Source of the DNA: a virus
Taxonomy: Duplodnaviria; Caudoviricetes
IMG/VR virus record: IMGVR_UViG_3300048587_000154
Span: 1 to 61,913 of that record
Reading direction: 5' to 3' (one strand)
Length of the DNA: 61,913 nt
Part shown: piece after piece, positions 1 through 61,913 of the stretch
Layout of the letters: each line of letters opens with the position of its first letter
How positions within the stretch are numbered: the stretch's first letter is position 1
Made by a program: the position numbers and the translations under genes
The notes under the pieces: generated by a model
Told to the model about the DNA's origin: nothing
The model's input: the letters and a program-made list of their open reading frames with translations, nothing else
Databases searched by the model: none

Positions 1-127
1 CATCAAGGTCTAGCACCTTTGCCTCAAGCGCGTTTTCGCCCATCGCCTCCTTCTTGGCGAGGATGGTGTTGTAGGTCTCGGTCAGCGTGTCGAGGAGGTC
101 TTGCTGTTCGGATGGCGTCAGCAACAT
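1..127. repeat. 127-bp terminal direct repeat, left copy (circular assembly overlap)
   Basis: Bases 1-127 (catcaaggtc...cagcaacat) are identical to 61787-61913. The repeat lies inside one continuous reading frame. Confidence 0.97.
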
Positions 128-3100
128 GATGCGCCCGGTCAAGCGCTGCATCGGGTTCTCTGTCGAGACCGCGCCCTTTTCGTTGAAGGCAACCGGCGTG
201 CCAAGGCGATCGTTCAGTTCGGCGTTGTCGCGCGCCCACTGAACGGCGGCAAGATCGCCATATTCGTTCATGAAATCGACGGCATCGGCGGTGAACGCGC
301 TCTTGCGGCTGGCTGTGGTGTTCGCCGACAAGGAGGCCATCTTCTTCATGAGGACGGCGGTTGGTCGCGCCTCTGCCGGGATATCGGCGGAAAGCTGCGT
401 ATAGGCCGGCGCAATCACCTGTCCGGTACGGTGGATGCGGCCAAGCATCTGCATGTGCGTATCAATGTTTCCGTCCGCCTGGGCGATGACCATGCGGCGG
501 CGCGAGCGATCCTTGTACTTGGATGACGCATGCAGCGAAACGCCAGTCGAGCCGGAGCGGTTGAGGATAACGACATCGAGACCGCCGTCGTTGAACTTCT
601 TGATGGTGACGCGCTTGCCCTCTGCGCCCCGCTCGGCGGAAGGCCGCGACGCCAGCGTGCCGGTCTTGTAGTCGATCATGGTCCCGCGCCCGGTGATCTC
701 GGCGACCTTGTGGCCGTCCTTGGTCAGTTCGTGGCGGATGTAGTCGATCGGGGAGGCAGGCAGGCCAGACAGGTCGGCTTCCTCGATCGCGGTTTGCGCG
801 GCCTCGTAGCCGGCCCGAAACTCGCCTGGCAAATCCGTTATCGGGATGAACACATGATCCTTTTCGTCCTCTCCATCCTTGATGGTGATGCGCAGCGTGC
901 GGTCGAGGTAGCGCTGCACCACATCGGCGAAGGTGATGTTGATCGGATCGCCGATCGATAGGCCCTTGTCCGCCGCATAGTCGGAAATGAACGACTCGTT
1001 GGTGAACGAAAGGGTGATGACCGGCTTCTCACCATCCGCCAGCGCCTGCTTGGCGCGCTCCACGGCGGCCTTGGCCTTGATGGAAAGCAACATCTGGTTG
1101 ATGATGTTGTGCATGATCGAGGCAAATTCGGTCGAGTTCGCCGCTAGTTCACCGATGCCGCTATCCATCCCCATAGCCGCGCCGTTTTCCTTAAGCCACG
1201 CCTCGATCCATTCCTTGCGGAAATCCTTGATGGATCGGTCGAAGTCGAAGATTGTCCGAATGGAGTTGGCGAAGTCGGCATAGGCTTCGTAATTGACCTC
1301 TGCAACGTCTAGGTCGTACTCGACACCCTCGAATGAACGCTCGCGCCTGGCGTACTGTCCAGCATCAGCCAGCATCGACGCCACCACCTGTTGCAGCGGC
1401 ACCTTGCCCTTGGTGATGAGTTCGGGGAGGTCTTTCGGATCATTGACCGCCTTGGCCATGTCGGTACGGCTGTACAGGTCCATGACGGTCGGGTTTTTGG
1501 CGTAGGTGGCAGAGGAATACATGACCGCCTTGGCGACTGAAATCCACTGCCGGAACTTCTGCGCACGCGGAACCGGGGCACCCTTGGCGGCGCGCTGCTT
1601 TTCGCCCTGACCGCCCGCATTGTGCGACTCGTCCATGATGAGGAAGGCGCGCGGGGCGATCTGGTTCATGAAGCGACGGCGCGAGGTCTCCAACCCCTTC
1701 ACCGTGTTCATCTGGTCGTAAGTGGTGAAGATCACATCCGGCTTGATCTTGCCAGACAGGATCGCCAGCATTTGTGCGTCCGCGTCCTTCGGCGATTGGG
1801 ACTTGGTGAATTGGCCGCGCTTCTTGGGGGCTTTAACGCCGTCTACCTTGGCCTGATCGCGCTCGATGAGCCAATCGACCGCCTCATCGTCCAGCGGAAC
1901 GGTGGTGTTTGAGTTGGTCATGAAGATGTACGGATCGCGACCAAGCGCCTTCGGCCACTGGATATCATTCAGGTCGCGGTACATGTCGCCGTAGAGGTCG
2001 GGCTTCTCCGTGACGAATACCGGCACCATGCCGCGCTTGTGGGCGAAGCGAATGGCAGCCGCGACGACACGGCCCTTACCGATGCCGGTCTGGTCTCCGA
2101 TGATGAAGGCGTCGCCCTTGGCAACGTTGTCGATCGCCAGCGCGATTGCGTCTATCTGCTCGGCGCTGAACACGTCCTCAAGCTCGGACGTGTCGTAGCC
2201 AAGGCTCTGCGCAACGAAGGCGTCGATGTCGCCGTGGGTCTGCTCGATCTTCGCCAGCGAAGCATCCATCGCCGCGCCAAGGGCGGCGGGAACAAGCGTG
2301 TTGAGCGACTGGCCTTCGCGCGAATAGGGCCGGTACGGCACTTGCCCGGTCGCGTTGGCCTCGCTGGTTACTCTAGCGTCTCGCGGCTTGGCATCAACGC
2401 GCTCACCAGTTCCTCCGGTGTCGTCGCGCCCTGCCAGGCCGCTTCGTCCCTGATCGCCATCCACCAATCCGTCAGGGCTTCGTTGTCCCCGATCATCTGG
2501 AAGGCTGCTTGGCGCGGGCTGGCGTCCGCCGACGGGCGCTGCATCAACAGGCCCTCGGCTTCCATCCTGTCCGCTGCGTCCGCTATCTCCTGCGGGGCGT
2601 TCTTCGACTGCTCCAACAGGGTTCTGAATTTCGCCTCGACCTTCGATAGAAACCGGCTCTCCTCGGTCTGCGGCACTTTCTGAACTACGGCTGCCATCGA
2701 GATATCCTTTCAGCGATGCCCATGAATTAATGTAGGCAGGAACGCGGGCTGCGGGAAGGGGTAGGCTTGATTTGCCCTTTCCGTCGATCACGATCACGTC
2801 AACCGGCCATGCCGCGCCTTGGCGCTGGTACATCTGACCGGACACGGTGAAGTGCTCGATCACGTTGTAGCTGTCGTAGAGGCGCTTGTAGAACTTGCGC
2901 TTTTGCGAGGTGTTGTAGTTGTCGCTGCGCTCGGCCTCTGTGCCATCCTTGACGCTGCCAACGATGAATACGGCTCGACCGTCTGGCGTCATGCCTTCCA
3001 GCGCCTTGAGCACGATCGCCTGATCTATCGCGGTGGTGCGGTGCTGGCCGACCTCGAACACGATCGACTCGCCATTCTTGCGCACGGCACCAAAAGGCGG

Positions 3101-6100
3101 GTTGCCAACGATGCGGTCGGCTCCGTGCGGGGTCTCCATGTCCAGCGCGTCGTTGTCGGTCACGCGGAAGCCCTGATTGCGCAAGGCTGCGGAGCGATCC
3201 TTGTTCAGTTCGTTGGCGTGAACCTGTTGGGTTTCGGGATCGGTGTCGATCAAGAGCGCGCCGTTGCCGGCTGTCGGCTCGTAGATGATCTTACCGCCTG
3301 CGACGTTCGCCAGGCGATCGACCACGTAGGCGAGCGGCATCGGCGTCGAATAGGCCTGCTCTGCGACGCTCTGCGATGTGCGGGTGGCAAGGCGCGGCTG
3401 GCGCTCGTAGAGGCTCACCAAGCGATCGTAGACCACTTCGCTACCGCGCTTCTTGCCGGCCTTGATGATGTCACGGGCAGCCAGCACAACGGCCTGCTCT
3501 ATGACCTCCTCGGCCTCCTTGTTGGCAATCTCCTCCTGCTTGGCCTTCCAGCCGTGATCCGCCAGCCACCTACGGGCCTGATTGATGGTCTCGAAGCGCG
3601 TATCAGGCGAAAGCAGATGGTCGCGAAGTTCTTCGACCACGGAAGCGGGCGTGTTAATTTTTTCGACCTCTTTTGCGGGCGTATTTTTTACCGGCTCGAC
3701 TGGCTTGGCCTCATCCGCGACCAGATAATCCTTGCTGCGGCCTTCCTTGTTGATCTGGATGCCGCCGCCCGGCACAAAGCCAACCGCTTCGGTCACACGC
3801 ACGTTGTTTTCCGTGTAGGACCGAACGCCCTTGTCATCCTCCCACACGGTGTTGCCGCGCGCATTGACGCCGATCTTGGTCCAGCGCCCGCTTTTCGTTG
3901 CCGGCGTCTCTGCCTTCGGCTCCGGTCTGGCCTTCTCGGCTGCGGCCTCGAAGGCGGCATCGGTGTATTCGTGCCCGCCCAACTCCGGCGTCTTTTCCTT
4001 GCCCAAATCGGCATGCAAGCGCGCCGCCTCCTTGGGCGATGTCATGCCGGTCGCATCGAGGCCGGGATAGTTGCGCGCGCCCTCCCAAAAACTCAACAGG
4101 TAGGGATGAATGGCCTTGCCGAAGTCGGCGGTCATAGCCTTGGCGAAATCGGCAAAACTTTTGACGCCAGACTCGATGTAAGCGCCGGCGATGGTCATGC
4201 CATCGACCAGCATTTCCGGGTCGATGCCGCTGTTGAGTTGCGACAGTTTCGAGCGAAGTCGGGCGCGGGCGGCTTCAACCTTGTCGGTGGTGAATATCTT
4301 GTTGCCGGCGAAACGATCGGTTGGCTTCTCCGTGGACTTGGCCTTCACCTGATTGTGCAGGTCCATGAGGTCGGTCTGCCTGGCATCGTCGCCGAACAGC
4401 CCGCCAACGTCCTTTTGCGGCTTGGCGGCCTTGAGCGGGGCATCGGCCTTGCGCTGGGCCATGGTAGCGTCGGAGGCGCGCTCTGCGCCGGGAATGACCG
4501 TCTGCGGCTTACCGTCGGCTCCGGCCTCGGTTTCCGGCTTACGGGCACGCAGCTTCAACAGCGCCAGGCGGGCAGTGCGCTTGTCGAAGGCCATGCCGTC
4601 AACAACGACGCCATCCTTGGAAGTCTGAATGCGGCGCTCGATGGTGGCGATCGCCGCATCGGCATTGCCGTTTTCACCAGCGAGCATGCGCTCGGCCATG
4701 ATTTCGGCCTCGGCGTTGTCGGCGCGCGGGGCTGGCTCGCTGCGGAGCGCGGCTAGTTCTTCGTCGGAGGCGAACGTGTCGCGTGCGCCGCCTTCTGTGC
4801 CCGTTCGAGCGCTTCCGCCGTCTGTTTCTTGGCCTGCACCTTGCGGCCCGCTCTCGCGGCCATCCGGTGCTTGTGCGCGGAAGTCTTGGCGATCTGCTTG
4901 CGCTTCGGATCGGTCGCTGCCTTGGCTTCCTGCTCGCGCTGCCGCGCCGTCCGCAAGTGCTGCTCCGGGGTGTACTTCATCGGACCCTACCTCATCGAAG
5001 AATGGAATAACCGGCGTTGCCTCGGCTTCGGGCTGCGGGTTGTCTGCGTCATAGCCCATCGCATCACGTTCAAGCGCATCGTCCACGCTCATCCCCCCAG
5101 TCATCAGGTCGATGACTTCTGCCATGCCAGCGGCATCGGGATCAATGCCCAATTCACGCAATTCAGCCATCGCGCGTTCGCGGGCGTTGACATGCTGACG
5201 TTCATCGGTGGCGCGGCTCTGATCTTCCCGCCAAGCCTGCGCCCAATCGTCGTCGTTGCGAGAGAACTGGTCGCGGCTGCCAATGTCGGTCGCAAGCGAT
5301 ACCAGCATGTCATCAATGGTCGAGGTGGAAAGCTCGCCATCCTCCGAGTCCTGCAAATAGCCGTTCTCGACCAGAAGCGCGCGGGCCTGATCGAGCGATC
5401 GGCCATTGGCGCGCACCAACTTGCCTACGCCTGGCACAAACACCTTGTCAGCGTCCATGTTGGCAAGCTCGCCCTTGTGATCGCGAACACCACCGCTGGC
5501 CGCAAGAAACTCGACCATCGACTGCGGGCGCTTCACACGGCCCTGTGCGTCTGCCGGCCAGCCTTCTTGCGTGGTTTTGACCTTGCCCATCGCATAGGGC
5601 GTGCGATGCGCCTTTGGCGTGGCGATCCAGTCGCGGAAGGCCTTCGGGGAAACCGACGTGATCGCGCCCACACGCTGGTTTCCCGATCCATCGGAGAACG
5701 CCTTGACGTACAGGTCGCGGGCCTGCGCGATGCTGTCTGCGCCAAGAATGACCTTATGCTCATCGAAGCGCCCGTTTTGCGTCGGCGCACGCTGGTCAAC
5801 GATGTAGATTTTCTTCGATTTCGGGTTGTCGCCCACGTACACATCGACGTGATCGCCGTCCGCGCCCGTGGTTTTCTTGATATACCCGTAATGCGCCGGA
5901 AGGACGGACTCCCATGCCGGCCCGTCGGGGTTCTTGTTGCGGCGCGTCGATCCCTTTGGGTTCTCGATCGTGATGTCTTGCCCGGCGATGCGAACATGCG
6001 CCTTCTTGTAGTTCCCAGCCTGCGCCTGTGCGTCCGACGGCTCGGCAACGCGCTGTCCAGCCGCTTCGAGGTCTTGCGAGGTCTCGATCGATGCCGGGCG

Positions 6101-7696
6101 CGCACGCGATGCGTCGGTCTCAAGCCCGCGTGCAGATGAGAGCGCGGCAGGCTGGGCTTCTTCCGGCTGCTGAATGACGGTCGGAGCCTCAAGGGCGGGT
6201 TCCTGCGCAACAGGCTGGGCTTCCGGTGCAACGGGTGCCGGTTCTTGTGCAACACCGTACTGCGCGGCGATGGCAATCTCGTCTGGCGTGGCTGGGTCGA
6301 TCGCCTGGCTCACCTCTGCGGCGGCTTCTTCCGGTGACATCGAGTCGATATCGGCGTCGGTCCACAGCATCTTGCGAAGCGTGGCACGGACTTCCGGGGG
6401 GACGCTGGTCGAGGGTGTGGCCGGAGGTGGCATGGAAGGCGCAATGGGCACTGCCGCCTCCTGCTCCACCTCCGGCGCGGCGGGAGCGGCGGCTTCTGGC
6501 GATCCGCGCTCAACCGCATCCGGCTCGGTCGAGGTCTCCAATGGCGCTCGCGCGTAACGCTCGGCAGGGTGCGTCACCACCTGCTGATTGTTAGCGTCCG
6601 CCGCACCGCCCTCGCCCTTGCCGAATATCGCGCGTCCGGTCTTGGACACGACTTGCTCGCCCACCTTCAAGCCACCGCCGACGATGCCGCCGATTGCAGC
6701 CGACTCGGCCACGCCATCCATGATGTCTTGATCGGGCTTGTAGACGTAGCGCGCAATGAGGTTCTGCGCCGCCTGCTGAACGGCTTCCTGACCGCCTTCG
6801 GCTGCCGCCTGTGCAAGCACCTTCCCGACGGCTCCGGCCAACTTGCCGGCGAACGGCAGCGGCACGCGCTCGAACAGCGTTTCGATCGGGATTTGCTCTG
6901 TGAGACCGGGATATCGGCCCAACCTGGCCGCTTGGATGATCTGCTCTTGCGTCGCGCCCTTGGAGATAGCGTCATCGATCTGCTGACCGCCCGTCGCCAG
7001 TGAGCCGCCGACAACGCCGGCAACCGGGCCAAGGCCGGGCACCGCGCCAGCCGCCATGAATGGAACGGTCGAGCCAAGCCCTTCCGAGATCGACCGCGAC
7101 CAAGTGTTCTCATAGTCCTCGGCTGCCGGGAAGTTCTCGGCGGCATAGTCCTGCATCGCCTGCCCTGCTTTGAACAGGGATGTGTCCTGAATTTTCTCCT
7201 CCGGCATGATGTCGGCGTTTTCGCCGAGTCCTGCCAGCGCCTTCACGCCACCATCGACCGTGAGCGTTCCGTTTCGCACCTGCGAAGCGACGGCCAGAAG
7301 AACGATTTCCTTCAAGCCGCGAATGCCCTTGTTGGCCTTGCGCTGCCAGTCCACCCATTCCGTGTTCGTCATGAGCGGGATGCGCTCGAAGTCGGTTACC
7401 AAGCTCTTGACGGCTTCGCGCTCTGCCGGCGAATTGGCCTGTTCCGGGGCAAGACCCTTGACCATGGAGCCGATGGCGTTGATCGCTCCGGCTGCGATGC
7501 CCTTGCCAACTTCGGGGAAGAACGATCCGCCTTCCTCCTCGGCGATCGGCTGGGCCGGCTTTACGCTCGGCGCGGCGTATTTCGCCCATGGGCCTGCGGC
7601 CTTTGCGCCGGGCGTCGGCGACGGGCTGGGCGTAACTGCATCGACCGTAGGGGCTGCATACTTCTCCCACGGGCCACGGATCGCGTTTTCAGCCAT
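1..7696 (-). CDS. Giant DarB-like polyvalent protein, N-terminal part (continues across the junction to 56316; 4,388 aa total): InPase domain, N6-adenine methyltransferase, strawberry-notch/SF2 helicase
   Basis: Translated by hand from ATG 7696 (MAENAIRGPWEKY, abutting the upstream TAA) with no stop to the junction. InPase motifs AGNYKK..IENPKGS..HYGYI..DGDHVDVY..FDEHKV (~5590-6040). MTase motifs QAYSTP, YEPTAGNG, NPPF (~2760-3360). Helicase motifs GDQTGIGKGR, DESH, SAT, QMLGRIHRTGQ (~420-2100). Absent from the ORF track because it runs off the window edge. Confidence 0.93.
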   Translation of the reverse strand, partial: MAENAIRGPWEKYAAPTVDAVTPSPSPTPGAKAAGPWAKYAAPSVKPAQPIAEEEGGSFFPEVGKGIAAGAINAIGSMVKGLAPEQANSPAEREAVKSLVTDFERIPLMTNTEWVDWQRKANKGIRGLKEIVLLAVASQVRNGTLTVDGGVKALAGLGENADIMPEEKIQDTSLFKAGQAMQDYAAENFPAAEDYENTWSRSISEGLGSTVPFMAAGAVPGLGPVAGVVGGSLATGGQQIDDAISKGATQEQIIQAARLGRYPGLTEQIPIETLFERVPLPFAGKLAGAVGKVLAQAAAEGGQEAVQQAAQNLIARYVYKPDQDIMDGVAESAAIGGIVGGGLKVGEQVVSKTGRAIFGKGEGGAADANNQQVVTHPAERYARAPLETSTEPDAVERGSPEAAAPAAPEVEQEAAVPIAPSMPPPATPSTSVPPEVRATLRKMLWTDADIDSMSPEEAAAEVSQAIDPATPDEIAIAAQYGVAQEPAPVAPEAQPVAQEPALEAPTVIQQPEEAQPAALSSARGLETDASRARPASIETSQDLEAAGQRVAEPSDAQAQAGNYKKAHVRIAGQDITIENPKGSTRRNKNPDGPAWESVLPAHYGYIKKTTGADGDHVDVYVGDNPKSKKIYIVDQRAPTQNGRFDEHKVILGADSIAQARDLYVKAFSDGSGNQRVGAITSVSPKAFRDWIATPKAHRTPYAMGKVKTTQEGWPADAQGRVKRPQSMVEFLAASGGVRDHKGELANMDADKVFVPGVGKLVRANGRSLDQARALLVENGYLQDSEDGELSTSTIDDMLVSLATDIGSRDQFSRNDDDWAQAWREDQSRATDERQHVNARERAMAELRELGIDPDAAGMAEVIDLMTGGMSVDDALERDAMGYDADNPQPEAEATPVIPFFDEVGSDEVHPGAALADGAAARAGSQGSDRSEAQADRQDFRAQAPDGRESGPQGAGQETDGGSARTGTEGGARDTFASDEELAALRSEPAPRADNAEAEIMAERMLAGENGNADAAIATIERRIQTSKDGVVVDGMAFDKRTARLALLKLRARKPETEAGADGKPQTVIPGAERASDATMAQRKADAPLKAAKPQKDVGGLFGDDARQTDLMDLHNQVKAKSTEKPTDRFAGNKIFTTDKVEAARARLRSKLSQLNSGIDPEMLVDGMTIAGAYIESGVKSFADFAKAMTADFGKAIHPYLLSFWEGARNYPGLDATGMTSPKEAARLHADLGKEKTPELGGHEYTDAAFEAAAEKARPEPKAETPATKSGRWTKIGVNARGNTVWEDDKGVRSYTENNVRVTEAVGFVPGGGIQINKEGRSKDYLVADEAKPVEPVKNTPAKEVEKINTPASVVEELRDHLLSPDTRFETINQARRWLADHGWKAKQEEIANKEAEEVIEQAVVLAARDIIKAGKKRGSEVVYDRLVSLYERQPRLATRTSQSVAEQAYSTPMPLAYVVDRLANVAGGKIIYEPTAGNGALLIDTDPETQQVHANELNKDRSAALRNQGFRVTDNDALDMETPHGADRIVGNPPFGAVRKNGESIVFEVGQHRTTAIDQAIVLKALEGMTPDGRAVFIVGSVKDGTEAERSDNYNTSQKRKFYKRLYDSYNVIEHFTVSGQMYQRQGAAWPVDVIVIDGKGKSSLPLPAARVPAYINSWASLKGYLDGSRSSESAADRGEPVSIEGRGEIQNPVGAVEERPAGDSGRSGQDGSRGPVDAAPVGGRQPAPSSLPDDRGQRSPDGLVDGDQGRSGLAGRDDTGGTGERVDAKPRDARVTSEANATGQVPYRPYSREGQSLNTLVPAALGAAMDASLAKIEQTHGDIDAFVAQSLGYDTSELEDVFSAEQIDAIALAIDNVAKGDAFIIGDQTGIGKGRVVAAAIRFAHKRGMVPVFVTEKPDLYGDMYRDLNDIQWPKALGRDPYIFMTNSNTTVPLDDEAVDWLIERDQAKVDGVKAPKKRGQFTKSQSPKDADAQMLAILSGKIKPDVIFTTYDQMNTVKGLETSRRRFMNQIAPRAFLIMDESHNAGGQGEKQRAAKGAPVPRAQKFRQWISVAKAVMYSSATYAKNPTVMDLYSRTDMAKAVNDPKDLPELITKGKVPLQQVVASMLADAGQYARRERSFEGVEYDLDVAEVNYEAYADFANSIRTIFDFDRSIKDFRKEWIEAWLKENGAAMGMDSGIGELAANSTEFASIMHNIINQMLLSIKAKAAVERAKQALADGEKPVITLSFTNESFISDYAADKGLSIGDPINITFADVVQRYLDRTLRITIKDGEDEKDHVFIPITDLPGEFRAGYEAAQTAIEEADLSGLPASPIDYIRHELTKDGHKVAEITGRGTMIDYKTGTLASRPSAERGAEGKRVTIKKFNDGGLDVVILNRSGSTGVSLHASSKYKDRSRRRMVIAQADGNIDTHMQMLGRIHRTGQVIAPAYTQLSADIPAEARPTAVLMKKMASLSANTTASRKSAFTADAVDFMNEYGDLAAVQWARDNAELNDRLGTPVAFNEKGAVSTENPMQRLTGRIMLLTPSEQQDLLDTLTETYNTILAKKEAMGENALEAKVLDLD
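2368..2697 (-). CDS. 109-aa protein overprinted in an alternative frame inside the giant gene
   Basis: AAAGGA Shine-Dalgarno 7 nt before the ATG, G/C-ending codons and globular-looking sequence. The host frame here is a low-complexity linker between MTase and helicase. Confidence 0.7.
   Translation of the reverse strand: MAAVVQKVPQTEESRFLSKVEAKFRTLLEQSKNAPQEIADAADRMEAEGLLMQRPSADASPRQAAFQMIGDNEALTDWWMAIRDEAAWQGATTPEELVSALMPSRETLE
4753..4980 (-). CDS. 75-aa basic helical protein overprinted inside the giant gene
   Basis: GAGGT SD 8 nt before the ATG and strongly G/C-ending codons. The host frame is open but linker-like. Confidence 0.6.
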   Translation of the reverse strand: MKYTPEQHLRTARQREQEAKAATDPKRKQIAKTSAHKHRMAARAGRKVQAKKQTAEALERAQKAAHATRSPPTKN

Positions 7697-8581
7697 TTAC
7701 TTTTCCAGCGTCCAGTTGTTCGGGTCTGCGGGATCGCCGCCGTTGAAGCGGTATCCATCTTCTACCGTGCCGGCAGCCGGTGCGGATAGACCACCGCCTG
7801 TGGATAGGCCGGCTTGCCCGCCGCCCGTCACCTGCTTGGTCAGGCGCTCGCGGGTCTCATCAATCACCTTTTTGCGCTCATCCGGCGAATAGATGTTTTC
7901 TGCCGCCGCCTGCGCGATGCGCTCGATTTCGAGTTGCTGCGAGACTGATATGCCGTTCGTCTTGGCGAGGTTTTTGATTTCCATGGCCGTTTTCTGGTTG
8001 GAAAGCTCGGCGGAACGGTTAAGCCGCGACTCGGATGCGCGCCGCAACTCCATTTCCTGCGCGTCTTTTTCGTCGGCGCGCTTCATCTTCAAGGCGTCTT
8101 GGCTGCGGTCGTAGTTCACCTTCTCGGCGTCGGCTGCGGCCTTTGCCTCGGCCTGTTCCTTGGCGTCGTAATAGCCGCTCGCGCCGCCAAAGCCGCTCCC
8201 GAAGGCGAGGAAGGGATCGCCGCGCCCCGTCCTGATGTTGGCCGCGCCTGCACCGAAGGCGCGCACCATCGAGCGAAGATCGCGACCGCCAAACAATTGC
8301 GAGAGAGGATCGACCGGCGCTGCGCTTTGCGGGATGGCCGGCTCCTGCGCAACCGGAACGGCTGGTTCTTCCTGCGGCATGGCTGCGGGTGCGAATGATC
8401 CGCCTGGCAGTTGAGCCATGGGGCGATCGGGCGGGATCGGGCCAACCATAGGCAGCCTTATTTGCGGCATCGGCGGACCCTGTACCGGGCGTGGGGCTGC
8501 GGATGGCGTCTGCGCGGCGGCTGGGGAGCCTCCAAGCAACTGCATGAGCGTGTCTACGATCGAGGTGTTGGCGATGGGCAT
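7697..8581 (-). CDS. Putative internal virion (ejection) protein
   Basis: Pro/Ala-rich N-terminus, coiled coil, C-terminal GYRFNGGDPADPNNW. Lies between tail genes and the giant gene. Confidence 0.65.
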   Translation of the reverse strand: MPIANTSIVDTLMQLLGGSPAAAQTPSAAPRPVQGPPMPQIRLPMVGPIPPDRPMAQLPGGSFAPAAMPQEEPAVPVAQEPAIPQSAAPVDPLSQLFGGRDLRSMVRAFGAGAANIRTGRGDPFLAFGSGFGGASGYYDAKEQAEAKAAADAEKVNYDRSQDALKMKRADEKDAQEMELRRASESRLNRSAELSNQKTAMEIKNLAKTNGISVSQQLEIERIAQAAAENIYSPDERKKVIDETRERLTKQVTGGGQAGLSTGGGLSAPAAGTVEDGYRFNGGDPADPNNWTLEK

Positions 8582-8584
8582 TGG

Positions 8585-8995
8585 TTACCTCCCCGCCCCT
8601 TCGCGGCCCGGATTACGGATATTCGGAGCCTGATAACCCGGCCTCGTCGGCGTGACCGGCGCTGGCGTGACTGGTGTCGTGGGCGTTACCGGCGCTTCCG
8701 GCAGGGAGGTGACGCCAAGAAGCTGCTGGACAGGATCAGCGGTCGGTGCTTTGGGCTGATACCAGTACGGGGTTCCAGCGTTCGCCCCAAGGCTTGCCAT
8801 GCCAGATGTCGGCAGGAGACCGCCCTGCTGTGTGTTCATCCCCAAGTTCTGGCGCATGGCGTTCGAATAGCCCATCGGGCCATTGGTGATGATGTGCTGG
8901 ATGAGCTTGGCGAAGGCGTCGCCGCTGACCGGGTTGCTCGCCTTCCCGTCCTTCACGTCCGACCCCATGAGGGAGTTGAGAGCGTCGAGTGCCAT
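8585..8995 (-). CDS. Putative virion protein (136 aa)
   Basis: GGAGG RBS, tightly packed in the structural operon. Confidence 0.65.
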   Translation of the reverse strand: MALDALNSLMGSDVKDGKASNPVSGDAFAKLIQHIITNGPMGYSNAMRQNLGMNTQQGGLLPTSGMASLGANAGTPYWYQPKAPTADPVQQLLGVTSLPEAPVTPTTPVTPAPVTPTRPGYQAPNIRNPGREGAGR

Positions 8996-9008
8996 GGGTT
9001 ACCCCTCC

Positions 9009-9938
9009 TTAACCGAACAACGCGCTGATGCCGGAGCCTAGCAGCCCCCACAAGCCATCGTTGGAGCTTTCCTTGCTGGTTGCCGTGGTGGAATACGGCG
9101 CACCGTTGATCGCGCCGAGAATGCGCATGGCGTCGTCGTACTTCTTGTTCTTGATCGCCTCTTGGAAGCTCTGAATGGCGACGCGCTTCTCCTCATCGGC
9201 CTCGCGCTGCACCTGCCCGGAGTTGAACAGGGCGTCGTTGACCGCGTTCCACTGGTCTTGATACTGCCGGCCAAGCCCGGCGACGCCTGACGCAGCGGTG
9301 AGTTTGTTGGCCTGCTGGGCGAAATCGTTTTGCGAGTTGGCCGTATCGACGCCGAACTTTGCCGATCGATCGCCTGCTCGGATAGCCATCGCCGTATCGA
9401 ACGCATCCTTGTACGCCTGGCCGGTCACATCGGCGACATTGCGCGCCGTGGTGTCGTAGATGTCGCCTTCGAGAACGCCGTGGCGGGCATCGCCGAAGGC
9501 TCCCGACATGGTGGCACCGTCGGCGAGGTCGCGCCGGCCAATCTGCGCCTGCTTGTTCAACTCCCTGATCTGCGGCTGCAAAATCTGCTCAAGATACGGG
9601 TTCATGTCGCCCGCGATCGAGCCAAGCCAGCCGCTTTCGTCGGTGAGCTTCGTCGTGTTGATGTCGGCAGGGTTGAAGCCGGCGACGCTATCGAGCAAGC
9701 CGCCCGCCTTGTTGATGCCGAACAACTCGGCCAAGTCCTGATCGGCCATCCAGTTGACGTTGCCGATCGCCTTGTTCTGGCCGTCGGAAAGCGGCGTGTA
9801 GAGCGACTCGCCCGGCTTCGAGCCGTAGACATAATTGTCGCCGCTCTTGGTCCAGTCGGTGATCCCCTTTAGCGCATCTTTAGTCGGCGTCTCGATGTAG
9901 GCCGGTACGGTGTTGCTGCTGGTTGTCGTGGTTGCCAT
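9009..9938 (-). CDS. Putative internal virion / DNA-transfer protein
   Basis: MNPY..Q, GAFG..R.G motifs and a C-terminal Gly-rich helix typical of podovirus ejection proteins. Confidence 0.7.
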   Translation of the reverse strand: MATTTTSSNTVPAYIETPTKDALKGITDWTKSGDNYVYGSKPGESLYTPLSDGQNKAIGNVNWMADQDLAELFGINKAGGLLDSVAGFNPADINTTKLTDESGWLGSIAGDMNPYLEQILQPQIRELNKQAQIGRRDLADGATMSGAFGDARHGVLEGDIYDTTARNVADVTGQAYKDAFDTAMAIRAGDRSAKFGVDTANSQNDFAQQANKLTAASGVAGLGRQYQDQWNAVNDALFNSGQVQREADEEKRVAIQSFQEAIKNKKYDDAMRILGAINGAPYSTTATSKESSNDGLWGLLGSGISALFG

Positions 9939-9942
9939 GGTG

Positions 9943-10197
9943 TCAGCCTTTGACCACTTCCGCCGCCTTAAGGTCGGCGATCAGAGTTGCGAGGAAGTTT
10001 GCGATATCGCCCGCCGTCGCCGTCGAGGCGTCGAGCGTGCGGGTCTTGGTGTAGTTCGTGACGGTGTAGCCGGCCACAACGTCGATGAAGCGCTCGGCGT
10101 GCGATGCTTGTTCAATCTCGCGAAACGCCGCCAAGACGAACTTGTCGAACGGGTTTGAGGTGGCGGTGCGCGGCGCGCCAACGGTTACGGGCCTCAT
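9943..10197 (-). CDS. Small structural-operon protein (84 aa)
   Basis: ATGA overlap with the upstream gene; fills the gap exactly. Confidence 0.65.
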   Translation of the reverse strand: MRPVTVGAPRTATSNPFDKFVLAAFREIEQASHAERFIDVVAGYTVTNYTKTRTLDASTATAGDIANFLATLIADLKAAEVVKG

Positions 10198-12020
10198 CCG
10201 ATCGATCCCCGCTTCTTGCCGGCTACGCTCACTTCAAGCCCCCACCTGCCAAGCCTAAAATCGCCGCCCAGCACGTTTGAGGTGATGGTCATGCCGAACT
10301 GGCGACCTGACACGCGCGCATCCACAAGCTTGTCTGTAGGCTCGCACGGTAGCGTCTCCTCATGCATGATATCGTCCCTCGGATGATCCTTCCCGTAGAT
10401 ATGTACCATGAGTGTGCCCGCCTGGCGCTTGCAGTCGGGGACAAAGCCAAAAATATCAACGGAAGTGTTGTCGCCGTCGATGTCGCTGGGAGCGAGTTCG
10501 ATCCATGCCGGCAGGATCGTGCCGTCATCGTCATGCGTTTCGTCAACGTCGTGAATGTAGATGGTGCCGTTGAGGCCGAACAGGATCGGGCGCGTTTCAC
10601 CTGACTGGTATCGAGCATGGGCGCTGCGATCCCATGTCCCGTTCACCCATGCGTAATTGTTGTCGATGCTGACCATCACGTACAGATTTGGTTCGGTCGA
10701 TCCTTGTGACGGATAGACGAACCACACCTCGTTGTAGGTCGGGTTGTAAAAGGCGAACGTCTTGGTGATGTGTTCCTTGTTGATGCTGCGAAACACATAA
10801 TCGCGCATGTCCTCTTGGTTCGGGATGTTCTGCACCGATCCGTCGTACATGAAGAAACCGCGCTCGCTCATCCAGAAGGCCGCGCCCTTGTCGGACGTGT
10901 GCGCATTCGGCCCGACCAGCCCGCAATTGTCGCCCACCGATCGCGAGGCGTAGGAGGTCGATCCGCCCGTGAATTGGAACATGAAGGCGTTGGTGTCGGA
11001 CCATACGATGTTGAGGCCACCGCCCAGCCTGCGCCCGCCCATCAAGCGGGTTCCACCTTGCAACTTGCGCTCGTTGGCGCGGTTGGTGTCGCTCGGCGTC
11101 CAATCCGTCGGGTCGAGAACATCCGGCCACCTGACCGTCATCGAGTCGAATGTGCCGGCGAGCGTGATGCAGCCCAGCGCCATGACGTAGCGCTCCTCCG
11201 TCACGTAGACGTATCGGACTTGCGTCGGCGCACCCGCGATCTGCGCCGGGCGCTGGTTGCCGGTCGAGGTGTCGTAGAGATACAAGCCGCCGTTCATCGG
11301 GTTGACGATCAAGTCCTCGCCATAGAGGTCCATCGACCAGTTCGACGGCTCTGTGATGATCGCGGACGCCAGCGAAGCATCCACGCCCCAGCCGCCAATA
11401 CCCCATCCGCCAACGCCCCAGCCCAACACGTATTCCGGGCTGTCGGAGCCGCAATTGAGTTCGTAGGACGCCAGCACGGAAGCGCCGCCGGTGGTCGAGT
11501 CGGTCGAGCTTGCCGGCGCTGAATGCTCGATCGTGTAGCTGTTCACGTCAATGATGGTCGCGACCTCGTATTCCCCGTCGATCGTGATCCCGCCGCCTGC
11601 GGTCGCGCCGGAGAATTTGACGATGGTGCCAACCTGCGTGATGCCGTGATTGTTGTCAGTCACCGTCACGGTGTTGTCGCCGCTGACGACGGCGAACGGG
11701 TCGGTCGCAAGCGCGATGTTGGTGGCGTCGGTGCGAAAGGGAGTGATCTTGGAGAGCGTGTTTTCGCGCAACAGGTAGAGCGAGCATGCCGTGCCGAACA
11801 CAAGGCACTGAACGCCGATGAAGGAAGCCCACGCCTTGGCCGTGCGAGCGATGCCGTCGAAGGCTCCGACGGCTGGTGCAAGCTTCGTGGTGCCGCCGAT
11901 CTTTTCCGGCCTGCCCTTGACGAAACGGACGTGGTTGCAGTCGAGCCAACGGCCCGTCGTAGCGTAATCGCTATCCGACTTGACGATGCCTGGCGGTATC
12001 TCGATTGCAACGAACGGCAT
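10194..12020 (-). CDS. Tail nozzle / stabilisation protein (P22 gp10 / T7 gp12-like)
   Basis: 608 aa, beta-rich, starts IPPGIVK..Y...GRWLD.N.VRF..G.PEKIGG; position after fibre genes. Confidence 0.75.
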   Translation of the reverse strand: MPFVAIEIPPGIVKSDSDYATTGRWLDCNHVRFVKGRPEKIGGTTKLAPAVGAFDGIARTAKAWASFIGVQCLVFGTACSLYLLRENTLSKITPFRTDATNIALATDPFAVVSGDNTVTVTDNNHGITQVGTIVKFSGATAGGGITIDGEYEVATIIDVNSYTIEHSAPASSTDSTTGGASVLASYELNCGSDSPEYVLGWGVGGWGIGGWGVDASLASAIITEPSNWSMDLYGEDLIVNPMNGGLYLYDTSTGNQRPAQIAGAPTQVRYVYVTEERYVMALGCITLAGTFDSMTVRWPDVLDPTDWTPSDTNRANERKLQGGTRLMGGRRLGGGLNIVWSDTNAFMFQFTGGSTSYASRSVGDNCGLVGPNAHTSDKGAAFWMSERGFFMYDGSVQNIPNQEDMRDYVFRSINKEHITKTFAFYNPTYNEVWFVYPSQGSTEPNLYVMVSIDNNYAWVNGTWDRSAHARYQSGETRPILFGLNGTIYIHDVDETHDDDGTILPAWIELAPSDIDGDNTSVDIFGFVPDCKRQAGTLMVHIYGKDHPRDDIMHEETLPCEPTDKLVDARVSGRQFGMTITSNVLGGDFRLGRWGLEVSVAGKKRGSIG

Positions 12021-12030
12021 TAGCGGGCCT

Positions 12031-12285
12031 TCACTCCGGCGTTTCGGGCGCGAGGATCACAGCGGGATCGAGGCCAAGAGCCTGCACCAAGCCGATAGCG
12101 TCAGGATCGTCGCAGTAGACAACCGGACGGTCAGGGGCGAACCAGCGGGCGAAATAGACCGCATTACTGTCGAGGGCGGCCTTGGCTTCGGCCATCTTCC
12201 CAGCCGCGATGATGCGGGTCTGCACGATGGATTTCGGCACCACCTGACGAACGGACGGCGCTGGCCGCACGATGATAACGCTCAT
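12031..12285 (-). CDS. Putative tail-fibre assembly protein
   Basis: Small ORF coupled by ATGA overlap downstream of the fibre gene. Confidence 0.55.
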   Translation of the reverse strand: MSVIIVRPAPSVRQVVPKSIVQTRIIAAGKMAEAKAALDSNAVYFARWFAPDRPVVYCDDPDAIGLVQALGLDPAVILAPETPE

Positions 12286-12527
12286 TGTTCCTGCTCCTGT
12301 TCAGCGAACCACGCTTCAGCGCCGATGCCGTATCCGTCTGGCGTCGAGAAGTCCGCCGCCCATTGGCTGCGTTCGCTGCGATCCGCTGGAATGTCGCTCT
12401 CGTCTACGATCCTGTAGGGAACGCCGGCCGGTACGTCTTTGCGCGCGGCCTCTGCAATGTCCCAGCCCTTGCCGGGGATCAGAACGGCCACGCCTCCGTC
12501 ATCAGTTGGATGGATAATGCGCTGCAT
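12282..12527 (-). CDS. Putative tail-fibre assembly chaperone
   Basis: GGVAVLIP..A.KDVPAG.PY.IVD.SDIP.DR..R..W motif, directly after the fibre gene. Confidence 0.65.
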   Translation of the reverse strand: MQRIIHPTDDGGVAVLIPGKGWDIAEAARKDVPAGVPYRIVDESDIPADRSERSQWAADFSTPDGYGIGAEAWFAEQEQEQ

Positions 12528-12530
12528 CGA

Positions 12531-13982
12531 TCAGTCTCCGTGAATGGCCACATGGGCATACGTCACATCGCGGGCTCCTGCCGAGACGTTTGTGTCCAGG
12601 TAGCGGCTGTTGAGCCTTACAGCCGTGGTGGATGGTGCCGTTGAGGCGTGGATGCCAGCGCTGACAGAGGCGAGGCCTGGCCCAGCCATGATCGGAACGT
12701 CTACCGTGAACGAAACGGCATAATTCGCGTTTGGCATGGCCGTCGCGAAGTTGACCGTATAGTCCCCAACGCCGTTGTCAGTGATCGATGAGACGTTGAA
12801 GCTGTCCCGAATGGCGATGGTTCCGCCGCCATTGAAATTGACCCACGCCTTGGCCATGCCTTGATGCCCATCGACGTACTGTTTAGGGGCAGCGTGCAAG
12901 GCGCTTGATGGATTGCCGGATAGCGTGAGCGCTCCGGTCATGACGCCGCCAATCAAAAGCAGCACGTCATCCGACCATGGCACCGAACGCCATGGCCCCC
13001 AGTCCGTGGCCGCGATGTTCCGCACCCATATGTTGCGCGAACTGATGCTTGAGTACGGGATGAGGATTTGCGTCAAGCGCGTGTCATTCGTCTTGATGAC
13101 CAGCGCATGATAGAGGCCTGCGGAGGGCGGCGCGTTGGCGATGGCTCCCGTCGTGAACTCGACGCGATGTTGCCACCCAGCCGTCAGGTACGTGTTCATG
13201 TTTGGATCGGTGACGTTCGCCGTGGACAGAGGCACCCACGGCGGCACCAGCATGGATGCTTGCACGGCGGCTTGGATGACTTCCAGCGAGGTCGATGTGA
13301 CCGCCCGGAAGGCCGTGCCTGTGCACACCACAATCGCGAACGATCCGTCTGGAATGACCAGCGTCGCAGCGCCATTGATGAGTTCGCTTGCGTCGGGGTT
13401 GATCGTGACCGCGCCGCCGTTCGCCATGACAAGGCAAACCCACTGGTCGCCAAGCAGGGCGGCGGGCTTGAACGCCAGCGTCAGCGTTGCCGAACATTCA
13501 AAAAAGGCCCCATCGTCTGATGGGACCGCTGTGTACCCTGATGCTTTCAGGGCGTACTTCGTTCGAGCGCCCGCGCCGCTGGCCCGCGTCAAGGTGATAG
13601 GAACGATATCGGTCCCGTTCGAAGTGACCAGCGCCGATCCGCCTTGCGGGATGACAACGCCCGCGCCCGCGTCGGTCTTGAACGTCACCGTGTAATCGCC
13701 GGTGCAGGCGTTCTTGACCATCCAGAAGCCCTTGCGGCCACTGGTCTCAACCGCGACGTTCGCAACCAGCGCGCCGGATAGCAGGATCAGGGACGAAAGT
13801 TCCTCGTCTGCGGTAAGCAGAACGTCCGAGCCGGTCAACGTCTTGGCTGTCACCTCGCCAAGCGCTTTTTCGAGGCGGCTGAAATTCCGGTCGGTCACGT
13901 CGCCCCAGTTGGTGTCATCGCCGTATGACGACTCGCCTTGGACAAGGTTCACCAGTTGCAGGATTGCACTTATCGTTGCCAT
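12531..13982 (-). CDS. Tail fibre protein
   Basis: Pyocin-knob-like segment (NAPP..TQ..IWVRN..WGPW), GG.MTGAL..P...LHAA.KQYVD repeat, C-terminal AKAWVNFNG..FNVSSITDNG.GDYTVNF. Confidence 0.85.
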   Translation of the reverse strand: MATISAILQLVNLVQGESSYGDDTNWGDVTDRNFSRLEKALGEVTAKTLTGSDVLLTADEELSSLILLSGALVANVAVETSGRKGFWMVKNACTGDYTVTFKTDAGAGVVIPQGGSALVTSNGTDIVPITLTRASGAGARTKYALKASGYTAVPSDDGAFFECSATLTLAFKPAALLGDQWVCLVMANGGAVTINPDASELINGAATLVIPDGSFAIVVCTGTAFRAVTSTSLEVIQAAVQASMLVPPWVPLSTANVTDPNMNTYLTAGWQHRVEFTTGAIANAPPSAGLYHALVIKTNDTRLTQILIPYSSISSRNIWVRNIAATDWGPWRSVPWSDDVLLLIGGVMTGALTLSGNPSSALHAAPKQYVDGHQGMAKAWVNFNGGGTIAIRDSFNVSSITDNGVGDYTVNFATAMPNANYAVSFTVDVPIMAGPGLASVSAGIHASTAPSTTAVRLNSRYLDTNVSAGARDVTYAHVAIHGD

Positions 13983-14618
13983 TTACCGGGCCTCTCGCCA
14001 GTTGAAATCAAGTTCCATGCCGCGCATGTGAAGATCGCCCTCTTTCTTGACCTCCTCGACCTGTGCCATCGCCTTTATCTCGGCGCGGTCCATGGCGTCG
14101 TACTCCTTGCGCGCTTCTGCCGCGAACATCAGGCAGGCGCGGCGCAAGAGCGTTGGATAGCGATCGGTGAGGAAGTTGGTGGTGTTGGACGGCGAAAGCC
14201 TGTCAGGCGAGCCGTAATAGACGAACCTGCCGGTGTAGGCCATGTCGGCGCGGCTGTTGAATTGCAGCTTTTGGCCGAGGATGGAATAGGCCGTAGGCAT
14301 GGAGGCCTGCAACACGCCTGCGGTGTCGAGCGCCAGGCTCTCGCGAAAGCGATGTGTGTCGAGCAAGGGCATGTCGTTGATGTAGCCGGGGATCGCCAAC
14401 TGGATCGGATCGAGGAAGCCGGCTGGGGCTGTGACCTCACTGACCCCTTGGGCTATGGCAAGATCGCCCTCGCGGTGCATTTCGCGGATGCGTATCTTGC
14501 TGAAAATCCAAGACTGCGCCTCATCGAGAATGCCGGCACTATCGATGCGCTTGTAGTTGATCCAATACTTGATTGAACCTTCTACGTCGGCATCCGCGAT
14601 GAGGGTAGCATAGTCCAT
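13983..14618 (-). CDS. Head-tail adaptor (tubular protein A-like)
   Basis: Starts MDY..L and contains LS.SNTTNFLT..YP.LL; size and position fit an adaptor. Confidence 0.7.
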   Translation of the reverse strand: MDYATLIADADVEGSIKYWINYKRIDSAGILDEAQSWIFSKIRIREMHREGDLAIAQGVSEVTAPAGFLDPIQLAIPGYINDMPLLDTHRFRESLALDTAGVLQASMPTAYSILGQKLQFNSRADMAYTGRFVYYGSPDRLSPSNTTNFLTDRYPTLLRRACLMFAAEARKEYDAMDRAEIKAMAQVEEVKKEGDLHMRGMELDFNWREAR

Positions 14619-14627
14619 GTCGCCCCT

Positions 14628-15038
14628 TTATTTCGGCAGGACGCCGAGTTGCTTGAGAGACTGGATCAAGGCCTGCTTTCCGGAGGTGTCCACGTCGTCG
14701 CCGTACAGGGCGGCGGCTGCGGCTTTCACCTTGAACCATTCATATTTCTGTTCGCCAGATGCCCATAGCGTGAAGTCAACCGCGTTGGCGCTGTCATCCT
14801 TGCTGGGATCGGGCGCTTGCTGCTGTCCAGATGGTGGGGGCTGTTGGGTTTGCGACGCAACGGGGGCGGATTTCTCCGCCCCTATCGTGTAGCGCTTCCC
14901 GCTGCCCCGCTGACTGAACAGGTACGTGCCATTGCCGGCGAAAAAGTGCTCGCCGTCTTGATACTGCGCCCCGTCATATTCAGGCTGAATGTGCCCGATC
15001 GACGGCTTGTTCCTGTCCAGCTTTGGGATGTCGGTCAT
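14628..15038 (-). CDS. Hypothetical structural-operon protein
   Basis: GGAG RBS, typical codon use. Confidence 0.7.
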   Translation of the reverse strand: MTDIPKLDRNKPSIGHIQPEYDGAQYQDGEHFFAGNGTYLFSQRGSGKRYTIGAEKSAPVASQTQQPPPSGQQQAPDPSKDDSANAVDFTLWASGEQKYEWFKVKAAAAALYGDDVDTSGKQALIQSLKQLGVLPK

Positions 15039-15070
15039 TGTCGCTCTACTCCGTGGTGCCGTTGTGCGGC

Positions 15071-15247
15071 TTAGTCGTTCGGCACCCGGCCATCCTTGAT
15101 GGAATGGCTAAGATCGCCGACCGATCCTTTCATCTTCCCCGTGAGCGACTTCTTGTCGGCTCCTGCGTAGCTGGAATTGTCCAGCCCGGTGGAAGTCACG
15201 ATCTTGGTGCCGCGAGCGCCACCCTTCGTGTTGGTGTTTTCAGGCAT
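15071..15247 (-). CDS. Hypothetical protein (58 aa)
   Basis: GGAG 9 nt before ATG 15247. Confidence 0.55.
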   Translation of the reverse strand: MPENTNTKGGARGTKIVTSTGLDNSSYAGADKKSLTGKMKGSVGDLSHSIKDGRVPND

Positions 15248-15248
15248 G

Positions 15249-15473
15249 TCAGTAGTCTCCATAGAGGCTGCCGCTGTATTCCCGTTCGTTTTCGTCCATC
15301 AGCGACGGGCTGGCATAGTCCTCGCTGTAGTTCGAGCGGTTACGGCGGTCGAGCGGTTCACGATGACGGACGGTGTAGCCGTCCTCTGCGGCGTTCCCGC
15401 TCTCATCCGCGCTGATGCCCTTCGGCTTCTTTACGCAGTTGGGGGAGCGAGAGACGTAACGGCGCTTGTCCAT
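15249..15473 (-). CDS. Hypothetical protein (74 aa)
   Basis: AGGGAG RBS, packed in the operon. Confidence 0.55.
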   Translation of the reverse strand: MDKRRYVSRSPNCVKKPKGISADESGNAAEDGYTVRHREPLDRRNRSNYSEDYASPSLMDENEREYSGSLYGDY

Positions 15474-15527
15474 GCGGGCAAACTCCCTTGAGGTTGAGCC
15501 AGGCGCACGGATGCGCCCGGCGTTGGC

Positions 15528-15908
15528 TTAGTCGGCGTAGTCTACGACGATGGTGACGTAGCCTTGTCCGGTCGGCGTGCCGCCCGTCTTGACGAACACA
15601 ACCTCGATCTGTCCTGCGGGCAGATTGGCGTCGATGATGGCATCAGGATCGAGACCATCAGTTGCGCATGTCGTGTCGGTCGCGGCGAGCGTGCCAAGAT
15701 CGAAGCTGGCATAGGCATCAGGATCGGCGGAAGTGCCGACGTTGACCTTGCCGCCCGTGGTGAACACCTCGACGCCGGTCACGATGATATCGACAAGCGT
15801 GCCCTTCTTGCCCTTTGGGCCTTTGAAGGACGTGGCGATGTCGGCACCTGTGCCGAAGTCGATAAGGCCGAACGCGAAGTGGCGACGGTTGGGGTTGGAG
15901 TAAGACAT
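15528..15908 (-). CDS. Putative capsid decoration/cement protein
   Basis: 126 aa, beta-rich (V.VGTSADPDAY), immediately after the major capsid gene. Confidence 0.65.
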   Translation of the reverse strand: MSYSNPNRRHFAFGLIDFGTGADIATSFKGPKGKKGTLVDIIVTGVEVFTTGGKVNVGTSADPDAYASFDLGTLAATDTTCATDGLDPDAIIDANLPAGQIEVVFVKTGGTPTGQGYVTIVVDYAD

Positions 15909-15957
15909 TTCCTTGTGTCTCCGTTACCGGCCTAGCCGGCATCATGTGTTGAGAGGT

Positions 15958-15983
15958 GGTAGGCCGGAGCGATCCGGCCTACC
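15958..15983. terminator. Hairpin after the capsid gene (attenuator or mRNA-stabilising stem)
   Basis: ggtaggccgga-gcga-tccggcctacc, 11-bp perfect stem with no U-tract. Confidence 0.45.
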
Positions 15984-15992
15984 GGGATCGGA

Positions 15993-17012
15993 TTAAGCCG
16001 CCGAGTCCCACAGGATGATGCGCGCGTTGAGCGCGTCGGGATGGCACAGGCCAGCTTCGCCGAGATAGTAGTAGGCCACGCCGTTGTCGCGACCATAGTC
16101 CTGCGGCAGCTTCGAGCGGATTTCCTCGGGAACAGCCGGGCTTTCGATCACCGTGTCGGCACCGAAGAACAGTGCCCACGACGACTTGGCGTTGTTCCAC
16201 GGGTCTGCCGCCGCCTGGTAGATGTAGTTGGCGCTGGCCGCATTGGCTGCACCCGCTACAAAGGCGGCGTCATTCGCGTGGCCCTTCGGGATTTCGTTCT
16301 GCTCGATGAAGCGAGTCGACTCGTAACGCCCGATTTCACCAGCAAAGATCATGCTGATGCCGGTCTCCGTGTACTGATGAATGTCCTCAAGCTCGTTCTT
16401 GAAGCCACGGAAGGTGGTTGGGTGTGAGATAGCGCAATAATCGTCGCCGGCAAACGGCGGGATATTGCGCTCCTTGGCGGTGTCCACGATCGCCTTAACG
16501 TGGGCGGCGGTCATGGCGAGGTTGTTGGTGGTGGCCGTCGCGCCGTTCGTGGTGAGAACGATCGAGGCGACGTCGGTGCCAGATACAGGCGCAACGCGCA
16601 GCGGCGTGCGGAAGAACTGGTAGGCCGTCATACGGTCGAACACCTTGCGGGCGTCGTCGCGCAACGTCTGGTCGATCACGTCCTTAACATCGTGTTCGCC
16701 CAGCAACTCGACCTTCTTGGTGAAGGGCACGGAATTGCCGAACTCGCCGATGGTAAGCGAACGCTGCTGGATGGAGAACTGGGTCTCCGGCATGCGCTGG
16801 CCTTCGAGGATCGGGCCACCACGGGTCTCCAGCGTTGAGTACACGTTCCAATTGTACGTGTCCCCCTTGTGGAGACCAAGGGCGTCGTCTTTCGCGTCCG
16901 CGAGATTGCGGAATTTGGTGCGCGGCTGCAACTCCATGCGGAGGTATTCGGAGAGGTTATCCGAATACAGGAAGCCGCCGCTGGCATCAGAGGACCAAAG
17001 CTGTCCGGTCAT
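15993..17012 (-). CDS. Major capsid protein
   Basis: 339 aa after the scaffold; EFGNSVP.T, GEIGRYE..RFIE, DYGR..GVA.YY motifs. Confidence 0.88.
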   Translation of the reverse strand: MTGQLWSSDASGGFLYSDNLSEYLRMELQPRTKFRNLADAKDDALGLHKGDTYNWNVYSTLETRGGPILEGQRMPETQFSIQQRSLTIGEFGNSVPFTKKVELLGEHDVKDVIDQTLRDDARKVFDRMTAYQFFRTPLRVAPVSGTDVASIVLTTNGATATTNNLAMTAAHVKAIVDTAKERNIPPFAGDDYCAISHPTTFRGFKNELEDIHQYTETGISMIFAGEIGRYESTRFIEQNEIPKGHANDAAFVAGAANAASANYIYQAAADPWNNAKSSWALFFGADTVIESPAVPEEIRSKLPQDYGRDNGVAYYYLGEAGLCHPDALNARIILWDSAA

Positions 17013-17043
17013 AGTCTCATTTCCTTTGTGCTGCCGGGCACCC

Positions 17044-18309
17044 TCAACGGCGCTTGCCGCGTGCCGCCTGCATATTGCGGACGGCCTGCAATCGCACTTC
17101 TTGCCGCGTTTTCTCGGTCGCTGGCAGTTGTGAGGGCTGGATAGCCCGGCGTGGTTGTGACGTGATCTGCTGTTTGCGGTCAGCGCGGGCAGTCAGATCG
17201 GGCGTGTTGGGGTTGGCGACGGTGGCGCGGCGAAGCCCCAGTTGCTTCATGACGCTCTCACCGGCCCTTGTGACGACATCTGCACGGGAAGGTAGGACGT
17301 GTCCCAGCCTCTCCATTTCGTCGTAGCAGTAGCGTGCGGCCTGCAACTCGGACATGCCGTGTTCACGCTTCAAGCTCTCGACAAAGCCATCTTCTAGACC
17401 GGCCTCGCGCATGGCATCCCGCATGATGACGATGGACTCTTGGGCAATAGCCGTTCGACCAAGCGGGGTGTGCATGACTGGCACGTCGTTGACCTTCACG
17501 TCGTTGAAGGTGTTGAGCGCGTCGGAGACCTCTTGCGTGCGGCGGGTGTTCTCTTGGACGGTCGCCATGTGCTGGTCGATCACGTCATCGAGGTTGCCGA
17601 TCCTCTCACGCACTCGGTTTTCGATCTGCTCACCGAATTTAAGCATGGCCTCTTTGGCCTGCTCCTTGTCGCCGACCTGAATGCGATCGACAATTTCGTC
17701 AAGGTCAACGTCGCCCGGTGTGGCTGCCGGTTCGCGTCCCCTGACGGCTTCCGAATTGGTCTCGACGGCGGGTGTGGCTGCCCGCAACGCTTTGACTTCC
17801 TCCAAGAATTTCGCGGCCTCGTCTCGCGACTGCTTGGCCTTCGACAAAATGTCGTCGCTGGCAAGCGCGCGGCTGGCGTGGGCAAGAAGATCATCCTCGG
17901 TGACCGTCACATCACGCCCATTGATCTTGAGCGTGCGGGTCTTGGGAGCGTCTTGCTGGTTTTGCTCTACGTTCGGATCGCCGGCCTGCCTGGCTTCGGC
18001 GATGCGATCGGAGCGGGTTCGGGTGTTTTCCCCAAAGAACTGTTTCTCGCGATCGGGCGGGACGATGGCGAACTCGTTTTCGCCCTCACGGGCCTCGCGA
18101 TTGGCCTTGGCCTTGGCGTAGATGTCGCCGCGCTTCTTGTCGAAGGGCGATCCGACTACGATTTCCTTCTTTTCGGTCTCGGCCTCGATCGGCTTCTCGC
18201 GCTCTATGACCGTCTCGGCGCGCGATGTCACATCTTCGACGCCGGCTTGACGCTGCGCTTCCTCGATCTGCTGGTTTTCAGTCCGTACAGTGTCGTTTTC
18301 GGTGCCCAT
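17044..18309 (-). CDS. Capsid scaffolding protein
   Basis: Acidic and helical, LKINGRDVTVT motif, basic C-terminus; precedes the capsid gene. Confidence 0.75.
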   Translation of the reverse strand: MGTENDTVRTENQQIEEAQRQAGVEDVTSRAETVIEREKPIEAETEKKEIVVGSPFDKKRGDIYAKAKANREAREGENEFAIVPPDREKQFFGENTRTRSDRIAEARQAGDPNVEQNQQDAPKTRTLKINGRDVTVTEDDLLAHASRALASDDILSKAKQSRDEAAKFLEEVKALRAATPAVETNSEAVRGREPAATPGDVDLDEIVDRIQVGDKEQAKEAMLKFGEQIENRVRERIGNLDDVIDQHMATVQENTRRTQEVSDALNTFNDVKVNDVPVMHTPLGRTAIAQESIVIMRDAMREAGLEDGFVESLKREHGMSELQAARYCYDEMERLGHVLPSRADVVTRAGESVMKQLGLRRATVANPNTPDLTARADRKQQITSQPRRAIQPSQLPATEKTRQEVRLQAVRNMQAARGKRR

Positions 18310-18313
18310 TGGA

Positions 18314-18685
18314 TCAATAGTCCTTCTGTTGCTGGTCAGCTTCGCCCAAAAGCTTCTGCATTTCCGCCTGCTCCTCGACGCTCAAATCCTCGACGGCTGC
18401 CGCACCGTTTTCGAGGATTTCATCGAAGTAGGAGACCAGCGCCCAAAAACGACGCACGCGCCACTGCAACTCGCGGATGATGGCTGCCTTGGTTGGGTCG
18501 CACTTGATGAGCGCTGCGTTGGCCGCGATTGCCTGTTCGCGGGCGCTGTCAAACACGGTTCGGATCGCACTACCCGGCTGCGCATACGTGCGCTTGAGGT
18601 CGAAGTAGGGCGCAAGAACGGACACGCGCTCCTGCTCCTCGCGTGAAACATCGTCCTCGTTGGTGTCTCGATCGAGCATGTTCAT
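18314..18685 (-). CDS. Hypothetical head-module protein
   Basis: Helical 123-aa ORF upstream of the scaffold. Confidence 0.6.
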   Translation of the reverse strand: MNMLDRDTNEDDVSREEQERVSVLAPYFDLKRTYAQPGSAIRTVFDSAREQAIAANAALIKCDPTKAAIIRELQWRVRRFWALVSYFDEILENGAAAVEDLSVEEQAEMQKLLGEADQQQKDY

Positions 18686-18730
18686 GCTTTTGGCTGTAGC
18701 CTATTCGTGCAAAAGGCGTAAGTGGCGTGC

Positions 18731-21040
18731 TTAAGCGATCAACAGCAAGGCGATGGCAATGTCCTCATCGCTCCATTCCGGTTCGGGCTGGGGAAGATTG
18801 GCGGCAAGGCCCTGATGCAGCGCCAATTTGCGCGCCTGCTCGGCTGCGGCCTGCGCCTCGCGGCCATAGGCCTCGATCTGTTGCGCCGTCATCGTGGCGC
18901 GCATCAAGTCGGCGTTGTCGATCGGCGGGATGAACGGCTCAAGCGCCGGGTCGGGCTGATTGTCCTCGATCTTGGGCCGATAGATATCCGCCACAATGTC
19001 CCGAACGGTCGGGATCGGTTTACGCTTGGTCTTGTCGCGCTTGGGCTTCGGTTTTCCGCCACCGCCGCCGCCCAGCGTATGACGCTTGAGCGTTGCCGGC
19101 GTGCCATCTACCAGATAGACGCCGCTGTCGAGCGACATGCGCATGTTCGGCGTGCGGAAGATCAGCGCCGCGTCCGTGCCGACAACGGTATAGCTGCCGC
19201 CATTGGCTGCAAGGAGCCGTGTGGCGCGCATTCCTGCCGCCTGGCCGGTGTGCCCGTATGTCCCGCCTGATGCTCCCAGCTTGCGGGCGCAACGCAACGT
19301 GGCAGTCTGCCCGGTTACGTCATATGCACCCGATCCTGCGGCAAGGAAGCGATCCGTGCGCTTGACCAACGTCGCGTCGGTGCCGGTAACGGCATAGGTT
19401 CCGCTCGCGGCTGCCAGCTTGCGCACCGTGCGCAGCGTCGCAGCCGTGCCCGTTACTGCGTATGATCCAGCCTGCCCAGCGACCTTAAGCGCACGCCGTA
19501 GCGTCGTTGCAGTCCCTGAAACGGCATAGCCGCCACCTGATGCCGTGAGGCGGTAAGCGGCGGCGGGTGGCGTGACCGAAAGCGTTGCTTCCGGGGTATT
19601 TGTCCAATCCGTCTGCGTGTAATTGTATGTGTCGGTCGTTACCCAGTCGATGCCGTCATAGGAATATTGGACTTCGATCTTTGATGGGCCGGGTTCGGCG
19701 GCATTGCGCAACACCTTCATTTCGGCGATCAGCGTTGGAGCGCCGAAATTCTGGCCTACCCAGCTTTTCGCGCCGGCAGCCTGAAAGGTCGAATACCAGT
19801 TGCTCGCGGTGTTGTTGTCAAAGACGTTCGAGGCGGCGTTCGAGGTGCCGTTGAACTGCGTCGAGTAGATCGTGTTGGCCGTCGAGGTGAGATCAGCCCC
19901 GCCCGATGATGCCGCCATCGATACTTCCGCAAGGCTCATGTAGCTTGCGTTTTCGTGCGTGCAGAGAATGCGCCAATAGGCCGGTGTCGATCCTCCGACA
20001 TAGACAAGCGACGCCGCGCTGCCGGTGACCAGATAGCTTGCCGACGACATGAGGAGCTTGCGGGTGCGCGAAAGCGTCGCCGACGATCCGGTAACGGCAT
20101 AGCTGGCCGTGTCCGCAGCCAGCTTGCGGGCTGTCTTGAGTGTCGCGGCGGTCCCAGTCACGCCATATGATGCGGTCGCGGCTGCCAGGCGCTTGTTCGA
20201 GCGGAGCGTCGCAGCCGTTCCGGTCAACAGGTATGCGGCGGTCGATCCAACCACCTTGTAGCCGCGCCGGAGCGTCGCAGCGGTGCCAACGACCGAATAG
20301 GCCGCGCTTGCCATCGCCAGCTTGCGGGAGCGCTTGAGGATGGCTGCGGTGCCGGTGACGGCGTAGGACGCTCCGGAAGCCGTCAGGCTGTATGCCGTGC
20401 CGCCCGTCGCCACCTTGAGCGAAATTAGCATCGCAGAGCGCGACTGACTATCGTCCGGGATAGTGCCGGTGGTGTTGTAAGCCGTCGATCCGTTGGCCGT
20501 TACTGCAAGCTGGGCGCAACCGATGAAGTCTGAATTGTTTACGAGGCTCGGGCCAGATGAAACGACGTGGGTGAAACTATTGGAGGCAGATAGGTTGCCG
20601 GTAAAATCCGAATGAGGTCCATCACTCGAAGCACCAAAGAAGGCAAGGATTAATCGGTCGCCCGCAGTAGGAGTAAGGTTACTGGACGCTAGCGTGGTTG
20701 CGTACGACTGCACGAAATTGCCGACCGATACGTCATAATAGCTCGCATCCAGCCCGGAGATTTCGAGCAACACCCACGACGAGTTTGTGGCGCTGCCTAT
20801 CGTGTATTGGAACGAATTGCCGCCACCCGACTGAACGCGATCCCAAACATACCCGCCGTGGTACGTCTGTTGCTCCATATCGGTGCGCTGGTTCCAACCA
20901 GCGTTCGGCGTGCCGTTGTAGTCGTCGGCAGCGAAGGCGAGGATAACAACGTTGCCGTTTGTCGGCGCGGTCGCAAACGCCGCTGTGACCGTGGCAAGGG
21001 TCGAGGTGCCCTTGGCAGTTTGGACAATTGTTGCAGCCAC
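18731..21040 (-). CDS. Repeat-containing fibre/decoration protein with discoidin-like domain
   Basis: About 13 copies of a ~22-aa repeat (SYAVTGTAATL.+.+KL) split by a YWRI..AEV..FDNN..W.S domain; GTG start. Confidence 0.75.
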   Translation of the reverse strand: MAATIVQTAKGTSTLATVTAAFATAPTNGNVVILAFAADDYNGTPNAGWNQRTDMEQQTYHGGYVWDRVQSGGGNSFQYTIGSATNSSWVLLEISGLDASYYDVSVGNFVQSYATTLASSNLTPTAGDRLILAFFGASSDGPHSDFTGNLSASNSFTHVVSSGPSLVNNSDFIGCAQLAVTANGSTAYNTTGTIPDDSQSRSAMLISLKVATGGTAYSLTASGASYAVTGTAAILKRSRKLAMASAAYSVVGTAATLRRGYKVVGSTAAYLLTGTAATLRSNKRLAAATASYGVTGTAATLKTARKLAADTASYAVTGSSATLSRTRKLLMSSASYLVTGSAASLVYVGGSTPAYWRILCTHENASYMSLAEVSMAASSGGADLTSTANTIYSTQFNGTSNAASNVFDNNTASNWYSTFQAAGAKSWVGQNFGAPTLIAEMKVLRNAAEPGPSKIEVQYSYDGIDWVTTDTYNYTQTDWTNTPEATLSVTPPAAAYRLTASGGGYAVSGTATTLRRALKVAGQAGSYAVTGTAATLRTVRKLAAASGTYAVTGTDATLVKRTDRFLAAGSGAYDVTGQTATLRCARKLGASGGTYGHTGQAAGMRATRLLAANGGSYTVVGTDAALIFRTPNMRMSLDSGVYLVDGTPATLKRHTLGGGGGGKPKPKRDKTKRKPIPTVRDIVADIYRPKIEDNQPDPALEPFIPPIDNADLMRATMTAQQIEAYGREAQAAAEQARKLALHQGLAANLPQPEPEWSDEDIAIALLLIA

Positions 21041-21053
21041 GGTCTATCCGTTC

Positions 21054-21293
21054 TTAGAGGTCGGGAACGATGACGTATGTGCCCGTCGTCCAGATTTCTT
21101 CATCGCCCTTGGGGTAAAACGCGCGGGCAGGCCAGCCGTCGCCGTCAGTGCTTTCCTCGGACGTAACGTCCACGTCCTCCCCGAAGATCGGCTTGATTTC
21201 GGTGGCGATGAACGTCGCCATGGAGCCGTGGAACTCGACTTCGCGATGCTCGATCGGCTCGCCTGGCCGGTAGATGGAGAGGAGGCGCACCAT
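21054..21293 (-). CDS. Hypothetical protein (79 aa, MVRLLSIY)
   Basis: GGAGGT RBS and TGATG overlap; start trimmed from the ORF track. Confidence 0.6.
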   Translation of the reverse strand: MVRLLSIYRPGEPIEHREVEFHGSMATFIATEIKPIFGEDVDVTSEESTDGDGWPARAFYPKGDEEIWTTGTYVIVPDL

Positions 21294-21568
21294 CAGCGCA
21301 CCTCCCACCAAGGCCGAACATCGCCCGCGCCCACCATGAAGCGCCGATGCTTGCGCCCGCATGTGCAGTAGAAGATGTAGATATCGGGCATCGTCTCGTT
21401 GTCGCTCGACCGGAACGCCTCGATGTCGTGGTTCTCCGGGTGGCGGCAGCATGAGTCGATCTTCTGGTTCTGTTCGAGCGCGTCGAAGAACTTCTGCGGC
21501 AGCATGCCATCGGGCAGCTTGGAGACCGCAATGCGTGGGCATTCGGGGATCGGGCCTGTTTCCTGCAT
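21293..21568 (-). CDS. Small Cys/His-containing protein
   Basis: CC.H and CTCG.KH motifs; AGGT RBS; couples to the next gene. Confidence 0.6.
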   Translation of the reverse strand: MQETGPIPECPRIAVSKLPDGMLPQKFFDALEQNQKIDSCCRHPENHDIEAFRSSDNETMPDIYIFYCTCGRKHRRFMVGAGDVRPWWEVR

Positions 21569-21571
21569 GGA

Positions 21572-21799
21572 TCACCTGCGGCCAGACACGATGATGGAAT
21601 TGCCCCTACGGCCTTGGATCGTGCCTCGCGACACGGCTTCATAGACGGCAGCCGCATACAAGCCGGGATCGTCGGGGCGCAAAGTGGGAATGTCTATGCC
21701 GTCAACCTTCGTCTCCGGTAGGTCGGCAAATGTTGGAAATCCTTCGAGTGTGCGGGCTGCCGCTTCAACTACGGCGTCGCGTTCCTGTGATGACTTCAT
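21572..21799 (-). CDS. Hypothetical protein (75 aa)
   Basis: AGGAGG RBS. Confidence 0.65.
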   Translation of the reverse strand: MKSSQERDAVVEAAARTLEGFPTFADLPETKVDGIDIPTLRPDDPGLYAAAVYEAVSRGTIQGRRGNSIIVSGRR

Positions 21800-21811
21800 A
21801 AGGGTGCCTCC

Positions 21812-22234
21812 TTAGCTGAACGTGTGGATTGAAGCGCCGAAATCGAGCGTAAACGTCTCGCCCGATGCCAGCGTTATCGAGGAGCCGTAATCCCAGTTGG
21901 AAATCAAGGGATCAGCCGGCGACGTAGGCGTGTCGTTGTACAAGATGGCATAGCGGAGCGGGCCGACCGCGCCCGATGCCGTCCAAGTGATATCGACGCC
22001 GGTCATCGTCACGGTGCCGCCCGATCGCGTCGAGTCGTTTTGCGTGTCCTCGCCGCCTGACGTGTAGCCGTTGGCGGTCGAAAGCTCCGTGGTGTCGGCG
22101 CGAACGGTGTGCGTCGAGGTGTTGGGCGCGGTGTTGGAAAGCAGGGCCTTCAACGTGTCGGTGGTGCCGAACAGGTCATGGACCTTATTCCACATGTCCT
22201 CGGCGAACTTTTCGTATTTCACATATGATGCCAT
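21812..22234 (-). CDS. Putative virion structural protein (140 aa)
   Basis: DTLK.LL..ELS..NGYT.GG..W.ASG..RYAILYNDT..LI..WDYG pattern; AAGGAG RBS. Confidence 0.7.
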   Translation of the reverse strand: MASYVKYEKFAEDMWNKVHDLFGTTDTLKALLSNTAPNTSTHTVRADTTELSTANGYTSGGEDTQNDSTRSGGTVTMTGVDITWTASGAVGPLRYAILYNDTPTSPADPLISNWDYGSSITLASGETFTLDFGASIHTFS

Positions 22235-22247
22235 TTCGTATTGCTCC

Positions 22248-22394
22248 TTAGCGCAATGGGTTGGTGGTGAAGGTTCTGCCGTCGGGCATGGTGACGGTCT
22301 TAGGAGCCGTCAACGTGCGCATGAGAAGCACCAACGCCTGTTGCGTCTGCGCCTCTTGTTGCAGGATGAGCTTGGCTATCTCCTCGAACGTCAT
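22248..22394 (-). CDS. 48-aa microprotein paralogous to the portal C-terminus
   Basis: MTFEEIAKLILQQEAQTQQALVLLMRTLTAPKTVTMPDGRTFTTNPLR fills the gap exactly; below the ORF-track cutoff. Confidence 0.65.
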   Translation of the reverse strand: MTFEEIAKLILQQEAQTQQALVLLMRTLTAPKTVTMPDGRTFTTNPLR

Positions 22395-22405
22395 CGCCTG
22401 GCCCT

Positions 22406-24772
22406 TCAATTCATGGTCGATGGCTTGGCGGTGAACACCCGGCCATCCGGCATCGTCACGCTCTTGGGCTGGTTGAGCGTTTCGATCATCTTGGCGATCA
22501 GCGCTTGTGTCTGCGCCTGCATCTGCATCACCTGTTCCACAAGCTTGTCGGTGTCGCCGTCATCGATCGGCGGTAGACCGACCTCGCCGCGCTTTTGGTT
22601 GTGCGCCGCGATCGCTTCGGAACGCCGGGAGCGGAGCGCCATTTCATGCTCCTCGCGCTTCCAGTCGTGTTCCTGCTTGGCGCGCTCCGACTCGGCCTGC
22701 ATTTCCTGCATCTTGAAGTCGTGTTCCTGCTCGCGCGCCTTGGCTTCGGCTGCGGCCTTGACCTCCTCCGGGTCGGGCTTTGGCTGTTGCTGCTCCGGGG
22801 TCAGCTTCTTGATGAAGCGCGACACGTCCTTATACCCCAGCAAGCCCCAAAGCTCTGTTGCGATGCCAACAGCATCGGGGCGGCATCCGTCGGCAGCAAG
22901 GATGGGCGTCATTTCCATGGTGGACTTCGCGCCCGCCATGAGCTTTTCGACCTTCTGCTTCGAGTCCAACGCGCCTATGCCGACATCAACGCGGACAGTG
23001 ACGGGCAGCGCCTCGAATGACTGCATGACCTCCTCAAGCGTCACCTGCGGCTGTGCCTGTTGCTCTTGCGGGTCGCTGTCCTCGATACCGGGCTTGGGAA
23101 CGACGCCGCCGATGACAAGGCCGGCGTTCTCGCCTGCCACGGCCATGATAAGTTCGTCGCTCTCGTAATACTGGATCAGGCGCACCAACTGGCGCAACAC
23201 AGGCTCCACCCACGTCTCAACCCACACGCGAAGGTCAAACTCGGTCAGCGCGTTCGATGACTGCGACATGAGGTTCATGCCGCCCACGGTCTCGTTAAGC
23301 TGGCGGTTGGTCTGCACCGATCCCGTGGAGAACACGCCGGCAAGCTCATCGAAATCAACGGCCAGGTTGTTCATGTCCTGTTGCGCGCCGCCATCGGGGC
23401 CGGGCGCGCGGTCGAACGTCACATCGTCCTCATCCTCGACCATCAGCGTCGAGTCGGGGCCACGGTTCTGCACTTGCTTGAGGTCGATGTTGCGCCCGCG
23501 CTTGACCTTGGTGATGGGCGAGATTGCCATCTTGCGGGCGTCCAGCGTCAGGTTGACGTTTTCGTTCATTTCCTGCTGTAGCTGCTGCCACGTCTCGACT
23601 GGAGCGGCTGGGAACGCCTTGTGCGCCTCGACGGCGGCGACGCCGCGCACATAGGGACGATCGCCTCTCTGCTCTGGATAGGCCTCACGGGTCGGGCGCG
23701 GATCGGACAGGATGATATGCTCGCCCAGCATCCACCAAGTGTAATCCTCGCCGTCGTAGCGGTAGAACACCTCGTAGAGCCAAAGGATGTCGCTGTCCTT
23801 CGAGGCGTGCCGGCTCTCGTACCGATCGATCCCCGATGTCTCACGCGCCCGGCGCACGCCTTGCGTGTCGCGCTGCTGGTTGGTCTTGCCGGCGCTCTTG
23901 ATCTTGGCAAGGTCGATGTCGTCACGCCATTTGCCGCCGCCAAGGCGCGGTCGCGATGCCTCTCGGCTTACCCACGACTCCAAGTCGCCCTCATTGACCG
24001 GGTAGCCGGCGACGAAATACGCGCCGCGCTGGATCGGATCGCGCCAGTCTGCCGTCGGGTCGATGAACGACTGTTCCGGGGGAATGTTGTCGATCATGAT
24101 GCGATCGGCCTTGATGATCTTCTTCGGCACAATCTCGGATCGCGTGAGCGGCTTGCCATCCTCGCCCGGCAGCGGGAAGCCCGTCGCTTCGTCCGTAACC
24201 GGTTGTGTGACGATGCTATCGACGGTCAGTTCCTCGTACTCCCAGTATTGCTTGGAGACGCATATCCCCTGCAACTGGGCGTCTTGGTGCGCGCCGACAA
24301 CGGTCATGAAGAACGGCGGGCCTGCCTCGTTGCCGCGATCGAGGCGATAATTCAGCACTTCGTGCAGGAAGCGCGCGCCCATGCTCTGCACTGGGTCGCT
24401 CGATCGGGTGGCCGTGATGTTGACCACATCGTTTGTCGAAAACAGCGCTGCGGCTGCCGTGGCGTCGTTCTTGCGAACGGCCATGCGCGTCTTGGGTTTG
24501 AACAGCTTCGAGCGGTTGCGGTACTTCGGCGTATCGTACTTGGTGCCGTTCGGGTGCTTCGACTGGTAGGCGCGGAGGTTGCGCGACCATTGCGCGCGCA
24601 GCGAATTGTTCTGGTACTCGGAAGCCGCATCCAGCGCGCCCTTGAAGAACTTCTTCCAGTCGGCGTCATCCAGCATGTCGGGAGAGGCTGCGGCCTCGTT
24701 GTCATTGACGGCCTTTGAGGCCTCAAGCCCATCTTCGAGCGCGGAGCGTGTGTCAGGCGATGAGAGGGGCAA
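22406..24772 (-). CDS. Portal protein
   Basis: 788 aa; RSKLF.PKTR, ET.GGM..M motifs and a C-terminal coiled-coil barrel; between terL and the head genes. Confidence 0.88.
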   Translation of the reverse strand: MPLSSPDTRSALEDGLEASKAVNDNEAAASPDMLDDADWKKFFKGALDAASEYQNNSLRAQWSRNLRAYQSKHPNGTKYDTPKYRNRSKLFKPKTRMAVRKNDATAAAALFSTNDVVNITATRSSDPVQSMGARFLHEVLNYRLDRGNEAGPPFFMTVVGAHQDAQLQGICVSKQYWEYEELTVDSIVTQPVTDEATGFPLPGEDGKPLTRSEIVPKKIIKADRIMIDNIPPEQSFIDPTADWRDPIQRGAYFVAGYPVNEGDLESWVSREASRPRLGGGKWRDDIDLAKIKSAGKTNQQRDTQGVRRARETSGIDRYESRHASKDSDILWLYEVFYRYDGEDYTWWMLGEHIILSDPRPTREAYPEQRGDRPYVRGVAAVEAHKAFPAAPVETWQQLQQEMNENVNLTLDARKMAISPITKVKRGRNIDLKQVQNRGPDSTLMVEDEDDVTFDRAPGPDGGAQQDMNNLAVDFDELAGVFSTGSVQTNRQLNETVGGMNLMSQSSNALTEFDLRVWVETWVEPVLRQLVRLIQYYESDELIMAVAGENAGLVIGGVVPKPGIEDSDPQEQQAQPQVTLEEVMQSFEALPVTVRVDVGIGALDSKQKVEKLMAGAKSTMEMTPILAADGCRPDAVGIATELWGLLGYKDVSRFIKKLTPEQQQPKPDPEEVKAAAEAKAREQEHDFKMQEMQAESERAKQEHDWKREEHEMALRSRRSEAIAAHNQKRGEVGLPPIDDGDTDKLVEQVMQMQAQTQALIAKMIETLNQPKSVTMPDGRVFTAKPSTMN

Positions 24773-25238
24773 GGTGGCCTCGTCCGGTTAGTCGCGCCTG
24801 CGCGGGCATGGCATTGAGCGCCATCCGCCAGTCATCGACGTTGAACTTGTTGCGGGGCAGGTTGTAGCGCTCAAGCAACTCGCCAGCGCCCTTCAAGACC
24901 GTGCGCTTTCCGCCCGGATCGGTCAGCGTGTCGGAGAGCTTGACCACGTACCAGCGATTGGCCGGCATGATGCCGTTCAGCCTAAGCTTGATGATGCCGT
25001 TGCGACCGTGCTGGCCGATCTGCGCTTCAACGTGCCAGGCGTGGCCGGGATAGCTGCGCTCCAACAGCGCGCCGACCCATTTGACGATTGCCATGTTCGC
25101 GCGCGCCATCGGATCGGGGCGCGGATCGTCGCCAAGGTCCGGGTGTTCGTAGTGCGCCTTGAGATTGAAGCGCGGTGCGCCATTGCGATTGAGGCGCGGT
25201 GCGGCAGGCTTTTTCAGGAACGGCAAGATGTCGGACAT
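24753..25238 (-). CDS. Hypothetical protein (161 aa)
   Basis: GAGG RBS before ATG 25238; L...YPGH.W.V and GELLERY motifs. Confidence 0.65.
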   Translation of the reverse strand: MSDILPFLKKPAAPRLNRNGAPRFNLKAHYEHPDLGDDPRPDPMARANMAIVKWVGALLERSYPGHAWHVEAQIGQHGRNGIIKLRLNGIMPANRWYVVKLSDTLTDPGGKRTVLKGAGELLERYNLPRNKFNVDDWRMALNAMPAQARLTGRGHLAPLIA

Positions 25239-25245
25239 TGCGGCC

Positions 25246-25419
25246 TCATTCGTCGGGATAGGCGGTGTTAACCCGGTTCGGGTCTCCCCGGAAAGTCTTG
25301 CCGGTGAACTCGTAGAGCTTTTCCTTCTTGCGATTGGCATAGAAATCCGGCTCCGACTTCAAAATCTGCGAAAGCAGGGTGAACGTGACGTTCTTCACGT
25401 TGCCGTCGGCTAGTGACAT
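25246..25419 (-). CDS. Hypothetical protein (57 aa, MSLADGNVK)
   Basis: Hand-translated ORF that fills the gap; GAAGGA RBS. Confidence 0.5.
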   Translation of the reverse strand: MSLADGNVKNVTFTLLSQILKSEPDFYANRKKEKLYEFTGKTFRGDPNRVNTAYPDE

Positions 25420-25814
25420 TTGGAGGATCCTTCCTTCAACACGGCGCGGGTGGCGTCATCCATCTTCAAGCGCGCCCAATTGGTCTGCTCGGCCTCGCCC
25501 TTCTCGATCATGCTCCACGTCACTTGCCGGCCCGATCCGTACTGGATGACCGCAAAGACGACTTCGCCAATGTTCTTGATTGCTGATTGCAGGGTGAACA
25601 GCGGAGACGAGTTGTTCCGCTCGATGACGTACGTACTCGCCTCGACTTGCGTGTTCGTGGTGAGGTTCGGCACCCAGCCGCCCGCATCGGCTTCCTTGTG
25701 GCAGGACATGCAGCGGGCGCAACTGTCATTGTGCAGCGAGAACGACGTGCAGCCGCAACTGCACACCCAAATCATCGGCTCTGGCTTTTCGGGAAACTCT
25801 ACAACGTCGGCCAA
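25410..25814 (-). CDS. Hypothetical protein with Zn-ribbon motif
   Basis: WVC.CGC..F...C..C; GGAG upstream. Confidence 0.6.
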   Translation of the reverse strand: MADVVEFPEKPEPMIWVCSCGCTSFSLHNDSCARCMSCHKEADAGGWVPNLTTNTQVEASTYVIERNNSSPLFTLQSAIKNIGEVVFAVIQYGSGRQVTWSMIEKGEAEQTNWARLKMDDATRAVLKEGSSKCH

Positions 25815-25902
25815 CTGCTCATGCTCCCCTGCGCTTTACGGCGCAAGATGTAGCATTATTCGCGGGGCAGCGCGCCACCACCGCCCCAGCGATACCCAGC
25901 TT

Positions 25903-26232
25903 TCATGCTGGCGGGTTCTTGATGCCGATCTTCTCGAACGCAATCGCCCGCATGTCATTCAGGTGGCGAAGCTGCGCCTTCTCCATGTCCATCATCGGCT
26001 TCAAGCCTGATGGCCGCATGCCGGCATCCCAAAAGGCGTCCAGCATGGCTTGGAAGAACATCGTATCGTTCTCTTGCAAGAACGGCTCCTCTGGCGCTTT
26101 CCCGAATGCGTCTATGCTCTCGATGCTCAACACTGCGGGCCGCAGGACGTGCAGCGAGCTACCGATGCTTTCGGCCATGAACAGCTTCTTGCCGCGCCCG
26201 TAGTCGTCATCGCGAACGAACGCCTTCCACAT
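25903..26232 (-). CDS. Hypothetical protein (109 aa)
   Basis: AGGAG RBS. Confidence 0.65.
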   Translation of the reverse strand: MWKAFVRDDDYGRGKKLFMAESIGSSLHVLRPAVLSIESIDAFGKAPEEPFLQENDTMFFQAMLDAFWDAGMRPSGLKPMMDMEKAQLRHLNDMRAIAFEKIGIKNPPA

Positions 26233-26233
26233 G

Positions 26234-26482
26234 TCACAGTCTCCTGTTGAGCAGGTTGCGGAAGCCGCACAGCGCTCGAACGAACAGGCCTGCGCCTGGC
26301 ACTGCCGGCACTTCCGCGATCAGTTCGCCGTCGATCCTCCCGTTGATGCCAATGCAGCGTATGCGGTTGCTGGCCTCAATCTCGTTGCGCGCCGGGATGG
26401 TGAAGGCGTATTCGCGATCCTGATATCTGTATGAGCAGGCGTAGCGCTTCCACTTCTCTGCGGTTTCGTTCTGTTCGCCCAT
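26234..26482 (-). CDS. Hypothetical protein (82 aa)
   Basis: AGGAGT RBS, directly after terL. Confidence 0.65.
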   Translation of the reverse strand: MGEQNETAEKWKRYACSYRYQDREYAFTIPARNEIEASNRIRCIGINGRIDGELIAEVPAVPGAGLFVRALCGFRNLLNRRL

Positions 26483-26491
26483 TGTCGACTC

Positions 26492-29400
26492 CTAGTCCAC
26501 GGTTGCAGGGGTTTCCGGCACTTCGTCATTGGTCGAGGCCGGAAGCGCTTCGATGTCGTAGATGCGCGACGTGGCGTCCACCAAGTCATCCCGCGTGCCG
26601 AACGGGAAATACAGCATTTCCTCCATAAGAGCGCGGGTCAGGTCGTACACCTTGTCCAACTCATCCTTGCGCATGAGCGGCTTGGCATTCAGGTACTCTT
26701 GCCCGCGATCCTTCGCCATCTTCTGCACCTTCAACTCGCCGTCGAGGGGAGTGAAGCTCATGTAGCCCTTCTCGATGTCAGGCTCCCACAGGCAGGTTTT
26801 GCCGTTCGCGTAGACCAAGCCGGGGAAAAAGAAGGTCGAGTATTGCACGTCCGGTTGCAGGCGCTCGACACGATCGCGTTTCGAGTTGCCGCCCTCGCGC
26901 GGCCATGCAAGCTCATGAATGGCGAAGTTGTACTTCTCGGCGCGCATGCGCTCTTGGAAATACTCATCGTCCGATTGCTGGCCGAAGCGCTCGTATCCGA
27001 CCTTCACCAGCATGACGCCCGGCATCTTCGACCATTTCTTGTGGTAGTGCTTCAACTGGTCCCAGCGCTGCGAGAGCTTCATGCGGTGCCTGGCACCGTC
27101 GAGGAAGTATTTGTTGCCCTGCGCATCCACGCCAATGACCGCGATGGCCGTGTTGTCGGACTTGGCCGTGCGCCCGCGCGAAGGATCGGCGAGGATATAC
27201 ACGTTCAGCGCGGCAGGCCGAACGAACCACGGTTTCATCCATTCGGCATGGAACGTCTTTGCCGTGCCGCCCAGCGGGTTTTGAAGCATCTGCGCGTTGA
27301 CGGTCGATAGCTGCTTGACCTTGGCCTTGTCCCATTGCGCTTGCGTCATCATGACCGGCTTGCCGTCCAGCTTGCCATTGTGCGTTGCCGGGTAAAGGCG
27401 CGGCTTGACGATCCCGCGCCCGATCAGGTCGCCATAGGTGTCAGCAAAACTATTCGAGGAGCAAAAGCCCTCAACCACGTAGTTGCCTGTTTCCGTCTCA
27501 AGCCAATGCACGTCGGCAACACCGGCAGCCTCGACCTTGCTTAGCTTGATGCGCCTTGTGGTCAATTGGCCGTACAATGTCTGTGCCAGCTTCTCAAAGC
27601 GTGCCGGGGCGATCTGCGCGAGGAAGCGATAGCGCTCTCGCCATCCTCCGTTGATGAGGAACACACAGCGGTCGTTCCAATGCTTGGCGCTCGGCTTGTG
27701 CCACGCCTCCGACCACTCGAAGCCCAGTTCCGACAAGACGCGGCGGGTTTCGTTGATCAATTCCGGGTGCGCCATCGTTTGCGTGATGGTGACCGCTCCG
27801 CTTGGGTGGTGTTTGTTCTTCTTGATGCTGCCTTCGCCGTCGAAGAAGCCGGCCAGCCAGCCGGCATCGCGGCCTTGATCCTCCTCGATCGGATCAACCA
27901 GTTCGCGCAATGCGATGAGCCTGCCGTCGCATTTCTTGTTGAGGAATGCTCGATCCTTCCTGACGTGCGCAGAAAGGCCGAGCGGAGCGTATTCCGGGCC
28001 ACCGCCATGCGGCCCGCGCCACCATTTGTGATCATCCGTGCAAACGACGGAACGGCCATTGTCCAGATGGTAGCGGTTGACCGCCTGGCAGAAGTGAACG
28101 CCACGGTTCACAACCTTCGCAGGGCGCAGCCAGCGCTTGCCGTCTCGAAGCTCCCAGCCAACGACTGTATCGCCTATGCGAACGTCTGCGATCGGCTTGT
28201 GCGACCAATCTCCCATCAAGATGCGCTGGTCGCCGCGCGTGCAATAGCGCGTGCCCACCATCCATTCCCGGCCCTCTGCGGTGCCAAGGTTGGTCGATAG
28301 CTCGTAGCTCGATGTGGTCTTTGCCACCTGCTCCGGGGTCGTCACCGACTCGCGCGTCACCATGTCGTCGTAGTTGCGCAGCGCAAAGTGCTTCGATGTC
28401 GGTTGCCCATCGACCACGCCCCAGCCTTCAACCGTGGCTTCCTTGGGGTTGCCCTTGCGCCGGATCGTGAAAGCCTGCTCCGACCAGATGGGAGCCTCGC
28501 CCTTGGGCTTCATCCAGCAGATGTCCGGGTAGATCATCCGCATTTCCGATGTCTCGAACTCGCGCCTGATCTGCGCGACGAACTTCTTTGCGATGGCTGC
28601 CGTGTGGGCAAAGATGCCGATCGTTATCTCCGGGTCATTGATGATTTCCTGCACACACCCGGCAAGCGTGATGATGGTCGAGTTGTGGGTGGTAATGTGC
28701 TGGCGACCGGTAAGGTATAGGCCATCGGTGCGCGCCACCTGAATACACCGCACCGGGACGCTGGCTACCGGCTCAACGCTGATGATGGCGTGTCGCCCGG
28801 AGCGTGTGCGTTTGGCATTCGACGCCCGCGCCTGTTTTCTTGGCAGGTGAAACACGGCTGGACCGTCGGCCTGCACTTGGAAGCTCACCTGATAGTACGG
28901 GTAGTCATCGCCCTTATATTGCCCAACTGGGCGACGGATCGACGGCTTGAGGCCGAGACCGGCAGCTAGGTCGAATACGTCATTTGCGAGCCGTTCCGTC
29001 GCATTGCAAAATGTCGCCGTTCCCCGTCCATCGCAGTGGCCGTCCGTGTCCATGAGACCGCGCAACAACTCCCAACGATCCTCTATCGATGCGCATTGGT
29101 AGGGGCCTGGGATGTGCTTGTTGGTGAACGTTCCCGCCTCACGAAGAAGGGCCGCAAGACCATAGATGCCGACCGCAATACCCCTGCCGCGCCGACGACG
29201 GGTCCGGTGCCCAAGCGCCTCGATCCTTTCGATGATCGCGTTGTCGAAAGGATCGTTGGCTATAGCCGCCGCGCCGCGCGCTCCATCCCCAAGCCATGCG
29301 CCGAGCACATAGGGATGGAGCGGCAATGGCGATGATGATGCGCCAAAGTCCAGCGCAGCAGCCACGGGTACGCTAGGCCACACCGCGCCCTTGATGAGCC

Positions 29401-30010
29401 GCGCATGATCGACCTTCTTCATCAGCGTCCGCGTATCGATAGTAACCCTGGCTCGACCGGCTCTCTTGTTGCCGCTCACCCGCGCGCGGTTGGCGATGTC
29501 CACTGTCCACAGGTGATCGCCGCTGCACACGATGCTCTCACCCTTGTCGAAGGTCACGCGGTAGCAGTCGGCGTCGGTGAAGATCGGCGTTTGGGCCACA
29601 ATGCGGGTTGGCTTCCCGTCGGGGCCGAACACCTCATCGCCAACCTTGAGGTCGCCGAAAGGTCGCCATCCGAGCGGTGTTATCGTCGGTGTTTCAAGAC
29701 ATTCGGCTTTGTAATGGTAGCGCGCCCATAGGTCCAAGTGGCCGTCGGGATCGCCCTCGACCTCGCGGCAGCGATCGTAGAGCCATGGGTGGAAGGCGTC
29801 TGTGCGCGCCAAGATGTTTGTCAGCAGGAAATATCGATCGACCGCGCCGAGGTAGGCGATATCCCCGATCGCGCCCACCTCGGCAATTTGTGTGTAGAAG
29901 TCCACGGCCTCCATGAAATCCATGGCGTGCAGTTCGCCAATCTCGGCATAGCGCACAAGATCGGGGCTGGCGGATGCACGGTACAGGGTGCCTTGGTACT
30001 TCTCGAACAT
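26492..30010 (-). CDS. terL: Terminase large subunit with two inteins (1,172-aa precursor, about 566 aa spliced)
   Basis: After removing inteins: P-loop WARYHYK/ST, Walker B YDD, GTRY; nuclease DPS..SD.TA and DDLVDA. Start placed at MFEKY. Confidence 0.9.
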   Translation of the reverse strand: MFEKYQGTLYRASASPDLVRYAEIGELHAMDFMEAVDFYTQIAEVGAIGDIAYLGAVDRYFLLTNILARTDAFHPWLYDRCREVEGDPDGHLDLWARYHYKAECLETPTITPLGWRPFGDLKVGDEVFGPDGKPTRIVAQTPIFTDADCYRVTFDKGESIVCSGDHLWTVDIANRARVSGNKRAGRARVTIDTRTLMKKVDHARLIKGAVWPSVPVAAALDFGASSSPLPLHPYVLGAWLGDGARGAAAIANDPFDNAIIERIEALGHRTRRRRGRGIAVGIYGLAALLREAGTFTNKHIPGPYQCASIEDRWELLRGLMDTDGHCDGRGTATFCNATERLANDVFDLAAGLGLKPSIRRPVGQYKGDDYPYYQVSFQVQADGPAVFHLPRKQARASNAKRTRSGRHAIISVEPVASVPVRCIQVARTDGLYLTGRQHITTHNSTIITLAGCVQEIINDPEITIGIFAHTAAIAKKFVAQIRREFETSEMRMIYPDICWMKPKGEAPIWSEQAFTIRRKGNPKEATVEGWGVVDGQPTSKHFALRNYDDMVTRESVTTPEQVAKTTSSYELSTNLGTAEGREWMVGTRYCTRGDQRILMGDWSHKPIADVRIGDTVVGWELRDGKRWLRPAKVVNRGVHFCQAVNRYHLDNGRSVVCTDDHKWWRGPHGGGPEYAPLGLSAHVRKDRAFLNKKCDGRLIALRELVDPIEEDQGRDAGWLAGFFDGEGSIKKNKHHPSGAVTITQTMAHPELINETRRVLSELGFEWSEAWHKPSAKHWNDRCVFLINGGWRERYRFLAQIAPARFEKLAQTLYGQLTTRRIKLSKVEAAGVADVHWLETETGNYVVEGFCSSNSFADTYGDLIGRGIVKPRLYPATHNGKLDGKPVMMTQAQWDKAKVKQLSTVNAQMLQNPLGGTAKTFHAEWMKPWFVRPAALNVYILADPSRGRTAKSDNTAIAVIGVDAQGNKYFLDGARHRMKLSQRWDQLKHYHKKWSKMPGVMLVKVGYERFGQQSDDEYFQERMRAEKYNFAIHELAWPREGGNSKRDRVERLQPDVQYSTFFFPGLVYANGKTCLWEPDIEKGYMSFTPLDGELKVQKMAKDRGQEYLNAKPLMRKDELDKVYDLTRALMEEMLYFPFGTRDDLVDATSRIYDIEALPASTNDEVPETPATVD
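27452..28243 (-). mobile_element. Intein 2 in TerL (264 aa, Cys1, one LAGLIDADG motif)
   Basis: GTRY|CTRGDQ...CTDDHKW...LAGFFDGEG...NYVVEGFCSSN|SFADTY. Confidence 0.85.
28682..29707 (-). mobile_element. Intein 1 in the TerL P-loop (342 aa, class-3 type, LAGLIDADG endonuclease)
   Basis: HYK|AECLETP..TP.GW...DHLW...LGAWLGDG...LRGLMDTDG...VRCIQV...ITTHN|ST. Confidence 0.92.
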
Positions 30011-30020
30011 CGCGTCGCGT

Positions 30021-30998
30021 TTACACGATGTGCGGCGGCGACGACATGATCGCAAAGATGCGGTGGATCGCCATATCCACCTGCTCAAGCCCCTTCTGGC
30101 CGGCATACCAGTCTTTGTTCGACAATACCCAGCCGCACAGTTCGGAAATGGCAATGCGTGCCGCTGCGAGATTGCCCAGCATGTGGATATTGCGCAGATC
30201 GCGCTCCTTCTCCGACCAGTAGCCGATCGCTTCCGCCTTGCCGTCGCCGGTCTCCTCCTTCATGCGCTTTTCGAAATCCTTGGCGCTGCGCTTCATCACT
30301 TCCTCACGGAGTGCGGCGGCTGCACCGTCCTCTGCGGCTTGGGTCTTGGGGCTGTCGATCCTCCCCGCCATGAGCGCAAGAATGTCAGCGAGCGCTGTGA
30401 ATGCTTCATCCGGGTCCGGGTCTGCCCCAACCTTTGACTTGGCTTGGAACTCCATCAGGACCGCCAGCGCGGATGACAAGGCCGCGTCGAGTTCATCCCT
30501 GATGTGCCTCTTGCTGGCCTGGCGGTTGTCACGATCCATCTGCACGTCATCGCGACCGCCGTTGAGAACTCGGTTGATGGCTGCGTCGAGGTCGTTGAGG
30601 CATTCTTCGTCAAGGTCGGGCACACCCTCGCCAAGCGAGACTTTGATGGTGATGCAGCCGGGCGGCACCTCGATGTCGTCCCACGCCTGCTCGTAGTGCG
30701 CCCGCTTGCCGTCGTCGGTATCGGCGATGGCCTCGTTGTGGGCGTCGATCGCCTCGCTTATGGCCTTGGCGAAGCCGGGGAACAATGCGCCCGTGCTGGC
30801 CGCACCGCCGCCGCCATCCATGGTGTTTGGGGCGGCGCTCATCACGACGATGCCGTTCTTGATGTAGCTCTCAAGCTGCGTCGCCTGCGCGATGATGTCG
30901 GCGGTCTGCATGCCGTATCCGTGAGCGTCCAAAAGCTGCCCGATCAGTTGCGCCCGGATCGCGACCGCTTCATTCGCCTTTTCGTATTTCTTGCCCAT
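30021..30998 (-). CDS. Hypothetical protein (325 aa)
   Basis: AGGAG RBS; long ORF with typical codon bias. Confidence 0.75.
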   Translation of the reverse strand: MGKKYEKANEAVAIRAQLIGQLLDAHGYGMQTADIIAQATQLESYIKNGIVVMSAAPNTMDGGGGAASTGALFPGFAKAISEAIDAHNEAIADTDDGKRAHYEQAWDDIEVPPGCITIKVSLGEGVPDLDEECLNDLDAAINRVLNGGRDDVQMDRDNRQASKRHIRDELDAALSSALAVLMEFQAKSKVGADPDPDEAFTALADILALMAGRIDSPKTQAAEDGAAAALREEVMKRSAKDFEKRMKEETGDGKAEAIGYWSEKERDLRNIHMLGNLAAARIAISELCGWVLSNKDWYAGQKGLEQVDMAIHRIFAIMSSPPHIV

Positions 30999-31010
30999 TT
31001 CGTATTTCTC

Positions 31011-31235
31011 CTAGTGTGTTTGCCCATTTCGTATTGCTATGCCAGTGTCGCGCCACGCCTGCGACGGTGCGGTGCGGTAGGGCGACGGCTGGGTGGTAAA
31101 GTCAAGCTCGCGCTCCCATGCCCTCGCCCGGTTCACCCGGCGCAGCGCTTCGGCCTCATGAATGCGGAGACGCGCCGCAATCTCAAGGGTATCGTGCCCC
31201 GCTTTGAACAGGGTGTAGGCGTCCTTCTCTTTCAT
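31011..31235 (-). CDS. Small HTH protein
   Basis: LF..G.DT.EIA..L.I.EA pattern. Confidence 0.6.
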   Translation of the reverse strand: MKEKDAYTLFKAGHDTLEIAARLRIHEAEALRRVNRARAWERELDFTTQPSPYRTAPSQAWRDTGIAIRNGQTH

Positions 31236-31327
31236 TTGCGATGCCTTTCGATCAACTCGAACACCAGCACGACGGCAAAGAAGGCCAGCCAGATTGTCAC
31301 GTCGATCAGTGATATCGATTGTTCCAC
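31232..31327 (-). CDS. 31-aa membrane peptide
   Basis: GTG start with GGAG RBS, one hydrophobic helix (IWLAFFAVVLVF), ATGA overlap. Confidence 0.45.
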   Translation of the reverse strand: MEQSISLIDVTIWLAFFAVVLVFELIERHRK

Positions 31328-31363
31328 GCCGTCGCTCCGGTGTCCGCTTATTTTCGTATTCGT

Positions 31364-31392
31364 ATTGCCGCTATCTGTCCAGCGCGGTAAAT
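31364..31392 (+). promoter_or_regulatory. Putative sigma70 promoter of the brnA-like gene, flanked by three TTCGTATT motifs
   Basis: ATTGCC-N17-GTAAAT; motif copies at 31353, 31359 and 31401. Confidence 0.45.
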
Positions 31393-31428
31393 GCTTCCAA
31401 TTCGTATTGCTGCCATGGAGCGAAGGAT

Positions 31429-31734
31429 ATGGCCATCAAGATCGCCTCTACGGTCGATGAGACCGCCGCTAAGCCCGTCAAGCGGGCGCGCCGTGCGCCA
31501 CAGGCCTCAAAATCAAAGCTCGCAAAGCTGCAAAAACCGGCAGAAACGCCCGTTGCGGCCAAAACGCAATCGGAAGCCCCAGCCGAAAAGCATGGGCGCG
31601 GCAGGCCAGCGACCGGCAAAATCATCGTCACGCTGCGCCTCGATCCCGATGTGGTGGAGGCCTTGAAGGCGGGTGGTGCGGGCTGGCAGCCGCGCGCCAA
31701 TGCTCATCTGCGCAAGGCGCTGGGCCTCAATTGA
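31429..31734 (+). CDS. brnA: BrnA-family ribbon-helix-helix antitoxin-like protein (orphan)
   Basis: GRP...K..VTLRLDPDVVE..KA.G.GWQ.R.N..LR signature; inverted relative to neighbours. Confidence 0.85.
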   Translation: MAIKIASTVDETAAKPVKRARRAPQASKSKLAKLQKPAETPVAAKTQSEAPAEKHGRGRPATGKIIVTLRLDPDVVEALKAGGAGWQPRANAHLRKALGLN

Positions 31735-32008
31735 GCTTGCCATCCTTGGCCCGCATCGCCTCGATATAGGCTGCTGCCTTCCCGGCAGCGTGCAGGCTCA
31801 ACGTCTTGATGTTCGTCAAGACGGCCTCCTGATCGTGATGACCTCCCGCCAGATTGACGGCGAACATGCCGAGCAGATCGGACATGGCGCTTATGCTGAT
31901 CGCCACGTCCTGCCCATTGAAATGCTGCATCATTTCGTTCGCCAGCTTGAATGACGCCTGGCGCTCCTCCGGCGTGTTGTCGAGCCTGTACTTCCTTGCG
32001 TCGCTCAT
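31727..32008 (-). CDS. Hypothetical protein (93 aa)
   Basis: ATGA overlap with the upstream gene. Confidence 0.6.
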   Translation of the reverse strand: MSDARKYRLDNTPEERQASFKLANEMMQHFNGQDVAISISAMSDLLGMFAVNLAGGHHDQEAVLTNIKTLSLHAAGKAAAYIEAMRAKDGKLN

Positions 32009-32235
32009 CCTGCCAATCCCAATGCTTCGGCCTTCCACTCCATGAGGCGGAAGGTGTGCCGGGTGCCGTTCCGTCCGATCGTCAGACTGTCCAGCTTCAA
32101 ATCATCTGCCGCATGGATCAGGGAGCGCGGGATCGAAGTCTCGCCCGGCCCGTGTGGGCGCTCGATGAAAATCGAATTGGCACGGACTCCGGTCACGCAA
32201 GCCGTGACAGTCCGGTATTCGTCGGTGTTTTGCAT
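32005..32235 (-). CDS. Hypothetical protein (76 aa)
   Basis: GAGGA RBS; IPRS.I..M.EWKA...GL motif seen in small phage proteins. Confidence 0.65.
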   Translation of the reverse strand: MQNTDEYRTVTACVTGVRANSIFIERPHGPGETSIPRSLIHAADDLKLDSLTIGRNGTRHTFRLMEWKAEALGLAG

Positions 32236-32415
32236 GGTTTTCCTCGTTGGACTGCTGTGGTTTGGCGCTTGCAGGGCATCGTGCATTCTCAAAATGTATC
32301 ATTTTTGTGTTGACGGTCGTTGGTGCTTGGTTGATTGCTGGTGTTGCGCTTCCTGTTTACGGGGAGCCAAAACCTGCGGGTAGCGCGCATGGTGAGGAGG
32401 GGTGGTGCGATCTTG

Positions 32416-32613
32416 TCAATCGCGCTGCCCCTCTTTCTGTTGCTGGGCTTTCTGGCGAACCTTGTCAGCGAAGTAGCGGCCTTTGACCACCTCGTACCAG
32501 TCGTGGAACGCGCCGGCGCGGCACCGTGAGCATGGGCGCAGTTCGAAGTCTGCGGAGAGGACGGTGCCCTTTCCGCCACATGCCGCGCATGTTTTCGTAT
32601 TGCTGTCCGTCAT
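32416..32613 (-). CDS. Small Zn-finger protein (65 aa)
   Basis: CxxCGGKG...CxxC; ATGA overlap. Confidence 0.6.
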   Translation of the reverse strand: MTDSNTKTCAACGGKGTVLSADFELRPCSRCRAGAFHDWYEVVKGRYFADKVRQKAQQQKEGQRD

Positions 32614-32837
32614 TTCGTATTTCTCTTGATGGCGTTGCCGCTGGTGATGGTGCGGTGGCCGTCCTCGAACTCCAACAGGATCGAGTTGAAGTTCTTGGGC
32701 GCTGGCGGGGTGCCGACGATGGCAATGCCCGGATCGACCGGCTGCGCCGGCATGCGGCGACTGCGGGCGAGGACTCGGCACGCCTGGCCTTTGCGGTCGC
32801 CTTCGTTCCAGCGGTAGACGTAGCGAAAATCAGTCAT
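32610..32837 (-). CDS. Hypothetical protein (75 aa)
   Basis: Overlaps both neighbours; RKGQ.CRVLAR..NS.L.EFEDG motif. Confidence 0.6.
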   Translation of the reverse strand: MTDFRYVYRWNEGDRKGQACRVLARSRRMPAQPVDPGIAIVGTPPAPKNFNSILLEFEDGHRTITSGNAIKRNTK

Positions 32838-33363
32838 CGGCCTTGTTTGCGATCTTGCGCAACTCCTCGACCTGTTCGAGCGTGACGCGGGGAATGGCGG
32901 CAAAAGCCTCCCTAGCGCGCGCCGTGGCTGCTCTCTCCTCTGCCAAAAACACAAGAAAGGCCTCATGTGCGGCGTGCGCCTCCGGCGTATCCGGCATCAG
33001 TTCTTTCAGTTCGGCGTCTCGACGCGAAGCGCGTGAGGAGCCGGGGCGCTGGGCGACCACGGCTACAACGTGATCGATCGATACGACTTCGTTGCTGTGG
33101 TACTTCTTGTTCTCGACCTTCTTCACATACTCCACGATCTGCGCTTCGGTCTTGGACTGGGAAAAGGTGGATGAGTGGGCTTTCCCTATCTCGAAGCACT
33201 TGACGGCGCTGGCCTTGCGCACGGCCAGCAACATCGTGTCGATCCGGGCGCGTACCTTCGCCAACGATGGCGAGGTGTAATAATTGCCAACGTCGGCGCA
33301 ATACCATTCGTCCGCGTTCTCGTTGAACGTGATCTTGTATCCCCGATGATCGACCTCAATCAT
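32830..33363 (-). CDS. Hypothetical protein (177 aa)
   Basis: ATGA overlap; typical codon use. Confidence 0.65.
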   Translation of the reverse strand: MIEVDHRGYKITFNENADEWYCADVGNYYTSPSLAKVRARIDTMLLAVRKASAVKCFEIGKAHSSTFSQSKTEAQIVEYVKKVENKKYHSNEVVSIDHVVAVVAQRPGSSRASRRDAELKELMPDTPEAHAAHEAFLVFLAEERAATARAREAFAAIPRVTLEQVEELRKIANKADD

Positions 33364-33590
33364 GACTTCCACCTCAAATAGCGCTTCGTTGACTTGTCGT
33401 ATGTGCATCGGTTCGGAAACCGATCCTGATACTTGGTGAGGTCCAGCGATGCCTGCGGCATGCTTATCTCGAACTTGCGAATGATGTGGTCGCGGTTGAT
33501 GAAGCCGTAGATATCCAGCATTTCATCGATCCACATCAGGCGGCGGCGCTGAAACCATGGAAGATCGGCTATGCGCTCCGCGTCCGTCAT
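33360..33590 (-). CDS. Stand-alone CapW-like winged-helix protein (no WYL domain)
   Basis: RL.WI...L...G.INR..I...F.IS.PQAS.DL..Y.......YDKS.KRY matches my recollection of the CapW N-terminal wHTH. Confidence 0.75.
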   Translation of the reverse strand: MTDAERIADLPWFQRRRLMWIDEMLDIYGFINRDHIIRKFEISMPQASLDLTKYQDRFPNRCTYDKSTKRYLRWKS

Positions 33591-33790
33591 GACCGCGCCT
33601 GCTTGCGAAGCATGTAGCCCGACCCCTTGCCGGGACCGGACAGGATGCGCCAGCCTTCATCCTTCAACGCGCGCACGTCGCGGTAGACCGTGCGAACACA
33701 CACGCCCGTCTTGGCCGCTATCGTCTCGCTGCCTACCATCGTGCCTGCGATCATCAGGATGATGGTCCTGTGCCGTTCTTCTCGCGTCAT
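33587..33790 (-). CDS. Stand-alone HTH_11 (YafY/PafB-type) winged-helix protein
   Basis: IA...GV..RTVYRDV.AL...G..I....G.G.GY.L; GGAGG RBS. Confidence 0.8.
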   Translation of the reverse strand: MTREERHRTIILMIAGTMVGSETIAAKTGVCVRTVYRDVRALKDEGWRILSGPGKGSGYMLRKQARS

Positions 33791-34374
33791 GCCTTTGCCT
33801 CCTGCATGGTGGATGGATCGGCCAGGCGGTCGATATACGTGCCCTTGTCGTGGCCGGGAATGGGCGCGTCGAGGGAAAGCGTGGACCATGTGTCCATCAG
33901 CTTGTTGAAGCGCCTGTAGGCGTCCTTCACCAGCTTATCCATGTCTCCCAGCTTCGCGCGGCCTTCGAGGATATCGAGGCAGATCATGCCGGCGATGTCG
34001 TCACGCAATGATTTCTGCCAGCCGCGCGGGATCGCCTTCACGATGTCGCGGTATATCGCGTCCGGGTTCATGGCGATGGCGCTCTTGACTTTCAGCCGGG
34101 CGCAGTAGGCCCGGTTGGCCGCGTTCCGCCTGTCGTTGTTGGCCGTACTCCACGCCTTGTACCAAGCGCGGTAGCGTTCGATCTTCTCCGGTGTTGATCG
34201 GCTGCGCTGATAGGCACGACGGCTCAATTCCTTGAGCTTTTCGGGGTCAAGTTCCTTGAGGCGCTGACGATAGAGGCGACGCCTGAAATTGTGCTTCTCC
34301 TTGGCGCTCATGGCTGCCCATTTCTTGAACGGCACACCGTAGCTGTTTGCGCCGTATGTACCTGCCCGCGCCAT
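33787..34374 (-). CDS. Basic protein with a sigma-factor-like SLDAP C-terminus
   Basis: Arg/Lys/Tyr-rich helices, then LSLDAPI; GAGGT RBS. Confidence 0.6.
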   Translation of the reverse strand: MARAGTYGANSYGVPFKKWAAMSAKEKHNFRRRLYRQRLKELDPEKLKELSRRAYQRSRSTPEKIERYRAWYKAWSTANNDRRNAANRAYCARLKVKSAIAMNPDAIYRDIVKAIPRGWQKSLRDDIAGMICLDILEGRAKLGDMDKLVKDAYRRFNKLMDTWSTLSLDAPIPGHDKGTYIDRLADPSTMQEAKA

Positions 34375-34586
34375 CACGTCACCTCGTCGGATAGAGCGGC
34401 GCGACCGGCTTCGGTGATGGTCCACACAGGTCGGAGAGCGCTCCCTTCTGTCTCGAAGAATTTTAGCACCATGCCGCGCTCAACTAGCCGGCTGACGGAT
34501 CGCTCGTCCGTAATGTCGAATACGCCATTGGGCTGCGAGCTAAGCCAGTCCAGAACCCGCAGCTGTGCCTTCGTCAGCTTCATCAC
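34374..34586 (-). CDS. Small winged-helix-like protein
   Basis: LTKAQ..L...L..RG.V....ITEAGRAAL. Confidence 0.6.
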   Translation of the reverse strand: MMKLTKAQLRVLDWLSSQPNGVFDITDERSVSRLVERGMVLKFFETEGSALRPVWTITEAGRAALSDEVT

Positions 34587-35134
34587 TCACCCCCTTGCTG
34601 TGGAGCGGCGGGGAGATAGTTTGATGGCAGCCAATGCGTCATGCGGCCGTGTATCCAGCCACCCTTGGTTGAGCCATACAGGCCGTATTCGACAACCCAC
34701 TGGTTGCGCGGCCAACTTTCCCAACAACCCATCAGGACTTCGACATCATTCGGCGGTCTGTCATCTTCGGTGATTTCCCGCCACCTGGATACAGACTCGG
34801 ATAGTGCTGCGCGGGCGTCGCGAAAGTCAGCAACCTTGAAATGATGGAAAAGGTGATCTTCGTAGAGAAGGTCGAACTCGTCGGTGTCCGCGAAGCCTTC
34901 CGTCTCGCTATCGAGGTAGTCTGCCATGTCCGCAAATGGTCGCAGCGCCTCGCTCAACCGCGCCTTGTCCGCCTCGGCGGTACGGATACGTTCAAGCAGC
35001 GCGTCCAGTTCGGTCACCCAAAGTTCGGCTTTGCCAACGGTTTTCTTGCGTCGGTCAGAGCGCACCGTGCGCTCATTGCGCTCGAAGATTTCTTTGATTT
35101 GCGCGTTGGTGGCTGCCTCAACCATTTTGGCCAT
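34583..35134 (-). CDS. DUF551-like mosaic protein
   Basis: C-terminal W..I...P...VL...THWLP. Confidence 0.6.
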   Translation of the reverse strand: MAKMVEAATNAQIKEIFERNERTVRSDRRKKTVGKAELWVTELDALLERIRTAEADKARLSEALRPFADMADYLDSETEGFADTDEFDLLYEDHLFHHFKVADFRDARAALSESVSRWREITEDDRPPNDVEVLMGCWESWPRNQWVVEYGLYGSTKGGWIHGRMTHWLPSNYLPAAPQQGGE

Positions 35135-35441
35135 CCTTCGCAGCGAGGGCGGCGCGGGCGGAGTGCGCAGTCTTGAACATACCGCGTGTTAAGACGAATG
35201 GCTTTCCAGCGCCCTCAATGGTGACCATAGGGGTGTCGTCAGGCAAATCGCGAGCGAAAAGCCATTGTCCGATCCATGCAAAAGGCTCAAGGGCAGCATC
35301 CTTCAGCGCCAGATCGGCGTCACGCTCTGCTAGCTGGCGCTCAAGGTCTTCGTAGTCGGAAAAGCGAACCCACGCGCCGCCGGGGGAAACTTCCATTTCA
35401 GGGCCTTCGTAGGCGAATGGCAGTATCCAGCGCTCAACCAT
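35118..35441 (-). CDS. Hypothetical protein
   Basis: G.WVRFSDY and ALEPFA modules; GGAG RBS. Confidence 0.6.
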   Translation of the reverse strand: MVERWILPFAYEGPEMEVSPGGAWVRFSDYEDLERQLAERDADLALKDAALEPFAWIGQWLFARDLPDDTPMVTIEGAGKPFVLTRGMFKTAHSARAALAAKDGQNG

Positions 35442-35697
35442 TGCGGCTTTCTCCCTGTGCGAGAGCAGCTTCTAGACCGGCTAGGACTTCGCAAAGGGCC
35501 TGCCTTGAAACTCCGACCATTACGCCATCTATATCGAGTTGCGTCTGGTGGTGGTTAAGATCATCGATTGCCCCTTTATAGATGCCGTCAATGTGGGCAA
35601 GCCTAGCCTCAAGTCGTTCGATAACGGCTCCGCGCCTGTCCATTTCGGCGGCGATTTCATCAATGCTGGTGGGGCGTGTAGTGTGGGTAACGCTCAT
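35434..35697 (-). CDS. Hypothetical protein (87 aa)
   Basis: Packed in the operon. Confidence 0.6.
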   Translation of the reverse strand: MSVTHTTRPTSIDEIAAEMDRRGAVIERLEARLAHIDGIYKGAIDDLNHHQTQLDIDGVMVGVSRQALCEVLAGLEAALAQGESRNG

Positions 35698-35699
35698 GG

Positions 35700-36929
35700 T
35701 TATTCGGCTCCTGTTGGACCGTCAAAGCCGTCAGGTCGCAAATCGGAAAGAACGGGTGCAACCAGCGGAGCGGGAAGCGGCATCCATCCGTAGCAAGAAT
35801 GCAGGGACGGCTTGCCTGTATCGACCCACGTCCAGACTTGCTCGCCGGTATCTTCGTCGCGAAGCATGATCGCCTCACATACCCAACCCCCGGCAGTAGC
35901 GAGGATAACGCGACAATCTTCCGGTGCGGTATCGATGGACCGCCAGCCGTTCCAGTTCGGCAGCGCCTCCACCACCGTCTCATCGTCCTTGACGGCTGGC
36001 TTCGTGGCGAGGGCGCGTTCGCGAAGGAATGTGTCTATGCTGGATTGGCGGGGAAACCGGCCAATCTTCATGTCGTGCGCTATGTGATCTCGCGACGATA
36101 CGCCAGCAGGATACTTCGTCACGTCGCTCGACGTTGCACTTGCAAGCGCGTCTCGCAGGTTCGGCATGTCTTCGCCGATACCTTCAAATGAATACCCGGC
36201 CTGTAGCTTGCTTAAGAATGCCGACATATGTTCGATATGGTCGATTGCAGTACGCAAAGCGCCGACTAGGCGATCTTTCGTGTCGAAACTTATGCAATTC
36301 GCCGGTTCGGCGTCCGCCTCCACCACCCGCTCGGCTGGCGGGGTGGCCCGCTGGGCGGCAAGGGCGGCGACGTGATCGGAATACCGCACCCATTCTCCAT
36401 CTGGAGTCGGCTTTAGCCCGCAACCGTCAAGCGCCCACATGATGGCCGAAGTGCTGAACCTTTTCACAGGATCATTGCTGACGCGGCTGACGCTGATAAA
36501 TCCATCGCGGAGTATCTTTATGGCCTCACGAAGCTTGGCGCGACCGTTGCCGACGTTGTTGTACGCGAGCGCGGTGTGCAACTCACCCAACAGGCTGATG
36601 ACGCTATCGATGACGGCGGGTGCGGGCTTCTCCGAAGGCTCATTTGCTGGAGCGTCTGGCGCTGGCTTGCCGATCGCGTACACGGCGCGGATTTCCTGCC
36701 CTTGATTGCGGTAATAGTCGCGATCTTCATCGCGTACCGTCAGCCATCCTTCCGTCGGGTGCTTGCGCTGATATCCGATCGGCTGCGCGGTCGCCTGCGC
36801 GTCCAGAAGCCCAATGGCCCGGTCCATTGCCTCAACCTGATCGTCGGCATCAGGTATGCGGCCATTGCGAATGGCGTTCCTGATGGCGCGGAGCGTGTTT
36901 GTGGTGGCGTTGAGGGATGGAGTGGGCAT
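35700..36929 (-). CDS. Mosaic accessory protein with DUF551-like C-terminus (409 aa)
   Basis: AAGGA RBS before MPTPSL; W.SIDTAP...WMPLP.P at the end. Confidence 0.65.
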   Translation of the reverse strand: MPTPSLNATTNTLRAIRNAIRNGRIPDADDQVEAMDRAIGLLDAQATAQPIGYQRKHPTEGWLTVRDEDRDYYRNQGQEIRAVYAIGKPAPDAPANEPSEKPAPAVIDSVISLLGELHTALAYNNVGNGRAKLREAIKILRDGFISVSRVSNDPVKRFSTSAIMWALDGCGLKPTPDGEWVRYSDHVAALAAQRATPPAERVVEADAEPANCISFDTKDRLVGALRTAIDHIEHMSAFLSKLQAGYSFEGIGEDMPNLRDALASATSSDVTKYPAGVSSRDHIAHDMKIGRFPRQSSIDTFLRERALATKPAVKDDETVVEALPNWNGWRSIDTAPEDCRVILATAGGWVCEAIMLRDEDTGEQVWTWVDTGKPSLHSCYGWMPLPAPLVAPVLSDLRPDGFDGPTGAE

Positions 36930-36930
36930 G

Positions 36931-37122
36931 TCATGCGTCCTTTGTCTCGATGCACTGGAAGGCGGTCGCCCGGCAGCAAGCGAAGCAGTAGTAATCGGGA
37001 TCGTCCATGTCGCCGTCGTCGTCATCTTCGTCCGACCAGCAATCCGGTTCGTCGCAGCCGTCACAGCCGCACCCGTAGAACTCATCCGATCCACAGCACA
37101 CGTTGCCGCAAGCGTTGCACAT
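36931..37122 (-). CDS. Cys/Asp-rich 63-aa protein
   Basis: AGGAGG RBS; 12 Cys. Confidence 0.7.
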   Translation of the reverse strand: MCNACGNVCCGSDEFYGCGCDGCDEPDCWSDEDDDDGDMDDPDYYCFACCRATAFQCIETKDA

Positions 37123-37131
37123 GGTCGCCTC

Positions 37132-37665
37132 CTAGAACGGGATGTCGTCTGGATCGATCGCCGGCTTGATCGGCTTCGGATCGATGATGCCGACGGCCTG
37201 CGGGTCGAGGACTGGCGAAATGAAGGCATCAACGGCCTCCAAGATCACGAACAACTGCGCCGGGCTCAAAGCAGCCAGGCGCTTACCCTCGGTCGATGCA
37301 CTGGTTTTGTCCTTGTGCTTGTGCGTTGGGCTTGCCGATTTTTGTATGTTCCACACCATCCAAAAGCGCTCGATCGGCTTTTGCTGGTGAAGCTCGGGGG
37401 CAGGTGGCGGCGGCTCTGACGCGGGCGGCTGCCGGGATGCTGGTTGGCGGCTTTCGATATAGGCGAACAGGCGCTCGAAATTGGCGTCTGGCATCCGCAA
37501 AGCTTCCATTACGGGGTCAATTATGAAAGCCCCGATCTGGTCGCGCGGCGATGCCTCTGGCGTTCCCCAGTTTTCATCGCAAATGCCAGCTTCTTTCAGT
37601 TTGTGCGCGTCGATGCCGTGCAAAATGCGCAAGGCGTTGTGAAAGCGTGCTGCGGCTTCGTTCAT
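37132..37665 (-). CDS. Hypothetical protein (177 aa) ending DDIPF
   Basis: FWMVW..P..KH....A..E..RLA module; SSB-like acidic tip. Confidence 0.65.
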   Translation of the reverse strand: MNEAAARFHNALRILHGIDAHKLKEAGICDENWGTPEASPRDQIGAFIIDPVMEALRMPDANFERLFAYIESRQPASRQPPASEPPPPAPELHQQKPIERFWMVWNIQKSASPTHKHKDKTSASTEGKRLAALSPAQLFVILEAVDAFISPVLDPQAVGIIDPKPIKPAIDPDDIPF

Positions 37666-37865
37666 CTTCTTCCCTTTCCTTGGTGCCAGTCGGCGAGGTC
37701 CGCCGTGTCCATGCCTGTCATTTCCTCCATCATCGCCCAATAGGCACCGTCTGGAAGATCGTCGTCTATGAGGTCGAAGGCGTCGCCCGGATCGAGGCGT
37801 GGGCCTTCCTGCTCCTGTCGCTGCCGTTGACGCTGGTTGCGCTTTTTCTTGCTGGGCTTGCCCAT
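37662..37865 (-). CDS. Hypothetical protein (67 aa)
   Basis: AAGGGA RBS; ATGA overlap. Confidence 0.6.
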   Translation of the reverse strand: MGKPSKKKRNQRQRQRQEQEGPRLDPGDAFDLIDDDLPDGAYWAMMEEMTGMDTADLADWHQGKGRR

Positions 37866-37869
37866 GTGG

Positions 37870-38136
37870 TTATTCCCTTTTTCCGTACAGTGCCTCACTC
37901 ACACGGCCCTGATTGACGCCAAAGTGAACACCAACGTCGAGTTGAGACATGTTGGGGTGCTTGCGCGCGAACTTGCGTATTTTCTCTGCGAGCTTTTCGG
38001 TCATCTTGTTGGATGATATCGGCGCTCTGGTCGCCAACTGCCTGCGGCCAAGCTCGTCGGCCAGTTGGCTTAGACGGGGTATGCCGTGCTTGACGGCAAG
38101 CTCTCGAAGCTCCTTGGCTACCTCTGGTATCCTCAT
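37870..38136 (-). CDS. HTH protein
   Basis: SQ..VG..FGVNQGRVSE.L. Confidence 0.7.
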   Translation of the reverse strand: MRIPEVAKELRELAVKHGIPRLSQLADELGRRQLATRAPISSNKMTEKLAEKIRKFARKHPNMSQLDVGVHFGVNQGRVSEALYGKRE

Positions 38137-38534
38137 GACCGTTCCCGCTTGTTGTCGCGCTCGACGGCGTTGTTGTAATCGTCGGTCGCAAGGTTCTGTC
38201 GCGCAGCCATATAGCCAAGGTTTTGCGCGCAGAAGCCCTTGCAGAAGTATTTATCGGCGTAGCTTTCGCCGTCCCACGTCGTCACCTGACTGATGTAGTC
38301 AAAGCCGGGATCGTATGATCCGCGCACATATCCATCTTTCGGTGGTTCGGTGCGAAACCACTTCACTGATACGATCGGCTGGTCGAGAAGGGCTTGCGCC
38401 TCATCCTTGTTGCAGGGCATTTCCTCGCGGTAGCTCCACCACTTAGATGATGATGTTTTCTGCGATGAACCAAAGAAGGTGGTTTGCGTGCGCTTGGGGA
38501 TCGGCTTCGCGCAATACCGGCAACGGCGGGTCAT
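38133..38534 (-). CDS. Cys-motif hypothetical protein
   Basis: CxxC and FC...C; GGAGG RBS. Confidence 0.65.
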   Translation of the reverse strand: MTRRCRYCAKPIPKRTQTTFFGSSQKTSSSKWWSYREEMPCNKDEAQALLDQPIVSVKWFRTEPPKDGYVRGSYDPGFDYISQVTTWDGESYADKYFCKGFCAQNLGYMAARQNLATDDYNNAVERDNKRERS

Positions 38535-38839
38535 GACGATCTACCCTCCGAGTCGGCGATCAGGGCGTCCAGCATGGCGATCTTGATATCCTTCAAGCGC
38601 AAGCCTTCGTCGTCGGATGGATCGTCCACCTCTTGCTTGAGGCGGTAATACTGGACGGCGCGGCGGAACTCCTTGACCTCATCCAGCAATTGCGGGGCGG
38701 TCGCGATCAGCGCGGCGTCCGCCACCTGCTGTTCGCGGCTGCGGTTGGTGTTGATGTACGCAATCGTCTTGCGAACGCGCGGTGCCAGCGTCTCGATGCG
38801 CCACGTCTTGCCGTCGAATATCTTGACCCAGTAGGACAT
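38531..38839 (-). CDS. Hypothetical protein
   Basis: A.A.LIA.AP.LL motif; GAGG RBS. Confidence 0.65.
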   Translation of the reverse strand: MSYWVKIFDGKTWRIETLAPRVRKTIAYINTNRSREQQVADAALIATAPQLLDEVKEFRRAVQYYRLKQEVDDPSDDEGLRLKDIKIAMLDALIADSEGRSS

Positions 38840-38840
38840 G

Positions 38841-39041
38841 TCAGCGCCTCACACTGAACTTGCCGACGCCATAGGGTTCTCTGTTGCGCCCCCATGCCAT
38901 TTCATCCCGCTTGCTCTGCTTGCCCTCTCCGAACATTTCCAAATACTGGATGCTGTTCCAAACGGCGTAGCGAGCCTCCTTGGCGGTCAACGGCGCGTCG
39001 AAGCGGGCGGTTATCGTGATCGTGTGCGTTTTCTGTCTCAT
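38841..39041 (-). CDS. Hypothetical protein (66 aa)
   Basis: GAGGGAG RBS before MRQKTH. Confidence 0.55.
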   Translation of the reverse strand: MRQKTHTITITARFDAPLTAKEARYAVWNSIQYLEMFGEGKQSKRDEMAWGRNREPYGVGKFSVRR

Positions 39042-39048
39042 GGCTCCC

Positions 39049-39525
39049 TCACGCGCCTCGAACGATCGCGGCAAAGCGCAATATCTGGTCATCGGAAAAC
39101 GCGGCGATTTCCGCCTTGAGGTGCGCCGGAAGAACGTCCTCGGCAGCTTCTTCTATCACCACACGAAAGCGCGTTGCCCGCGCCCGCTTCTCCGTTTGAA
39201 GCCTCTGACGCTCGACCGCCTCGGCCTCGGCATACGCCTTGTCCACGTTGTTCTTGGTGACGATCCGGTTCAGTTCCTCAACGACCACATCGTGTACTTG
39301 GGCGTTGGCGTTAAGTGCCTTGTGGCCGCTGGCCTTAAGGTCGAGGGGGTTCTTGTGGATGATGTCGTCAAGCTTGATCGGGTTTGTCCTGATCCACATG
39401 TGGTAGCGGAATTTATCGTCCTTCCAATGCGCGCACAGGCCGTGGCGCATCGCCTCGCCTGCCTCGTCTCCGATGATCGAAACGCGGGCTTCGAGGGTGA
39501 TGACGGGGATCGGCTTCTTGCTCAT
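39049..39525 (-). CDS. Hypothetical protein (158 aa)
   Basis: ATGA overlap; typical codons. Confidence 0.65.
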   Translation of the reverse strand: MSKKPIPVITLEARVSIIGDEAGEAMRHGLCAHWKDDKFRYHMWIRTNPIKLDDIIHKNPLDLKASGHKALNANAQVHDVVVEELNRIVTKNNVDKAYAEAEAVERQRLQTEKRARATRFRVVIEEAAEDVLPAHLKAEIAAFSDDQILRFAAIVRGA

Positions 39526-39716
39526 GACTTTTCCCCTTCGATGATGGCCGGCTGCTTGTGTTCGGCCACGTAGGCATCAGCGATACGCGCCATGCGCTTC
39601 AATTCCGCGATGGCCGTCGCGCGGCCCTTGGTGTCGCCGTTCTCGATCAAGAGGACGAATATGTTGACGCTCTGCTCCCATGTCGGCGTCACATCGATGT
39701 ATTGAGGTCCAGCCAT
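39522..39716 (-). CDS. Hypothetical protein (64 aa)
   Basis: GGAGG RBS; ID.TPTW...EL.RMA..AD motif. Confidence 0.65.
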   Translation of the reverse strand: MAGPQYIDVTPTWEQSVNIFVLLIENGDTKGRATAIAELKRMARIADAYVAEHKQPAIIEGEKS

Positions 39717-39719
39717 GGA

Positions 39720-39920
39720 TCAGCCCTCCTTCTCGACGCGCAGCATCAGCGCAGTGATCGAGTCGACCACGCGACCGGCGTTGGCGGCAAAGGTCTCGCG
39801 TTTCTCAAGGCTGGTGTAGTCGAGCTTGGCCAGAAGGAATGCCGTCTCCAACGCGCTGTTGGCGATGCCGGAGAACTCCATAAAGCGCGGATGCGCCATT
39901 TGCTTTTCGCTTAAACCCAT
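39720..39920 (-). CDS. Hypothetical protein (66 aa), first gene of the accessory block
   Basis: GGGAG RBS, downstream of a strong promoter. Confidence 0.65.
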   Translation of the reverse strand: MGLSEKQMAHPRFMEFSGIANSALETAFLLAKLDYTSLEKRETFAANAGRVVDSITALMLRVEKEG

Positions 39921-39972
39921 TGCTCAAACTCCCCAGTTCGCAATGTTTAATGTGTGATACCTGTAAATACGA

Positions 39973-40001
39973 AAATAGCGCCAGAAAGCGCTATCGTCAA
40001 C
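39973..40001 (-). promoter_or_regulatory. Strong sigma70-type promoter for the accessory block
   Basis: GTTGAC-N17-CTATTT versus the Sinorhizobium consensus CTTGAC-N17-CTATAT. TTCGTATT follows the -10 element; the spacer is the palindrome ATAGCGC-N6-GCGCTAT. Confidence 0.65.
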
Positions 40002-40024
40002 AACTTTATTCCGGGGGCATCGCG

Positions 40025-40492
40025 TTATTTGCCAGCCTTGATTTCCCTCATCTTTGCCAACGCCTTGTTCAAAGGCACCACGTTGCCCTTGTTGTCGTCT
40101 CGATCGAGCGACGGTTCTGGCGGGGCTTCCTGCTTGCCGTGCAGGCTCTCATGCGTGAGCGTCGGGCTATCCTTGAAGCCCAAGCATTCGGCGATGAACT
40201 TCTCCGCTTCGATCGCGGCCTTGTGGTCGCCTGCCTCGGCGGCGGCGTCGGCGCGGTTTATCATGCGGGAAAAAATCTGCTGGGCGCTGAACGCCGTCGT
40301 CTCGACCGTCTTGTTGACCGCCTGGCGCTGCAAGTCTCGAAGGAACTCTTTGATGTCCGGGGAAGCCGCGAGCCGGAGAGCGTTGGGATGATGCCTCTTG
40401 TAGCCTGCGTATGCGTAGGCGTCTTGGATCGTCATCCCGTCGAAGATCGCTAGCGCGAACTTCTTGTGCTTGTCGCTTAGCTCTTTTTTCAT
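40025..40492 (-). CDS. terS: Terminase small subunit
   Basis: LS.K..KF.......AY..AGY...A.RL...P.I HTH, then A....D..AA..A. Confidence 0.75.
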   Translation of the reverse strand: MKKELSDKHKKFALAIFDGMTIQDAYAYAGYKRHHPNALRLAASPDIKEFLRDLQRQAVNKTVETTAFSAQQIFSRMINRADAAAEAGDHKAAIEAEKFIAECLGFKDSPTLTHESLHGKQEAPPEPSLDRDDNKGNVVPLNKALAKMREIKAGK

Positions 40493-40684
40493 GGCTCTTT
40501 GTGGGGTGCCGGGCCAACAGGTGCATGACTACCCATCGGCCCGGCAAGCGGAACATCGCTACTGCACCGCAGTTCTGGATGATTTGGCCCAGCCTGTAAA
40601 GAGACCCCCGGCAATCCTGCTGTGGACGCCGGGGGCCAAGTGGATCGTCGGGAGGCGTTGACGATCATGGGAACGCGATGGGCG

Positions 40685-41011
40685 TTAAGCTCGCCAAGGT
40701 ACTGCGTCAGGCGGCATGTAAAGATCGGCGGCTATGCGCCATGGCTGCCCGACTTGATTGGAGCGATTGAAATCGGCATTCGCCTGCTTGCCGCATTTCC
40801 TACACCCGTCCCTGATCGTCTCGCGCACAGCGGCGCGGATATCTGCGACCGGATGGAGGGCGACAAGCTGATAGACCGCGACCGGCTCGACGGTCAGGGA
40901 ACCGACCACTTCGCCAGGCGGTTTGACCACATAGGCGATGGCTAACGTGCAAAGCGCCGTGAGCGTCATGAGGCCAAGAGTGTAGAGGGATGCTCGATAG
41001 AAAGTTGCCAT
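40685..41011 (-). CDS. Hypothetical membrane or secreted protein
   Basis: N-terminal hydrophobic helix; GGAG RBS. Confidence 0.5.
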   Translation of the reverse strand: MATFYRASLYTLGLMTLTALCTLAIAYVVKPPGEVVGSLTVEPVAVYQLVALHPVADIRAAVRETIRDGCRKCGKQANADFNRSNQVGQPWRIAADLYMPPDAVPWRA

Positions 41012-41089
41012 GATGGATTGCTCCGTTTTGTGCAGGCCTTGGAAGCGCCGCGTCCAAATCATGGCATTGTTCGCGGCGCTTTACAGTGG

Positions 41090-41452
41090 CTATTTGAGCG
41101 GTTCGAGCTTGTATCCACCAAGCGTGGAAACAATCTTCCACCCGTAAGGCGCGATCTTGCGCCGCATGCGCATGATGGCCTGCTTGACGTTGGCTGGCGG
41201 GTCGCGCGGTGCCCGTCCTTCCGGCCACATCTTGGCGATCAAATCCGCCGTCTGGACGCTCCCCGGATAGCTATCAACCAGCGACGTGATGAGGATGCGC
41301 ACCACGAAGCCCAGCCGCAAGGCCGGCAGGACGCCGATAGGCACTCCCATGTGTACTTGGAGGGTCTGACGGCAGGCTGGGCAGCGTTGGGCCTTGAAGC
41401 GCGGGTAGCGCTCGCCGTGGGCGTTGTAATGACCATCGGTGAGTCCTCTCAC
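41090..41452 (-). CDS. OmpR/PhoB-type winged-helix protein without receiver domain
   Basis: CPAC, then DLI..MW.....VK..I.R.RRK....G..I....GY.L. Confidence 0.65.
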   Translation of the reverse strand: MRGLTDGHYNAHGERYPRFKAQRCPACRQTLQVHMGVPIGVLPALRLGFVVRILITSLVDSYPGSVQTADLIAKMWPEGRAPRDPPANVKQAIMRMRRKIAPYGWKIVSTLGGYKLEPLK

Positions 41453-42009
41453 GGCAGCCTCTCGTCTTGCGGGCCTTCAACCAGTCCTTCGGGGATCGGC
41501 AGGTTGTATTCCAACGCCTTCTCGATGTACGGCATCAGCCCGCCCTTTTTCATGCACTCTGCCGCCACGTCAGGCCCGCAATGGCTCAAGACTGCCATCT
41601 TGAGCTTCATGCGGTTGCGATGCTCGTCGGTCATTCGACTCGGCGGTCCAAGCTCCTGCTCGTCGCGCCGCCGCCTGGCGGCTTCGGCCTGCCGCTTGGT
41701 CTCCTCGGCGATGATCGGGGCCAGTTCAGCCCGGATCGCCTCGCACAGTTCGGGCGGCTTCGGCGCAAACTTCTTCGAGGAGCCGACGATGGTCCCGTCG
41801 AGGAATTTCAGGATGGCCGCGTGCAGCGCCCATGCTGGGTATTGCTGCAACGGCAGCACGTAGCCGACCATCGAGTTTTCGGCTTCCTTCTGGCTGTCCT
41901 TTCGCACCTCGAACACGGAGAACAGGACTTCCAGTTCTTTCGTGATTTCATCGACGGTGGCCGGCGTCAGGCGCGGGTCGCGGGTCTCGACCTTACTGAT
42001 TTCGCCCAT
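41449..42009 (-). CDS. Putative helicase loader/recruiter
   Basis: L..YP.WA...A...F..G......F.P.P.EL pattern; overlaps the initiator-like gene. Confidence 0.5.
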   Translation of the reverse strand: MGEISKVETRDPRLTPATVDEITKELEVLFSVFEVRKDSQKEAENSMVGYVLPLQQYPAWALHAAILKFLDGTIVGSSKKFAPKPPELCEAIRAELAPIIAEETKRQAEAARRRRDEQELGPPSRMTDEHRNRMKLKMAVLSHCGPDVAAECMKKGGLMPYIEKALEYNLPIPEGLVEGPQDERLP

Positions 42010-42301
42010 AGCGGCCTCCGCTCAAGTCTGCCGCCAGCCCGGCCATGCTGACGCCTCGGTTTTGCACCTGCGCCGGCACGTTCTGCCATTCGTCATCCCA
42101 GCATTCTTGGTTGAGCCACGTCGAGGGATGCTTGAAATCGATCCGCTCCGGCTTGTGTTGGATATACGCCTTGATGGCGTTCAGCATCGTTTCCAGCGTC
42201 GTTTTCTTGATCGCCTTGTCGAAGGCCTTTCGGGCGGCTCCCTTAGCGATGCGACGCGGGTACGCGGACCAAAACACGGAAAAAGCCTCGTCCTTTGTCA
42301 T
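41993..42301 (-). CDS. Replication-initiator C-terminal-domain-only protein (102 aa)
   Basis: F..FW.AYPR...K.AA.KAF...K.PSTWLN...W.DE; no N-terminal HTH. Confidence 0.75.
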   Translation of the reverse strand: MTKDEAFSVFWSAYPRRIAKGAARKAFDKAIKKTTLETMLNAIKAYIQHKPERIDFKHPSTWLNQECWDDEWQNVPAQVQNRGVSMAGLAADLSGGRYGRNQ

Positions 42302-42861
42302 GCCGTTATCCCCCTGTCTGTGTAGCCGAACTCTCTCTCCTTTTCGCTGCGCCAGCGTTCCACGACTGATCTGTCTTTGGAGTATTTGGAAAGATTTTTC
42401 CCATTAAGATCGTGAATGCGCGCGCACCATCCGTCCGACTGACCGTGCTTGTAGACGCCCTTTCTGCCACTGGTGTTGGTGGTGGGAAGTTTCGTATTGC
42501 GCTGATTTAGACGCCTCGATCCATTTCTAAGGTTGCGCTTCTTGTTATCGCCAGATGTGCCGTTGAAGTGGTCGATTATGGTTGGGTCACTCCCATTCAC
42601 GATCTTCCAGATGATCCGATGCGCATAATAGGAACGACCGTCCAGCGTGCCTTTGATGTGGCCATGCGTGTTGGGTGAGCCAAATTCTTTCCCCGCCATA
42701 GTTGAGTTGCGGCGGCGCATTTCCCATTGCGAGTCCCGTTTGCAGTTTTGGAAATGCGATAGAGGGCGCGCGCGCCACCTAAGCGATCCAGATTTGGGAT
42801 CGTAATCGAAACATTCCCTCAAATAGTCAGCCGAAGGGAGCGGCGTTGGCTTACGTGTCAT
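42298..42861 (-). CDS. HNH homing endonuclease
   Basis: YDP.SG.L.W, AHRIIW, IDH.NG...DN...NLR, NTSG.KGV; visibly AT-richer. Confidence 0.85.
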   Translation of the reverse strand: MTRKPTPLPSADYLRECFDYDPKSGSLRWRARPLSHFQNCKRDSQWEMRRRNSTMAGKEFGSPNTHGHIKGTLDGRSYYAHRIIWKIVNGSDPTIIDHFNGTSGDNKKRNLRNGSRRLNQRNTKLPTTNTSGRKGVYKHGQSDGWCARIHDLNGKNLSKYSKDRSVVERWRSEKEREFGYTDRGITA

Positions 42862-42864
42862 GCT

Positions 42865-43284
42865 TCATCCCTCATTGACGGGCGTAAGAAAAACCACGCA
42901 TGGAAGCCCGTCGTCCCGCCATGCGTATTTCAGGTCTCGAACGTACTTGTTCGAGTCGTCGGTGATGACGCGGTTCTTTACCAGCGCATCCATGACGGAT
43001 TTGTCGCAGTTGCCGGCGTCGCGCTCGCGCTTGTCCGGGGCGACGAGTCGAACGGTTACACTAACCCGTTCTGGAAGCAATATGCCTGCGGCATTCTTCT
43101 TCATGCCGCGTGTCTGCAAGAAGATCATCCGCTCGGCCTTCTTCTGCCAATCCTCGTAGCGTGATGTCGGAGCGCGCGTGTGTATCCAGCGGAACGGCGG
43201 CGATTTGCTGCGAAAGCTCACATCCTTGAAGCAAGCCGAAAGAGGGATCGGGAATGGAAGCTCAAGGCGCAGTTGATCGGTCAT
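42865..43284 (-). CDS. rusA: RusA-like Holliday junction resolvase
   Basis: PD.R.RD..N..K...DAL....I.DDS. Confidence 0.75.
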   Translation of the reverse strand: MTDQLRLELPFPIPLSACFKDVSFRSKSPPFRWIHTRAPTSRYEDWQKKAERMIFLQTRGMKKNAAGILLPERVSVTVRLVAPDKRERDAGNCDKSVMDALVKNRVITDDSNKYVRDLKYAWRDDGLPCVVFLTPVNEG

Positions 43285-43874
43285 GGCGTTGCCTTGTCGA
43301 ATTTGGTCGCGACACGCCGGCACATTTCGATGAACTCTGCCATCGGCAGACTTTGCTTTGCGAAATTAACCTGCTTCGTGACAAGATGAACGTTGCCGGG
43401 AACATACCCGTGAGCGCTGTCGATCCGATCTATGGAAGCGTTTCCACGCCCATGCTTTTCACCTCGGAAAAAATAAAGCGGATCGCCCGTCATGGCGCAT
43501 TTTCCACCCTGATCGTCATACATCTTGGCAACAAATTCGATGGTCAATTTCCATTCGATCCCGCGTCGCTCTGCCTGGGCGACGAAGTTGCGATAGGCGG
43601 TGCCTGTCACGGCTCCGCACCCCCGCCAGCCGGGACTATTCACCCCTCTCGCGACGCCGCGCGCGCATAATTTGCAGGAATTGGCCATTCCTCGCATCAG
43701 AAGCGAGGCCGCTACCTCATCTTCTTGCCCGCAATCACAACGCATGATCCACATCTGGTTACCACGCCGACGGGCTATCTTCTTAACTACGATGCGCGTA
43801 CCAAAGCGATGACCAACATAATCAGCGATCTTGTATTTCGATCGCTCCGGCAACTTCTTGTTAAGCGTTCCCAT
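43281..43874 (-). CDS. HNH-type homing endonuclease
   Basis: G.RFG..V..W..RCDCG..SC, Q.GKCA.TG, SIDRIDS..GY..GNV..V...VN..K. Confidence 0.8.
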   Translation of the reverse strand: MGTLNKKLPERSKYKIADYVGHRFGTRIVVKKIARRRGNQMWIMRCDCGQEDEVAASLLMRGMANSCKLCARGVARGVNSPGWRGCGAVTGTAYRNFVAQAERRGIEWKLTIEFVAKMYDDQGGKCAMTGDPLYFFRGEKHGRGNASIDRIDSAHGYVPGNVHLVTKQVNFAKQSLPMAEFIEMCRRVATKFDKATP

Positions 43875-44463
43875 CGAATTTACCCGCCTCATTTCCCCAA
43901 GTTGTCCATCCGGCCCTGCTCTGCCGTGAGAAAAGTTCCAGATAAGGACCGTCGCAATATCGCTCCACACGCCTGAAAAATTCATCTGGTTTGCGCGAAT
44001 GCTGCCTGACAGGGGACAGCATGACTTCGGGAACGTCTTTCGCCTTTCGGCGTGCGCTTCCGCGACGCCCCAAGATTGCAAATTCTGCATTTTTTCTTGT
44101 GGTCATTCCTAAGCCCAAATGCAGATCGGTCTCCATCAGCGGGTTGAACGTGGCCGCGTCGAAGTTGCGGCGAAGCTTGATCCAGACAAAGCCCGACGCC
44201 GACGGCTTGAAGCCCCATGCCCGCATGATCGGCAGGTGCGCGCCGATGACCAGCAACGGGCCGGGAACCCACATCATCAGGTGACACGCCTTGTCGGCGA
44301 TCGTCTTGACCGGCATGGCCTCGATTTCCTCAAGGCTCATTGTCTCGTAGTGGCGGTCAGGGTTGCGCACCTCTTTGTGCTCCTTGCGAACACGAAAGCG
44401 CCATGGCGGATCGGCCACGATACACCCGAATTTCTGGCCTTCCAGACTGGAAAAATCGACCAT
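43861..44463 (-). CDS. MT-A70 family adenine methyltransferase
   Basis: I.ADPPW, Y.TM, WGF, W.K, HSRKP, ELFSR, WGNE. Confidence 0.92.
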   Translation of the reverse strand: MVDFSSLEGQKFGCIVADPPWRFRVRKEHKEVRNPDRHYETMSLEEIEAMPVKTIADKACHLMMWVPGPLLVIGAHLPIMRAWGFKPSASGFVWIKLRRNFDAATFNPLMETDLHLGLGMTTRKNAEFAILGRRGSARRKAKDVPEVMLSPVRQHSRKPDEFFRRVERYCDGPYLELFSRQSRAGWTTWGNEAGKFDGNA

Positions 44464-44464
44464 G

Positions 44465-44932
44465 CTATTCCTTGATGCCCCGCAACGCCGCGCGCTCCTG
44501 CGCGGTGCCTTGTCCCTTCGACCAGCCGGCATGTTCACAACAGTAGGACTTGCCCGGCTCGGTCGGATTTCCGCAAAACAGGTATTCGCCGTCAAGCCGG
44601 GTGGTGTCGCCGATCGTGGGAACATCATTGATCGGCCATCGGCATTCGTTGAGTTTTAAGTCAACAAGGCACACCGCGCGGCACTCGAACGTTGTCTGAC
44701 GAACTTTCGGGAGAGGTTTCGGCTCTGGCTCCGGCGCTGATTTCTTCGGAGGATGATTGCGCCGCATCTTCTCGGATGGCCGGTTCTCCCCCAGTTTCAG
44801 GGAGAGGCGTAGGCAGCGGCCCACGACGGCGTTGACGGACCTTCCGACCTTACAGGAAATGGCGCGGGCGGTTAGATCGTCCGCCACCATTTCCCGAAGC
44901 ATTTTATCCTCGGTTTCTGTCCACGCTTTCAC
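44465..44932 (-). CDS. gcrA: GcrA cell-cycle regulator homologue
   Basis: WT....L...S.NAV.G...RL; L..L...CRWP..D..FCG......YC.EH. Confidence 0.88.
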   Translation of the reverse strand: MKAWTETEDKMLREMVADDLTARAISCKVGRSVNAVVGRCLRLSLKLGENRPSEKMRRNHPPKKSAPEPEPKPLPKVRQTTFECRAVCLVDLKLNECRWPINDVPTIGDTTRLDGEYLFCGNPTEPGKSYCCEHAGWSKGQGTAQERAALRGIKE

Positions 44933-44950
44933 GTCCCCCGCACCCGAAGC

Positions 44951-45682
44951 TTAGTGAAGCGCTGCCCCGGCATCCTTTTCGGGGTCAAGCTCCGCGCCGG
45001 GGTCTGCTGCATCGAACTCGGCGTGTACTTGGTCTACGTCCTCGCCATCGGCGTCAGGATTTGGCGCGGCTCCGGCCTCCGTGTCCTCGGTATCCGTGTC
45101 AACCACGTCATCCTCGCCGTCCTGTTCGCCCTTGATGAGCGTTTCGTCGCCGACCGCCGCATCCATTTCCAGAATGCGCTTGTACTCATCCATACCGTTT
45201 CGGAAGGCTTCAAGCCAGGCTTGGCCCTGCTTGCTCTCGACGGCGTAGGGGATCGATCCTTCGCCCTCACCGCGTAGCGCCGCCATGCGCCCATTGTGTG
45301 CGGCGGTCTCGATTGCCGGTGTGCGCCCATCGACGTAGGCGAACAGGTCGAGTTGCTTCTTCTCGATCGCAAAGCCCAAGATCGCCAGATATTCGAGGGT
45401 CTTTACCAGTTCGACAACAAGTTCGTCGCGGTCGATGCTCGACTTGATCGCCAGCGCCCGCTTGGCTGCCTTGATGTGCAGGCCCTTGGCCTCGACGTGC
45501 TTCACGACATTGCGATAGCTGCCGGTCTCACTCTCCAACCGGGTCTTGGCGCGCGCCAGCTTGCCAAGCTGGACGGCAGCTATGGCGCGATCTTCCGGGC
45601 CGTTGTGCAGCGGGCCGGGACGATCGCCTTCATCTTCTTCGGGTTGCTGCGCGCGAGCAGCCTTCTTTGGCGCTTTCACCAT
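44951..45682 (-). CDS. GapR-like nucleoid protein with acidic tail
   Basis: HN motif, K..G...KA.K.A....K..Y...LG..Q.DLF; GGAG RBS. Confidence 0.55.
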   Translation of the reverse strand: MVKAPKKAARAQQPEEDEGDRPGPLHNGPEDRAIAAVQLGKLARAKTRLESETGSYRNVVKHVEAKGLHIKAAKRALAIKSSIDRDELVVELVKTLEYLAILGFAIEKKQLDLFAYVDGRTPAIETAAHNGRMAALRGEGEGSIPYAVESKQGQAWLEAFRNGMDEYKRILEMDAAVGDETLIKGEQDGEDDVVDTDTEDTEAGAAPNPDADGEDVDQVHAEFDAADPGAELDPEKDAGAALH

Positions 45683-45704
45683 AGGTTTCAGTCTCCGTTG
45701 TGGT

Positions 45705-45971
45705 TTAGGTCGAAAGGTCGTTGCGGATGATGGCAAGGAGCTTGTCCAGCGGCTCATCACCTGTTGCCAGGCTAAGCGCTTCGGAAACCGTGATCTTTCC
45801 AGTCTTGATGAGGAGGAAGATTTTCAGCGCGCCGTCGGCGGTGCGTGTCCCGGCTTCCAGCTTCGATAGCTGGCCCTGTGTGATCCCGCAAAAATCGGCC
45901 ATTTCGCGTTGGCTCATGCCGTTCTGTGTGCGGAACAAGCGGATATCTTCGGAAGTCAGGATTTGTGTCAT
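45705..45971 (-). CDS. Cro/XRE-family HTH regulator
   Basis: IR.FR...GMSQ.EMA...GITQ..LS.LE.G. Confidence 0.85.
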   Translation of the reverse strand: MTQILTSEDIRLFRTQNGMSQREMADFCGITQGQLSKLEAGTRTADGALKIFLLIKTGKITVSEALSLATGDEPLDKLLAIIRNDLST

Positions 45972-46049
45972 ACCCAAGCGATGCCGGCAGAATGCGATCT
46001 AGTCAATGCCCTTGGAATGTTCTGCACCGCTGATGCTGACAATCGATCC

Positions 46050-46465
46050 GGTTTTTTGCTGCTCTACTTCCTTCTTCCTTGGTTCTTAATCCTTAAGGCT
46101 TGACCTTGAGAGGAGGGAAGCGAGGGGGTTAAAGACCCCCTACCCAAGCAGACAAATCAATGTCCACAAGGGGAGGAGGATCGCTTGCACAAACTTGACC
46201 TCTCGTTTCGGTCGCTCGTTCGGCAGGGTGCCTTTCGGAAACCCGTCCTCTGTTTCAGGCTGCACCGTAGGACTTTCGACCCCCGCGCACGCGGCTACGC
46301 CTGCCAGATTTGCACTGGTCTGCCGCACAAAACGAACGGGAGGGGACGCATCGGGACTTGAGGGGACAGTTGGGAGACGCTATGTATTGGCCTCACTGTC
46401 CGATATCGGCTGCGACACCTCTCGGATAGTTCTCACGCCTCGGTCTTTGCAGGACCGGGGCGTTA
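46050..46465 (-). ncRNA. Candidate ~410-nt structured RNA (primer-RNA-like)
   Basis: Several GNRA-capped stems, a long-range helix with G-U pairing on this strand, a G-tract and a purine-rich tail; no credible ORF. Boundaries inferred. Confidence 0.55.
46357..46385 (+). promoter_or_regulatory. sigma70 promoter of the small antisense RNA
   Basis: CTTGAG-N17-CTATGT, one mismatch per box to CTTGAC-N17-CTATAT. Confidence 0.65.
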
Positions 46466-46472
46466 CCTTTTT
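46391..46472 (+). ncRNA. Candidate ~80-nt two-hairpin antisense RNA
   Basis: Stems 46395-46430 and 46435-46463, each completed by a G-U pair on the + strand, followed by TACCTTTTT. Confidence 0.6.
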
Positions 46473-46546
46473 AGAGCGCGACTCCCCGCACATCGTCAAT
46501 CGAAATTATTTTTCGTATTGCTATCGCGCGATGCCCGTGGCATTGT
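46471..46546. promoter_or_regulatory. Divergent promoter pair with a TTCGTATT motif between them
   Basis: Leftward TTGACG (46499-46494)-N17-CTCTAA; rightward TTGCTA (46518)-N17-CATTGT; motif at 46512-46519. Confidence 0.5.
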
Positions 46547-46578
46547 TCCACACGGCATAGCAACTGGGGAGTTCAAGA

Positions 46579-46983
46579 ATGCCTAAGCAAATGTTCACGC
46601 CACAAGGCCATCTAACCCGCCGCATGAAGCGGTTTTTGAAGCGCGTCGTGGTCGAAAACCATCATCCCGAAACGCCACTTATCCACGGAATTATCAACAG
46701 GCGCGCGGAAATCGTTGCAGCTTGGAAATACTACGCCGTCGGCGGTCGTATCGACATCCACCGCGAGGGTCGCGACTGCGACCATACCGCCTATCATTCG
46801 GTCTACAGCATCGATGTTCCAATCTCTGTTGTCGCTTGGGTGCGCGATGAGGCGGAACATCGTTCATGGCTCGATGGGCCGGAGCGGGTCTGGTTTGCCG
46901 CACCAAGCGGTCTATGCGAAACCGGCAAGAGCATTGCCATTTTCTCGCGTCCCTCATTCGTGCAGGGCGACGGCTGGCGCTGA
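46579..46983 (+). CDS. Hypothetical early protein
   Basis: GGGGAG RBS; first gene of the rightward operon. Confidence 0.65.
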   Translation: MPKQMFTPQGHLTRRMKRFLKRVVVENHHPETPLIHGIINRRAEIVAAWKYYAVGGRIDIHREGRDCDHTAYHSVYSIDVPISVVAWVRDEAEHRSWLDGPERVWFAAPSGLCETGKSIAIFSRPSFVQGDGWR

Positions 46984-47357
46984 TGCGTACCTTTACCCCC
47001 GAATACCTGCGGCTGATCGAGTCGCGCGACAAGGCACGGCCTGCCGGCGCTGATTATGGTCTCTCGCGCCCGCATGGTGGGCCGAGCTTCCCGACCATCA
47101 TTGAGGCGCTGGACATGTGGAGCGAGTGGCACGCCGACCACCCCTTTGACGGGTCGCGCGGCAACCTTTTGCTCGATCTGGCGCTGGGCGATGCCTTTCG
47201 TATGTTGATCCAGTTGACCGACAACAAGGCGCGCATGCGTTGGATCGAGCGCCAGATGCCGATCGACCACATGGGGTTGCCGCCCTATCACGCCGCCTTG
47301 GCGCGGTGGTGGATGGCGCTCTACGATTTTCAACAAGGAGACAAGACGAATGGCTAA
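46983..47357 (+). CDS. Hypothetical protein (124 aa, MRTFTP)
   Basis: TGATG overlap. Confidence 0.6.
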   Translation: MRTFTPEYLRLIESRDKARPAGADYGLSRPHGGPSFPTIIEALDMWSEWHADHPFDGSRGNLLLDLALGDAFRMLIQLTDNKARMRWIERQMPIDHMGLPPYHAALARWWMALYDFQQGDKTNG

Positions 47358-48438
47358 AAACCCGCGCTGGGCGTGGTGGGAAAAGGCTCTCACGGCTCGC
47401 GACAAAGGCACGCTCGAAAGGCTGCTTGGAACCCCGGAACTGCCGCTGCATGGCGATGAGTACCAGATTGGTTACTTCCGCATGCTCGACAAGGAAAAAA
47501 AACGCTGGGTGCCTGTCGGCATCTACAAGTTGGGCAGCGTCGATGTCGCCATGGTGGACAACGAGGAAAGCGATCGTGATCTGGTCGAGCTTTTCCATTG
47601 GTGCTGCAAGCATCCGGTCACCTTTGCGGCCTACAACGCCGCGATCAAGGGTGGCGGTTGGGCTGATGAGCCGGCGATTTCCCCGCAAGACGACAACACC
47701 AAGAACATGTCGGAGTTCGAGCGCCTTAACCTCGAATACCAAGGCGAAAAGGAAATGTGCGAGGAGTTTCTTAAAACTCCAATCACCACGCAAGAACAGG
47801 CCGACAAGGTGGCGATCTGGAAAAACCGCCTGACCAAGATCAAGGGCAAGGCCGAGACGTTCCACAAGGTCGAGAAGCAACCTCACCTCGACGCCGGGCG
47901 CGCGGTCGATGACAAGTGGCGCGACCTTAAGGAAGAACCCGACAAGCTCAACAAGCGGCTCCTCGCCCACATCAAGCCATTCCTCGACAAGAAGCAGCGC
48001 GAGGCCGATGAAAAGGCCCTCAAGGCGCGCGAGGAGGCCAAACGCATCGCCCGCGAGAAGGCGGACGCGGATCGGCGCGCGCAGGCCGAACAGGATCGCA
48101 TCGCTACACAAGCGGCATCGGAGGCCGAACGCGAGCTTGCATCCCGCCAGGCGCATGAGCGCGCCGAACAGGAGAAGGCCGATCTTGAGGCGCAAGAGGC
48201 TGCCGTCAAGGAGGAGGCTAAGGGCGAAAAGGTTTCTGCCGGTCGTACCGGCGCGAAGGTATCCAGCCGGAAAAGGCGCTACGGCAAGGTGAACGACTAC
48301 AAGGCGGCTGCGGTCGCTCTTGTGGAGTTGAAGAACAGCGAGTTGATCGAGCTTATCGACAAGATCGCGAACCGCGCTGCAACCGATGAAATGCCGTTCG
48401 ACGGCATGACGATTGAAACGGAGACTGTCTATGTCTGA
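47350..48438 (+). CDS. Coiled-coil recombination-module protein
   Basis: AAGGAG RBS; EK.PHL.AGRAVD.KW and an A/E/K/R-rich coil. Confidence 0.75.
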   Translation: MAKNPRWAWWEKALTARDKGTLERLLGTPELPLHGDEYQIGYFRMLDKEKKRWVPVGIYKLGSVDVAMVDNEESDRDLVELFHWCCKHPVTFAAYNAAIKGGGWADEPAISPQDDNTKNMSEFERLNLEYQGEKEMCEEFLKTPITTQEQADKVAIWKNRLTKIKGKAETFHKVEKQPHLDAGRAVDDKWRDLKEEPDKLNKRLLAHIKPFLDKKQREADEKALKAREEAKRIAREKADADRRAQAEQDRIATQAASEAERELASRQAHERAEQEKADLEAQEAAVKEEAKGEKVSAGRTGAKVSSRKRRYGKVNDYKAAAVALVELKNSELIELIDKIANRAATDEMPFDGMTIETETVYV

Positions 48439-48667
48439 TGAAAATCCCATCACGTTCCCAGCCATCGCGCGTTGCGCCTTCAAGGAAGGTGGCAAGCTCT
48501 ACGACTACATCGCGCCATTTCCCGTTTTGGTCGGGCAGCGCGTTTGGATCGACGGGCGCTACGGCAAGACCAAGCTGATTGTCGGCGAGGTCATTCAGGA
48601 GTCCGAGAAGGCCACGGCTTCCCTGATCGGCATTGTCGAGGAAGAACAGGAAAACGCCGATGAATGA
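48431..48667 (+). CDS. Hypothetical protein (78 aa)
   Basis: GGAG RBS; F...GK.YDY motif. Confidence 0.65.
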   Translation: MSDENPITFPAIARCAFKEGGKLYDYIAPFPVLVGQRVWIDGRYGKTKLIVGEVIQESEKATASLIGIVEEEQENADE

Positions 48668-49811
48668 TCACAATCGAAGCGGCGGCGGCAACAATGCCGT
48701 CGCCACCATCGAACCATCCCGCCTTGCGCTACCACCTGCCATCGCCAAGGAGTTCAGCGTCGAGGCGGCAGACTGGCGCGTGCTGGTCGATCAGATATTC
48801 CCATCGGCCAAGACGGTTGGCTCTGTGCTTTTGGCTCTGTCCTACTGCCGTCGGCGCAACCTCGATATCTTCAAGAAGCCGGTTCACATCGTCCCTATGT
48901 GGTCAACGGCCAAGGGACAAATGGTCGAAACCGTCTGGCCGGGCATCGCTGAAATCCGCACCACTGCCGCCAGAACCGGGAAATACGCCGGCATCGACGC
49001 GGTAGAGTTCGGTCCCATGATCCCGCGTGAGTTCGTGGGTGAAACCACGCAATGGGAGGAGGACGAACAGACCGGGCGAAAGCACAAGAAGAAGGTCACC
49101 ATCACCAAACAGGTGCTTTACCCGGAATGGGCTTCCGTCGTCGTTTACAAGATGCTCGACGGGCAGCGGTGCGCCTACCACGCCAAGGTCTACTGGGAGG
49201 AAGCTTACGCCACCATCGGCAAGACCAACGTGCCGAACGAAATGTGGGAGAAGCGCCCGCGCGGCCAGTTGGACAAATGCGTTGAAGCTGCCGCGCTGCG
49301 CAAGGCCTTCCCCGAAGAACTGGGCAACACCTATGCGGCGGAAGAAATGGAGGGCCGCACGATCGATCACGCTGCATCTGACGCGCCTGCCACCGCCAGC
49401 GCCGCCCCTCCTGATCCGCATGCAGGGGATAAGGCCGAAGAAAACCACGGCGGCGAAGTGGAAGATGCAGAGTTCGAGGAAGTGAACGAAGATGAGGAGG
49501 TCGAGGACAAGAAAGCCGCCGATCCCAAGTCTAAACCTAAGCCCGTCGATAAAGCGAAGCCTGCGCCGTCTGGCGGCGCTCCCAATCCCGACGATGACGA
49601 TGACGATGACGACGGCGACGGCAGCGAAGGCGATAGCCACTTCTTTGCCCTCCTACGTGAAACCATCCGCAAAGCCGACACGGAGGAGGAGGTGGAAGAA
49701 GTCTGGACCGACGCCGATCCCATGGCGCGCTTCGAGGGCAACGAAGTCATGCAAAAGACCGCGCTCGCCATCAAGAACGTGCGATTGAAACAACTGCAAA
49801 AGGCGCAATGA
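48660..49811 (+). CDS. bet: RecT/Bet single-strand annealing protein
   Basis: C....LD.F.K..HIV, GI...R..A.RTG.YAG, W.K.P..QL.KC.EA.ALRKAFP. Confidence 0.88.
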   Translation: MNDHNRSGGGNNAVATIEPSRLALPPAIAKEFSVEAADWRVLVDQIFPSAKTVGSVLLALSYCRRRNLDIFKKPVHIVPMWSTAKGQMVETVWPGIAEIRTTAARTGKYAGIDAVEFGPMIPREFVGETTQWEEDEQTGRKHKKKVTITKQVLYPEWASVVVYKMLDGQRCAYHAKVYWEEAYATIGKTNVPNEMWEKRPRGQLDKCVEAAALRKAFPEELGNTYAAEEMEGRTIDHAASDAPATASAAPPDPHAGDKAEENHGGEVEDAEFEEVNEDEEVEDKKAADPKSKPKPVDKAKPAPSGGAPNPDDDDDDDDGDGSEGDSHFFALLRETIRKADTEEEVEEVWTDADPMARFEGNEVMQKTALAIKNVRLKQLQKAQ

Positions 49812-50632
49812 CCATGGCTCCCAAGCCGCACAATGACGATTTCCCCGCCCTGACCATGAAGGTTGAGAACGGCAAGCTTGTCTGCTTGTCGGCTTGGGAC
49901 GCCGAACGCCTCGCCAGCTTTAGCCACCGCCCGGTTGTGTTCGTGAAGATCACAGCCGACCAGCATCCGGCCAGGCGCAAGTTCGAGGCGATACTGAACA
50001 AGCTCATCAAGGGCGGCAACGTGCCTTGGAGCAACCGCGAAACGGCGCTGGACGCGCTTAAGATCGCGCATGGGTGCGTCGATGTGGTGAAGCGCAAGGG
50101 CGAGCTTATTACCAAGCCTGCCAGCCTCACGACGCTTGACGATGAGGCCTTTCTAGATTTCTACGAGACGGCCATGGCGATCTTGAGTGAATTGACCGGC
50201 ATGGACCCCGAAACCATGGGGCGAGAAGCCACCGACACAGGATCATACGAATACCCCAAATCGTCCGGGTCACCCCCCCCCGACTCGGACGATCAGGGCG
50301 ACGATGCACCTCCCCAGTCGTCGTCGCCCGACCATTCACCCCCAGCGGGTGAGGTGGCGGCGACTGTCAATAGGCCCGAACAGTCAGAGTTGACGGTTGC
50401 CGACCGCCCGCTGGCGCTTGAGTGCATCATGAAGTGCATGCGCGTTGCGCTCGATCCGACCGTTCCCGATCCCACCGATAGGCAAGACGTTCTGCGGGTA
50501 ACAAAGGATCATTGGAAGGGGAAAGTCCCCAACGCTTTCCTTAAGCAAGTGATCGATCGATGCAACGAATTGATAACCGGCAAGGCGCGCGAGGCCGATG
50601 TGCGCCGTTTCCTTGGAGCTTTGATCCCATGA
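49808..50632 (+). CDS. Hypothetical recombination-module protein (DUF1367-like N-terminus)
   Basis: RKF.A.L, P.S....DD..F..FY pattern; ATGA overlap. Confidence 0.6.
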   Translation: MTMAPKPHNDDFPALTMKVENGKLVCLSAWDAERLASFSHRPVVFVKITADQHPARRKFEAILNKLIKGGNVPWSNRETALDALKIAHGCVDVVKRKGELITKPASLTTLDDEAFLDFYETAMAILSELTGMDPETMGREATDTGSYEYPKSSGSPPPDSDDQGDDAPPQSSSPDHSPPAGEVAATVNRPEQSELTVADRPLALECIMKCMRVALDPTVPDPTDRQDVLRVTKDHWKGKVPNAFLKQVIDRCNELITGKAREADVRRFLGALIP

Positions 50633-50817
50633 GAACCTTTACGAACGACGAAAAGTACAAGGCGGCGTCGCGCGAGGTCGATCAACGCGGGCGCGTCTAC
50701 AAGCGGCTGGTCGAGACCGGCAAGATGACGCAACAGAAGGCCGACTATGAAATCGAGATCATGGAGGCCATCGCCAGCGACTATGCAAAGCTCAAGGCGA
50801 AGGACTTGCTTGTCTGA
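50629..50817 (+). CDS. Hypothetical protein (62 aa)
   Basis: REV..R.RVY...V..GKM....A..EI..M.AI motif. Confidence 0.65.
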   Translation: MRTFTNDEKYKAASREVDQRGRVYKRLVETGKMTQQKADYEIEIMEAIASDYAKLKAKDLLV

Positions 50818-51185
50818 TGGGCTTGGTATCGCAGCGTTTGAGAGAGTCCGCCAAAGGCCAGCCGTGCATGTTCCGCCTGTCCTACTGTTGCAACCACGAT
50901 CCCGCGACCACCGTGCTTTGCCACGCCCCTTCCGAAATCAAGGGGACCGGCAACAAGTCGCACGACTTCCACGCCGCGTTCGGATGCTCCCAGTGCCATG
51001 AGGCGATGGACCAACGCCGGCTCGCGGCGTGGCCATGGGAGAACGCCTGGCGCTTGGCGCTGATGCGCACATGGGAATGGTGGGTCGAGAACGGCTACAT
51101 CAAGATCGTGGGCGATGACGAGAAGGTCGCGCGCCGGGCAAAGCCGCTGAACAAGATCGTTCCAAGGCGCGGTATCGGCGGATGA
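50817..51185 (+). CDS. DUF1364/YbcO-like putative nuclease
   Basis: LR.SA.G..C..R....C.....TTV.CH..K..D...A..CS.CH. Confidence 0.8.
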   Translation: MGLVSQRLRESAKGQPCMFRLSYCCNHDPATTVLCHAPSEIKGTGNKSHDFHAAFGCSQCHEAMDQRRLAAWPWENAWRLALMRTWEWWVENGYIKIVGDDEKVARRAKPLNKIVPRRGIGG

Positions 51186-51379
51186 CACTCCTCGAAATCT
51201 TCATCGCCGCCGAAATCATCCTGATCTTCGGTGTCACGCCGCTACTTCATCCGAACGTCCAGCATGTGCCGCTTGTCGCGGCGCTGCTTATGGCGGGAAT
51301 GGGCTTGGCCGGTTTTGTTGGCATGGTGGCGGCCTTTGCCGCGTTCATCTGGTTGGAAATACGGGAGGAGAAGGAATGA
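51182..51379 (+). CDS. Small two-helix membrane protein
   Basis: Two hydrophobic segments. Confidence 0.6.
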   Translation: MTLLEIFIAAEIILIFGVTPLLHPNVQHVPLVAALLMAGMGLAGFVGMVAAFAAFIWLEIREEKE

Positions 51380-51879
51380 AGGCTTTTACGATCTGGCAGC
51401 CGTGGGCCTCGCTCATCATGATCGGGGCCAAGCCATACGAGTTTCGTAGCTGGAAGCCGCCCGCGTGGCTGGTCGGCCAGCGCATGGCCATCCATGCCGG
51501 CGCGCGTCCGGTAAGGGCGAGGGAGGTCAAGGCCCTGATCGACGCTCTGAACGGGCGCACAAGCGAGCAACCGTGCCTGCGCAAGGATATCGCCCTGCCG
51601 ATGCTCGAACGTGTGCTGGTGGCGCTCTCTAAGTCGCCTGATACCCTTTGGGGCACCGATGAGGCTCTTACCCTTCCGCTATCGCACATCCTCGGCACGG
51701 TTCGAGTTGGTGAGCCGAAGCGCGGCGATCTGTGCGCTGCGGAGTTCGGGGAGGATGCCGGCAACGACAGTGATCGCGCCGGCACCTTCAACTGGGGCTG
51801 GCCTATGCTCGATATCCAGCACTTCGAGCCGCCACGCCATGCCAAGGGCGCGCAAGGCCTGTGGGACACTACTGCTTAA
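51376..51879 (+). CDS. ASCH-domain protein
   Basis: MKA.TI.QPWASLI..G.K..E.RSW..IHA..KG.QGLW. Confidence 0.85.
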   Translation: MKAFTIWQPWASLIMIGAKPYEFRSWKPPAWLVGQRMAIHAGARPVRAREVKALIDALNGRTSEQPCLRKDIALPMLERVLVALSKSPDTLWGTDEALTLPLSHILGTVRVGEPKRGDLCAAEFGEDAGNDSDRAGTFNWGWPMLDIQHFEPPRHAKGAQGLWDTTA

Positions 51880-52276
51880 GCGATCGCACGATCCACGCGA
51901 GGAAATCGCCCCAGTAATACCAAAGTGTCGACGTGATGGCCGAAGCGGTGATCCCCGAAGCGGCCATAGCCCCAACGCCCATCTGCTTCCAGCGCTTGAT
52001 TTCGGCTGCCGCTGCCTGTCCGTCCTTCACCTCGACCTTCAACACATCGACCGCGCCGACGACGACGGCAACGCTTGTTGCCACCTCGCCCATATCCTCG
52101 ACTATCCTGTCTACTCGCTCATGCAGCGCCTTGCGGCTGCGATCGGCGTGTTCAACGTTGTCGGCGTGAGCCTTTTCAACGCGCTCGAAGTCCCGGCGCA
52201 AGCCCTTGACCTCCGCACCAAGCGCGCCGATCGCCTCATAGATTTGCTGGTTGCTGGTCGCAGTCACGGCACCCAT
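51869..52276 (-). CDS. DUF1515-like membrane-anchored coiled-coil protein (holin candidate)
   Basis: IG.L.AEV..L, SR..LH.R.D, WK.MG.G then a TM helix; last gene of the lysis cassette. Confidence 0.6.
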   Translation of the reverse strand: MGAVTATSNQQIYEAIGALGAEVKGLRRDFERVEKAHADNVEHADRSRKALHERVDRIVEDMGEVATSVAVVVGAVDVLKVEVKDGQAAAAEIKRWKQMGVGAMAASGITASAITSTLWYYWGDFLAWIVRSLKQ

Positions 52277-52587
52277 TCCTCTCGAAGTGTATCGTAGAAG
52301 CCGCCAGCGCCGTTGCAGCGGCGAATGCGGGCGTTGGCGCGGGCTGTAGCGCGTCGCTCGGCCTTGATGACGATGGTCGGCTCCAAACCGACGTAGAGGG
52401 GCGCGTGCGGCTCCTCTACGCTACAATCGGCAGGCATGGGCGGTAGTTCCGCCTTCATCTGCCCTTGCGCCTCTCCCTGCCGCGCTGCGGCCTCGTCCAG
52501 CTTCGCTTGCTGGTTAGCGCAAGATGTAATCGATATCGTCGCCATTAAGAGGGCAGCGACGCCCCAGTTCCCCAAGCCGCTTTTCAT
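52264..52587 (-). CDS. o-spanin (Rz1-like lipoprotein)
   Basis: GAGGA RBS, signal peptide with ITSC lipobox, LPP.P.DC, AN.RI..C..FY; overlaps the i-spanin. Confidence 0.75.
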   Translation of the reverse strand: MKSGLGNWGVAALLMATISITSCANQQAKLDEAAARQGEAQGQMKAELPPMPADCSVEEPHAPLYVGLEPTIVIKAERRATARANARIRRCNGAGGFYDTLREEWVP

Positions 52588-52954
52588 AGTTATGATCCTC
52601 AATGCGATCTTGCTCGACCAAGGCGCGCTCGCTCGACTGGGCGTCTCGAAGCAAGATGGCGTATCCATCCGTGGCCTTGCGCGAGGCGTCGAAACGCTTC
52701 TGCAAGGCCTCCAACTCGGCTCTCGCCGCTACCAACTCGACTTGCTGGACATACCCCTTCAACGCTTCCTTGCGCTCTCGATCGATCCGCCCATCTGTGA
52801 TGGTCTCGATAACCGGGCCAATCAGGGGAATGGCCTTGAGCGCGTTGAATGGTCCCAGCGGGATACCCTCGTAGACCAGCACCGCGAGCGCGATGCCCAC
52901 GATGCCGCCCACGATGGCCGCAACCGCCTGGCGTATGTCGTTAATAGGAAACAT
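52514..52954 (-). CDS. i-spanin (Rz-like)
   Basis: N-terminal TM, coiled coil, C-terminal C.L...D...I. Confidence 0.75.
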   Translation of the reverse strand: MFPINDIRQAVAAIVGGIVGIALAVLVYEGIPLGPFNALKAIPLIGPVIETITDGRIDRERKEALKGYVQQVELVAARAELEALQKRFDASRKATDGYAILLRDAQSSERALVEQDRIEDHNYEKRLGELGRRCPLNGDDIDYILR

Positions 52955-53051
52955 TGCCAAGCAACAGGTAACCGATCAGGCCAATGAGGATCATGGCGCT
53001 GATCGCGCCGGCTGCGAGGCCGGAGAGGAAGAACAGAATTTCCTTGCTCAT
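52941..53051 (-). CDS. 36-aa single-TM peptide in the lysis cassette
   Basis: MSKEILFFLSGLAAGAISAMILIGLIGYLLLGNVSY; overlaps both neighbours. Confidence 0.55.
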   Translation of the reverse strand: MSKEILFFLSGLAAGAISAMILIGLIGYLLLGNVSY

Positions 53052-53890
53052 CATGCCCTCACGCGATCGAGCGCATCAGCAAGGTGCTTTTCGCGCTGTT
53101 TGGCCCAAGCCCTGTAGGCGATGCCGCAAAGGGCGATGACGACGCCGGCAACCGTGAGTGCCGCAACGATGTTCGCGATGAACTCGATGTTACTCAACGG
53201 GGTAAGCTGGTCGGACGCCTGCGCAATGACGCCGGAGACGATGCCGCCACTTGTGGCCATGTCGCCCGGAGCCTTCGACGGTGAAGGCTTGCCGTCCTCG
53301 ACAAAGGCCTTGGCGTCGCCACCTGCGGCAAAGAACGCCATGGGAGCCATGCCACTGCCCGTGGCCCAAGCCTGCGCGGTCGCCTCGACGCTGGCAACGC
53401 GGGCCGTCCAGCCCTTGCGATAGGTCGGCCAGTGCTTGAGCGCCTTCAAGAACAGCATCCGGCGCTCGGCAATCCGCTCGATCAGTTCGTCGTGGTTCGG
53501 ATGATCCTCGATCGCAGCGAGAGTCGACTCGCCCATGACGCCATCAATGCGGCCCGTGTAGTACGACCCAAGGGCGCGCTGGACCCATTTGACGGACTGG
53601 ACATTGCCGGAGTTCACGGAGCCGTCGAAGATCATGTAATCGATGCCCGCTGGAAGCTGGTCGCCCTTGATGACGTTCCAATAGCGCTGGCGATAGATTT
53701 CGTCGCGCTCGGCGTTTTCCATGTCGTACACGTCGCGCGCCGCAAGCTTCTTTGTCTTGCGATACATGTCATAGACACGCTGGGTAACGCCTTGATTGGT
53801 GCGCCCGCCCGGATCGCGCGGATCGTCTACCTTGCCGCCCTCATGAACCAACAGTCGCTTGAGCGACGGTGCAAAATTCGCCTTCGTCAT
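53051..53890 (-). CDS. Endolysin, glycoside hydrolase family 108, with PG-binding domain and C-terminal TM helix
   Basis: HEGG..D.P.DPGG.TN.GVT, IY...YW, FD..VNSG, DGV.G..T, GW..RV. Confidence 0.92.
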   Translation of the reverse strand: MTKANFAPSLKRLLVHEGGKVDDPRDPGGRTNQGVTQRVYDMYRKTKKLAARDVYDMENAERDEIYRQRYWNVIKGDQLPAGIDYMIFDGSVNSGNVQSVKWVQRALGSYYTGRIDGVMGESTLAAIEDHPNHDELIERIAERRMLFLKALKHWPTYRKGWTARVASVEATAQAWATGSGMAPMAFFAAGGDAKAFVEDGKPSPSKAPGDMATSGGIVSGVIAQASDQLTPLSNIEFIANIVAALTVAGVVIALCGIAYRAWAKQREKHLADALDRVRA

Positions 53891-53908
53891 GTCCCCGCCT
53901 TTCTTGGG

Positions 53909-55993
53909 TTAGTACAAGCCGCCTTGGCCTCGACCGATGGCGGCGGCTGCGCCAGGCGATATGCCACGCATACCTTCCGCCGAGTTGTTCGATTGTTTTC
54001 CGCCAAGAGCGCCCGTTGTGCCCGTCGGTGCGCTGGGGAAGCCGTACCCGCCACGGGGAGCGGCTGCCGTAAGTTTTCCAAGTGCAGGGGTGTTGTATTG
54101 CACTGTACCCATTTTCTTGCCCAAGCCCGATCCTATCCTTGCGCCGGCAATTGCGCCCGGCACACCGCCAACAAGACCGCCAAGGATTGCGCCGGCAATC
54201 GTTCCCTTGGCCTGCGGTGTATCGAGACCCTTGATCCCGCTGGTGATCTTGCCGCCGATCCCCTTCGACAAGCCCGACATGGAAAGGCCTGATGTCGCCT
54301 TCTGGCTTTCCTCCGGCGCTCCGATCGACGGCGCTGCCGGCATGCCGCGCGATGTCGTGGAAAAGCCTTGCGGGCTTGTCGTCGTCGTCACGCCGTAGGA
54401 GTTCGTTACGCTGATGTTTCCCAGCGCGTCGCGGGTGACGGTGTTCTTACCGGTGTTGTCGATCCCCTGCGCCGCCTTGCCGCTGTAAACGTCCATCGCG
54501 CTCGCGCGGGGCGCTGCCGGCGTCGAGGCCGTCTTTGTGGATCGGTCTACAGCGGGCGGAGAGATGGCTACAGCGGCCTTTGGGGCTTTGGGGGCAGAAA
54601 CGGTCACCGAAGGCGCTACCGTCGCTGCTGGGGCAGCCTTGGCCGGCGCAGCGGGCATTCCGGGCTGCGAGGGAGGCGCACCCACGTAAAGACCGCCAGG
54701 CCCGCCCAATCCGACCGGGTTGGACATGGTGACGCCGCCAAGCTGGCCGGGGTTGGACGGGTTGACCGACTTGTCCACATAGCCGGCTGCCGGCGACGCC
54801 TTCGAGGCGGGTGCGGAAGGCTGGCCGAGTCGATCGGTTTTCGCCGCTGCGGGAGCGGAGACCGGCCCGGAAGGACTGACCATGCCCTTTGCCGTAGTGT
54901 CGTAGCCGAAACGTGCCGCTGCCGGCTCCGGCGCACTGTACCCGAAGCGTGATGCCGACGGCTGCGAGGCAGGCGCGGAAGGTGTTGCGCGCGAGGCAGG
55001 CGATCCGAGTCGATCGGCCTTGGCTGCGGCTGGGGATGAAACCGGCCCGGATGGTGCCGCGCTCGGCGCGTACCCGAAGCGCTCGGGGGAAGGCATGGAC
55101 GGTGCCGCCTTGGTGTAGCCGAAGCGCTCGGCAGATGGCATCGAAAGCGCCGATCGGCTGGCCGGCGCTGCGGGCGAGACTGGCCCGGAGAAGTTGACGG
55201 CGGCTGCCGGTGCGTATCCGAAGCGCTCCGGCGACGGCATAGACAAGCCTGGCGCTGCGTACCCGAAGCGTGCGGCGCTCGGCGCGGCAATGCTCACCTT
55301 GTCTTTCGAATAGGGCGTTCGCCCGTCGAGGCCGATCAAGCCGGCTGCGCTCAAGCTCTCGGCCATCTGCGCGTAGCTTTGCTTCGTCGTCTCGTTCATG
55401 CCGATGGGCGAGGTCGGCGCGGCGTTGCGCGAGAATGAGGCCTCGGCATAGGCCGCGAAGGCCGGATCGACGTAGCTTGGCCGCGATGTCGGCGTTGGCG
55501 GGTTGAGGTTCGCAAACATGCGCGCCTCTTGCAGTTTTGTAAGCATCCCGCGCTCTGTGCCAAACACATGAGGGCCGATTTTCGTCTGGTTGTCTATCTT
55601 CTTCGCCCACGACGGCGCGGCCCGCTGCTTGTTGGTGATTGCCAGCATGCCGACGGGCGACCAATAGTGCGTGGCGTTCGGTACGGGCGACGTGAGGGTT
55701 CCGGCCTCGTAGGCGGCTATCGCCTCATCGATCGCGGCCTTGTTCTGCGCGTAGTTGGCCTTGGCGATGCTCTGCCCCTTGACCGTGTTCCACGTCGAAA
55801 ACTGGTTGGGAGCGCGAACCGTCTGCGAAATCGACTTGTTCGAAAGCATCGAACGGTTTTCAACCACGCCCATGATGCCAGCCATTTCCTGCCGCGCGGC
55901 CTCGGTGCCGTAAGCAGTCAAACCGGGGTCAATCTCGCCTGCGATGGTGAGGCCAAGATTTTGACGGTCTTGCGGAGACAATGCCAACGGCAT
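53909..55993 (-). CDS. Virion-associated cell-wall hydrolase (SleB/Hydrolase_2-like) with repeat linker
   Basis: TIAGE, V..NR, QFS.WN, ATHY, P.W, IG.HVF in the first ~150 aa; RFGY repeats; glycine-zipper end. Confidence 0.8.
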   Translation of the reverse strand: MPLALSPQDRQNLGLTIAGEIDPGLTAYGTEAARQEMAGIMGVVENRSMLSNKSISQTVRAPNQFSTWNTVKGQSIAKANYAQNKAAIDEAIAAYEAGTLTSPVPNATHYWSPVGMLAITNKQRAAPSWAKKIDNQTKIGPHVFGTERGMLTKLQEARMFANLNPPTPTSRPSYVDPAFAAYAEASFSRNAAPTSPIGMNETTKQSYAQMAESLSAAGLIGLDGRTPYSKDKVSIAAPSAARFGYAAPGLSMPSPERFGYAPAAAVNFSGPVSPAAPASRSALSMPSAERFGYTKAAPSMPSPERFGYAPSAAPSGPVSSPAAAKADRLGSPASRATPSAPASQPSASRFGYSAPEPAAARFGYDTTAKGMVSPSGPVSAPAAAKTDRLGQPSAPASKASPAAGYVDKSVNPSNPGQLGGVTMSNPVGLGGPGGLYVGAPPSQPGMPAAPAKAAPAATVAPSVTVSAPKAPKAAVAISPPAVDRSTKTASTPAAPRASAMDVYSGKAAQGIDNTGKNTVTRDALGNISVTNSYGVTTTTSPQGFSTTSRGMPAAPSIGAPEESQKATSGLSMSGLSKGIGGKITSGIKGLDTPQAKGTIAGAILGGLVGGVPGAIAGARIGSGLGKKMGTVQYNTPALGKLTAAAPRGGYGFPSAPTGTTGALGGKQSNNSAEGMRGISPGAAAAIGRGQGGLY

Positions 55994-56022
55994 ATCTATG
56001 AGCCTATCAGGGAGGAACGTTC

Positions 56023-56322
56023 ATGTTGAAATTTGCCGCCGCATTCTATGCGTTGTTCGTTTGTAGTGCGACCGCCTGCGATATCTTTACTGGGGAAGGC
56101 TCCGAGTTCGTCCCCGGAGCAACGCTTACATGGCATCCCGACGGGATATTCACACTCGCCGACTCGGATGGGTCGAAGGACTATGTTTTCCAGTCCACGG
56201 GAATGACTGATGTTCCCTACTCCATGGGCGTCTCGACCAAGGATAAAAACGATGTCGTCTTGATCCGCGAGCTTGATGGCAAGTGGATCATCGACATGGT
56301 GGTTTTCACCTGCGCTCATTGA
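56023..56322 (+). CDS. Secreted or lipoprotein-like 99-aa protein, inverted in the late operon
   Basis: GGAGGA RBS; signal peptide ending SATAC. Confidence 0.65.
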   Translation: MLKFAAAFYALFVCSATACDIFTGEGSEFVPGATLTWHPDGIFTLADSDGSKDYVFQSTGMTDVPYSMGVSTKDKNDVVLIRELDGKWIIDMVVFTCAH

Positions 56323-59300
56323 CGGCTGGCCTTGACGTAGGCCTTGCGCGCCTCGCGCATGGCGTCCAACTCGGCCTTTTCCAGTTCATCAAGCCGCTTC
56401 TTCTTCTGCGCCGCCGCCATGCTGTCGTCAGCTTCGAGTCGGCGGCGCTCTTTGTTCAGTGCCTTGCGCTGCTTTTCTGCCGCCTTGAACGCACCTGCCG
56501 CCTCAAGCTCTGCCGTGTGCGACTTCCGATAGGCATCTGCCTTTGCCGTCTGGCCGCTCTCGTTGTAGGTTTTCAGATACCCCTCTGACGCCATGACGGC
56601 CTCGCGCTCGCGGTAGTATTCGGTGCGCTGCGAATTTTCATCAATCTCGCCATAGAAGTTGCGCACCCACGGCGTCTTGCCCGGCTCAAACTCGCCCACA
56701 AGCGCGTTTTCCGCCGTCTGCTCGACACCAGTAACGAAGCGGCCAAGCCCGCCGACGAAGTATCCCCACAGATGCTCCAACGTGTCGGGGTGGATATCGA
56801 CCGCGCCTGGCACCACCTCATCACCGCCGCTTGTCCAGTTGATGAGTTCGGCCAACTTCCTGAATGCCGGGTGCGTGGTCGAGAACGCTTGCGAGCTTTC
56901 CGGCGCTGGCGATCGATCGAACGGATTGCTGTCCGGGTAGATCGGTGATCCCGCGAAGTTCTCGTTGCTGATGATATCAACAGCGGGATCGCCAATAGTC
57001 GGCGTCACCATGGAAGCCATGGAGCCGGAGCCGATCGGGTTGAAGGCGTCGAAAGCAACGCGGATCGCTGACAAGATGCCCGTCATCGGGTCTTGCGCGC
57101 CCGAAGCGATGGCCGCGCCCTGCAAGCCCAAGTGATGGAAGGCGTTGTAGCCATAGGCCATCGGGAACGAAACGTATTTCTCGGTGCCGGGGATGAAGAA
57201 CACATACTGGCGTTCGAGCTTGTAAGGCTCGTTTTTCAGCATCTTCTCATAGTACGACTCGCCGTCGTCATCCGTGCCGGAAAACAGCATGTTCCAAACG
57301 TGCTGCATCATCCCGCCAAATATGAACGTGGCGATCGCCGCGCGCACCGCCTTTGAGCGCACCGCCCTCGATCCGACGTTGTAAGCGCCCTGCGCAGCCG
57401 CGTTGAAGAACACGAACCATGCGTTCATCGCCGGGCCAAGCTCGCCATGCTTCTTGAAGTCCACGGTCAGGTCGCGCGCCATGAACGCGGCTTCCTTGGC
57501 CGTGCGGCCCTGAATGTTGCGGGCTGCCGCATAAGAGGCCAGGCGGATGCCGTTTTCGCCAGCATCGTTCAAATCGCCAACGAATTTGGTGACGGCGCGG
57601 TACGCCGCTTTCATGGGCGTGACGCCGTTGACGGCCTCGGTCATCTGCTTTTGCAGCTTGTGCAGGTTTTCTTCCAGCGTGGCGTAACCGTGGAACGTGA
57701 TCTTGCCGCCTGCCTCGACATACTCTGCGGCCATCTTGTCCCAAACACCGTCGCCAGCCTTCTTGCGCGACAAACGCCACAATGCGCCCATCGCCTGCGG
57801 GATGTTCTTCGTGATGGTGGCGATCTGCTTGACCGAAAAGCCTTCGTCCAGCAGGTGCGTTGTGCCTGTCTGAATGTCCCTGATGATGTTGATCGGGGTG
57901 AAGGCCGGGTTGGCGCGGGTGTTGACGATCGACTGCCACACGGTAAGCGGGCGCACGATCTTGGAGAGTGTTCCCAGTTCGGCCATACCCATCTTGCGCA
58001 GCGCGAGGCCGATCTTCGGATCGCGGAAGCGGATATAGAACGTCCGTCCGCCCACCTTCGCGGCCAACACGTCATCAAGGTTCGAGAACGGGTTGGGCAC
58101 GCGGCGATAGGTGACAAGACCATCCTTGCCGATCACGCGCTTGAACACGTCCGGGGCTTTGGTGATGTCGCCAAGGAACTTGTCATCGCCCGACCAGTAG
58201 ACTTGCGCGATATGCTCGCCTTCCGGGTCGAACTCGTTGATGAAGCGCGCCATGGCCTTGCCGACGGCGTTCTTGTGCTGGCGCAAGATCGATTGCTCGT
58301 TTTGCGTGATCGCATGCGCAAGGATGTTCTCGGCCTCGGAAAAGCGGCCCATGGCAACCTTGAACTCATCACCGCGCACATCGAAGCCGCCAGCGCCGTG
58401 ATTGTGCCAGAAGCCGTCCGATGTCATGCCCTCCATGCCCTTGAGGGGCACGTAGTTCTTCCACTGCGTCGTCAATAGGTCGAAGGTCTCGGCGCTGATG
58501 AGACCGGCCTTGCGCTGGTTCTTCAATTCGGCATCGATCATTTCCCTGATGGAGCCGGCAGCGATGCGCAAGGCGCGGTGCTTTTCCGGGTCGCTGCGGG
58601 CGTCCGCGATGATTTCGCGCACCTGATCGATTGACATGCCGGAAGCGCCGACAACCGACGAGTCGAAGATCGCCCGGTAGAACTGGCTTTCCTGCGGGTG
58701 GCGCATGCCGACGACGCGGTTCCGCTCCTCGGCGTGCAGGGCGTAGAGGTACTTGTGCAAATCCTCCAAGCTCGCGCCACCATCCGCCAGCGCTTTCACT
58801 GCCGGCGCGACATAGGTGTCGTGCATGCGCTCGATCTGCGGCAGCGCCCGATCTTCCATCAGGCGGGCGTTCAGATAGGCGTCGTTCAACTCGGACAGCT
58901 TGTAGCCGCCGCGCTCCTGCATCATGCGCAGCGGGTGAAGATAGTCGATCCACTTGCGGGTCAGGTAATCGCCAAAGCTCTCGCCGTCATCCTTGTGACT
59001 GCGATCCTTGGTCGTTGATATGCCCTTGAGCGTGGCCGTAGTGTTGCGAAGCATTTTGGCAATGCGCTGGCCCACCAATGCGCCAGGCGCTTTGCTCGGC
59101 TCGATCTTCGGCGGCACAAACTCGGCCTTGTCTGGCATCTGCATTTCTGCGGTGATGGAAATACGGTTATCGTCATAGATGACGTAATTGTACGTGCCCT
59201 TGCCGTCTGAACGCGATCCCCGATCGAGATAACGATGGCCGGGGATGCCAGCCGCACGCAAAGCTTCGGATGCGGCGCGATCGTTTGGAACAGTCTCACG

Positions 59301-61913
59301 CGGATTAACCCTTGCCATCAACGATCCGGCAGGAGGGGGGGAGCCAAGATCAACGGTCAAATACTTGTAGAGGCTGGAGAAGGAAACATCCCCCAGCGAT
59401 CCAGACGAAAGCAAATTCGACACGTTGGTTCCGAGTGATTTCAATTTCTCCACAAGGGCGGGTGGCTGCTCGGACATTTTCTTGTCCCAGTCCAGCAATT
59501 CATGATCTTCGGGGAGGTTGACGGTATAGAGCTTGCCGAAGGTCTTGACCTCTCCCTTGCTCCACTCGCGCAACAGCGCTGCGGCGGCACGCAACGTCTT
59601 GAAGTCTCCCCAGCCGGCTTCCTTCTGGAATGATGTCAATTCGCCCGGCGAAAGCTCTGCCGACCTCGCTTGGTTTTCCACCCAGCGCGCCTTGTCGGTC
59701 AGGCTCATCCCGCTATCAAGCGCCTGACGGGCGAAGATCGCGGCTCGTTCCTCGGCATTGGTGTTGGCGATGTCTTTACTGCCAACAGCAATTCGTTTGC
59801 CGTTTACCTCTATCGAAGCATGGCGCGATGCCAGCGTGTCGCGGTAATACTCTGCGACATCGCGCCGGCCAGCGAAGTAGAGACCCCAGCCGAACGACTG
59901 GTTGCCCTCACCTGTACCGATCTTGTCGGTCGAGAAACGGCCAACCTTGTGCGGCGTGCCGTGGTAAGCCGGCTGATAATCGAAATCGCTGTCACGGATC
60001 GGGTTCACAGGCCGGGTTTTCATTTCGCCGCTGCGCGCCTTGTCGAAGATATCTTCGGCGGTGCGGTAGCCGTGACCGGCAAGCAGGTTCTTGGCGCGGC
60101 GGATCGCTGCCCTGATCTTGTCCCACACCCTGCGAAGCCCGATGTGCAGGCCGCGAACTTCGCGATTGTCATCCATGCGGGTCGAGTAGATGGCGAACGC
60201 CTCGGCCTCCAATTCCTTTTGGCTCATCTTTTCCGGGCGGCGGAACGGGTTCGAGGCGACCAACTCGCGCAGGCGGGCGTTCTCGCGCTGCAACAGGAAG
60301 CGCTCGTCCTTGGTCAAGAACAGCGATTGCAGCCGGTGGAAGGCCTCATGATAGGCGGTGCTGTCGTTGAACGTGTCCAGCGCCAGCGCAATGATGTCAA
60401 TCGCCGGATCGTAATAGCCCGCCGCGTTCCTTGGTCCGTCATCCAGATGCGCGCCCCACGCCTTAAGCGCCGGATGATCTGCCGGGATGGGGATCACGTC
60501 ATGCAATTGCGTCTTGATGCCAGCCACACGGGAGACGATTTCAAGCGCCTTGTGAACCTCGGCTTGCGTCCTGACGATTGGCTCCGGCCCGCGATCCGAA
60601 ACGACGGTGCCGTTCGGCTCCTGCCGGATCGACATTTGCCGGGTGTCCTTCTTCGGAAAGACGATCGACTGGGCAAGCTCGGCCTCACCCGGAGCGACCC
60701 AGCGCACGCCAGCGGTTTGCAGGGCTGCGAGGAGCTTCTTGGCGGTGTCGGCGTTGACCGTCGCCTCCATCTGCCCAAAGCGCTCTGTCCATAGGTCGTA
60801 GACCTTGCGCACGGCGTCGTCTGTGACCAGCTTCTTCGCCTTACGGGAAACGCTAAATTCGAAGCCCCTGTAGGTGTTCTCGACTCTCACCGTATCCTTG
60901 TCGTTGACAAGCGTCTTTTCCTCCGACTCGGCAAGGAAGCGCATGGCCTGATCGGCGTTCTGGAAGCGAATGCGCCGCTCGCGCTGCCAATCTCCCAAGT
61001 CGAACACGCGCGGCATGAGAATGCCGGGCTTGATGTTGCCCTGCTTGTCGGTGAACTGGATGATCTGGCCCTTGCCGTTCAGCCCGTCGAAGGCTGCCAA
61101 CAGATTGCCCGTGGCGATGAAACGCTCGGAACGGCCCTCGGTCGCGGCTTTGGTGAACATAGGCTCCAAGGCTTCGAGCTTGTCGTTCCATCCAGCGCCG
61201 CGAAACTGGGTGATGGCTCCGGCGTCCTCGCCTTCCTTCGGCTTTTCGAACGTGATCTGCGAGAATGGCAGAATGATCGTGCGCGAGGAGTCGGGGATCG
61301 CGATTTCAACCGACCATGAGGAGAGCGCCGTCGGGGATTTGGCCTTCTTGCTGGCGCGGATATCCAGCACGATTGCCGGCATTTCCGTATCCCCCACCAA
61401 GATCACCTGCTTGCCGATCGACATCGACCGGATGATGTTCGACCACTTCTGCAACTGCTCACGCGCCTTTGTCTGCGCGTTTTCCTTCGCCTTCGGGTCT
61501 TTGAGGCTGTCCACGGTCCACTTCGCCCAAGCCTCATGCTCGGTGCGCATGCGCTCGATGGTGCGTTCGGCCTTGATTGCGCCGATCCGCTCCAACTGGC
61601 GAAGCGCCTGCGGGAAGTTCCATGTGTCGGGGCGATGACCAAGCGAGTCGGCAACGCGATCCACCACATCACGCGGCTTCATGGCGAGGCCGACGGACTT
61701 GACCGACATACGCTCCATGTTGGCCGAAGCCTCGAACGGCGACGGGCCGAGCGACGGCTTGATTTCGGTCGATCCCAAGCTTTCGGCATCAAGGTCTAGC
61801 ACCTTTGCCTCAAGCGCGTTTTCGCCCATCGCCTCCTTCTTGGCGAGGATGGTGTTGTAGGTCTCGGTCAGCGTGTCGAGGAGGTCTTGCTGTTCGGATG
61901 GCGTCAGCAACAT
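56316..61913 (-). CDS. Giant polyvalent protein, C-terminal part: HExxH metallopeptidase, ART-like domain, LPD38-like domain
   Basis: YHEAFH (~60336-60353); YHGT..F....IGTGEG.Q..GWGLYF (~59870-59966); NP.F...N..RD, DF...G, FFNA..QG near the end. In frame with 1-7696 through the terminal overlap. Confidence 0.92.
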   Translation of the reverse strand: MLLTPSEQQDLLDTLTETYNTILAKKEAMGENALEAKVLDLDAESLGSTEIKPSLGPSPFEASANMERMSVKSVGLAMKPRDVVDRVADSLGHRPDTWNFPQALRQLERIGAIKAERTIERMRTEHEAWAKWTVDSLKDPKAKENAQTKAREQLQKWSNIIRSMSIGKQVILVGDTEMPAIVLDIRASKKAKSPTALSSWSVEIAIPDSSRTIILPFSQITFEKPKEGEDAGAITQFRGAGWNDKLEALEPMFTKAATEGRSERFIATGNLLAAFDGLNGKGQIIQFTDKQGNIKPGILMPRVFDLGDWQRERRIRFQNADQAMRFLAESEEKTLVNDKDTVRVENTYRGFEFSVSRKAKKLVTDDAVRKVYDLWTERFGQMEATVNADTAKKLLAALQTAGVRWVAPGEAELAQSIVFPKKDTRQMSIRQEPNGTVVSDRGPEPIVRTQAEVHKALEIVSRVAGIKTQLHDVIPIPADHPALKAWGAHLDDGPRNAAGYYDPAIDIIALALDTFNDSTAYHEAFHRLQSLFLTKDERFLLQRENARLRELVASNPFRRPEKMSQKELEAEAFAIYSTRMDDNREVRGLHIGLRRVWDKIRAAIRRAKNLLAGHGYRTAEDIFDKARSGEMKTRPVNPIRDSDFDYQPAYHGTPHKVGRFSTDKIGTGEGNQSFGWGLYFAGRRDVAEYYRDTLASRHASIEVNGKRIAVGSKDIANTNAEERAAIFARQALDSGMSLTDKARWVENQARSAELSPGELTSFQKEAGWGDFKTLRAAAALLREWSKGEVKTFGKLYTVNLPEDHELLDWDKKMSEQPPALVEKLKSLGTNVSNLLSSGSLGDVSFSSLYKYLTVDLGSPPPAGSLMARVNPRETVPNDRAASEALRAAGIPGHRYLDRGSRSDGKGTYNYVIYDDNRISITAEMQMPDKAEFVPPKIEPSKAPGALVGQRIAKMLRNTTATLKGISTTKDRSHKDDGESFGDYLTRKWIDYLHPLRMMQERGGYKLSELNDAYLNARLMEDRALPQIERMHDTYVAPAVKALADGGASLEDLHKYLYALHAEERNRVVGMRHPQESQFYRAIFDSSVVGASGMSIDQVREIIADARSDPEKHRALRIAAGSIREMIDAELKNQRKAGLISAETFDLLTTQWKNYVPLKGMEGMTSDGFWHNHGAGGFDVRGDEFKVAMGRFSEAENILAHAITQNEQSILRQHKNAVGKAMARFINEFDPEGEHIAQVYWSGDDKFLGDITKAPDVFKRVIGKDGLVTYRRVPNPFSNLDDVLAAKVGGRTFYIRFRDPKIGLALRKMGMAELGTLSKIVRPLTVWQSIVNTRANPAFTPINIIRDIQTGTTHLLDEGFSVKQIATITKNIPQAMGALWRLSRKKAGDGVWDKMAAEYVEAGGKITFHGYATLEENLHKLQKQMTEAVNGVTPMKAAYRAVTKFVGDLNDAGENGIRLASYAAARNIQGRTAKEAAFMARDLTVDFKKHGELGPAMNAWFVFFNAAAQGAYNVGSRAVRSKAVRAAIATFIFGGMMQHVWNMLFSGTDDDGESYYEKMLKNEPYKLERQYVFFIPGTEKYVSFPMAYGYNAFHHLGLQGAAIASGAQDPMTGILSAIRVAFDAFNPIGSGSMASMVTPTIGDPAVDIISNENFAGSPIYPDSNPFDRSPAPESSQAFSTTHPAFRKLAELINWTSGGDEVVPGAVDIHPDTLEHLWGYFVGGLGRFVTGVEQTAENALVGEFEPGKTPWVRNFYGEIDENSQRTEYYREREAVMASEGYLKTYNESGQTAKADAYRKSHTAELEAAGAFKAAEKQRKALNKERRRLEADDSMAAAQKKKRLDELEKAELDAMREARKAYVKASRQ
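61787..61913. repeat. 127-bp terminal direct repeat, right copy
   Basis: Identical to 1-127. Confidence 0.97.

Follow-up and report, generated by a model that had tools for sequence, protein, structure and literature searches.

Does the linker between two enzymatic domains of a giant phage protein also encode a second protein in another reading frame? This question is raised by a 109-codon ORF that lies wholly within a much longer gene on the same strand of the window, the complete 61,913-nt stretch of viral DNA analysed here. A preliminary description had proposed that this ORF is a real gene, nested where its host encodes the linker from methylase to helicase. Sequence comparison backs that proposal through per-frame dN/dS, a family of relatives, recurrence in 9 of 13 loci and codon periodicity. 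At this level, the comparisons establish an intact ORF with conserved start signals, purifying selection on the nested frame, two open frames and a family to which the product belongs. We regard it as very likely that the minus-strand interval is a genuine embedded protein-coding gene and that its DNA is dual-coding.

The giant gene and the ORF in its linker

The host gene continues from its 5′ part (Table 1) through the 127-bp terminal repeat of the record into 56316..61786 and, with the circle closed, is complete at 13,167 nt and 4,388 aa. Its product matches the Pfam families InPase, N6_Mtase, AAA_34 (E = 4.8e-19) and Helicase_C_4 (E = 1.3e-24). The length, the InPase domain and neighbouring genes that match PHROGs for portal, major head, tail fibre and 'DNA ejection protein' are those of a multi-domain polyvalent protein. 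The main text of Iyer et al. 2017 (PMC5512222) defines a methylase-helicase dyad as an adenine N6-methylase with an NPP(Y/F) motif fused at its C-terminus to a SWI2/SNF2-type ATPase, with DarB of phage P1 as the archetype of polyvalent proteins that carry it. The giant gene has this architecture, although its N6_Mtase match is marginal (19.4 bits against a curated cut-off of 20.4), and by that main-text account it belongs among the DarB-type dyad proteins. It also resembles, by description only, the PEp14/Parlo-type podophages, whose podovirus-type genomes encode a giant DarB-like protein of several thousand residues with methylase-helicase content (abstract of PMC6606913).

The N6-methylase and the Strawberry-notch helicase are separated by a gap that the nested ORF occupies, and the conserved N-terminal motif of the helicase, 'QVPYRPYS', starts about 10 codons past the nested stop. 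Its ATG (2697-2695) lies at giant-gene index 4999 (4999 mod 3 = 1), which places it in the +1 frame, and it runs to a TAA at 2370-2368. A whole ORF with start and stop thus sits inside a longer open one, as it does in eight further loci. The ATG and the AAAGGA upstream of it provide start signals of its own. This AAAGGA encodes the K-G of a conserved 'LKGYLD' in the giant frame and is identical in sequence in a metagenome locus, L002. The translated product, P0001, is acidic, with a counted net charge of about -8. In the giant frame, the same DNA reads as a Gly/Arg/Asp/Ser/Glu/Pro-rich tether (DGSRSSESAADRGEP...GRDDTGGTG) that connects methylase to helicase. These observations agree with the preliminary description, which had reported a same-strand, shifted-frame ORF with an AAAGGA Shine-Dalgarno sequence, an open and low-complexity giant frame over it, and an ORF that spans almost exactly the inter-domain gap.

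Table 1. Features of the giant gene and of the ORFs nested in it.
Feature	Coordinates	Strand	Description
Giant polyvalent gene, 5′ part	2..7696	minus	2,565 codons
N6 adenine methylase core	2960..3355	minus	Pfam N6_Mtase, giant residues 1448-1579; NPPFG motif in translation
Strawberry-notch-type helicase, first NTPase domain	1292..2179	minus	Pfam AAA_34, giant residues 1840-2135
Giant-frame reading of overlap	2368..2700	minus	low-complexity tether, no stop codon, about giant residues 1667-1776
Nested gene, protein P0001	2368..2697	minus	109 codons, ATG to TAA, +1 frame of giant gene
Shine-Dalgarno-like AAAGGA	2705..2710	minus	7 nt 5′ of nested ATG
Second nested ORF, P0007	4753..4980	minus	75 codons, ATG, same +1 frame

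No sigma-70-like promoter was found in 2200-5300, and none of the sequencing runs found to contain window sequence is recorded as RNA. Contigs from one run labelled RNA-Seq (X17, 'probably DNA') cover only short pieces of the window, all outside the nested ORF. Contigs from run X1 show at least three differences inside it. A related 60.8-kb contig from run X3 has single-base gaps relative to the window at 2743, 2528 and 2524 which, if real rather than aligner noise, would alter the frame relations in that contig.

Composition and openness of the two frames

Over the ORF, third-position GC of the giant frame falls from 0.75 overall to 0.38-0.54 and that of the nested frame reaches 0.78-0.86, so that periodicity switches frame. 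The larger share of A/T-ending giant-frame codons noted here from the start is thereby borne out. A genome-like G/C-ending bias had also been ascribed to the nested ORF; the bias itself is present, but is better read as a signature of dual coding, since G-rich, T-poor nested third positions also occur in relatives whose genomes are not GC-rich. Nested third positions contain 2-14% T versus 11-31% in the host gene, and 37-64% G versus 22-36%, with G enrichment in all 10 nested ORFs (p <= 3e-4 in each). We attribute this wobble pattern to the giant frame being kept open and hydrophilic: T is avoided because every giant-frame stop codon begins with T at that position, and G is favoured because of the Gly, Ala, Asp, Glu and Val codons of the giant frame.

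Length on its own is unremarkable in this gene. Its 5′ part contains 13 same-strand ORFs in alternative frames that are 60 aa or longer, and four of them reach at least 109 codons; only two of the 13, the P0001 and P0007 ORFs, have coding-type periodicity (GC highest at position 3, then 1, then 2). The abundance of such ORFs favours a reading in which there is no gene at all, and both ORF and periodicity are by-products of low-complexity linker codons (GGN, GAN, CGN, AGC and the like) that leave the +1 frame open. The same is suggested by a stretch rich in Ala, Pro and Glu (about 6016-6346), where periodicity also shifts without any coding-like ORF, and by codon-order shuffles of the linker, which leave the +1 frame open with P = 0.60 in the window and 0.41 in L002, and the giant frame open with P = 0.34 and 0.18; none of these values is significant, nor are those from synonymous permutation within the ORF (P = 0.35 and 0.54). 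When the nested protein was re-encoded with the codon usage of the giant gene, giant-frame openness had P = 0.028. The case for a nested gene depends on comparative evidence.

In loci with lower GC or a longer ORF, openness is non-random. With giant codons shuffled, the probability of an open +1 frame was 0.012 in L004, 0.0012 in L005, 0.0002 in L006, 0 in L007, 0.0004 in L008 and 0.0028 in L013, which argues against linker composition as the sole cause. With nested codons shuffled, the probability of an open giant frame was 0.037 in L005, 0.0006 in L006, 0.0014 in L007, 0.0036 in L008, 0.011 in L009 and 0.0058 in L013.

Selection, relatives and recurrence

The preliminary description had suggested computing dN/dS for each frame. 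Between the window and L002, which has the same ATG, Shine-Dalgarno sequence and stop position with both frames open, the nested frame over 327 nt has 65% amino-acid identity and a dN/dS of 0.26, and the giant frame over the overlap 51% and 1.27; the third frame gives 0.84 and the giant-frame flanks 0.06 and 0.13. These values come from one DNA pair with a dS of 0.87, and estimates for overlapping frames are not independent of each other. A second pair, L006 and L007, behaves similarly: the nested frame is 41% identical (E = 2e-44), whereas the giant frame of the same DNA is 25% identical (E = 0.047) between flanks of 71-78%. Purifying selection on the nested frame is thus apparent in one or two DNA pairs. 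From these comparisons, constraint appears to lie on the nested frame, and the giant-frame reading resembles an unconstrained passenger. The nested protein nevertheless evolves faster than the flanking domains (dN of 0.23 versus 0.015 and 0.07).

P0001 belongs to a protein family of its own. A profile search returned 33 proteins at E <= 1e-3, 15 of them at E <= 1e-10; relatives are either free-standing (about 100 aa) or the C-terminal domain of longer proteins, and in every one the domain reaches the C-terminal end of the protein. Identity to P0001 is 55-72% in four free-standing homologues (107-109 aa). The family has about 100 residues and the motifs F-L..VE.KF, SPRQAAF.MIGDN and TP.EL..AL.P followed by the stop, a pattern that P0001 fits (alignments A1, A2 and A5). 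Scans with P0001 gave no Pfam or NCBIfam match at E <= 0.1 and no PHROG or PADLOC match at E <= 1. Locus searches gave no match in viral contigs with P0001, A1 or the relative P0014, nor in genome contigs with A1 and A3; tblastn of P0001 found none in phages or plasmids, and the ESM Atlas held no usable one. One apparent relative, L003, was matched through the search pattern alone and was rejected as spurious, being a tape-measure-like protein.

Looking for the same ORF in related giant genes had likewise been suggested. Of 13 loci examined, nine (the window, L002, L004, L005-L009 and L013) have an ATG-initiated +1-frame ORF, 109-169 codons long, that fills the linker from methylase to helicase; the other four (L010-L012 and L014) lack it. 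The nine include cyanobacterial and Thalassospira plasmids and the Bacteroides phage BS-TP4, and in all nine the giant frame stays open across the overlap. A pair of compensating sequencing errors was considered as the cause of the frame switch and ruled out, as the arrangement recurs in independent loci. Bacteroides rarely uses Shine-Dalgarno sequences, and no such motif precedes the nested ATG of the Bacteroides phage (L013); an ATG with an SD-like motif 6-10 nt upstream was found in all eight loci compared. In the loci whose DNA was read, the domain always lies directly before the helicase N-terminus.

How far these nested proteins are homologous differs among loci. In single-target comparisons, the P0001-family HMM matched those of L008 (E = 2.4e-9), L005 (7.7e-6) and L004 (0.0022), and more weakly those of L006 (0.034), L007 (0.11) and L009 (0.16), and an HMM of the long form matched P0001 (E = 4.5e-5, also single-target). 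Aligning the L004 protein with A2 in hhalign gave E = 0.054. Homology of the BS-TP4 protein to the phage short form was undetectable (E = 0.3-0.7). The weakly matching long forms and the BS-TP4 gene could be analogous rather than homologous.

Conservation of the nested protein in both DNA pairs, the 33-member family with its many free-standing or in-frame domains, the conserved ATG and SD sequence and a predicted fold that is consistent in all five models (below) all count against the absence of a gene; that reading was already disfavoured, and we find it scarcely credible. The term 'overprinted' used earlier implies de novo birth on top of the giant gene, which is not established. Because the nested frame is constrained and the domain sits in frame at the C-terminus of relatives like any other module, either frame may have come first.

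Proposed products of the overlap and known counterparts

AlphaFold2 models of P0001, built with 34 sequences, have five helices and a pLDDT of 81.1 (75.5-81.1 across all five models), which suggests a consistent, compact helical fold. Fold searches with the first model against PDB and BFVD, and with the second against PDB, returned nothing at E <= 1e-3 (best E about 2). We propose that ribosomes starting at the giant gene's own ATG would read the overlap in frame 0 as the flexible tether of the 4,388-residue virion-module polyvalent protein. Others would initiate internally at the conserved SD and ATG in the +1 frame, producing a separate, acidic, five-helix protein of 109 residues that ends just ahead of the helicase N-terminal motif. 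Selection would then act on amino-acid sequence in the nested frame, with the giant frame mainly kept open and hydrophilic.

Two other arrangements of the products have to be weighed against internal initiation. Phage tail chaperones are encoded by two-product frameshift genes and, by analogy, some ribosomes in the giant frame might slip +1 near the start of the overlap, making a truncated polyprotein (N-terminal modules, methylase and P0001 domain) beside the full-length one. This would suit seven relatives (P0008, P0009, P0010, P0011, P0012, P0019 and P0023) whose domain shares its frame with the giant-frame modules upstream and always has a stop behind it, as well as P0021, whose reading stays in the giant frame from the methylase to ~40 codons into the linker and continues in the nested frame. 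P0021 may, however, carry an indel or assembly error, because the giant frame is open in its close relative P0043. In the window, a nested-frame TGA (2712-2710) stands five codons 5′ of the nested ATG, so any slip would have to fall inside the ORF. Such slippage would also leave unexplained the ATG and SD-like motif kept in the eight loci compared and the common free-standing forms of 100-109 aa with the same start position, and no slippery motif was noticed by eye around the window and L002 ORFs. We consider frameshifting very unlikely.

The second arrangement is one of three separate products, an upstream protein, the small protein and a helicase, with the open giant frame a tolerated accident. 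Six of the nine nested-ORF loci are annotated public records; leaving out the Thalassospira annotation, four show the giant CDS alone, and separate genes appear in the Gloeobacter plasmid, where RefSeq has a 150-aa hypothetical protein overlapped, through an ATGA, by the start of a helicase CDS. On several short contigs, gene callers also report the nested ORF, the upstream protein of P0008/P0009-type relatives ends at the domain's stop, and chance alone may keep the giant frame open in high-GC DNA (P = 0.18-0.34). Against this, the giant frame offers ribosomes no stop codon at which to terminate within the overlap in any of the nine loci; chance openness is improbable in L005-L009 and L013 (P = 0.0006-0.037), and T is depleted at nested third positions. 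In-frame methylase-helicase fusions are moreover widespread, with 47 plasmid records containing one match over at least 80% of the junction query. There is little chance that separate products account for the locus.

The preliminary description had put forward a chaperone or inhibitor made in step with the giant enzyme, a role that would still have to be established. Under internal initiation, our best guess, and a tentative one, is that P0001 may serve as an accessory partner of the helicase/methylase module, because the domain is covalently C-terminal on the preceding polypeptide in relatives and, in the loci read as DNA, lies directly before the helicase N-terminus. A complex prediction of P0001 with the N-terminal 555 residues of the helicase gave a score of 0.27 (mark 0.32), which counts neither for nor against such a partnership.

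The arrangement has partial counterparts among known overlapping genes. Among the spanin genes of phage lambda, the whole of Rz1 lies inside Rz in the +1 frame, and one mRNA probably yields both products; in other phages the two genes may be separate, overlapped or embedded. Like Rz1, the nested ORF is small and complete, has start signals of its own and lies in the +1 frame of a longer gene on the same strand. Unlike that pair, to which it has no sequence or functional relation, it is hosted by a frame that encodes a tether between domains of a giant enzyme rather than a structured part of a partner protein, and P0001 is a predicted soluble, acidic, helical domain rather than a lipoprotein. 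In small-virus overlaps, one frame tends to be structured and the other biased or disordered, with codon choice bound by both. Such overprinted or overlapping genes occur in phiX174 (PMC8227390; 10.1101/2020.06.10.143693), and our locus shares their dual coding by a structured and a compositionally biased frame. It differs from those very compact genomes in that space is not limiting in a 62-kb phage or in plasmids of 100-300 kb, and in that the nested frame looks older or more constrained rather than novel.

In the literature we found no account of Strawberry-notch or DarB-type genes with another gene embedded in them. To our knowledge, very small viruses apart, there are few long embedded genes on the same strand as their host for which comparative support is solid, and annotation pipelines suppress them. 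The main text of PMC5512222 contains none of the terms 'overlapping', 'frameshift', 'linker' and 'low-complexity', so no embedded gene is described there, although its supplementary domain files might list the in-frame form under an LPD name; the abstract of PMC6606913 does not mention a nested gene. The present case has a clean, checkable signature: a periodicity switch, a G-rich, T-poor wobble, a conserved SD and ATG, and two frames open for 109-169 codons even at 45% GC. Its hosts are a widespread class of mobile-element enzymes thought to shield incoming DNA from restriction, and the nested gene points to an unrecognised component of phage and plasmid methylase-helicase systems. More generally, what reads as a 'disordered low-complexity linker' in a giant protein can be the shadow that another gene casts. 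Culturable carriers in which to study dual coding and its evolution are the plasmids of Picosynechococcus sp. PCC 7117, whose nested ORF lies at L006:3776-4282, and of Acaryochloris marina S15, and phage BS-TP4, which infects Bacteroides salyersiae.

Where the second nested ORF lies, the giant frame is again of low complexity. Its product, P0007, is very basic (net charge about +14, counted on the translation), and its third positions are 5% T and 59% G. P0007 matches the N-terminus of relatives that have the P0001 domain at their C-terminus: P0012 (60% identity, E = 1e-25), P0010 (43%) and P0014 (32%). It might be, though we think it rather unlikely, that an ancient small protein partners the Strawberry-notch helicase in phages and plasmids, toggling across lineages between an in-frame C-terminal domain of the upstream polypeptide and an out-of-frame gene embedded in a dual-coded tether that fuses methylase to helicase, and that here it would be split into two still-made halves that share the +1 frame and lie about 2 kb from each other. 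Such a protein could regulate the injected antirestriction enzyme or serve as a subunit in its assembly, gating the enzyme or its packaging, for instance. If the protein was split in this way, its ancestor would have joined a basic N-terminal helix to an acidic C-terminal domain, as in the 164-aa P0014. P0007 also has a free-standing homologue of 75 aa, P0076, with which it shares 74% identity.

The giant gene and its nested ORF

This 61,913-base virus record is complete and closes on itself as a circle by means of a 127-bp repeat at both ends (1-127 and 61787-61913). The giant gene is the largest in the record and occupies about a fifth of the genome (Table). Because of its Pfam domains and of neighbouring genes with PHROG matches to portal, major head protein, tail fibre, virion structural proteins and a 'DNA ejection protein', we assign it as a phage polyvalent protein with a methylase-helicase dyad of the type described in the main text of Iyer et al. 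2017 (PMC5512222), a type whose archetype is DarB, the antirestriction protein of P1.

Table. Features of the window and loci with a nested ORF; E-values are single-target comparisons of the P0001-family HMM with each nested protein.
Feature or locus	Position	Strand	Description	E-value
Giant gene	7696->1 + 61786->56316	-	13,167 nt, 4,388 codons; spans circle junction
InPase domain	giant residues 555-691	-	Pfam
N6-methylase	giant residues 1448-1579	-	Pfam, marginal match; NPPFG motif seen in translation
AAA_34	giant residues 1840-2135	-	Strawberry-notch helicase domain, Pfam
Helicase_C_4	giant residues 2329-2554	-	Strawberry-notch helicase domain, Pfam
Nested ORF (P0001)	ATG at 2697, TAA at 2370-2368	-	this phage record; 109 codons (109 aa), +1 frame of giant gene; long-form HMM vs P0001, E 4.5e-5
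Second nested ORF	4753-4980	-	75 codons, ATG, +1 frame, very basic
L002			metagenome contig; 109 aa
L004			IMG/VR phage contig, 52% GC; 137 aa	0.0022
L005	3788-4237		Gloeobacter morelensis plasmid pGMOR1; 150 aa	7.7e-6
L006			Picosynechococcus PCC 7117 plasmid; 168 aa	0.034
L007			Acaryochloris marina S15 plasmid; 169 aa	0.11
L008			Chroococcidiopsis CCNUC1 plasmid; 146 aa	2.4e-9
L009			Thalassospira lucentensis plasmid; 128 aa	0.16
L013	2300-2659		Bacteroides phage BS-TP4 (cultured; giant CDS 16.2 kb); 119 aa

The preliminary description placed a same-strand, shifted-frame ORF with an AAAGGA Shine-Dalgarno (SD) sequence over an open but low-complexity stretch of the giant frame, and both points hold exactly. 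AAAGGA lies 7 nt 5′ of the nested ATG, a nested-frame TGA lies five codons upstream of that ATG, and the giant frame crosses the ORF without a stop as a Gly/Arg/Asp/Ser/Glu/Pro-rich stretch. Over the ORF, giant-frame third-position GC drops from about 0.8 to 0.38-0.54, nested-frame third-position GC rises to 0.78-0.86, and codon periodicity changes frame. No sigma-70-like promoter was found near the nested ORF.

Length by itself means little here: 13 ORFs of 60 aa or more lie on the same strand in alternative frames within 2..7696, four of them with at least 109 codons. Codon shuffles of the window by itself likewise gave no significance, and both observations speak for the rival, and disfavoured, reading that the nested ORF is a pure composition artefact. 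A coding-type GC pattern is, however, found in only two of the 13, 2368-2697 and 4753-4980. Re-encoding P0001 (the 109-aa nested product) with giant-gene codon usage gave about 3.1 expected giant-frame stops and a probability of 0.028 of an open giant frame.

Periodicity is also distorted where the giant protein is rich in Ala, Pro and Glu (about 6016-6346, minus strand). A third nested gene was rejected there; because the GC pattern of the overlapping 247-codon TTG ORF (5533-6276) is not of coding type, we read this distortion as a compositional effect.

Conservation of the arrangement and selection on two frames

Sequence comparison establishes that the ORF and its start signals are conserved, that the nested frame is under purifying selection and that both frames are kept open. 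The search for the same nested ORF in related giant genes, suggested in the preliminary description, covered the methylase-helicase junction in 13 loci and was borne out in nine, where the linker is occupied by a +1-frame ATG ORF 109-169 codons long, which the giant frame crosses without a stop (stops in 0/9). The remaining four (Serratia, Burkholderia and Pseudomonas plasmids and Acinetobacter phage MD-2021a) have no nested ORF, and their linker is shorter and of a different type.

An SD-like motif (AAGGA, GAGGA, AAGGAG or AGGAG) precedes the nested ATG by 6-10 nt in all eight loci compared, and the helicase motif (V/I)PYxPxS follows the nested stop by about 10-25 codons in eight loci compared; the BS-TP4 ORF has no SD at its ATG. 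The shared ATG and SD-like motif count against a rival route to P0001, a +1 frameshift. Under internal initiation, the reading we prefer, ribosomes would start internally on the giant mRNA and release an acidic, helical protein of 109 aa as a product of its own; ribosomes in the giant frame would read the same DNA as a flexible methylase-helicase tether.

Another rival reading holds that these are separate proteins and that the giant frame is open by accident. In RefSeq, the Gloeobacter nested ORF is indeed a separate hypothetical protein (WP_230844304.1), the helicase CDS starts from an overlapping ATGA (4234 onward), and the annotation table lists no CDS for the methylase part. Despite this split annotation, methylase, linker and helicase there share one open frame of 1,638 codons. 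For Picosynechococcus, Acaryochloris, Chroococcidiopsis and BS-TP4, the annotation tables cover the nested-ORF site by the giant CDS only. When giant-frame codons were shuffled, the +1 frame was open with P ≤ 0.012 in L004-L008 and L013; when nested codons were shuffled, the giant frame was open with P = 0.0006-0.037 in L005-L009 and L013. Because of these low values, selection is judged to keep both frames open where the shuffle test has power.

L002, a 2,252-bp contig and the only close DNA relative fetched, matches the window in ATG, SD and stop position, with both frames open. The two share 327 bases of the ORF, over which identity is 65% and dN/dS 0.26 in the nested frame, versus 51% and 1.27 in the giant frame; the third frame has a dN/dS of 0.84. 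Per-frame dN/dS had been proposed as a check, and the nested ORF passes it in this one DNA pair; per-frame comparisons overall draw on one or two such pairs. The giant-frame flanks give 0.06 and 0.13, and the nested protein diverges faster than the host-gene domains. Between Picosynechococcus and Acaryochloris, the nested proteins are 41% identical (E = 2e-44; about 1e-43 in the direct single-target comparison) versus 25% (E = 0.047) for the giant frame over the same DNA, with flanks at 71-78%. Anecdotally, at least three of the listed differences in a near-identical contig from sequencing run X1 fall inside the nested ORF: two are nested-synonymous (giant E>Q, V>I) and one is S>T (giant I>N). 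A related contig of run X3 shows apparent single-base gaps in this region.

Nested third positions are the first positions of giant-frame codons. T occupies 2-14% of them versus 11-31% in host genes, and G 37-64% versus 22-36% (G enrichment p ≤ 3e-4 in 10/10 nested ORFs; T depletion p from 5e-16 to 0.07). The BS-TP4 ORF shows the same T-poor, G-rich bias as the other nested ORFs. Such a bias is as expected if a constrained nested protein uses its wobble bases to steer clear of giant-frame stops and to specify small or charged residues. The 'genome-like' G/C-ending codon bias noted previously is thus better read as a dual-coding signature, which is present also in L004 with its own third-position GC of only 0.54.

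The ~90 nt upstream of the nested ATG (about 2700-2790, minus strand) are nearly identical in L002, and giant-frame codons in them end in A or T unusually often (giant GC3 0.36-0.44). This stretch may be an unstructured ribosome-loading region under nucleotide-level constraint.

The P0001 domain as a module

Four free-standing P0001 homologues (107-109 aa, 55-72% identical) were found in the protein collection, and a profile built from them, searched against 1.84 billion representatives, matched 33 proteins (E ≤ 1e-3). Many are ~100-aa proteins; nine are longer (164-327 aa), with the P0001 domain at the extreme C-terminus in every case. AlphaFold2, run with 34 family sequences, predicts a compact five-helix P0001 (pLDDT 81.1; five models, 75.5-81.1), and this model had no significant structural match in the PDB or BFVD. 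By the HMM E-values (Table), homology to the phage short forms is supported for some of the long forms and weak for others. The BS-TP4 nested protein has no detectable sequence similarity to the family.

The second nested ORF overlies a low-complexity giant-frame stretch, with coding-type periodicity and wobble bias like those at 2368-2697, and lies 2,283 nt (761 codons) upstream of the P0001 ATG in a shared frame. It has a free-standing 75-aa homologue and matches the N-termini of P0012 (60% identity, E = 1e-25), P0010 (43%) and P0014 (32%), all proteins that end in the P0001 domain; in the 164-aa P0014 the two parts are fused directly. The giant frame of the window is matched by P0008 and P0009, which align with it (P0009 at 70% over 4711-4244) and then pass straight into a P0001 domain 60% identical to the nested frame at 2700-2371. 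Compared with P0008 and P0009, the window has an additional 1,543 bases (3n+1), coding an LPD-like segment and the methylase, which accounts for the frame offset of the nested ORF. An 'ERMRPY' helical domain precedes the P0001 domain in P0011 and P0012, and directly precedes the helicase in P0049 and P0051.

In the fragments P0041-P0046, which span the junction, the giant frame stays open across linkers rich in G, R, E and S. P0021 (327 aa, from a 36-kb metagenome contig) runs from giant-frame methylase through about 40 giant-frame linker codons, continues in frame with the final two-thirds of the nested domain and then stops; its close relative P0043 has an open giant frame. P0021 thus resembles the P0043 locus with a shifted frame, and may represent either a genuine frameshift variant or an error of assembly.

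Since the P0001 domain stands in frame with different upstream modules in relatives, it is a discrete module, a normal C-terminal domain in some lineages and, in others, an embedded out-of-frame gene that the giant frame bridges. That it is joined to different upstream polypeptides also underlies our leading, though tentative, proposal that P0001 is an accessory, docking or regulatory subunit working with the helicase (or the dyad). It may instead be a chaperone, inhibitor or anti-defence protein.

Embedded genes are known in principle, as in Rz/Rz1 and phiX174. The family, its position in an inter-domain tether of a giant enzyme and its switching between an in-frame and an embedded state appear to be new; our literature search, including a term search of the main text of Iyer et al. 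(PMC5512222), turned up no embedded gene described for enzymes of this kind.

Window 4528-4771, immediately downstream of the second nested ORF, is a variable insertion/deletion hotspot of the giant gene: in two related long contigs, from runs X1 and X3, shorter in-frame sequence takes its place (net change -195 and -189 nt, respectively).

Follow-up and report, generated by a model that had tools for sequence, protein, structure and literature searches.

Is an exact, asymmetric 8-mer repeated at gene starts and predicted promoters of an uncultivated phage an operator/stoperator-like site?

Why should one short, asymmetric word recur, letter for letter, beside the starts of several genes in a phage genome, and what might read it? 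The stretch analysed here (referred to hereafter as the window) is the complete 61,913-bp genome of an uncultivated phage, in which direct terminal repeats are present. Within it, the 8-mer TTCGTATT, top-ranked for enrichment among the genome's 8-mers, has 13 exact copies, 12 on the plus strand and one on the minus strand (39966), all at the positions that an initial annotation had picked out by eye. The rough estimate made there, of less than one chance copy, agrees with dinucleotide shuffles (mean 0.67, sd 0.88, maximum 4; 13 copies reached in 0 of 100) and with the exact count against a Markov background that it had proposed as a check (order-3 model, 0.83 expected, p = 7e-12). The control pattern, TTCGTATT reversed without complementing, has no copy in the genome. 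Matches with up to one mismatch number 39 against 25.6 expected, but the one-mismatch variants are themselves not enriched across the genome (26 against ~25 expected), and the motif is therefore all-or-none. An extension beyond the core, also proposed earlier, is real: the 9-mer AATACGAAA is seen 11 times against 0.20 expected, and the 13 copies carry T at −1 (11/13), G or T at +8 (12/13), C at +9 (11/13) and T at +10 (9/13), giving a full motif of ~13 nt with the consensus W-T-TTCGTATT-K-C-T.

The copies are confined to 22–46.5 kb (13 sites in 24 kb) and keep close to predicted gene starts. Copy centres lie within 75 nt of such a start in 12 of 13 cases (random 0.20–0.28) and within 20 nt in seven (random about 0.06), and seven copies are non-coding in a region (20–47 kb) where non-coding DNA amounts to 7.9%; the 13 copies form only seven clusters, at which level p-values fall between about 6e-3 and 6e-5. 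The members of pairs lie at irregular distances (6, 18, 20, 24, 29 and 42 bp), and the densest set places six copies in 430 bp, flanking g39 and g40. Relative to the local gene, eight copies read AATACGAA and five read TTCGTATT. The copies divide into two classes that face opposite ways with respect to local transcription: class A copies all read AATACGAA in the mRNA sense, and class B copies all read TTCGTATT in the sense of the downstream gene.

Class A bears out the earlier reading of AATACGAA-ATG at three leftward genes, each with another copy 18–24 nt further in. In g29, g38 and g43, all accessory genes, the word fills the gap between RBS and ATG, as set out below (minus denotes the sense of the leftward gene; the TTCGTATT word itself is on the plus strand).

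21812..22234, minus strand: g29, 140 aa, phrog_644
22235..22242, minus strand: class A copy, AATACGAA abutting the g29 ATG, after a GGAG RBS
22211..22218, minus strand: class A internal copy of g29, codons 6–8 (K-Y-E), 24 nt from the upstream copy
30021..30998, minus strand: g38 (325 aa), assigned to no family, the first gene ahead of the large terminase subunit
30999..31006, minus strand: class A copy abutting the g38 ATG, after an AGGAG RBS
30981..30988, minus strand: class A internal copy of g38, codons 4–6 (K-Y-E), 18 nt from the upstream copy
31028..31035, minus strand: extra copy, 29 nt upstream of the g38 copy
32416..32613, minus strand: g43, 65 aa, a CxxC...CxxC zinc-ribbon-like protein
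32614..32621, minus strand: class A copy abutting the g43 ATG and overlapping the last codons of g44
32594..32601, minus strand: class A internal copy of g43, codons 5–7 (N-T-K), 20 nt from the upstream copy

Each pair, both copies included, spans −9 to about +23 of the AUG, and the upstream copies sit in gaps of 0–13 nt between genes: the 22235 copy lies in the 13 nt behind the g30 stop codon, and g44 and g43 meet in an ATGA stop/start overlap. The g43 internal copy uses a reading frame different from that of g29 and g38. The extra copy at 31028, within the final codons of g39 (GIAIRNG), is followed by ATGGGCAA, the same as at g38; this fourth AATACGAAATG has no evident gene start and opens only a 27-codon out-of-frame ORF. 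Folding compared with shuffles predicts all three class A regions to be open or unstructured, and at the g39/g38 boundary the value is −5.8 kcal/mol where shuffles give −12.2 (z = +3.4), with all 200 shuffles folding better.

Class B consists of TATTTT(T)CGTATT, which lies 45–62 nt ahead of g40, g63 and g76 and runs in their sense, as the earlier sense-strand reading had it.

31353..31366, plus strand: class B, two overlapping copies (TTATTTTCGTATTCGTATTGC), 62–75 nt upstream of the g40 ATG
31401..31408, plus strand: class B copy, 20 nt upstream of the g40 ATG, likely 5′ leader
31429..31734, plus strand: g40, an orphan BrnA-type RHH antitoxin homologue
39966..39973, minus strand: class B copy, the only one on this strand, 45 nt upstream of the g63 ATG
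46512..46519, plus strand: class B copy (TTATTTTTCGTATTGC), 59 nt upstream of the g76 ATG

The 31353 and 31359 copies lie in the 193-bp g39|g40 intergenic region; g40 alone among the genes of the leftward arm runs rightward, and it has no BrnT gene upstream. The 39966 copy lies in the 104-bp g64|g63 intergenic region, in a context of TTGACG-17-TATTTT-CGTATTT (40000–39972) that can also be read as a hairpin followed by a T-rich tail, and the 46512 copy in the 607-bp divergent g75|g76 region, with a terminator-like hairpin 49 nt to its left. The first copy at each gene overlaps a TATTTT −10-like hexamer and the expected start site of a promoter that is predicted only; the overlap with the −35 element suggested initially is not what we find. 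Of the three promoters themselves, all have TATTTT, but only one (39966) passes a sigma-70 scan with −35 and −10 at 16–18 bp spacing, and the scan returned 2 sites against 5.5 in shuffles.

Could the motif itself then be a promoter or initiator? A modified or phage-directed RNA polymerase would read TTTCGTATT in the TTCGTATT sense, with class B driving g40, g63 and g76 and class A giving rise to short antisense transcripts over the g29, g38 and g43 starts. The T4 late promoter is a bare 8-bp −10 element, and to our knowledge, no kind of sharply conserved repeat is commoner in phage genomes than phage-specific promoters; a single orientation rule would fit 13/13 copies, and the g63 and g76 leaders downstream of class B have ACTGGGGAGTT in common. 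Set against this, no sigma-like factor or RNA polymerase was found here (the giant protein matches DarB-like families, and a virion RNA polymerase family only in a non-catalytic part, E = 1.3e-8), class A copies lack the TAT prefix seen in class B, and we know of no precedent for tandem antisense promoters 18–29 bp apart at three gene starts. We consider a promoter role improbable.

The explanation that we favour, tentatively, is that the motif is an operator/stoperator-like site for a putative phage DNA-binding regulator, and in this the earlier idea of repressor operators stands as the best single explanation. A single DNA-binding regulator, sequence-specific and most likely encoded by the phage, would recognise W-T-TTCGTATT-K-C-T. 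Upstream of g40, g63 and g76, the classical operator place, bound protein would block initiation at the −10-like/start site; at g29, g38 and g43, two or three sites would bracket the start codon in tightly packed leftward operons, where bound protein would form a roadblock to read-through transcription or otherwise isolate the accessory genes, stoperator-like. Reading at the level of DNA accounts for 13/13 copies regardless of strand, and copies flanking both g39 and the divergent RHH gene g40 form an arrangement that is usual for regulator genes. The enrichment, sharpness, placement and two polarities of the copies are directly observed, as is their retention in close relatives; a protein reader, action on DNA and a repressive effect are inferred. 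The irregular pair spacing, the −35 at only one of three class B sites and the want of an outstanding binder count against an operator.

The opposite polarity of the two classes is unpredicted by a DNA model and forbidden by a stoperator model; only action at the RNA level requires it. The leftward-mRNA word AAAUACGAAA, bracketing the AUG within the ribosome footprint, would here be masked either by complementary UUUCGUAUU that the g40, g63/g64 and g76 transcripts carry in their leaders or 3′ end, or by a sequence-specific RNA-binding translational repressor, the logic of T4 RegA. The span of the class A pairs about the AUG and the predicted openness of these regions would suit such masking, an all-or-none 8-nt core is typical of base pairing, and, for a protein repressor, 11/13 copies lie in regions that leftward transcripts must cross. 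However, with TATTTT as the −10, RNAs from 39966 and 46512 would start inside or after the motif and so carry no seed, a point on which the antisense pairing of the initial annotation falters even as it predicts the polarity correctly. The duplex would amount to an estimated 10–11 AU-rich base pairs, three separate “regulator” RNAs for three targets are uneconomical, and the leaders fold no differently from shuffles (z from −0.5 to +0.5) and match no Rfam family; a protein repressor leaves 39966 and the −10-like context of class B unexplained. Masking at the RNA level, by either means, is in our judgement possible but doubtful, and the RNA–RNA circuit in particular, where UUUCGUAUU seeds of the g40, g64/g63 and g76 transcripts would pair with AAAUACGAAA sites flanking start codons, is unlikely.

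A fragment 99% identical to this phage (L009) keeps 8/8 copies within its span and lacks the segment carrying g43; its 193-bp g39|g40 spacer differs by 11 substitutions and one insertion, none of them in the 22 motif bases, which is only consistent with motif constraint (chance probability about 0.28). Conservation in relatives, proposed earlier as a check, extends to this fragment and not to five distant relatives (G001–G005), from which the motif and the motif-bearing genes are both missing. Residues encoded by the motif are kept in protein relatives 8–47% diverged: GIAIRNG persists in g39 homologues of 92% and 82% identity, in a tail otherwise variable and of low confidence, and a mosaic homologue (P0004), about 25% diverged over residues 1–53, keeps MGKKYEKA of g38. 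The codons used by embedded copies are rare (AAA 17% of Lys, AAT 20% of Asn, ATA 8% of Ile, CGA 8% of Arg). Because of these rare codons, the retention of GIAIRNG and MGKKYEKA and the L009 copies, the motif appears to be under nucleotide-level constraint.

Two copies have a coding explanation. K-Y-E/Q is conserved across the very large, conserved g29 family, and 12/47 homologue loci read AAATACGA at the internal-copy position, such that the g29 internal copy is explained in large part by family-wide K-Y-E coding sequence; the motif precedes the ATG in 0/47 of these loci, and the upstream copy was therefore added in this lineage. The other is the following.

42491..42498, minus strand: motif copy within g69, an HNH endonuclease gene, at the N-T-K codons of NQRNTK

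The HNH protein motif explains this copy, which may be incidental, and g69 is missing from a contig of run X1. Besides g69, HNH endonucleases are encoded by g71, g83 and an insert in the terminase. With the g29 internal and 42491 copies so explained, those free of any coding explanation number nearer 10 than 13.

The same comparisons inform on an origin with no dedicated reader, in which the copies would be relics of local duplication and exchange of initiation regions between accessory genes, persisting because translation benefits from a spacer that is A-rich and unstructured. There is likeness beyond the core (two occurrences of AATACGAAATGGGCAA 29 nt from each other; 79% identity over 29 nt upstream of g38 and g43), the initiation regions lack structure, and the g29 internal copy is ancestral coding sequence. 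Relics would nevertheless leave the opposite-sense class B copies at −10-like sites unaccounted for, no decayed copies are seen, and the motif is retained where flanks diverge; we give this origin very little weight.

Near-exclusive use of one strand raises the further question of nick sites, recognised by a strand-specific nicking enzyme to leave localized single-strand interruptions in the DNA of the virion. The 14 nicks of phage tf share a 9-nt consensus, all on the top strand, 11/14 exact and with few one-substitution variants, and in the available portion of that account (PMC3517423) the nick sites of tf, T5 and phiKMV are likewise short, exact, asymmetric words in ~14 copies, all or nearly all on the same strand; near-variants are few, and these genomes have direct terminal repeats. 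The 12/13 copies on one strand, the all-or-none motif, the ~13 copies, the terminal repeats and the HNH genes of this phage fit that pattern. Unlike known nick sites, the copies here come in close pairs; same-strand pairs 6–29 nt apart would excise short oligonucleotides, the copies are confined to one region, one is on the other strand, and the available portion of PMC3517423 reports no link of nick sites to start codons or promoters. Nicking is therefore, to us, a very improbable function.

If a DNA-binding regulator does read the motif, which protein might it be? Among roughly 67 proteins scanned, many small ORFs lying outside families, there is no integrase and no recognised immunity repressor. 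The following were considered beside g40.

31011..31235, minus strand: g39, 74 aa, helical N-terminal part and low-confidence tail
37870..38136, minus strand: g57, 88 aa, helical hairpin then Psq/CENP-B-like three-helix HTH
45705..45971, minus strand: g75, 88 aa, XRE/Cro-type HTH, first gene of the leftward arm

g39, flanked by motif clusters on both sides, is a candidate regulator. The BrnA-like g40, one of two binders named initially, is disfavoured: no motif copy lies within ±3 kb of three canonical BrnTA loci (n = 3), whose RHH region is 63–79% identical to g40 and has the same VTLRLDPDVVEA strand. The other, the Cro-like g75, does have an HTH, of an ordinary small XRE type, but nothing in it suits an asymmetric site, leaving g75 a candidate without specific support. 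For g57, tested as a candidate binder, no association was found: repeated motifs are present at 5/66 family loci against 4/43 control loci (log10p < −10), and TACGAAA occurs 66 times against 64.6 expected across the g57-family loci.

Two analogies offered initially, to mycobacteriophage stoperators and to start-associated sequences (SAS), are apt in the appearance of the sites. Cluster A repressors (L5 gp71, the TipsytheTRex repressor) bind 13-mer asymmetric sites, in many copies, in promoters and very short intergenic spaces, with strong orientation bias and high conservation, according to the accessible sections of PMC9283540; the motif here resembles them in each respect. In those sections, however, stoperators number >20 genome-wide and keep one orientation to transcription, reversal of which kills function, whereas here 13 sites form pairs and triplets within 24 kb and the classes are opposed. 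The stoperator sequence is unrelated to this motif, and no temperate module or two-domain repressor was found among the ~67 scanned proteins. Cluster K SAS/ESAS, as the accessible sections of PMC3203893 present them, are a 13-bp asymmetric repeat in 11–19 copies, a few nt from mostly-ATG starts, in one orientation except for a single reversed copy away from a gene start, restricted to part of the genome and phage-group specific. The likeness lies in a copy that abuts the ATG at three genes and one pseudo-start, and in the 12/13 copies on one strand. SAS contains the Shine-Dalgarno core AGGAG (consensus GGGATAGGAGCCC; PMC3203893), unrelated to the sequence here, where the motif fills the RBS–ATG gap 3′ of GGAG and shares only AG with the RBS; moreover, SAS as described there has neither an internal second copy nor an opposite-sense promoter class, and only 3–4 genes are concerned here. 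Membership of either family fails on defining features, orientation for the stoperators and the Shine-Dalgarno core for SAS.

A parallel in sequence comes from a provirus record (G007), in which a GGTACGAAACGTACC-like repeat (13 copies, 10 intergenic) shares the core TACGAAA, several copies abutting or overlapping start codons (e.g. TACGAAATGG, as at g29 and g38). Unlike the motif here, the G007 repeat is a 15-bp near-palindrome, a dimer-type operator; the literature searched holds no published description of it. G007 and this phage have only g57, an HNH gene and an endolysin in common, and the chance of a shared 7-mer among the enriched motifs screened is estimated at roughly 6%.

The motif looks like the phage's private gene-control signal. 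Were the RNA–RNA circuit, which we rate unlikely, to prove true, ordinary mRNAs would double as trans-acting antisense regulators, and translation would be timed for packaging-proximal g38, head-region g29 and zinc-ribbon g43.

The record is that of a complete virus in IMG/VR (61,913 bp, with a terminal repeat of 127 bp) and holds TTCGTATT in 13 exact copies, 12 on the + strand and one on the - strand (39966); each coordinate that the initial annotation had picked out by eye is an exact match. Its estimate that chance would supply less than one copy is borne out by an order-3 Markov model (0.83 copies expected, 13 observed, p=7e-12), and dinucleotide shuffles, with a mean of 0.67 copies, reached 13 in none of 100. 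TTCGTATT is the most enriched among all 8-mers of the genome, the remaining enriched 8-mers being coding words, and the 9-mer AATACGAAA occurs 11 times where 0.20 are expected. One-mismatch variants do not exceed expectation (26 observed, ~25 expected), so the motif is all-or-none; alignment of the 13 copies extends it to ~13 nt, W-T-TTCGTATT-K-C-T, with no conserved position beyond these. For 12 of the 13 copies the center is no more than 75 nt from a predicted start, and seven of the 13 lie in non-coding DNA; as the copies form only seven clusters, significance at the cluster level is modest (p about 6e-3 to 6e-5). Hairpins upstream of the copies are not general, the lowest 5% of background folding energies being reached at 42491 only. 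We conclude that this uncultivated phage has, in the motif, a regulatory word that is real and sharply defined.

The gene map (a crude codon-usage caller plus family scans, ~67 proteins scanned) resolves into two arms. The long leftward arm starts at g75 (XRE/Cro-type HTH, 45705-45971), continues through replication and accessory genes (including a methyltransferase, RusA, HNH endonucleases and a replication-initiator-like gene), then g38, the large terminase subunit, portal (22406-24772), major head protein and tail genes, and ends in a giant DarB-like ORF of ~4,390 aa that spans the record ends. No integrase, sigma factor or RNA polymerase was found among the ~67 proteins scanned, and scans for Rfam families and tRNAs returned none. 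Further features are as follows:

46579-51879, + strand: short rightward arm, with exonuclease, RecT-like protein and HNH endonuclease
31429-31734, + strand: g40, orphan BrnA-type RHH protein (Pfam E=5.7e-16), the sole rightward gene within the leftward arm
2-7696 and 56316-61913, - strand: the giant ORF, across the 127-bp terminal repeat, matching DarB-like antirestriction (E=1e-86), methyltransferase and lytic-domain families, and also, along a non-catalytic stretch, a virion RNA polymerase family
26492-30010, - strand: large terminase gene, 1,172 aa, carrying inserts, with an HNH match at aa 714-789
40025-40492, - strand: terS-like gene, separated from the large terminase gene by 10 kb and ~25 accessory genes
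42298-42861 and 43281-43610, - strand, and 50817-51185, + strand: three genes of HNH/endonuclease VII type, all free-standing, where the GC content of the genome is lowest
44951-45682, - strand: g74, matching ribosome modulation factor only weakly and below threshold (E=0.0024, 18.4 bits vs a cut-off of 27.9)

The copies at the starts of leftward genes g29, g38 and g43 (class A) read AATACGAA in the mRNA sense. At each start, one copy occupies the whole gap from the ribosome-binding site (GGAG/AGAG) to the ATG, and a second lies further into the gene, 24 nt in g29 (codons 6-8), 18 nt in g38 (codons 4-6) and 20 nt in g43 (codons 5-7), in two reading frames (K-Y-E twice, N-T-K once). An extra AATACGAAATGGGCAA sits within the final codons of g39, 29 nt 5' of the g38 copy. 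Gene-embedded copies use rare codons (AAA, 17% of Lys; AAT, 20% of Asn; ATA, 8% of Ile; CGA, 8% of Arg), which speaks for constraint on the motif. The g29 family, of more than 7,000 proteins, points in the opposite direction. Its N-terminus is conserved as ..VKY(E/Q).F., and among 47 homologue loci in IMG/VR (49 found, one truncated match and one fragment of the close relative L009 being left out) 12 carry AAATACGA at the same codons and two the whole 8-mer; the internal g29 copy is thus largely ancestral coding sequence. The motif precedes the ATG in none of the 47, and the upstream copy is therefore a lineage-specific addition.

Class B copies, upstream of g40, g63 and g76, have the opposite polarity and read TTCGTATT in the sense of the downstream gene: TTATTTTCGTATTCGTATTGC plus a third copy before g40, CTATTTTCGTATTT before g63 and TTATTTTTCGTATTGC before g76, at 45-62 nt from the start codon (20 nt for the third g40 copy). 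That initiation regions were passively duplicated, to us the least probable of the explanations weighed here, fails on these class B copies and on the absence of decayed ones. In all three regions the motif's first bases also form the end of a TATTTT hexamer, and a -35 element (TTGACG, 17-bp spacer) is present at the g63 site only; the promoter scan match there is not evidence by itself, because the scan's site count lies below that of the shuffles. Were the motif itself a promoter element, a single orientation rule would hold for all copies, although antisense promoters would then be demanded at the gene starts, and we regard this as improbable.

Other words accompany the class B copies. ACTGGGGAGTT, common to the g63 and g76 leaders, occurs exactly twice in the window (39927-39937, - strand; 46563-46573, + strand), both times adjoining class B copies, and the 10-mer ATTGTTCCAC also exactly twice (31318-31327 and 46542-46551), adjoining the g40 and g76 copies only; L009, an 11.5-kb fragment 95-99% identical in blocks, differs at the first base of ATTGTTCCAC. 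The divergent intergenic region between g75 and g76 (45972-46578) is unusually long at 607 bp. On its + strand a strong hairpin (46435-46463) with a T-run resembles a terminator, suggesting that a small rightward transcript has gone unannotated. HNH gene g69 contains the thirteenth copy (42491), over a conserved-looking NQRNTK stretch; this copy may be incidental, since a contig of sequencing run X1 skips this gene, with 66 other letters in its place.

We tentatively favor, at somewhat short of an even chance, a DNA-level site for one sequence-specific regulator acting at promoters and gene starts. Such a protein would occlude the -10/+1 region of the three promoters, and on the paired sites at the three gene starts it would form a stoperator-like roadblock or insulator. 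This would cover all copies, the operator-like placement of class B, and the clustering near two small putative DNA-binding genes; it makes no prediction for the opposite polarity of the two classes. That polarity is predicted if the motif acts in RNA, the antisense pairing that the initial annotation had offered beside repressor operators, and such action also fits the placement of both class A copies, inside the ribosome footprint and in regions predicted to be unusually open (z=+3.4 at the g39/g38 boundary). Pairing requires class B to be transcribed (transcripts with UUUCGUAUU), and at two of the three sites a TATTTT -10 would preclude that; we consider action in RNA doubtful, if still a serious competitor. 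AAUACGAA presumably occurs in identical form in the 530 loop of alphaproteobacterial 16S rRNA.

Conservation in relatives, a check that the initial annotation had proposed, holds at close range and dissolves beyond it. L009 keeps the motif at all eight sites within its span (the g43-g45 segment is wholly absent from it), and its 193-bp g39-g40 spacer differs by 11 substitutions and one insertion, with the 22 motif bases untouched; as the probability of this by chance is ~0.28, the result is only consistent with constraint. The two g39 homologues (92% and 82% identical) retain GIAIRNG, the C-terminal stretch that the 31028 copy encodes, in a tail that is variable and of low confidence in the model, and P0004, the only g38 homologue (itself a mosaic relative), retains MGKKYEKA despite 13 differences in the first 53 residues. 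Searches with the portal protein yielded 19 loci in IMG/VR and 16 in metagenomes, none of which exceeds 56% identity apart from the L009 fragment; these distant relatives (portal 30-56% identical) have 0-2 motif copies per locus, and five whole ones (G001-G005) contain neither a related enriched word nor a BrnA homologue.

Synteny marks the motif-bearing genes as accessory. In relatives the terS-like gene abuts the large terminase gene (as its homologue does in G002 and G003) and a g24 homologue follows portal, whereas the window has g63...g38 (10 kb) and g30...g25 (3.7 kb) intercalated, and none of the relatives compared has a homologue of g29, g38, g39, g40 or g43. Contigs of runs X1-X4 derive from relatives ~5% diverged, and those of X1, X2 and X3 join across terminase segments of 797 and 1,026 bp (~27445-28243 and 28681-29708), which thus look like intein/homing-endonuclease inserts without counterpart in close relatives. 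Among the sequencing runs, none of RNA is listed as containing the 30-40 kb stretch. Scanning IMG/VR for the architecture AATACGAAATG-N5-25-AATACGAAA returned 18 stretches, with the L009 contig as the only true match, and the genome collection at least 120, those listed being all AT-rich genomes or unrelated tandem elements; no second phage with this architecture appears among the matches listed in the viral and genome collections. A g38-based genome search found nothing, and g38 and g39 searches in IMG/VR found the L009 contig only.

The BrnA-like RHH protein proposed at the outset as binder fared badly: three canonical BrnTA loci (RHH regions 63-79% identical) have no copy within 3 kb, making g40 an unlikely reader. 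Other phages (L066-L068) carry BrnT and BrnA as canonical pairs; g40 has no BrnT gene upstream, and it may be an anti-defence gene. The confident g57 model (pLDDT 92.9) shows a helical hairpin and, after it, a three-helix HTH; profile comparison gives a weak match (E about 1e-3) to the CENP-B/Pax-type HTH, and bipartite HTH domains match the structure more weakly still (all E>0.3). As a binder, g57 was rejected: a strongly enriched 9-mer occurs at 5 of 66 family loci vs 4 of 43 control loci, showing no association, and TACGAAA is not enriched over the family loci (66 observed vs 64.6 expected). One g57-family locus belongs to provirus record G007 (69.4 kb; L275, L336-L339), which carries a GGTACGAAACGTACC-like near-palindrome. 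Of its 13 copies 10 are intergenic, several adjoin or overlap start codons and one coincides in part with a TTGACC-17-TACCAC promoter-like site, and the repeat shares TACGAAA(TGG) with our motif. All that the two phages share is g57, an HNH gene and an endolysin, and we treat the likeness as a lead, with an estimated chance of coincidence of roughly 6%. Two other records have repeats of their own: provirus G006 (L255, 91.8 kb) carries the palindrome GCAATTAATTGC 52 times record-wide (at most one mismatch; reversed control pattern, 0), many copies lying directly 5' of a ribosome-binding site and ATG, and G005 (L043-L046) has AAACGTTGCC eight times, partly as inverted pairs in intergenic DNA, probably an operator of that phage itself. 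No PDB sequence match was found for g39, whose model is too shallow for classification; together with g43 (zinc ribbon), g64 (terS-like HTH) and g75 it is a candidate reader by position only.

To our knowledge, genome-wide asymmetric control words are well described in few phage groups only, as stoperators, start-associated sequences (SAS) and nick sites. The closest systems to our motif are stoperators and the SAS of cluster K mycobacteriophages, between which it is hybrid-like and a member of neither. The SAS are asymmetric 13-bp repeats of 11-19 copies, placed 3-7 bp ahead of start codons; just one copy is reversed, and their function is unknown (PMC3203893). They have ribosome-binding-site content and a sequence of their own, and our motif lacks both. 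Stoperators, from which the roadblock/insulator comparison is taken, follow a uniform-orientation rule (PMC9283540), and our motif breaks it. Strand-specific nick sites, compared via the nicks of phage tf (PMC3517423), would fit strand bias, exactness and copy number but not gene-start placement or close pairs, and we rate them slightly below a promoter element. The nicks, like SAS, have a function that is still unknown. The positions also fit none of sigma-54, ECF, LexA boxes, Chi sites, pac sites, iterons or translational bypass. A literature search for the two words, covering the full text of articles, returned primer lists only and no description of the motif.

The phage makes a compact study object: there are 13 exact copies, their two positional classes have opposite polarity, and pairs bracket start codons. 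If the copies are operators, they would define the regulon of one regulator of accessory genes inserted in a conserved packaging/head module; if they act in RNA, the phage would be using mRNA leaders as antisense regulators. In both cases the motif tells which genes of an uncultivated phage are co-regulated.

Follow-up and report, generated by a model that had tools for sequence, protein, structure and literature searches.

A sensor-less CapW/BrxR-type winged helix and a small HTH_11 protein encoded by coupled genes of a 62-kb phage

Two adjacent genes of a 62-kb phage, here called A and B, probably encode two independent, constitutive DNA-binding regulators that belong to a coupled accessory operon. 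CapW/BrxR-type WYL repressors control many defense systems, and the comparisons below support the identification of B as a CapW/BrxR-type winged helix without the sensor. A is a generic small stand-alone phage HTH_11 protein. The new element is probably the occurrence of the CapW/BrxR DNA-binding head as a free-standing, ligand-blind phage protein, for which modeling predicts a dimer. DNA binding, constitutive action and the targets of both proteins are what we infer, as is the dimerization of B, which is read from a structure model. The stand-alone family to which B belongs represents either widespread unstudied phage transcription factors or a phage means of holding defense operons shut.

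Gene layout of the phage and of the A-B operon

The whole of a complete, 61,913-bp virus record was analyzed (the window); the record has a terminal repeat of 127 nt. Most genes are carried on the minus strand. The region from 31 to 47 kb contains a series of small genes, mostly without known function, that includes A and B as well as an MT-A70 methylase, a RusA-like nuclease and HNH nucleases. A polyvalent protein is encoded by the same phage. The features referred to in the text are as follows.

~1-31 kb: structural and packaging module
15993-17012: major head protein
22406-24772: portal
26492-30154: large terminase
32830..33363, minus strand: downstream operon gene, ~177 aa, phrog_33873, no known function, absent from contig L010
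33360..33363, minus strand: ATGA overlap of the B stop and the start of the downstream gene (MIEVDH...), read from the sequence
33360..33590, minus strand: gene B, 76 aa, ATG to TGA, stand-alone CapW/BrxR-type winged helix
33587..33590, minus strand: ATGA overlap of the A stop and the B start, read from the sequence
33587..33790, minus strand: gene A, 67 aa, ATG to TGA, stand-alone HTH_11 winged helix-turn-helix
33787..33790, minus strand: ATGA overlap of the stop of the upstream gene and the A start, read from the sequence
33787..34374, minus strand: upstream operon gene, ~195 aa from its ATG, phrog_24127, no known function
33798..33803, minus strand: AGGAGG, Shine-Dalgarno-like, 7 nt before the ATG of A, read from the sequence
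48633-49811, plus strand: RecT

A preliminary description of this DNA had reported adjacent genes of 67 and 76 aa with clean starts and stops. Both ORFs were confirmed on the minus strand, and the sequence motifs quoted for them do occur in their translations. Given the overlaps on this strand and the AGGAGG before A, we consider the two genes real, cleanly delimited and translationally coupled. One gene further up, the junction is a TGATG overlap. Since all four junctions in the stretch overlap, the coupling characterizes the operon as a whole and is not specific to the A-B pair. For the downstream gene, the phrog_33873 match starts at residue 17 of a longer 192-aa ORF.

The 6 kb searched with blastn against 50,697 phage records had no match. 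A portal search of 401 alphaproteobacterial genomes recovered a single relative, with 37% identity, and the B query found no B in that genome. A block corresponding to 33351..33805 (minus strand) is present in contig L010 with 97-98% identity and contains both A and B, while the flanking sequences differ on both sides (blastn). This suggests that A and B form a single unit of recombination, as judged from a single pair of close relatives. The window and L010 differ at 9 nt over 431 nt. These include one synonymous and no non-synonymous difference in B (a purifying pattern), and five synonymous and three non-synonymous differences in A. The possibilities that the genes are chance ORFs or parts of a split gene were ruled out by the E-values given below, the purifying pattern in B and the lack of a WYL domain downstream.

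Similarity of B and A to known winged helices

We compared B with the sequences in the PDB using phmmer. It matched the N-terminal 70 residues of the Stenotrophomonas maltophilia CapW (7tb6) with an E-value of 2.4e-8, and also the CapW proteins of R. leguminosarum (9c5g, E 1e-7) and P. aeruginosa (7tb5, E 4e-7) and the BrxR of E. fergusonii (7qfz, E 7.5e-4). The AlphaFold2 model of B, generated with an alignment of 55 relatives, has a pLDDT of 96.1. Its best PDB fold matches in Foldseek are CapW/BrxR N-terminal domains (TMq 0.84-0.88, rmsd 0.6-0.8 Å), and unrelated winged helices match only from an E-value of ~3e-3. The resemblance of B to a CapW-type N-terminal domain, proposed earlier together with a Foldseek comparison to CapW as a check, is thereby borne out in both sequence and fold. 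B had no match in PHROG or in the Pfam copy that was searched, the latter because this copy does not contain PF26109, which is the precomputed Pfam label of the B family (named WHD_BrxR in Pfam 38.1 and also in the Atlas).

According to the excerpted text of Blankenchip 2022 (PMC9122588), DNA binding by the S. maltophilia CapW is abolished by the R32A substitution or by S42A/Q45A/S47A. In the phmmer alignment, the residues named in that excerpt (R32, S42, Q45 and S47) align with R33, S43, Q46 and S48 of B, and all four are identical. B ends 5 residues past the wing and, with a total of 76 aa, has no C-terminal WCX dimerization domain. No WYL domain was detected with Pfam in A, B or the neighboring genes, in agreement with the preliminary description, and a six-frame search of the entire phage gave no PF13280, although it was positive in 9 of 14 control genomes. 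The CapW/BrxR proteins (wHTH-WYL-WCX; 7tb6, 7tb5, 9c5g, 7qfz, 7t8k) thus have the same N-terminal winged helix as B, but B lacks the linker, the WYL domain and the WCX domain, and hence the single-stranded-DNA sensing and the main dimer contacts. The genomic setting differs as well. Whereas CapW/BrxR genes lie upstream of a defense operon, B does not head such an operon and is located inside a phage operon, between genes without known function and upstream of the terminase.

For A, the best-defined match is to Pfam HTH_11 (PF08279; E 1.2e-8, 35.1 bits against a cut-off of 25, residues 9-59). Further matches of A are to the PADLOC WYL model, at its N-terminal part (E 1e-7), and to positions 4-66 of the 239 in phrog_13105, and more weakly to the heads of BirA, GlpR, YgbI and Csa3. 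The Atlas clusters nearest to A consist of stand-alone HTH_11 proteins with lengths of 58-83 aa, and several of these clusters are 63-100% viral. In the word-indexed search, its one near-length relative is a 67-aa gene-caller product from a sister contig (97% identity), and the word-based search returned no longer relative. No solved relative was found at E <=1 (phmmer, PDB), and the single-sequence model of A was too poor for a fold search (pLDDT 52.7). A has an HTH_11 head in common with YafY/PafBC, BirA and DeoR-like proteins, but it has no effector domain; in the YafY/PafBC type, WYL and WCX domains follow the HTH, whereas A is a 67-aa protein without WYL. The earlier assignment of A to the YafY/PafB type is therefore only partly retained. 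A sensor-less HTH_11 winged helix is present, but the specific YafY/PafB label is not earned: A is one of the generic small HTH_11 proteins found in phages, the search returned no longer relative, and BirA/DeoR-like heads match it too.

The stand-alone WHD_BrxR subfamily, its predicted dimer and its gene neighborhood

An exhaustive HMMER search of 1.84 billion representatives returned 729 clusters at E <=1e-3, 77 of which were at E <=1e-10. Among the best 150 of the 729, 114 are at most 115 aa long, 31 measure 116-229 aa and five reach at least 230 aa. Two signatures can be recognized in these best 150 representatives. The first, [IV][YF]GFINRxH..RKF with H35 and K39 (signature S), is that of B; it occurs in 101 representatives, 88 of which are at most 115 aa long. 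The second, with W27 and D35 (signature C), occurs in 14, and 13 of these are longer than 115 aa. The remaining 35 have neither signature. A WYL domain is present in all five signature-C proteins examined (above the Pfam cut-off in three, and below it in two truncated ones) and in none of five longer signature-S proteins. One longer signature-S protein bears an R67-DHFR-like tail. The best 75 matches of B, with identities of up to 60%, are all short or lack WYL, and its WYL-bearing relatives begin at ~50% identity or less.

The DNA-contact residues are strongly conserved in the 114 short proteins among the best 150: R33 is found in 110, S43 in 105, Q46 in 102 and S48 in 90. The base-reading positions 44, 49, 52 and 70 are variable within the family, as expected for regulators with diverse operators. 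Position 44 of B corresponds to R38 of the Acinetobacter BrxR, which contacts bases (PMC9122589).

A pattern scan for the stand-alone form identified 76 viral loci, and the scan of 185,579 species genomes identified 22 loci, mostly in Alphaproteobacteria. Because positions 27-35 in these 98 loci are fixed by the scan pattern, the conservation counts for these positions come from the HMMER list instead. In all 98 loci the reading frame ends at most 91 residues past the domain (median 9.5; within 40 residues in 93 loci), which leaves no room for a sensor in any of them. We also searched an even sample of 401 alphaproteobacterial genomes with a profile of the stand-alone family. The 29 matches were distributed over 28 genomes, and 27 of them, spread over 26 genomes, fall in open frames of 249-400 aa, indicating that the full-length form is the cellular form. 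The sole clear short copy was in the genome at the center of the sample, which had been chosen for carrying one, and there was none in the other 400. The stand-alone form is seen mainly in phage contigs, although the viral and cellular scans are too unlike for a formal enrichment figure.

The Atlas clusters nearest to B score 0.95-0.97, with viral members making up 57% in two of the top three. Database clusters of stand-alone WHD_BrxR-only proteins comprise proteins of 71-96 aa with automatic names; B shares their signature and length and shows no structural difference from them, but in its phage it follows an HTH_11 gene, whereas 86 of the 87 distinct upstream neighbors are of other kinds. 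A full-text literature search found no study of stand-alone WHD_BrxR proteins, although the supplementary homologue tables of BrxR/CapW papers, which lay outside this search, may list short homologues. A tree of 152 domains (65 columns) was unresolved, with one starred branch of 149, so that no conclusion on single or multiple origins is drawn. Judged from its sequence relatives, B is a member of a large, old and diverse stand-alone subfamily with its own signature, and not a recently cut-down host regulator. The idea that B is a clipped copy of a host regulator does not hold.

The preliminary description had cautioned that the proteins may lack the dimerization surface. Co-folding of B with itself, using the family alignment, scored 0.48 in each of three runs, compared with 0.02 for the best of three controls. 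Among solved structures, 20 of 30 same-chain pairs and one of 23 single chains attain the pass mark of this method. In the dimer model, the partner pLDDT is 92 and the contacts agree 100% between the three runs. The interface is small, with 11 contacts involving residues 26-28, 35 and 38-39, and its positions are those that define signature S. Of the 114 short proteins among the best 150, 100 have I or V at position 27, 96 have Y or F at 28, 95 have H35, 78 have R38 and 98 have K39. The comparison with 16 longer proteins shows D at position 35 in 14 of them and H in two; W27 is accompanied by E, D, R, S or Y at position 28 in 14, and positions 38-39 vary. Residues 27, 28, 35, 38 and 39 thus distinguish B from CapW/BrxR.

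These predictions suggest that B most likely forms a homodimer through a subfamily-specific surface, and this eases the dimerization caveat. A twofold dimer, as in CapW/BrxR, whose homodimers bind a palindrome of roughly 20 bp, is predicted for B. According to the excerpted structural descriptions, the dimer contacts of CapW/BrxR come mostly from the WYL and WCX domains, and the lone domain may therefore bind weakly; the surface of B may be a family-specific dimer face that replaces these lost contacts. The co-folding result may also echo memory of the solved CapW/BrxR dimers, in which, in the same descriptions, the wHTH domains lie side by side.

We inspected the genes surrounding the homologues of B. 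An upstream ORF was present in 92 of the 98 loci, giving 87 distinct ORFs, and Pfam detected HTH_11 in only one of them, from L010. A conserved A-B module was rejected on this basis. A phmmer search with A over the loci likewise found relatives of A near B homologues only in L010. The 84 distinct downstream ORFs are equally mixed, and all-against-all clustering of the neighbors revealed no common partner, the largest real clusters covering seven loci. The neighbors on both sides include DUF5131, nucleases, DNA methylases, primase/helicase, integrases, resolvases and DUF4326, a mixture typical of phage early or replication regions. As the neighbors vary widely and the genome with the related portal shows no B, we regard B as an accessory gene and not as a core phage regulator. 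Of the coupled pair described earlier, the translational coupling stands, whereas a conserved module does not.

These observations also bear on whether A and B might form one heterodimeric two-subunit regulator resembling PafB/PafC, with each subunit reading one half-site of an asymmetric operator. The ATGA overlap would provide coupled, near-equimolar synthesis, and two mosaic relatives have inherited the A-B block as a whole. We nevertheless consider such a heterodimer very unlikely: an HTH_11 ORF precedes B homologues in one of 87 cases and, among the loci searched, a relative of A is confined to the near-identical contig, homodimerization of B by itself through a conserved surface is predicted, and the overlap of all four junctions assigns the coupling to the operon.

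Possible action and targets of A and B

Under the favored reading of two independent regulators, A and B would be products of a compact accessory operon with translational coupling. B would form a homodimer via a surface on helices 1 and 2 (I27, Y28, H35, R38 and K39), so that its two recognition helices (S43-x-P-Q46-A-S48), together with R33 and the wing, would enter consecutive major grooves of a putative operator, a palindrome of roughly 20 bp. As it has no WYL and WCX domains, B would bind constitutively, and single-stranded DNA would not release it. At promoters bearing its operator it would be a permanent repressor or, with lower probability, an activator, and A would be an ordinary small phage HTH_11 regulator on its own sites. 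A repeat and palindrome scan gave no recurring motif. The promoter scan returned 2 sites against 6.3 expected by chance, and the promoter and terminator scans together yielded no usable operator. Promoters of the phage itself or general host promoters are rated as more likely targets of B than CapW/BrxR operators. An autoregulator of the anti-CRISPR-associated (Aca) type, in which a small HTH gene follows an anti-defense gene and represses its promoter, was also considered; the genes next to A and B have no known function.

B might instead act on proteins; it could, for example, pair with a host CapW/BrxR at the wHTH domain and thereby impair DNA binding by that repressor. The domains are homologous, and wHTH domains adjoin in CapW dimers as described in the excerpted structural work. 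This is extremely unlikely, because such pairing would turn the defense on and be of no help to the phage, and because the predicted interface residues of B differ from the WYL-bearing type and the DNA-contact residues are strongly conserved.

The preliminary description had proposed uninducible mimics that keep defense or DNA-damage operons off. In the form considered here, B, with or without A, would occupy host CapW/BrxR-type operators and keep CBASS, BREX or similar operons off despite the presence of single-stranded DNA. An advantage to the phage can be argued from published work. In excerpts of one study (PMC11662680), CBASS protected far less well against lambda prophage induction when CapW carried the uninducible mutations S158E or R200A, and in V. 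cholerae the raised BREX expression that follows BrxR release overwhelms a phage inhibitor (bioRxiv 10.1101/2025.11.13.688357); a phage would therefore benefit from preventing derepression. As far as the excerpts of this recent work go, CapW/BrxR derepression decides the outcome against prophage induction and inhibitor-armed phages. If the mimic were real, inducible defense (CBASS, BREX and restriction islands) would stay at basal level, which would amount to a counter-defense acting on transcription.

Several observations on B are consistent with this proposal. B retains the residues reported as DNA contacts in the CapW excerpt. Its residues 41-72 are identical to the longer CapW-type matches at 15-21 of 31-32 positions (19 of 32 in nine of the 16), compared with only 11-13 of 25-29 for residues 12-40. 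The stand-alone form is mainly viral, with 76 viral loci and none in the other 400 alphaproteobacterial genomes, 26 of which have the full-length form. The variable, mosaic neighborhood is typical of accessory or counter-defense genes, and the phage also encodes the polyvalent protein. We still consider the mimic unlikely for B. With its best 75 matches short or devoid of WYL, B is not a recent copy of a host regulator. The higher identity of its DNA-reading half is in part a selection effect, as the long matches entered the list through their similarity to B. A long-frame relative was found in only two of the five genomes with a stand-alone copy. It is just as doubtful that phage stand-alone WHD_BrxR proteins as a group are ligand-blind CapW/BrxR stand-ins that use their own dimer surface to occupy defense operators and cannot be released by single-stranded DNA. 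Because the base-reading positions vary and CapW/BrxR operators differ between systems, as stated in excerpts of two reports (PMC9122588, PMC9122589), family-wide mimicry is not implied.

The best natural test case for the mimic idea is CPT_Sonora_088 of the lytic S. maltophilia phage Sonora (MZ326860.1, annotated as "hypothetical protein"), which also speaks in favor of the idea. This wHTH-only protein of 75 aa is 42% identical to B and is encoded among small phage genes. Compared with B, it is much nearer to CapW proper (E 4.9e-15 to 7tb5 and 3.7e-13 to 7tb6), reaches the start of the linker and lacks the GFINRxH signature.

Relatives of gene B in phages and beside recombinases

Two loci carry homologues of gene B, the CapW/BrxR-type winged-helix gene without a WYL sensor:
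Stenotrophomonas phage Sonora (MZ326860.1; L108 3977-4204): CPT_Sonora_088, 75 aa, annotated as "hypothetical protein".
Viral contig L036 (136-1295; the same contig as L006): gene B homologue and tyrosine integrase gene.

The protein from Sonora, a lytic phage of S. maltophilia, consists of the wHTH only and is close to CapW proper. It matches the P. aeruginosa CapW (7tb5) at E 4.9e-15 and the CapW of S. maltophilia (7tb6) at E 3.7e-13, and the alignment extends to the start of the linker. CPT_Sonora_088 is an obvious candidate for a CapW mimic that lacks the sensor.

Because the homologue in L036 begins at the stop of the tyrosine integrase gene, and because serine recombinases or integrases lie near gene B homologues at several other loci, there are hints that some members of the gene B family serve in the control of integration or excision.

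Four relatives possess odd architectures: P0080 (206 aa), P0125 (199 aa), P0076 (271 aa) and P0124 (201 aa). Two of them contain two matched stretches of the gene B-type domain, which may be tandem domain copies. In another the domain is fused to an R67-DHFR-like tail, and one carries it at the C-terminus, behind an unknown region of 130 aa.

Mosaicism and small genes around genes A and B

The window is mosaic relative to L010, a contig 97-98% identical to it, in which positions 1119-1573 correspond to window 33351-33805. Before gene A (the HTH_11 gene), L010 has ~380 extra nt holding a 131-aa ORF for which no Pfam match was found. After gene B, there are 214 nt in L010 versus 916 nt in the window, and the window stretch includes the phrog_33873 gene.

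Two other reading frames of the window:
34374-34586, minus strand: 70-aa gene two genes upstream of gene A, with weak winged-helix-like matches.
31294-31734, plus strand: ORF within the minus-strand operon.

The weak matches of the 70-aa gene are to PadR (E 0.012), Mrr_N (E 0.013), and MarR_2 and LexA_DNA_bind (E 0.12 each). If this winged helix is real, three small DNA-binding proteins would be encoded inside 1.2 kb. The C-terminal part of the plus-strand ORF may resemble BrnA/DUF4415-type antitoxins.

A giant frame at the record ends

One frame spans both ends of the record:
2-7696 and 56316-61913, minus strand: giant frame of ~4,400 aa, its segments joined through a 127-nt terminal repeat.

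An InPase domain is encoded in this frame (E 8.5e-47), together with a Strawberry-notch-like helicase (AAA_34 and Helicase_C_4) and LPD38. In the account of Iyer et al. 2017 (PMC5512222), all three are hallmarks of phage-type polyvalent proteins.
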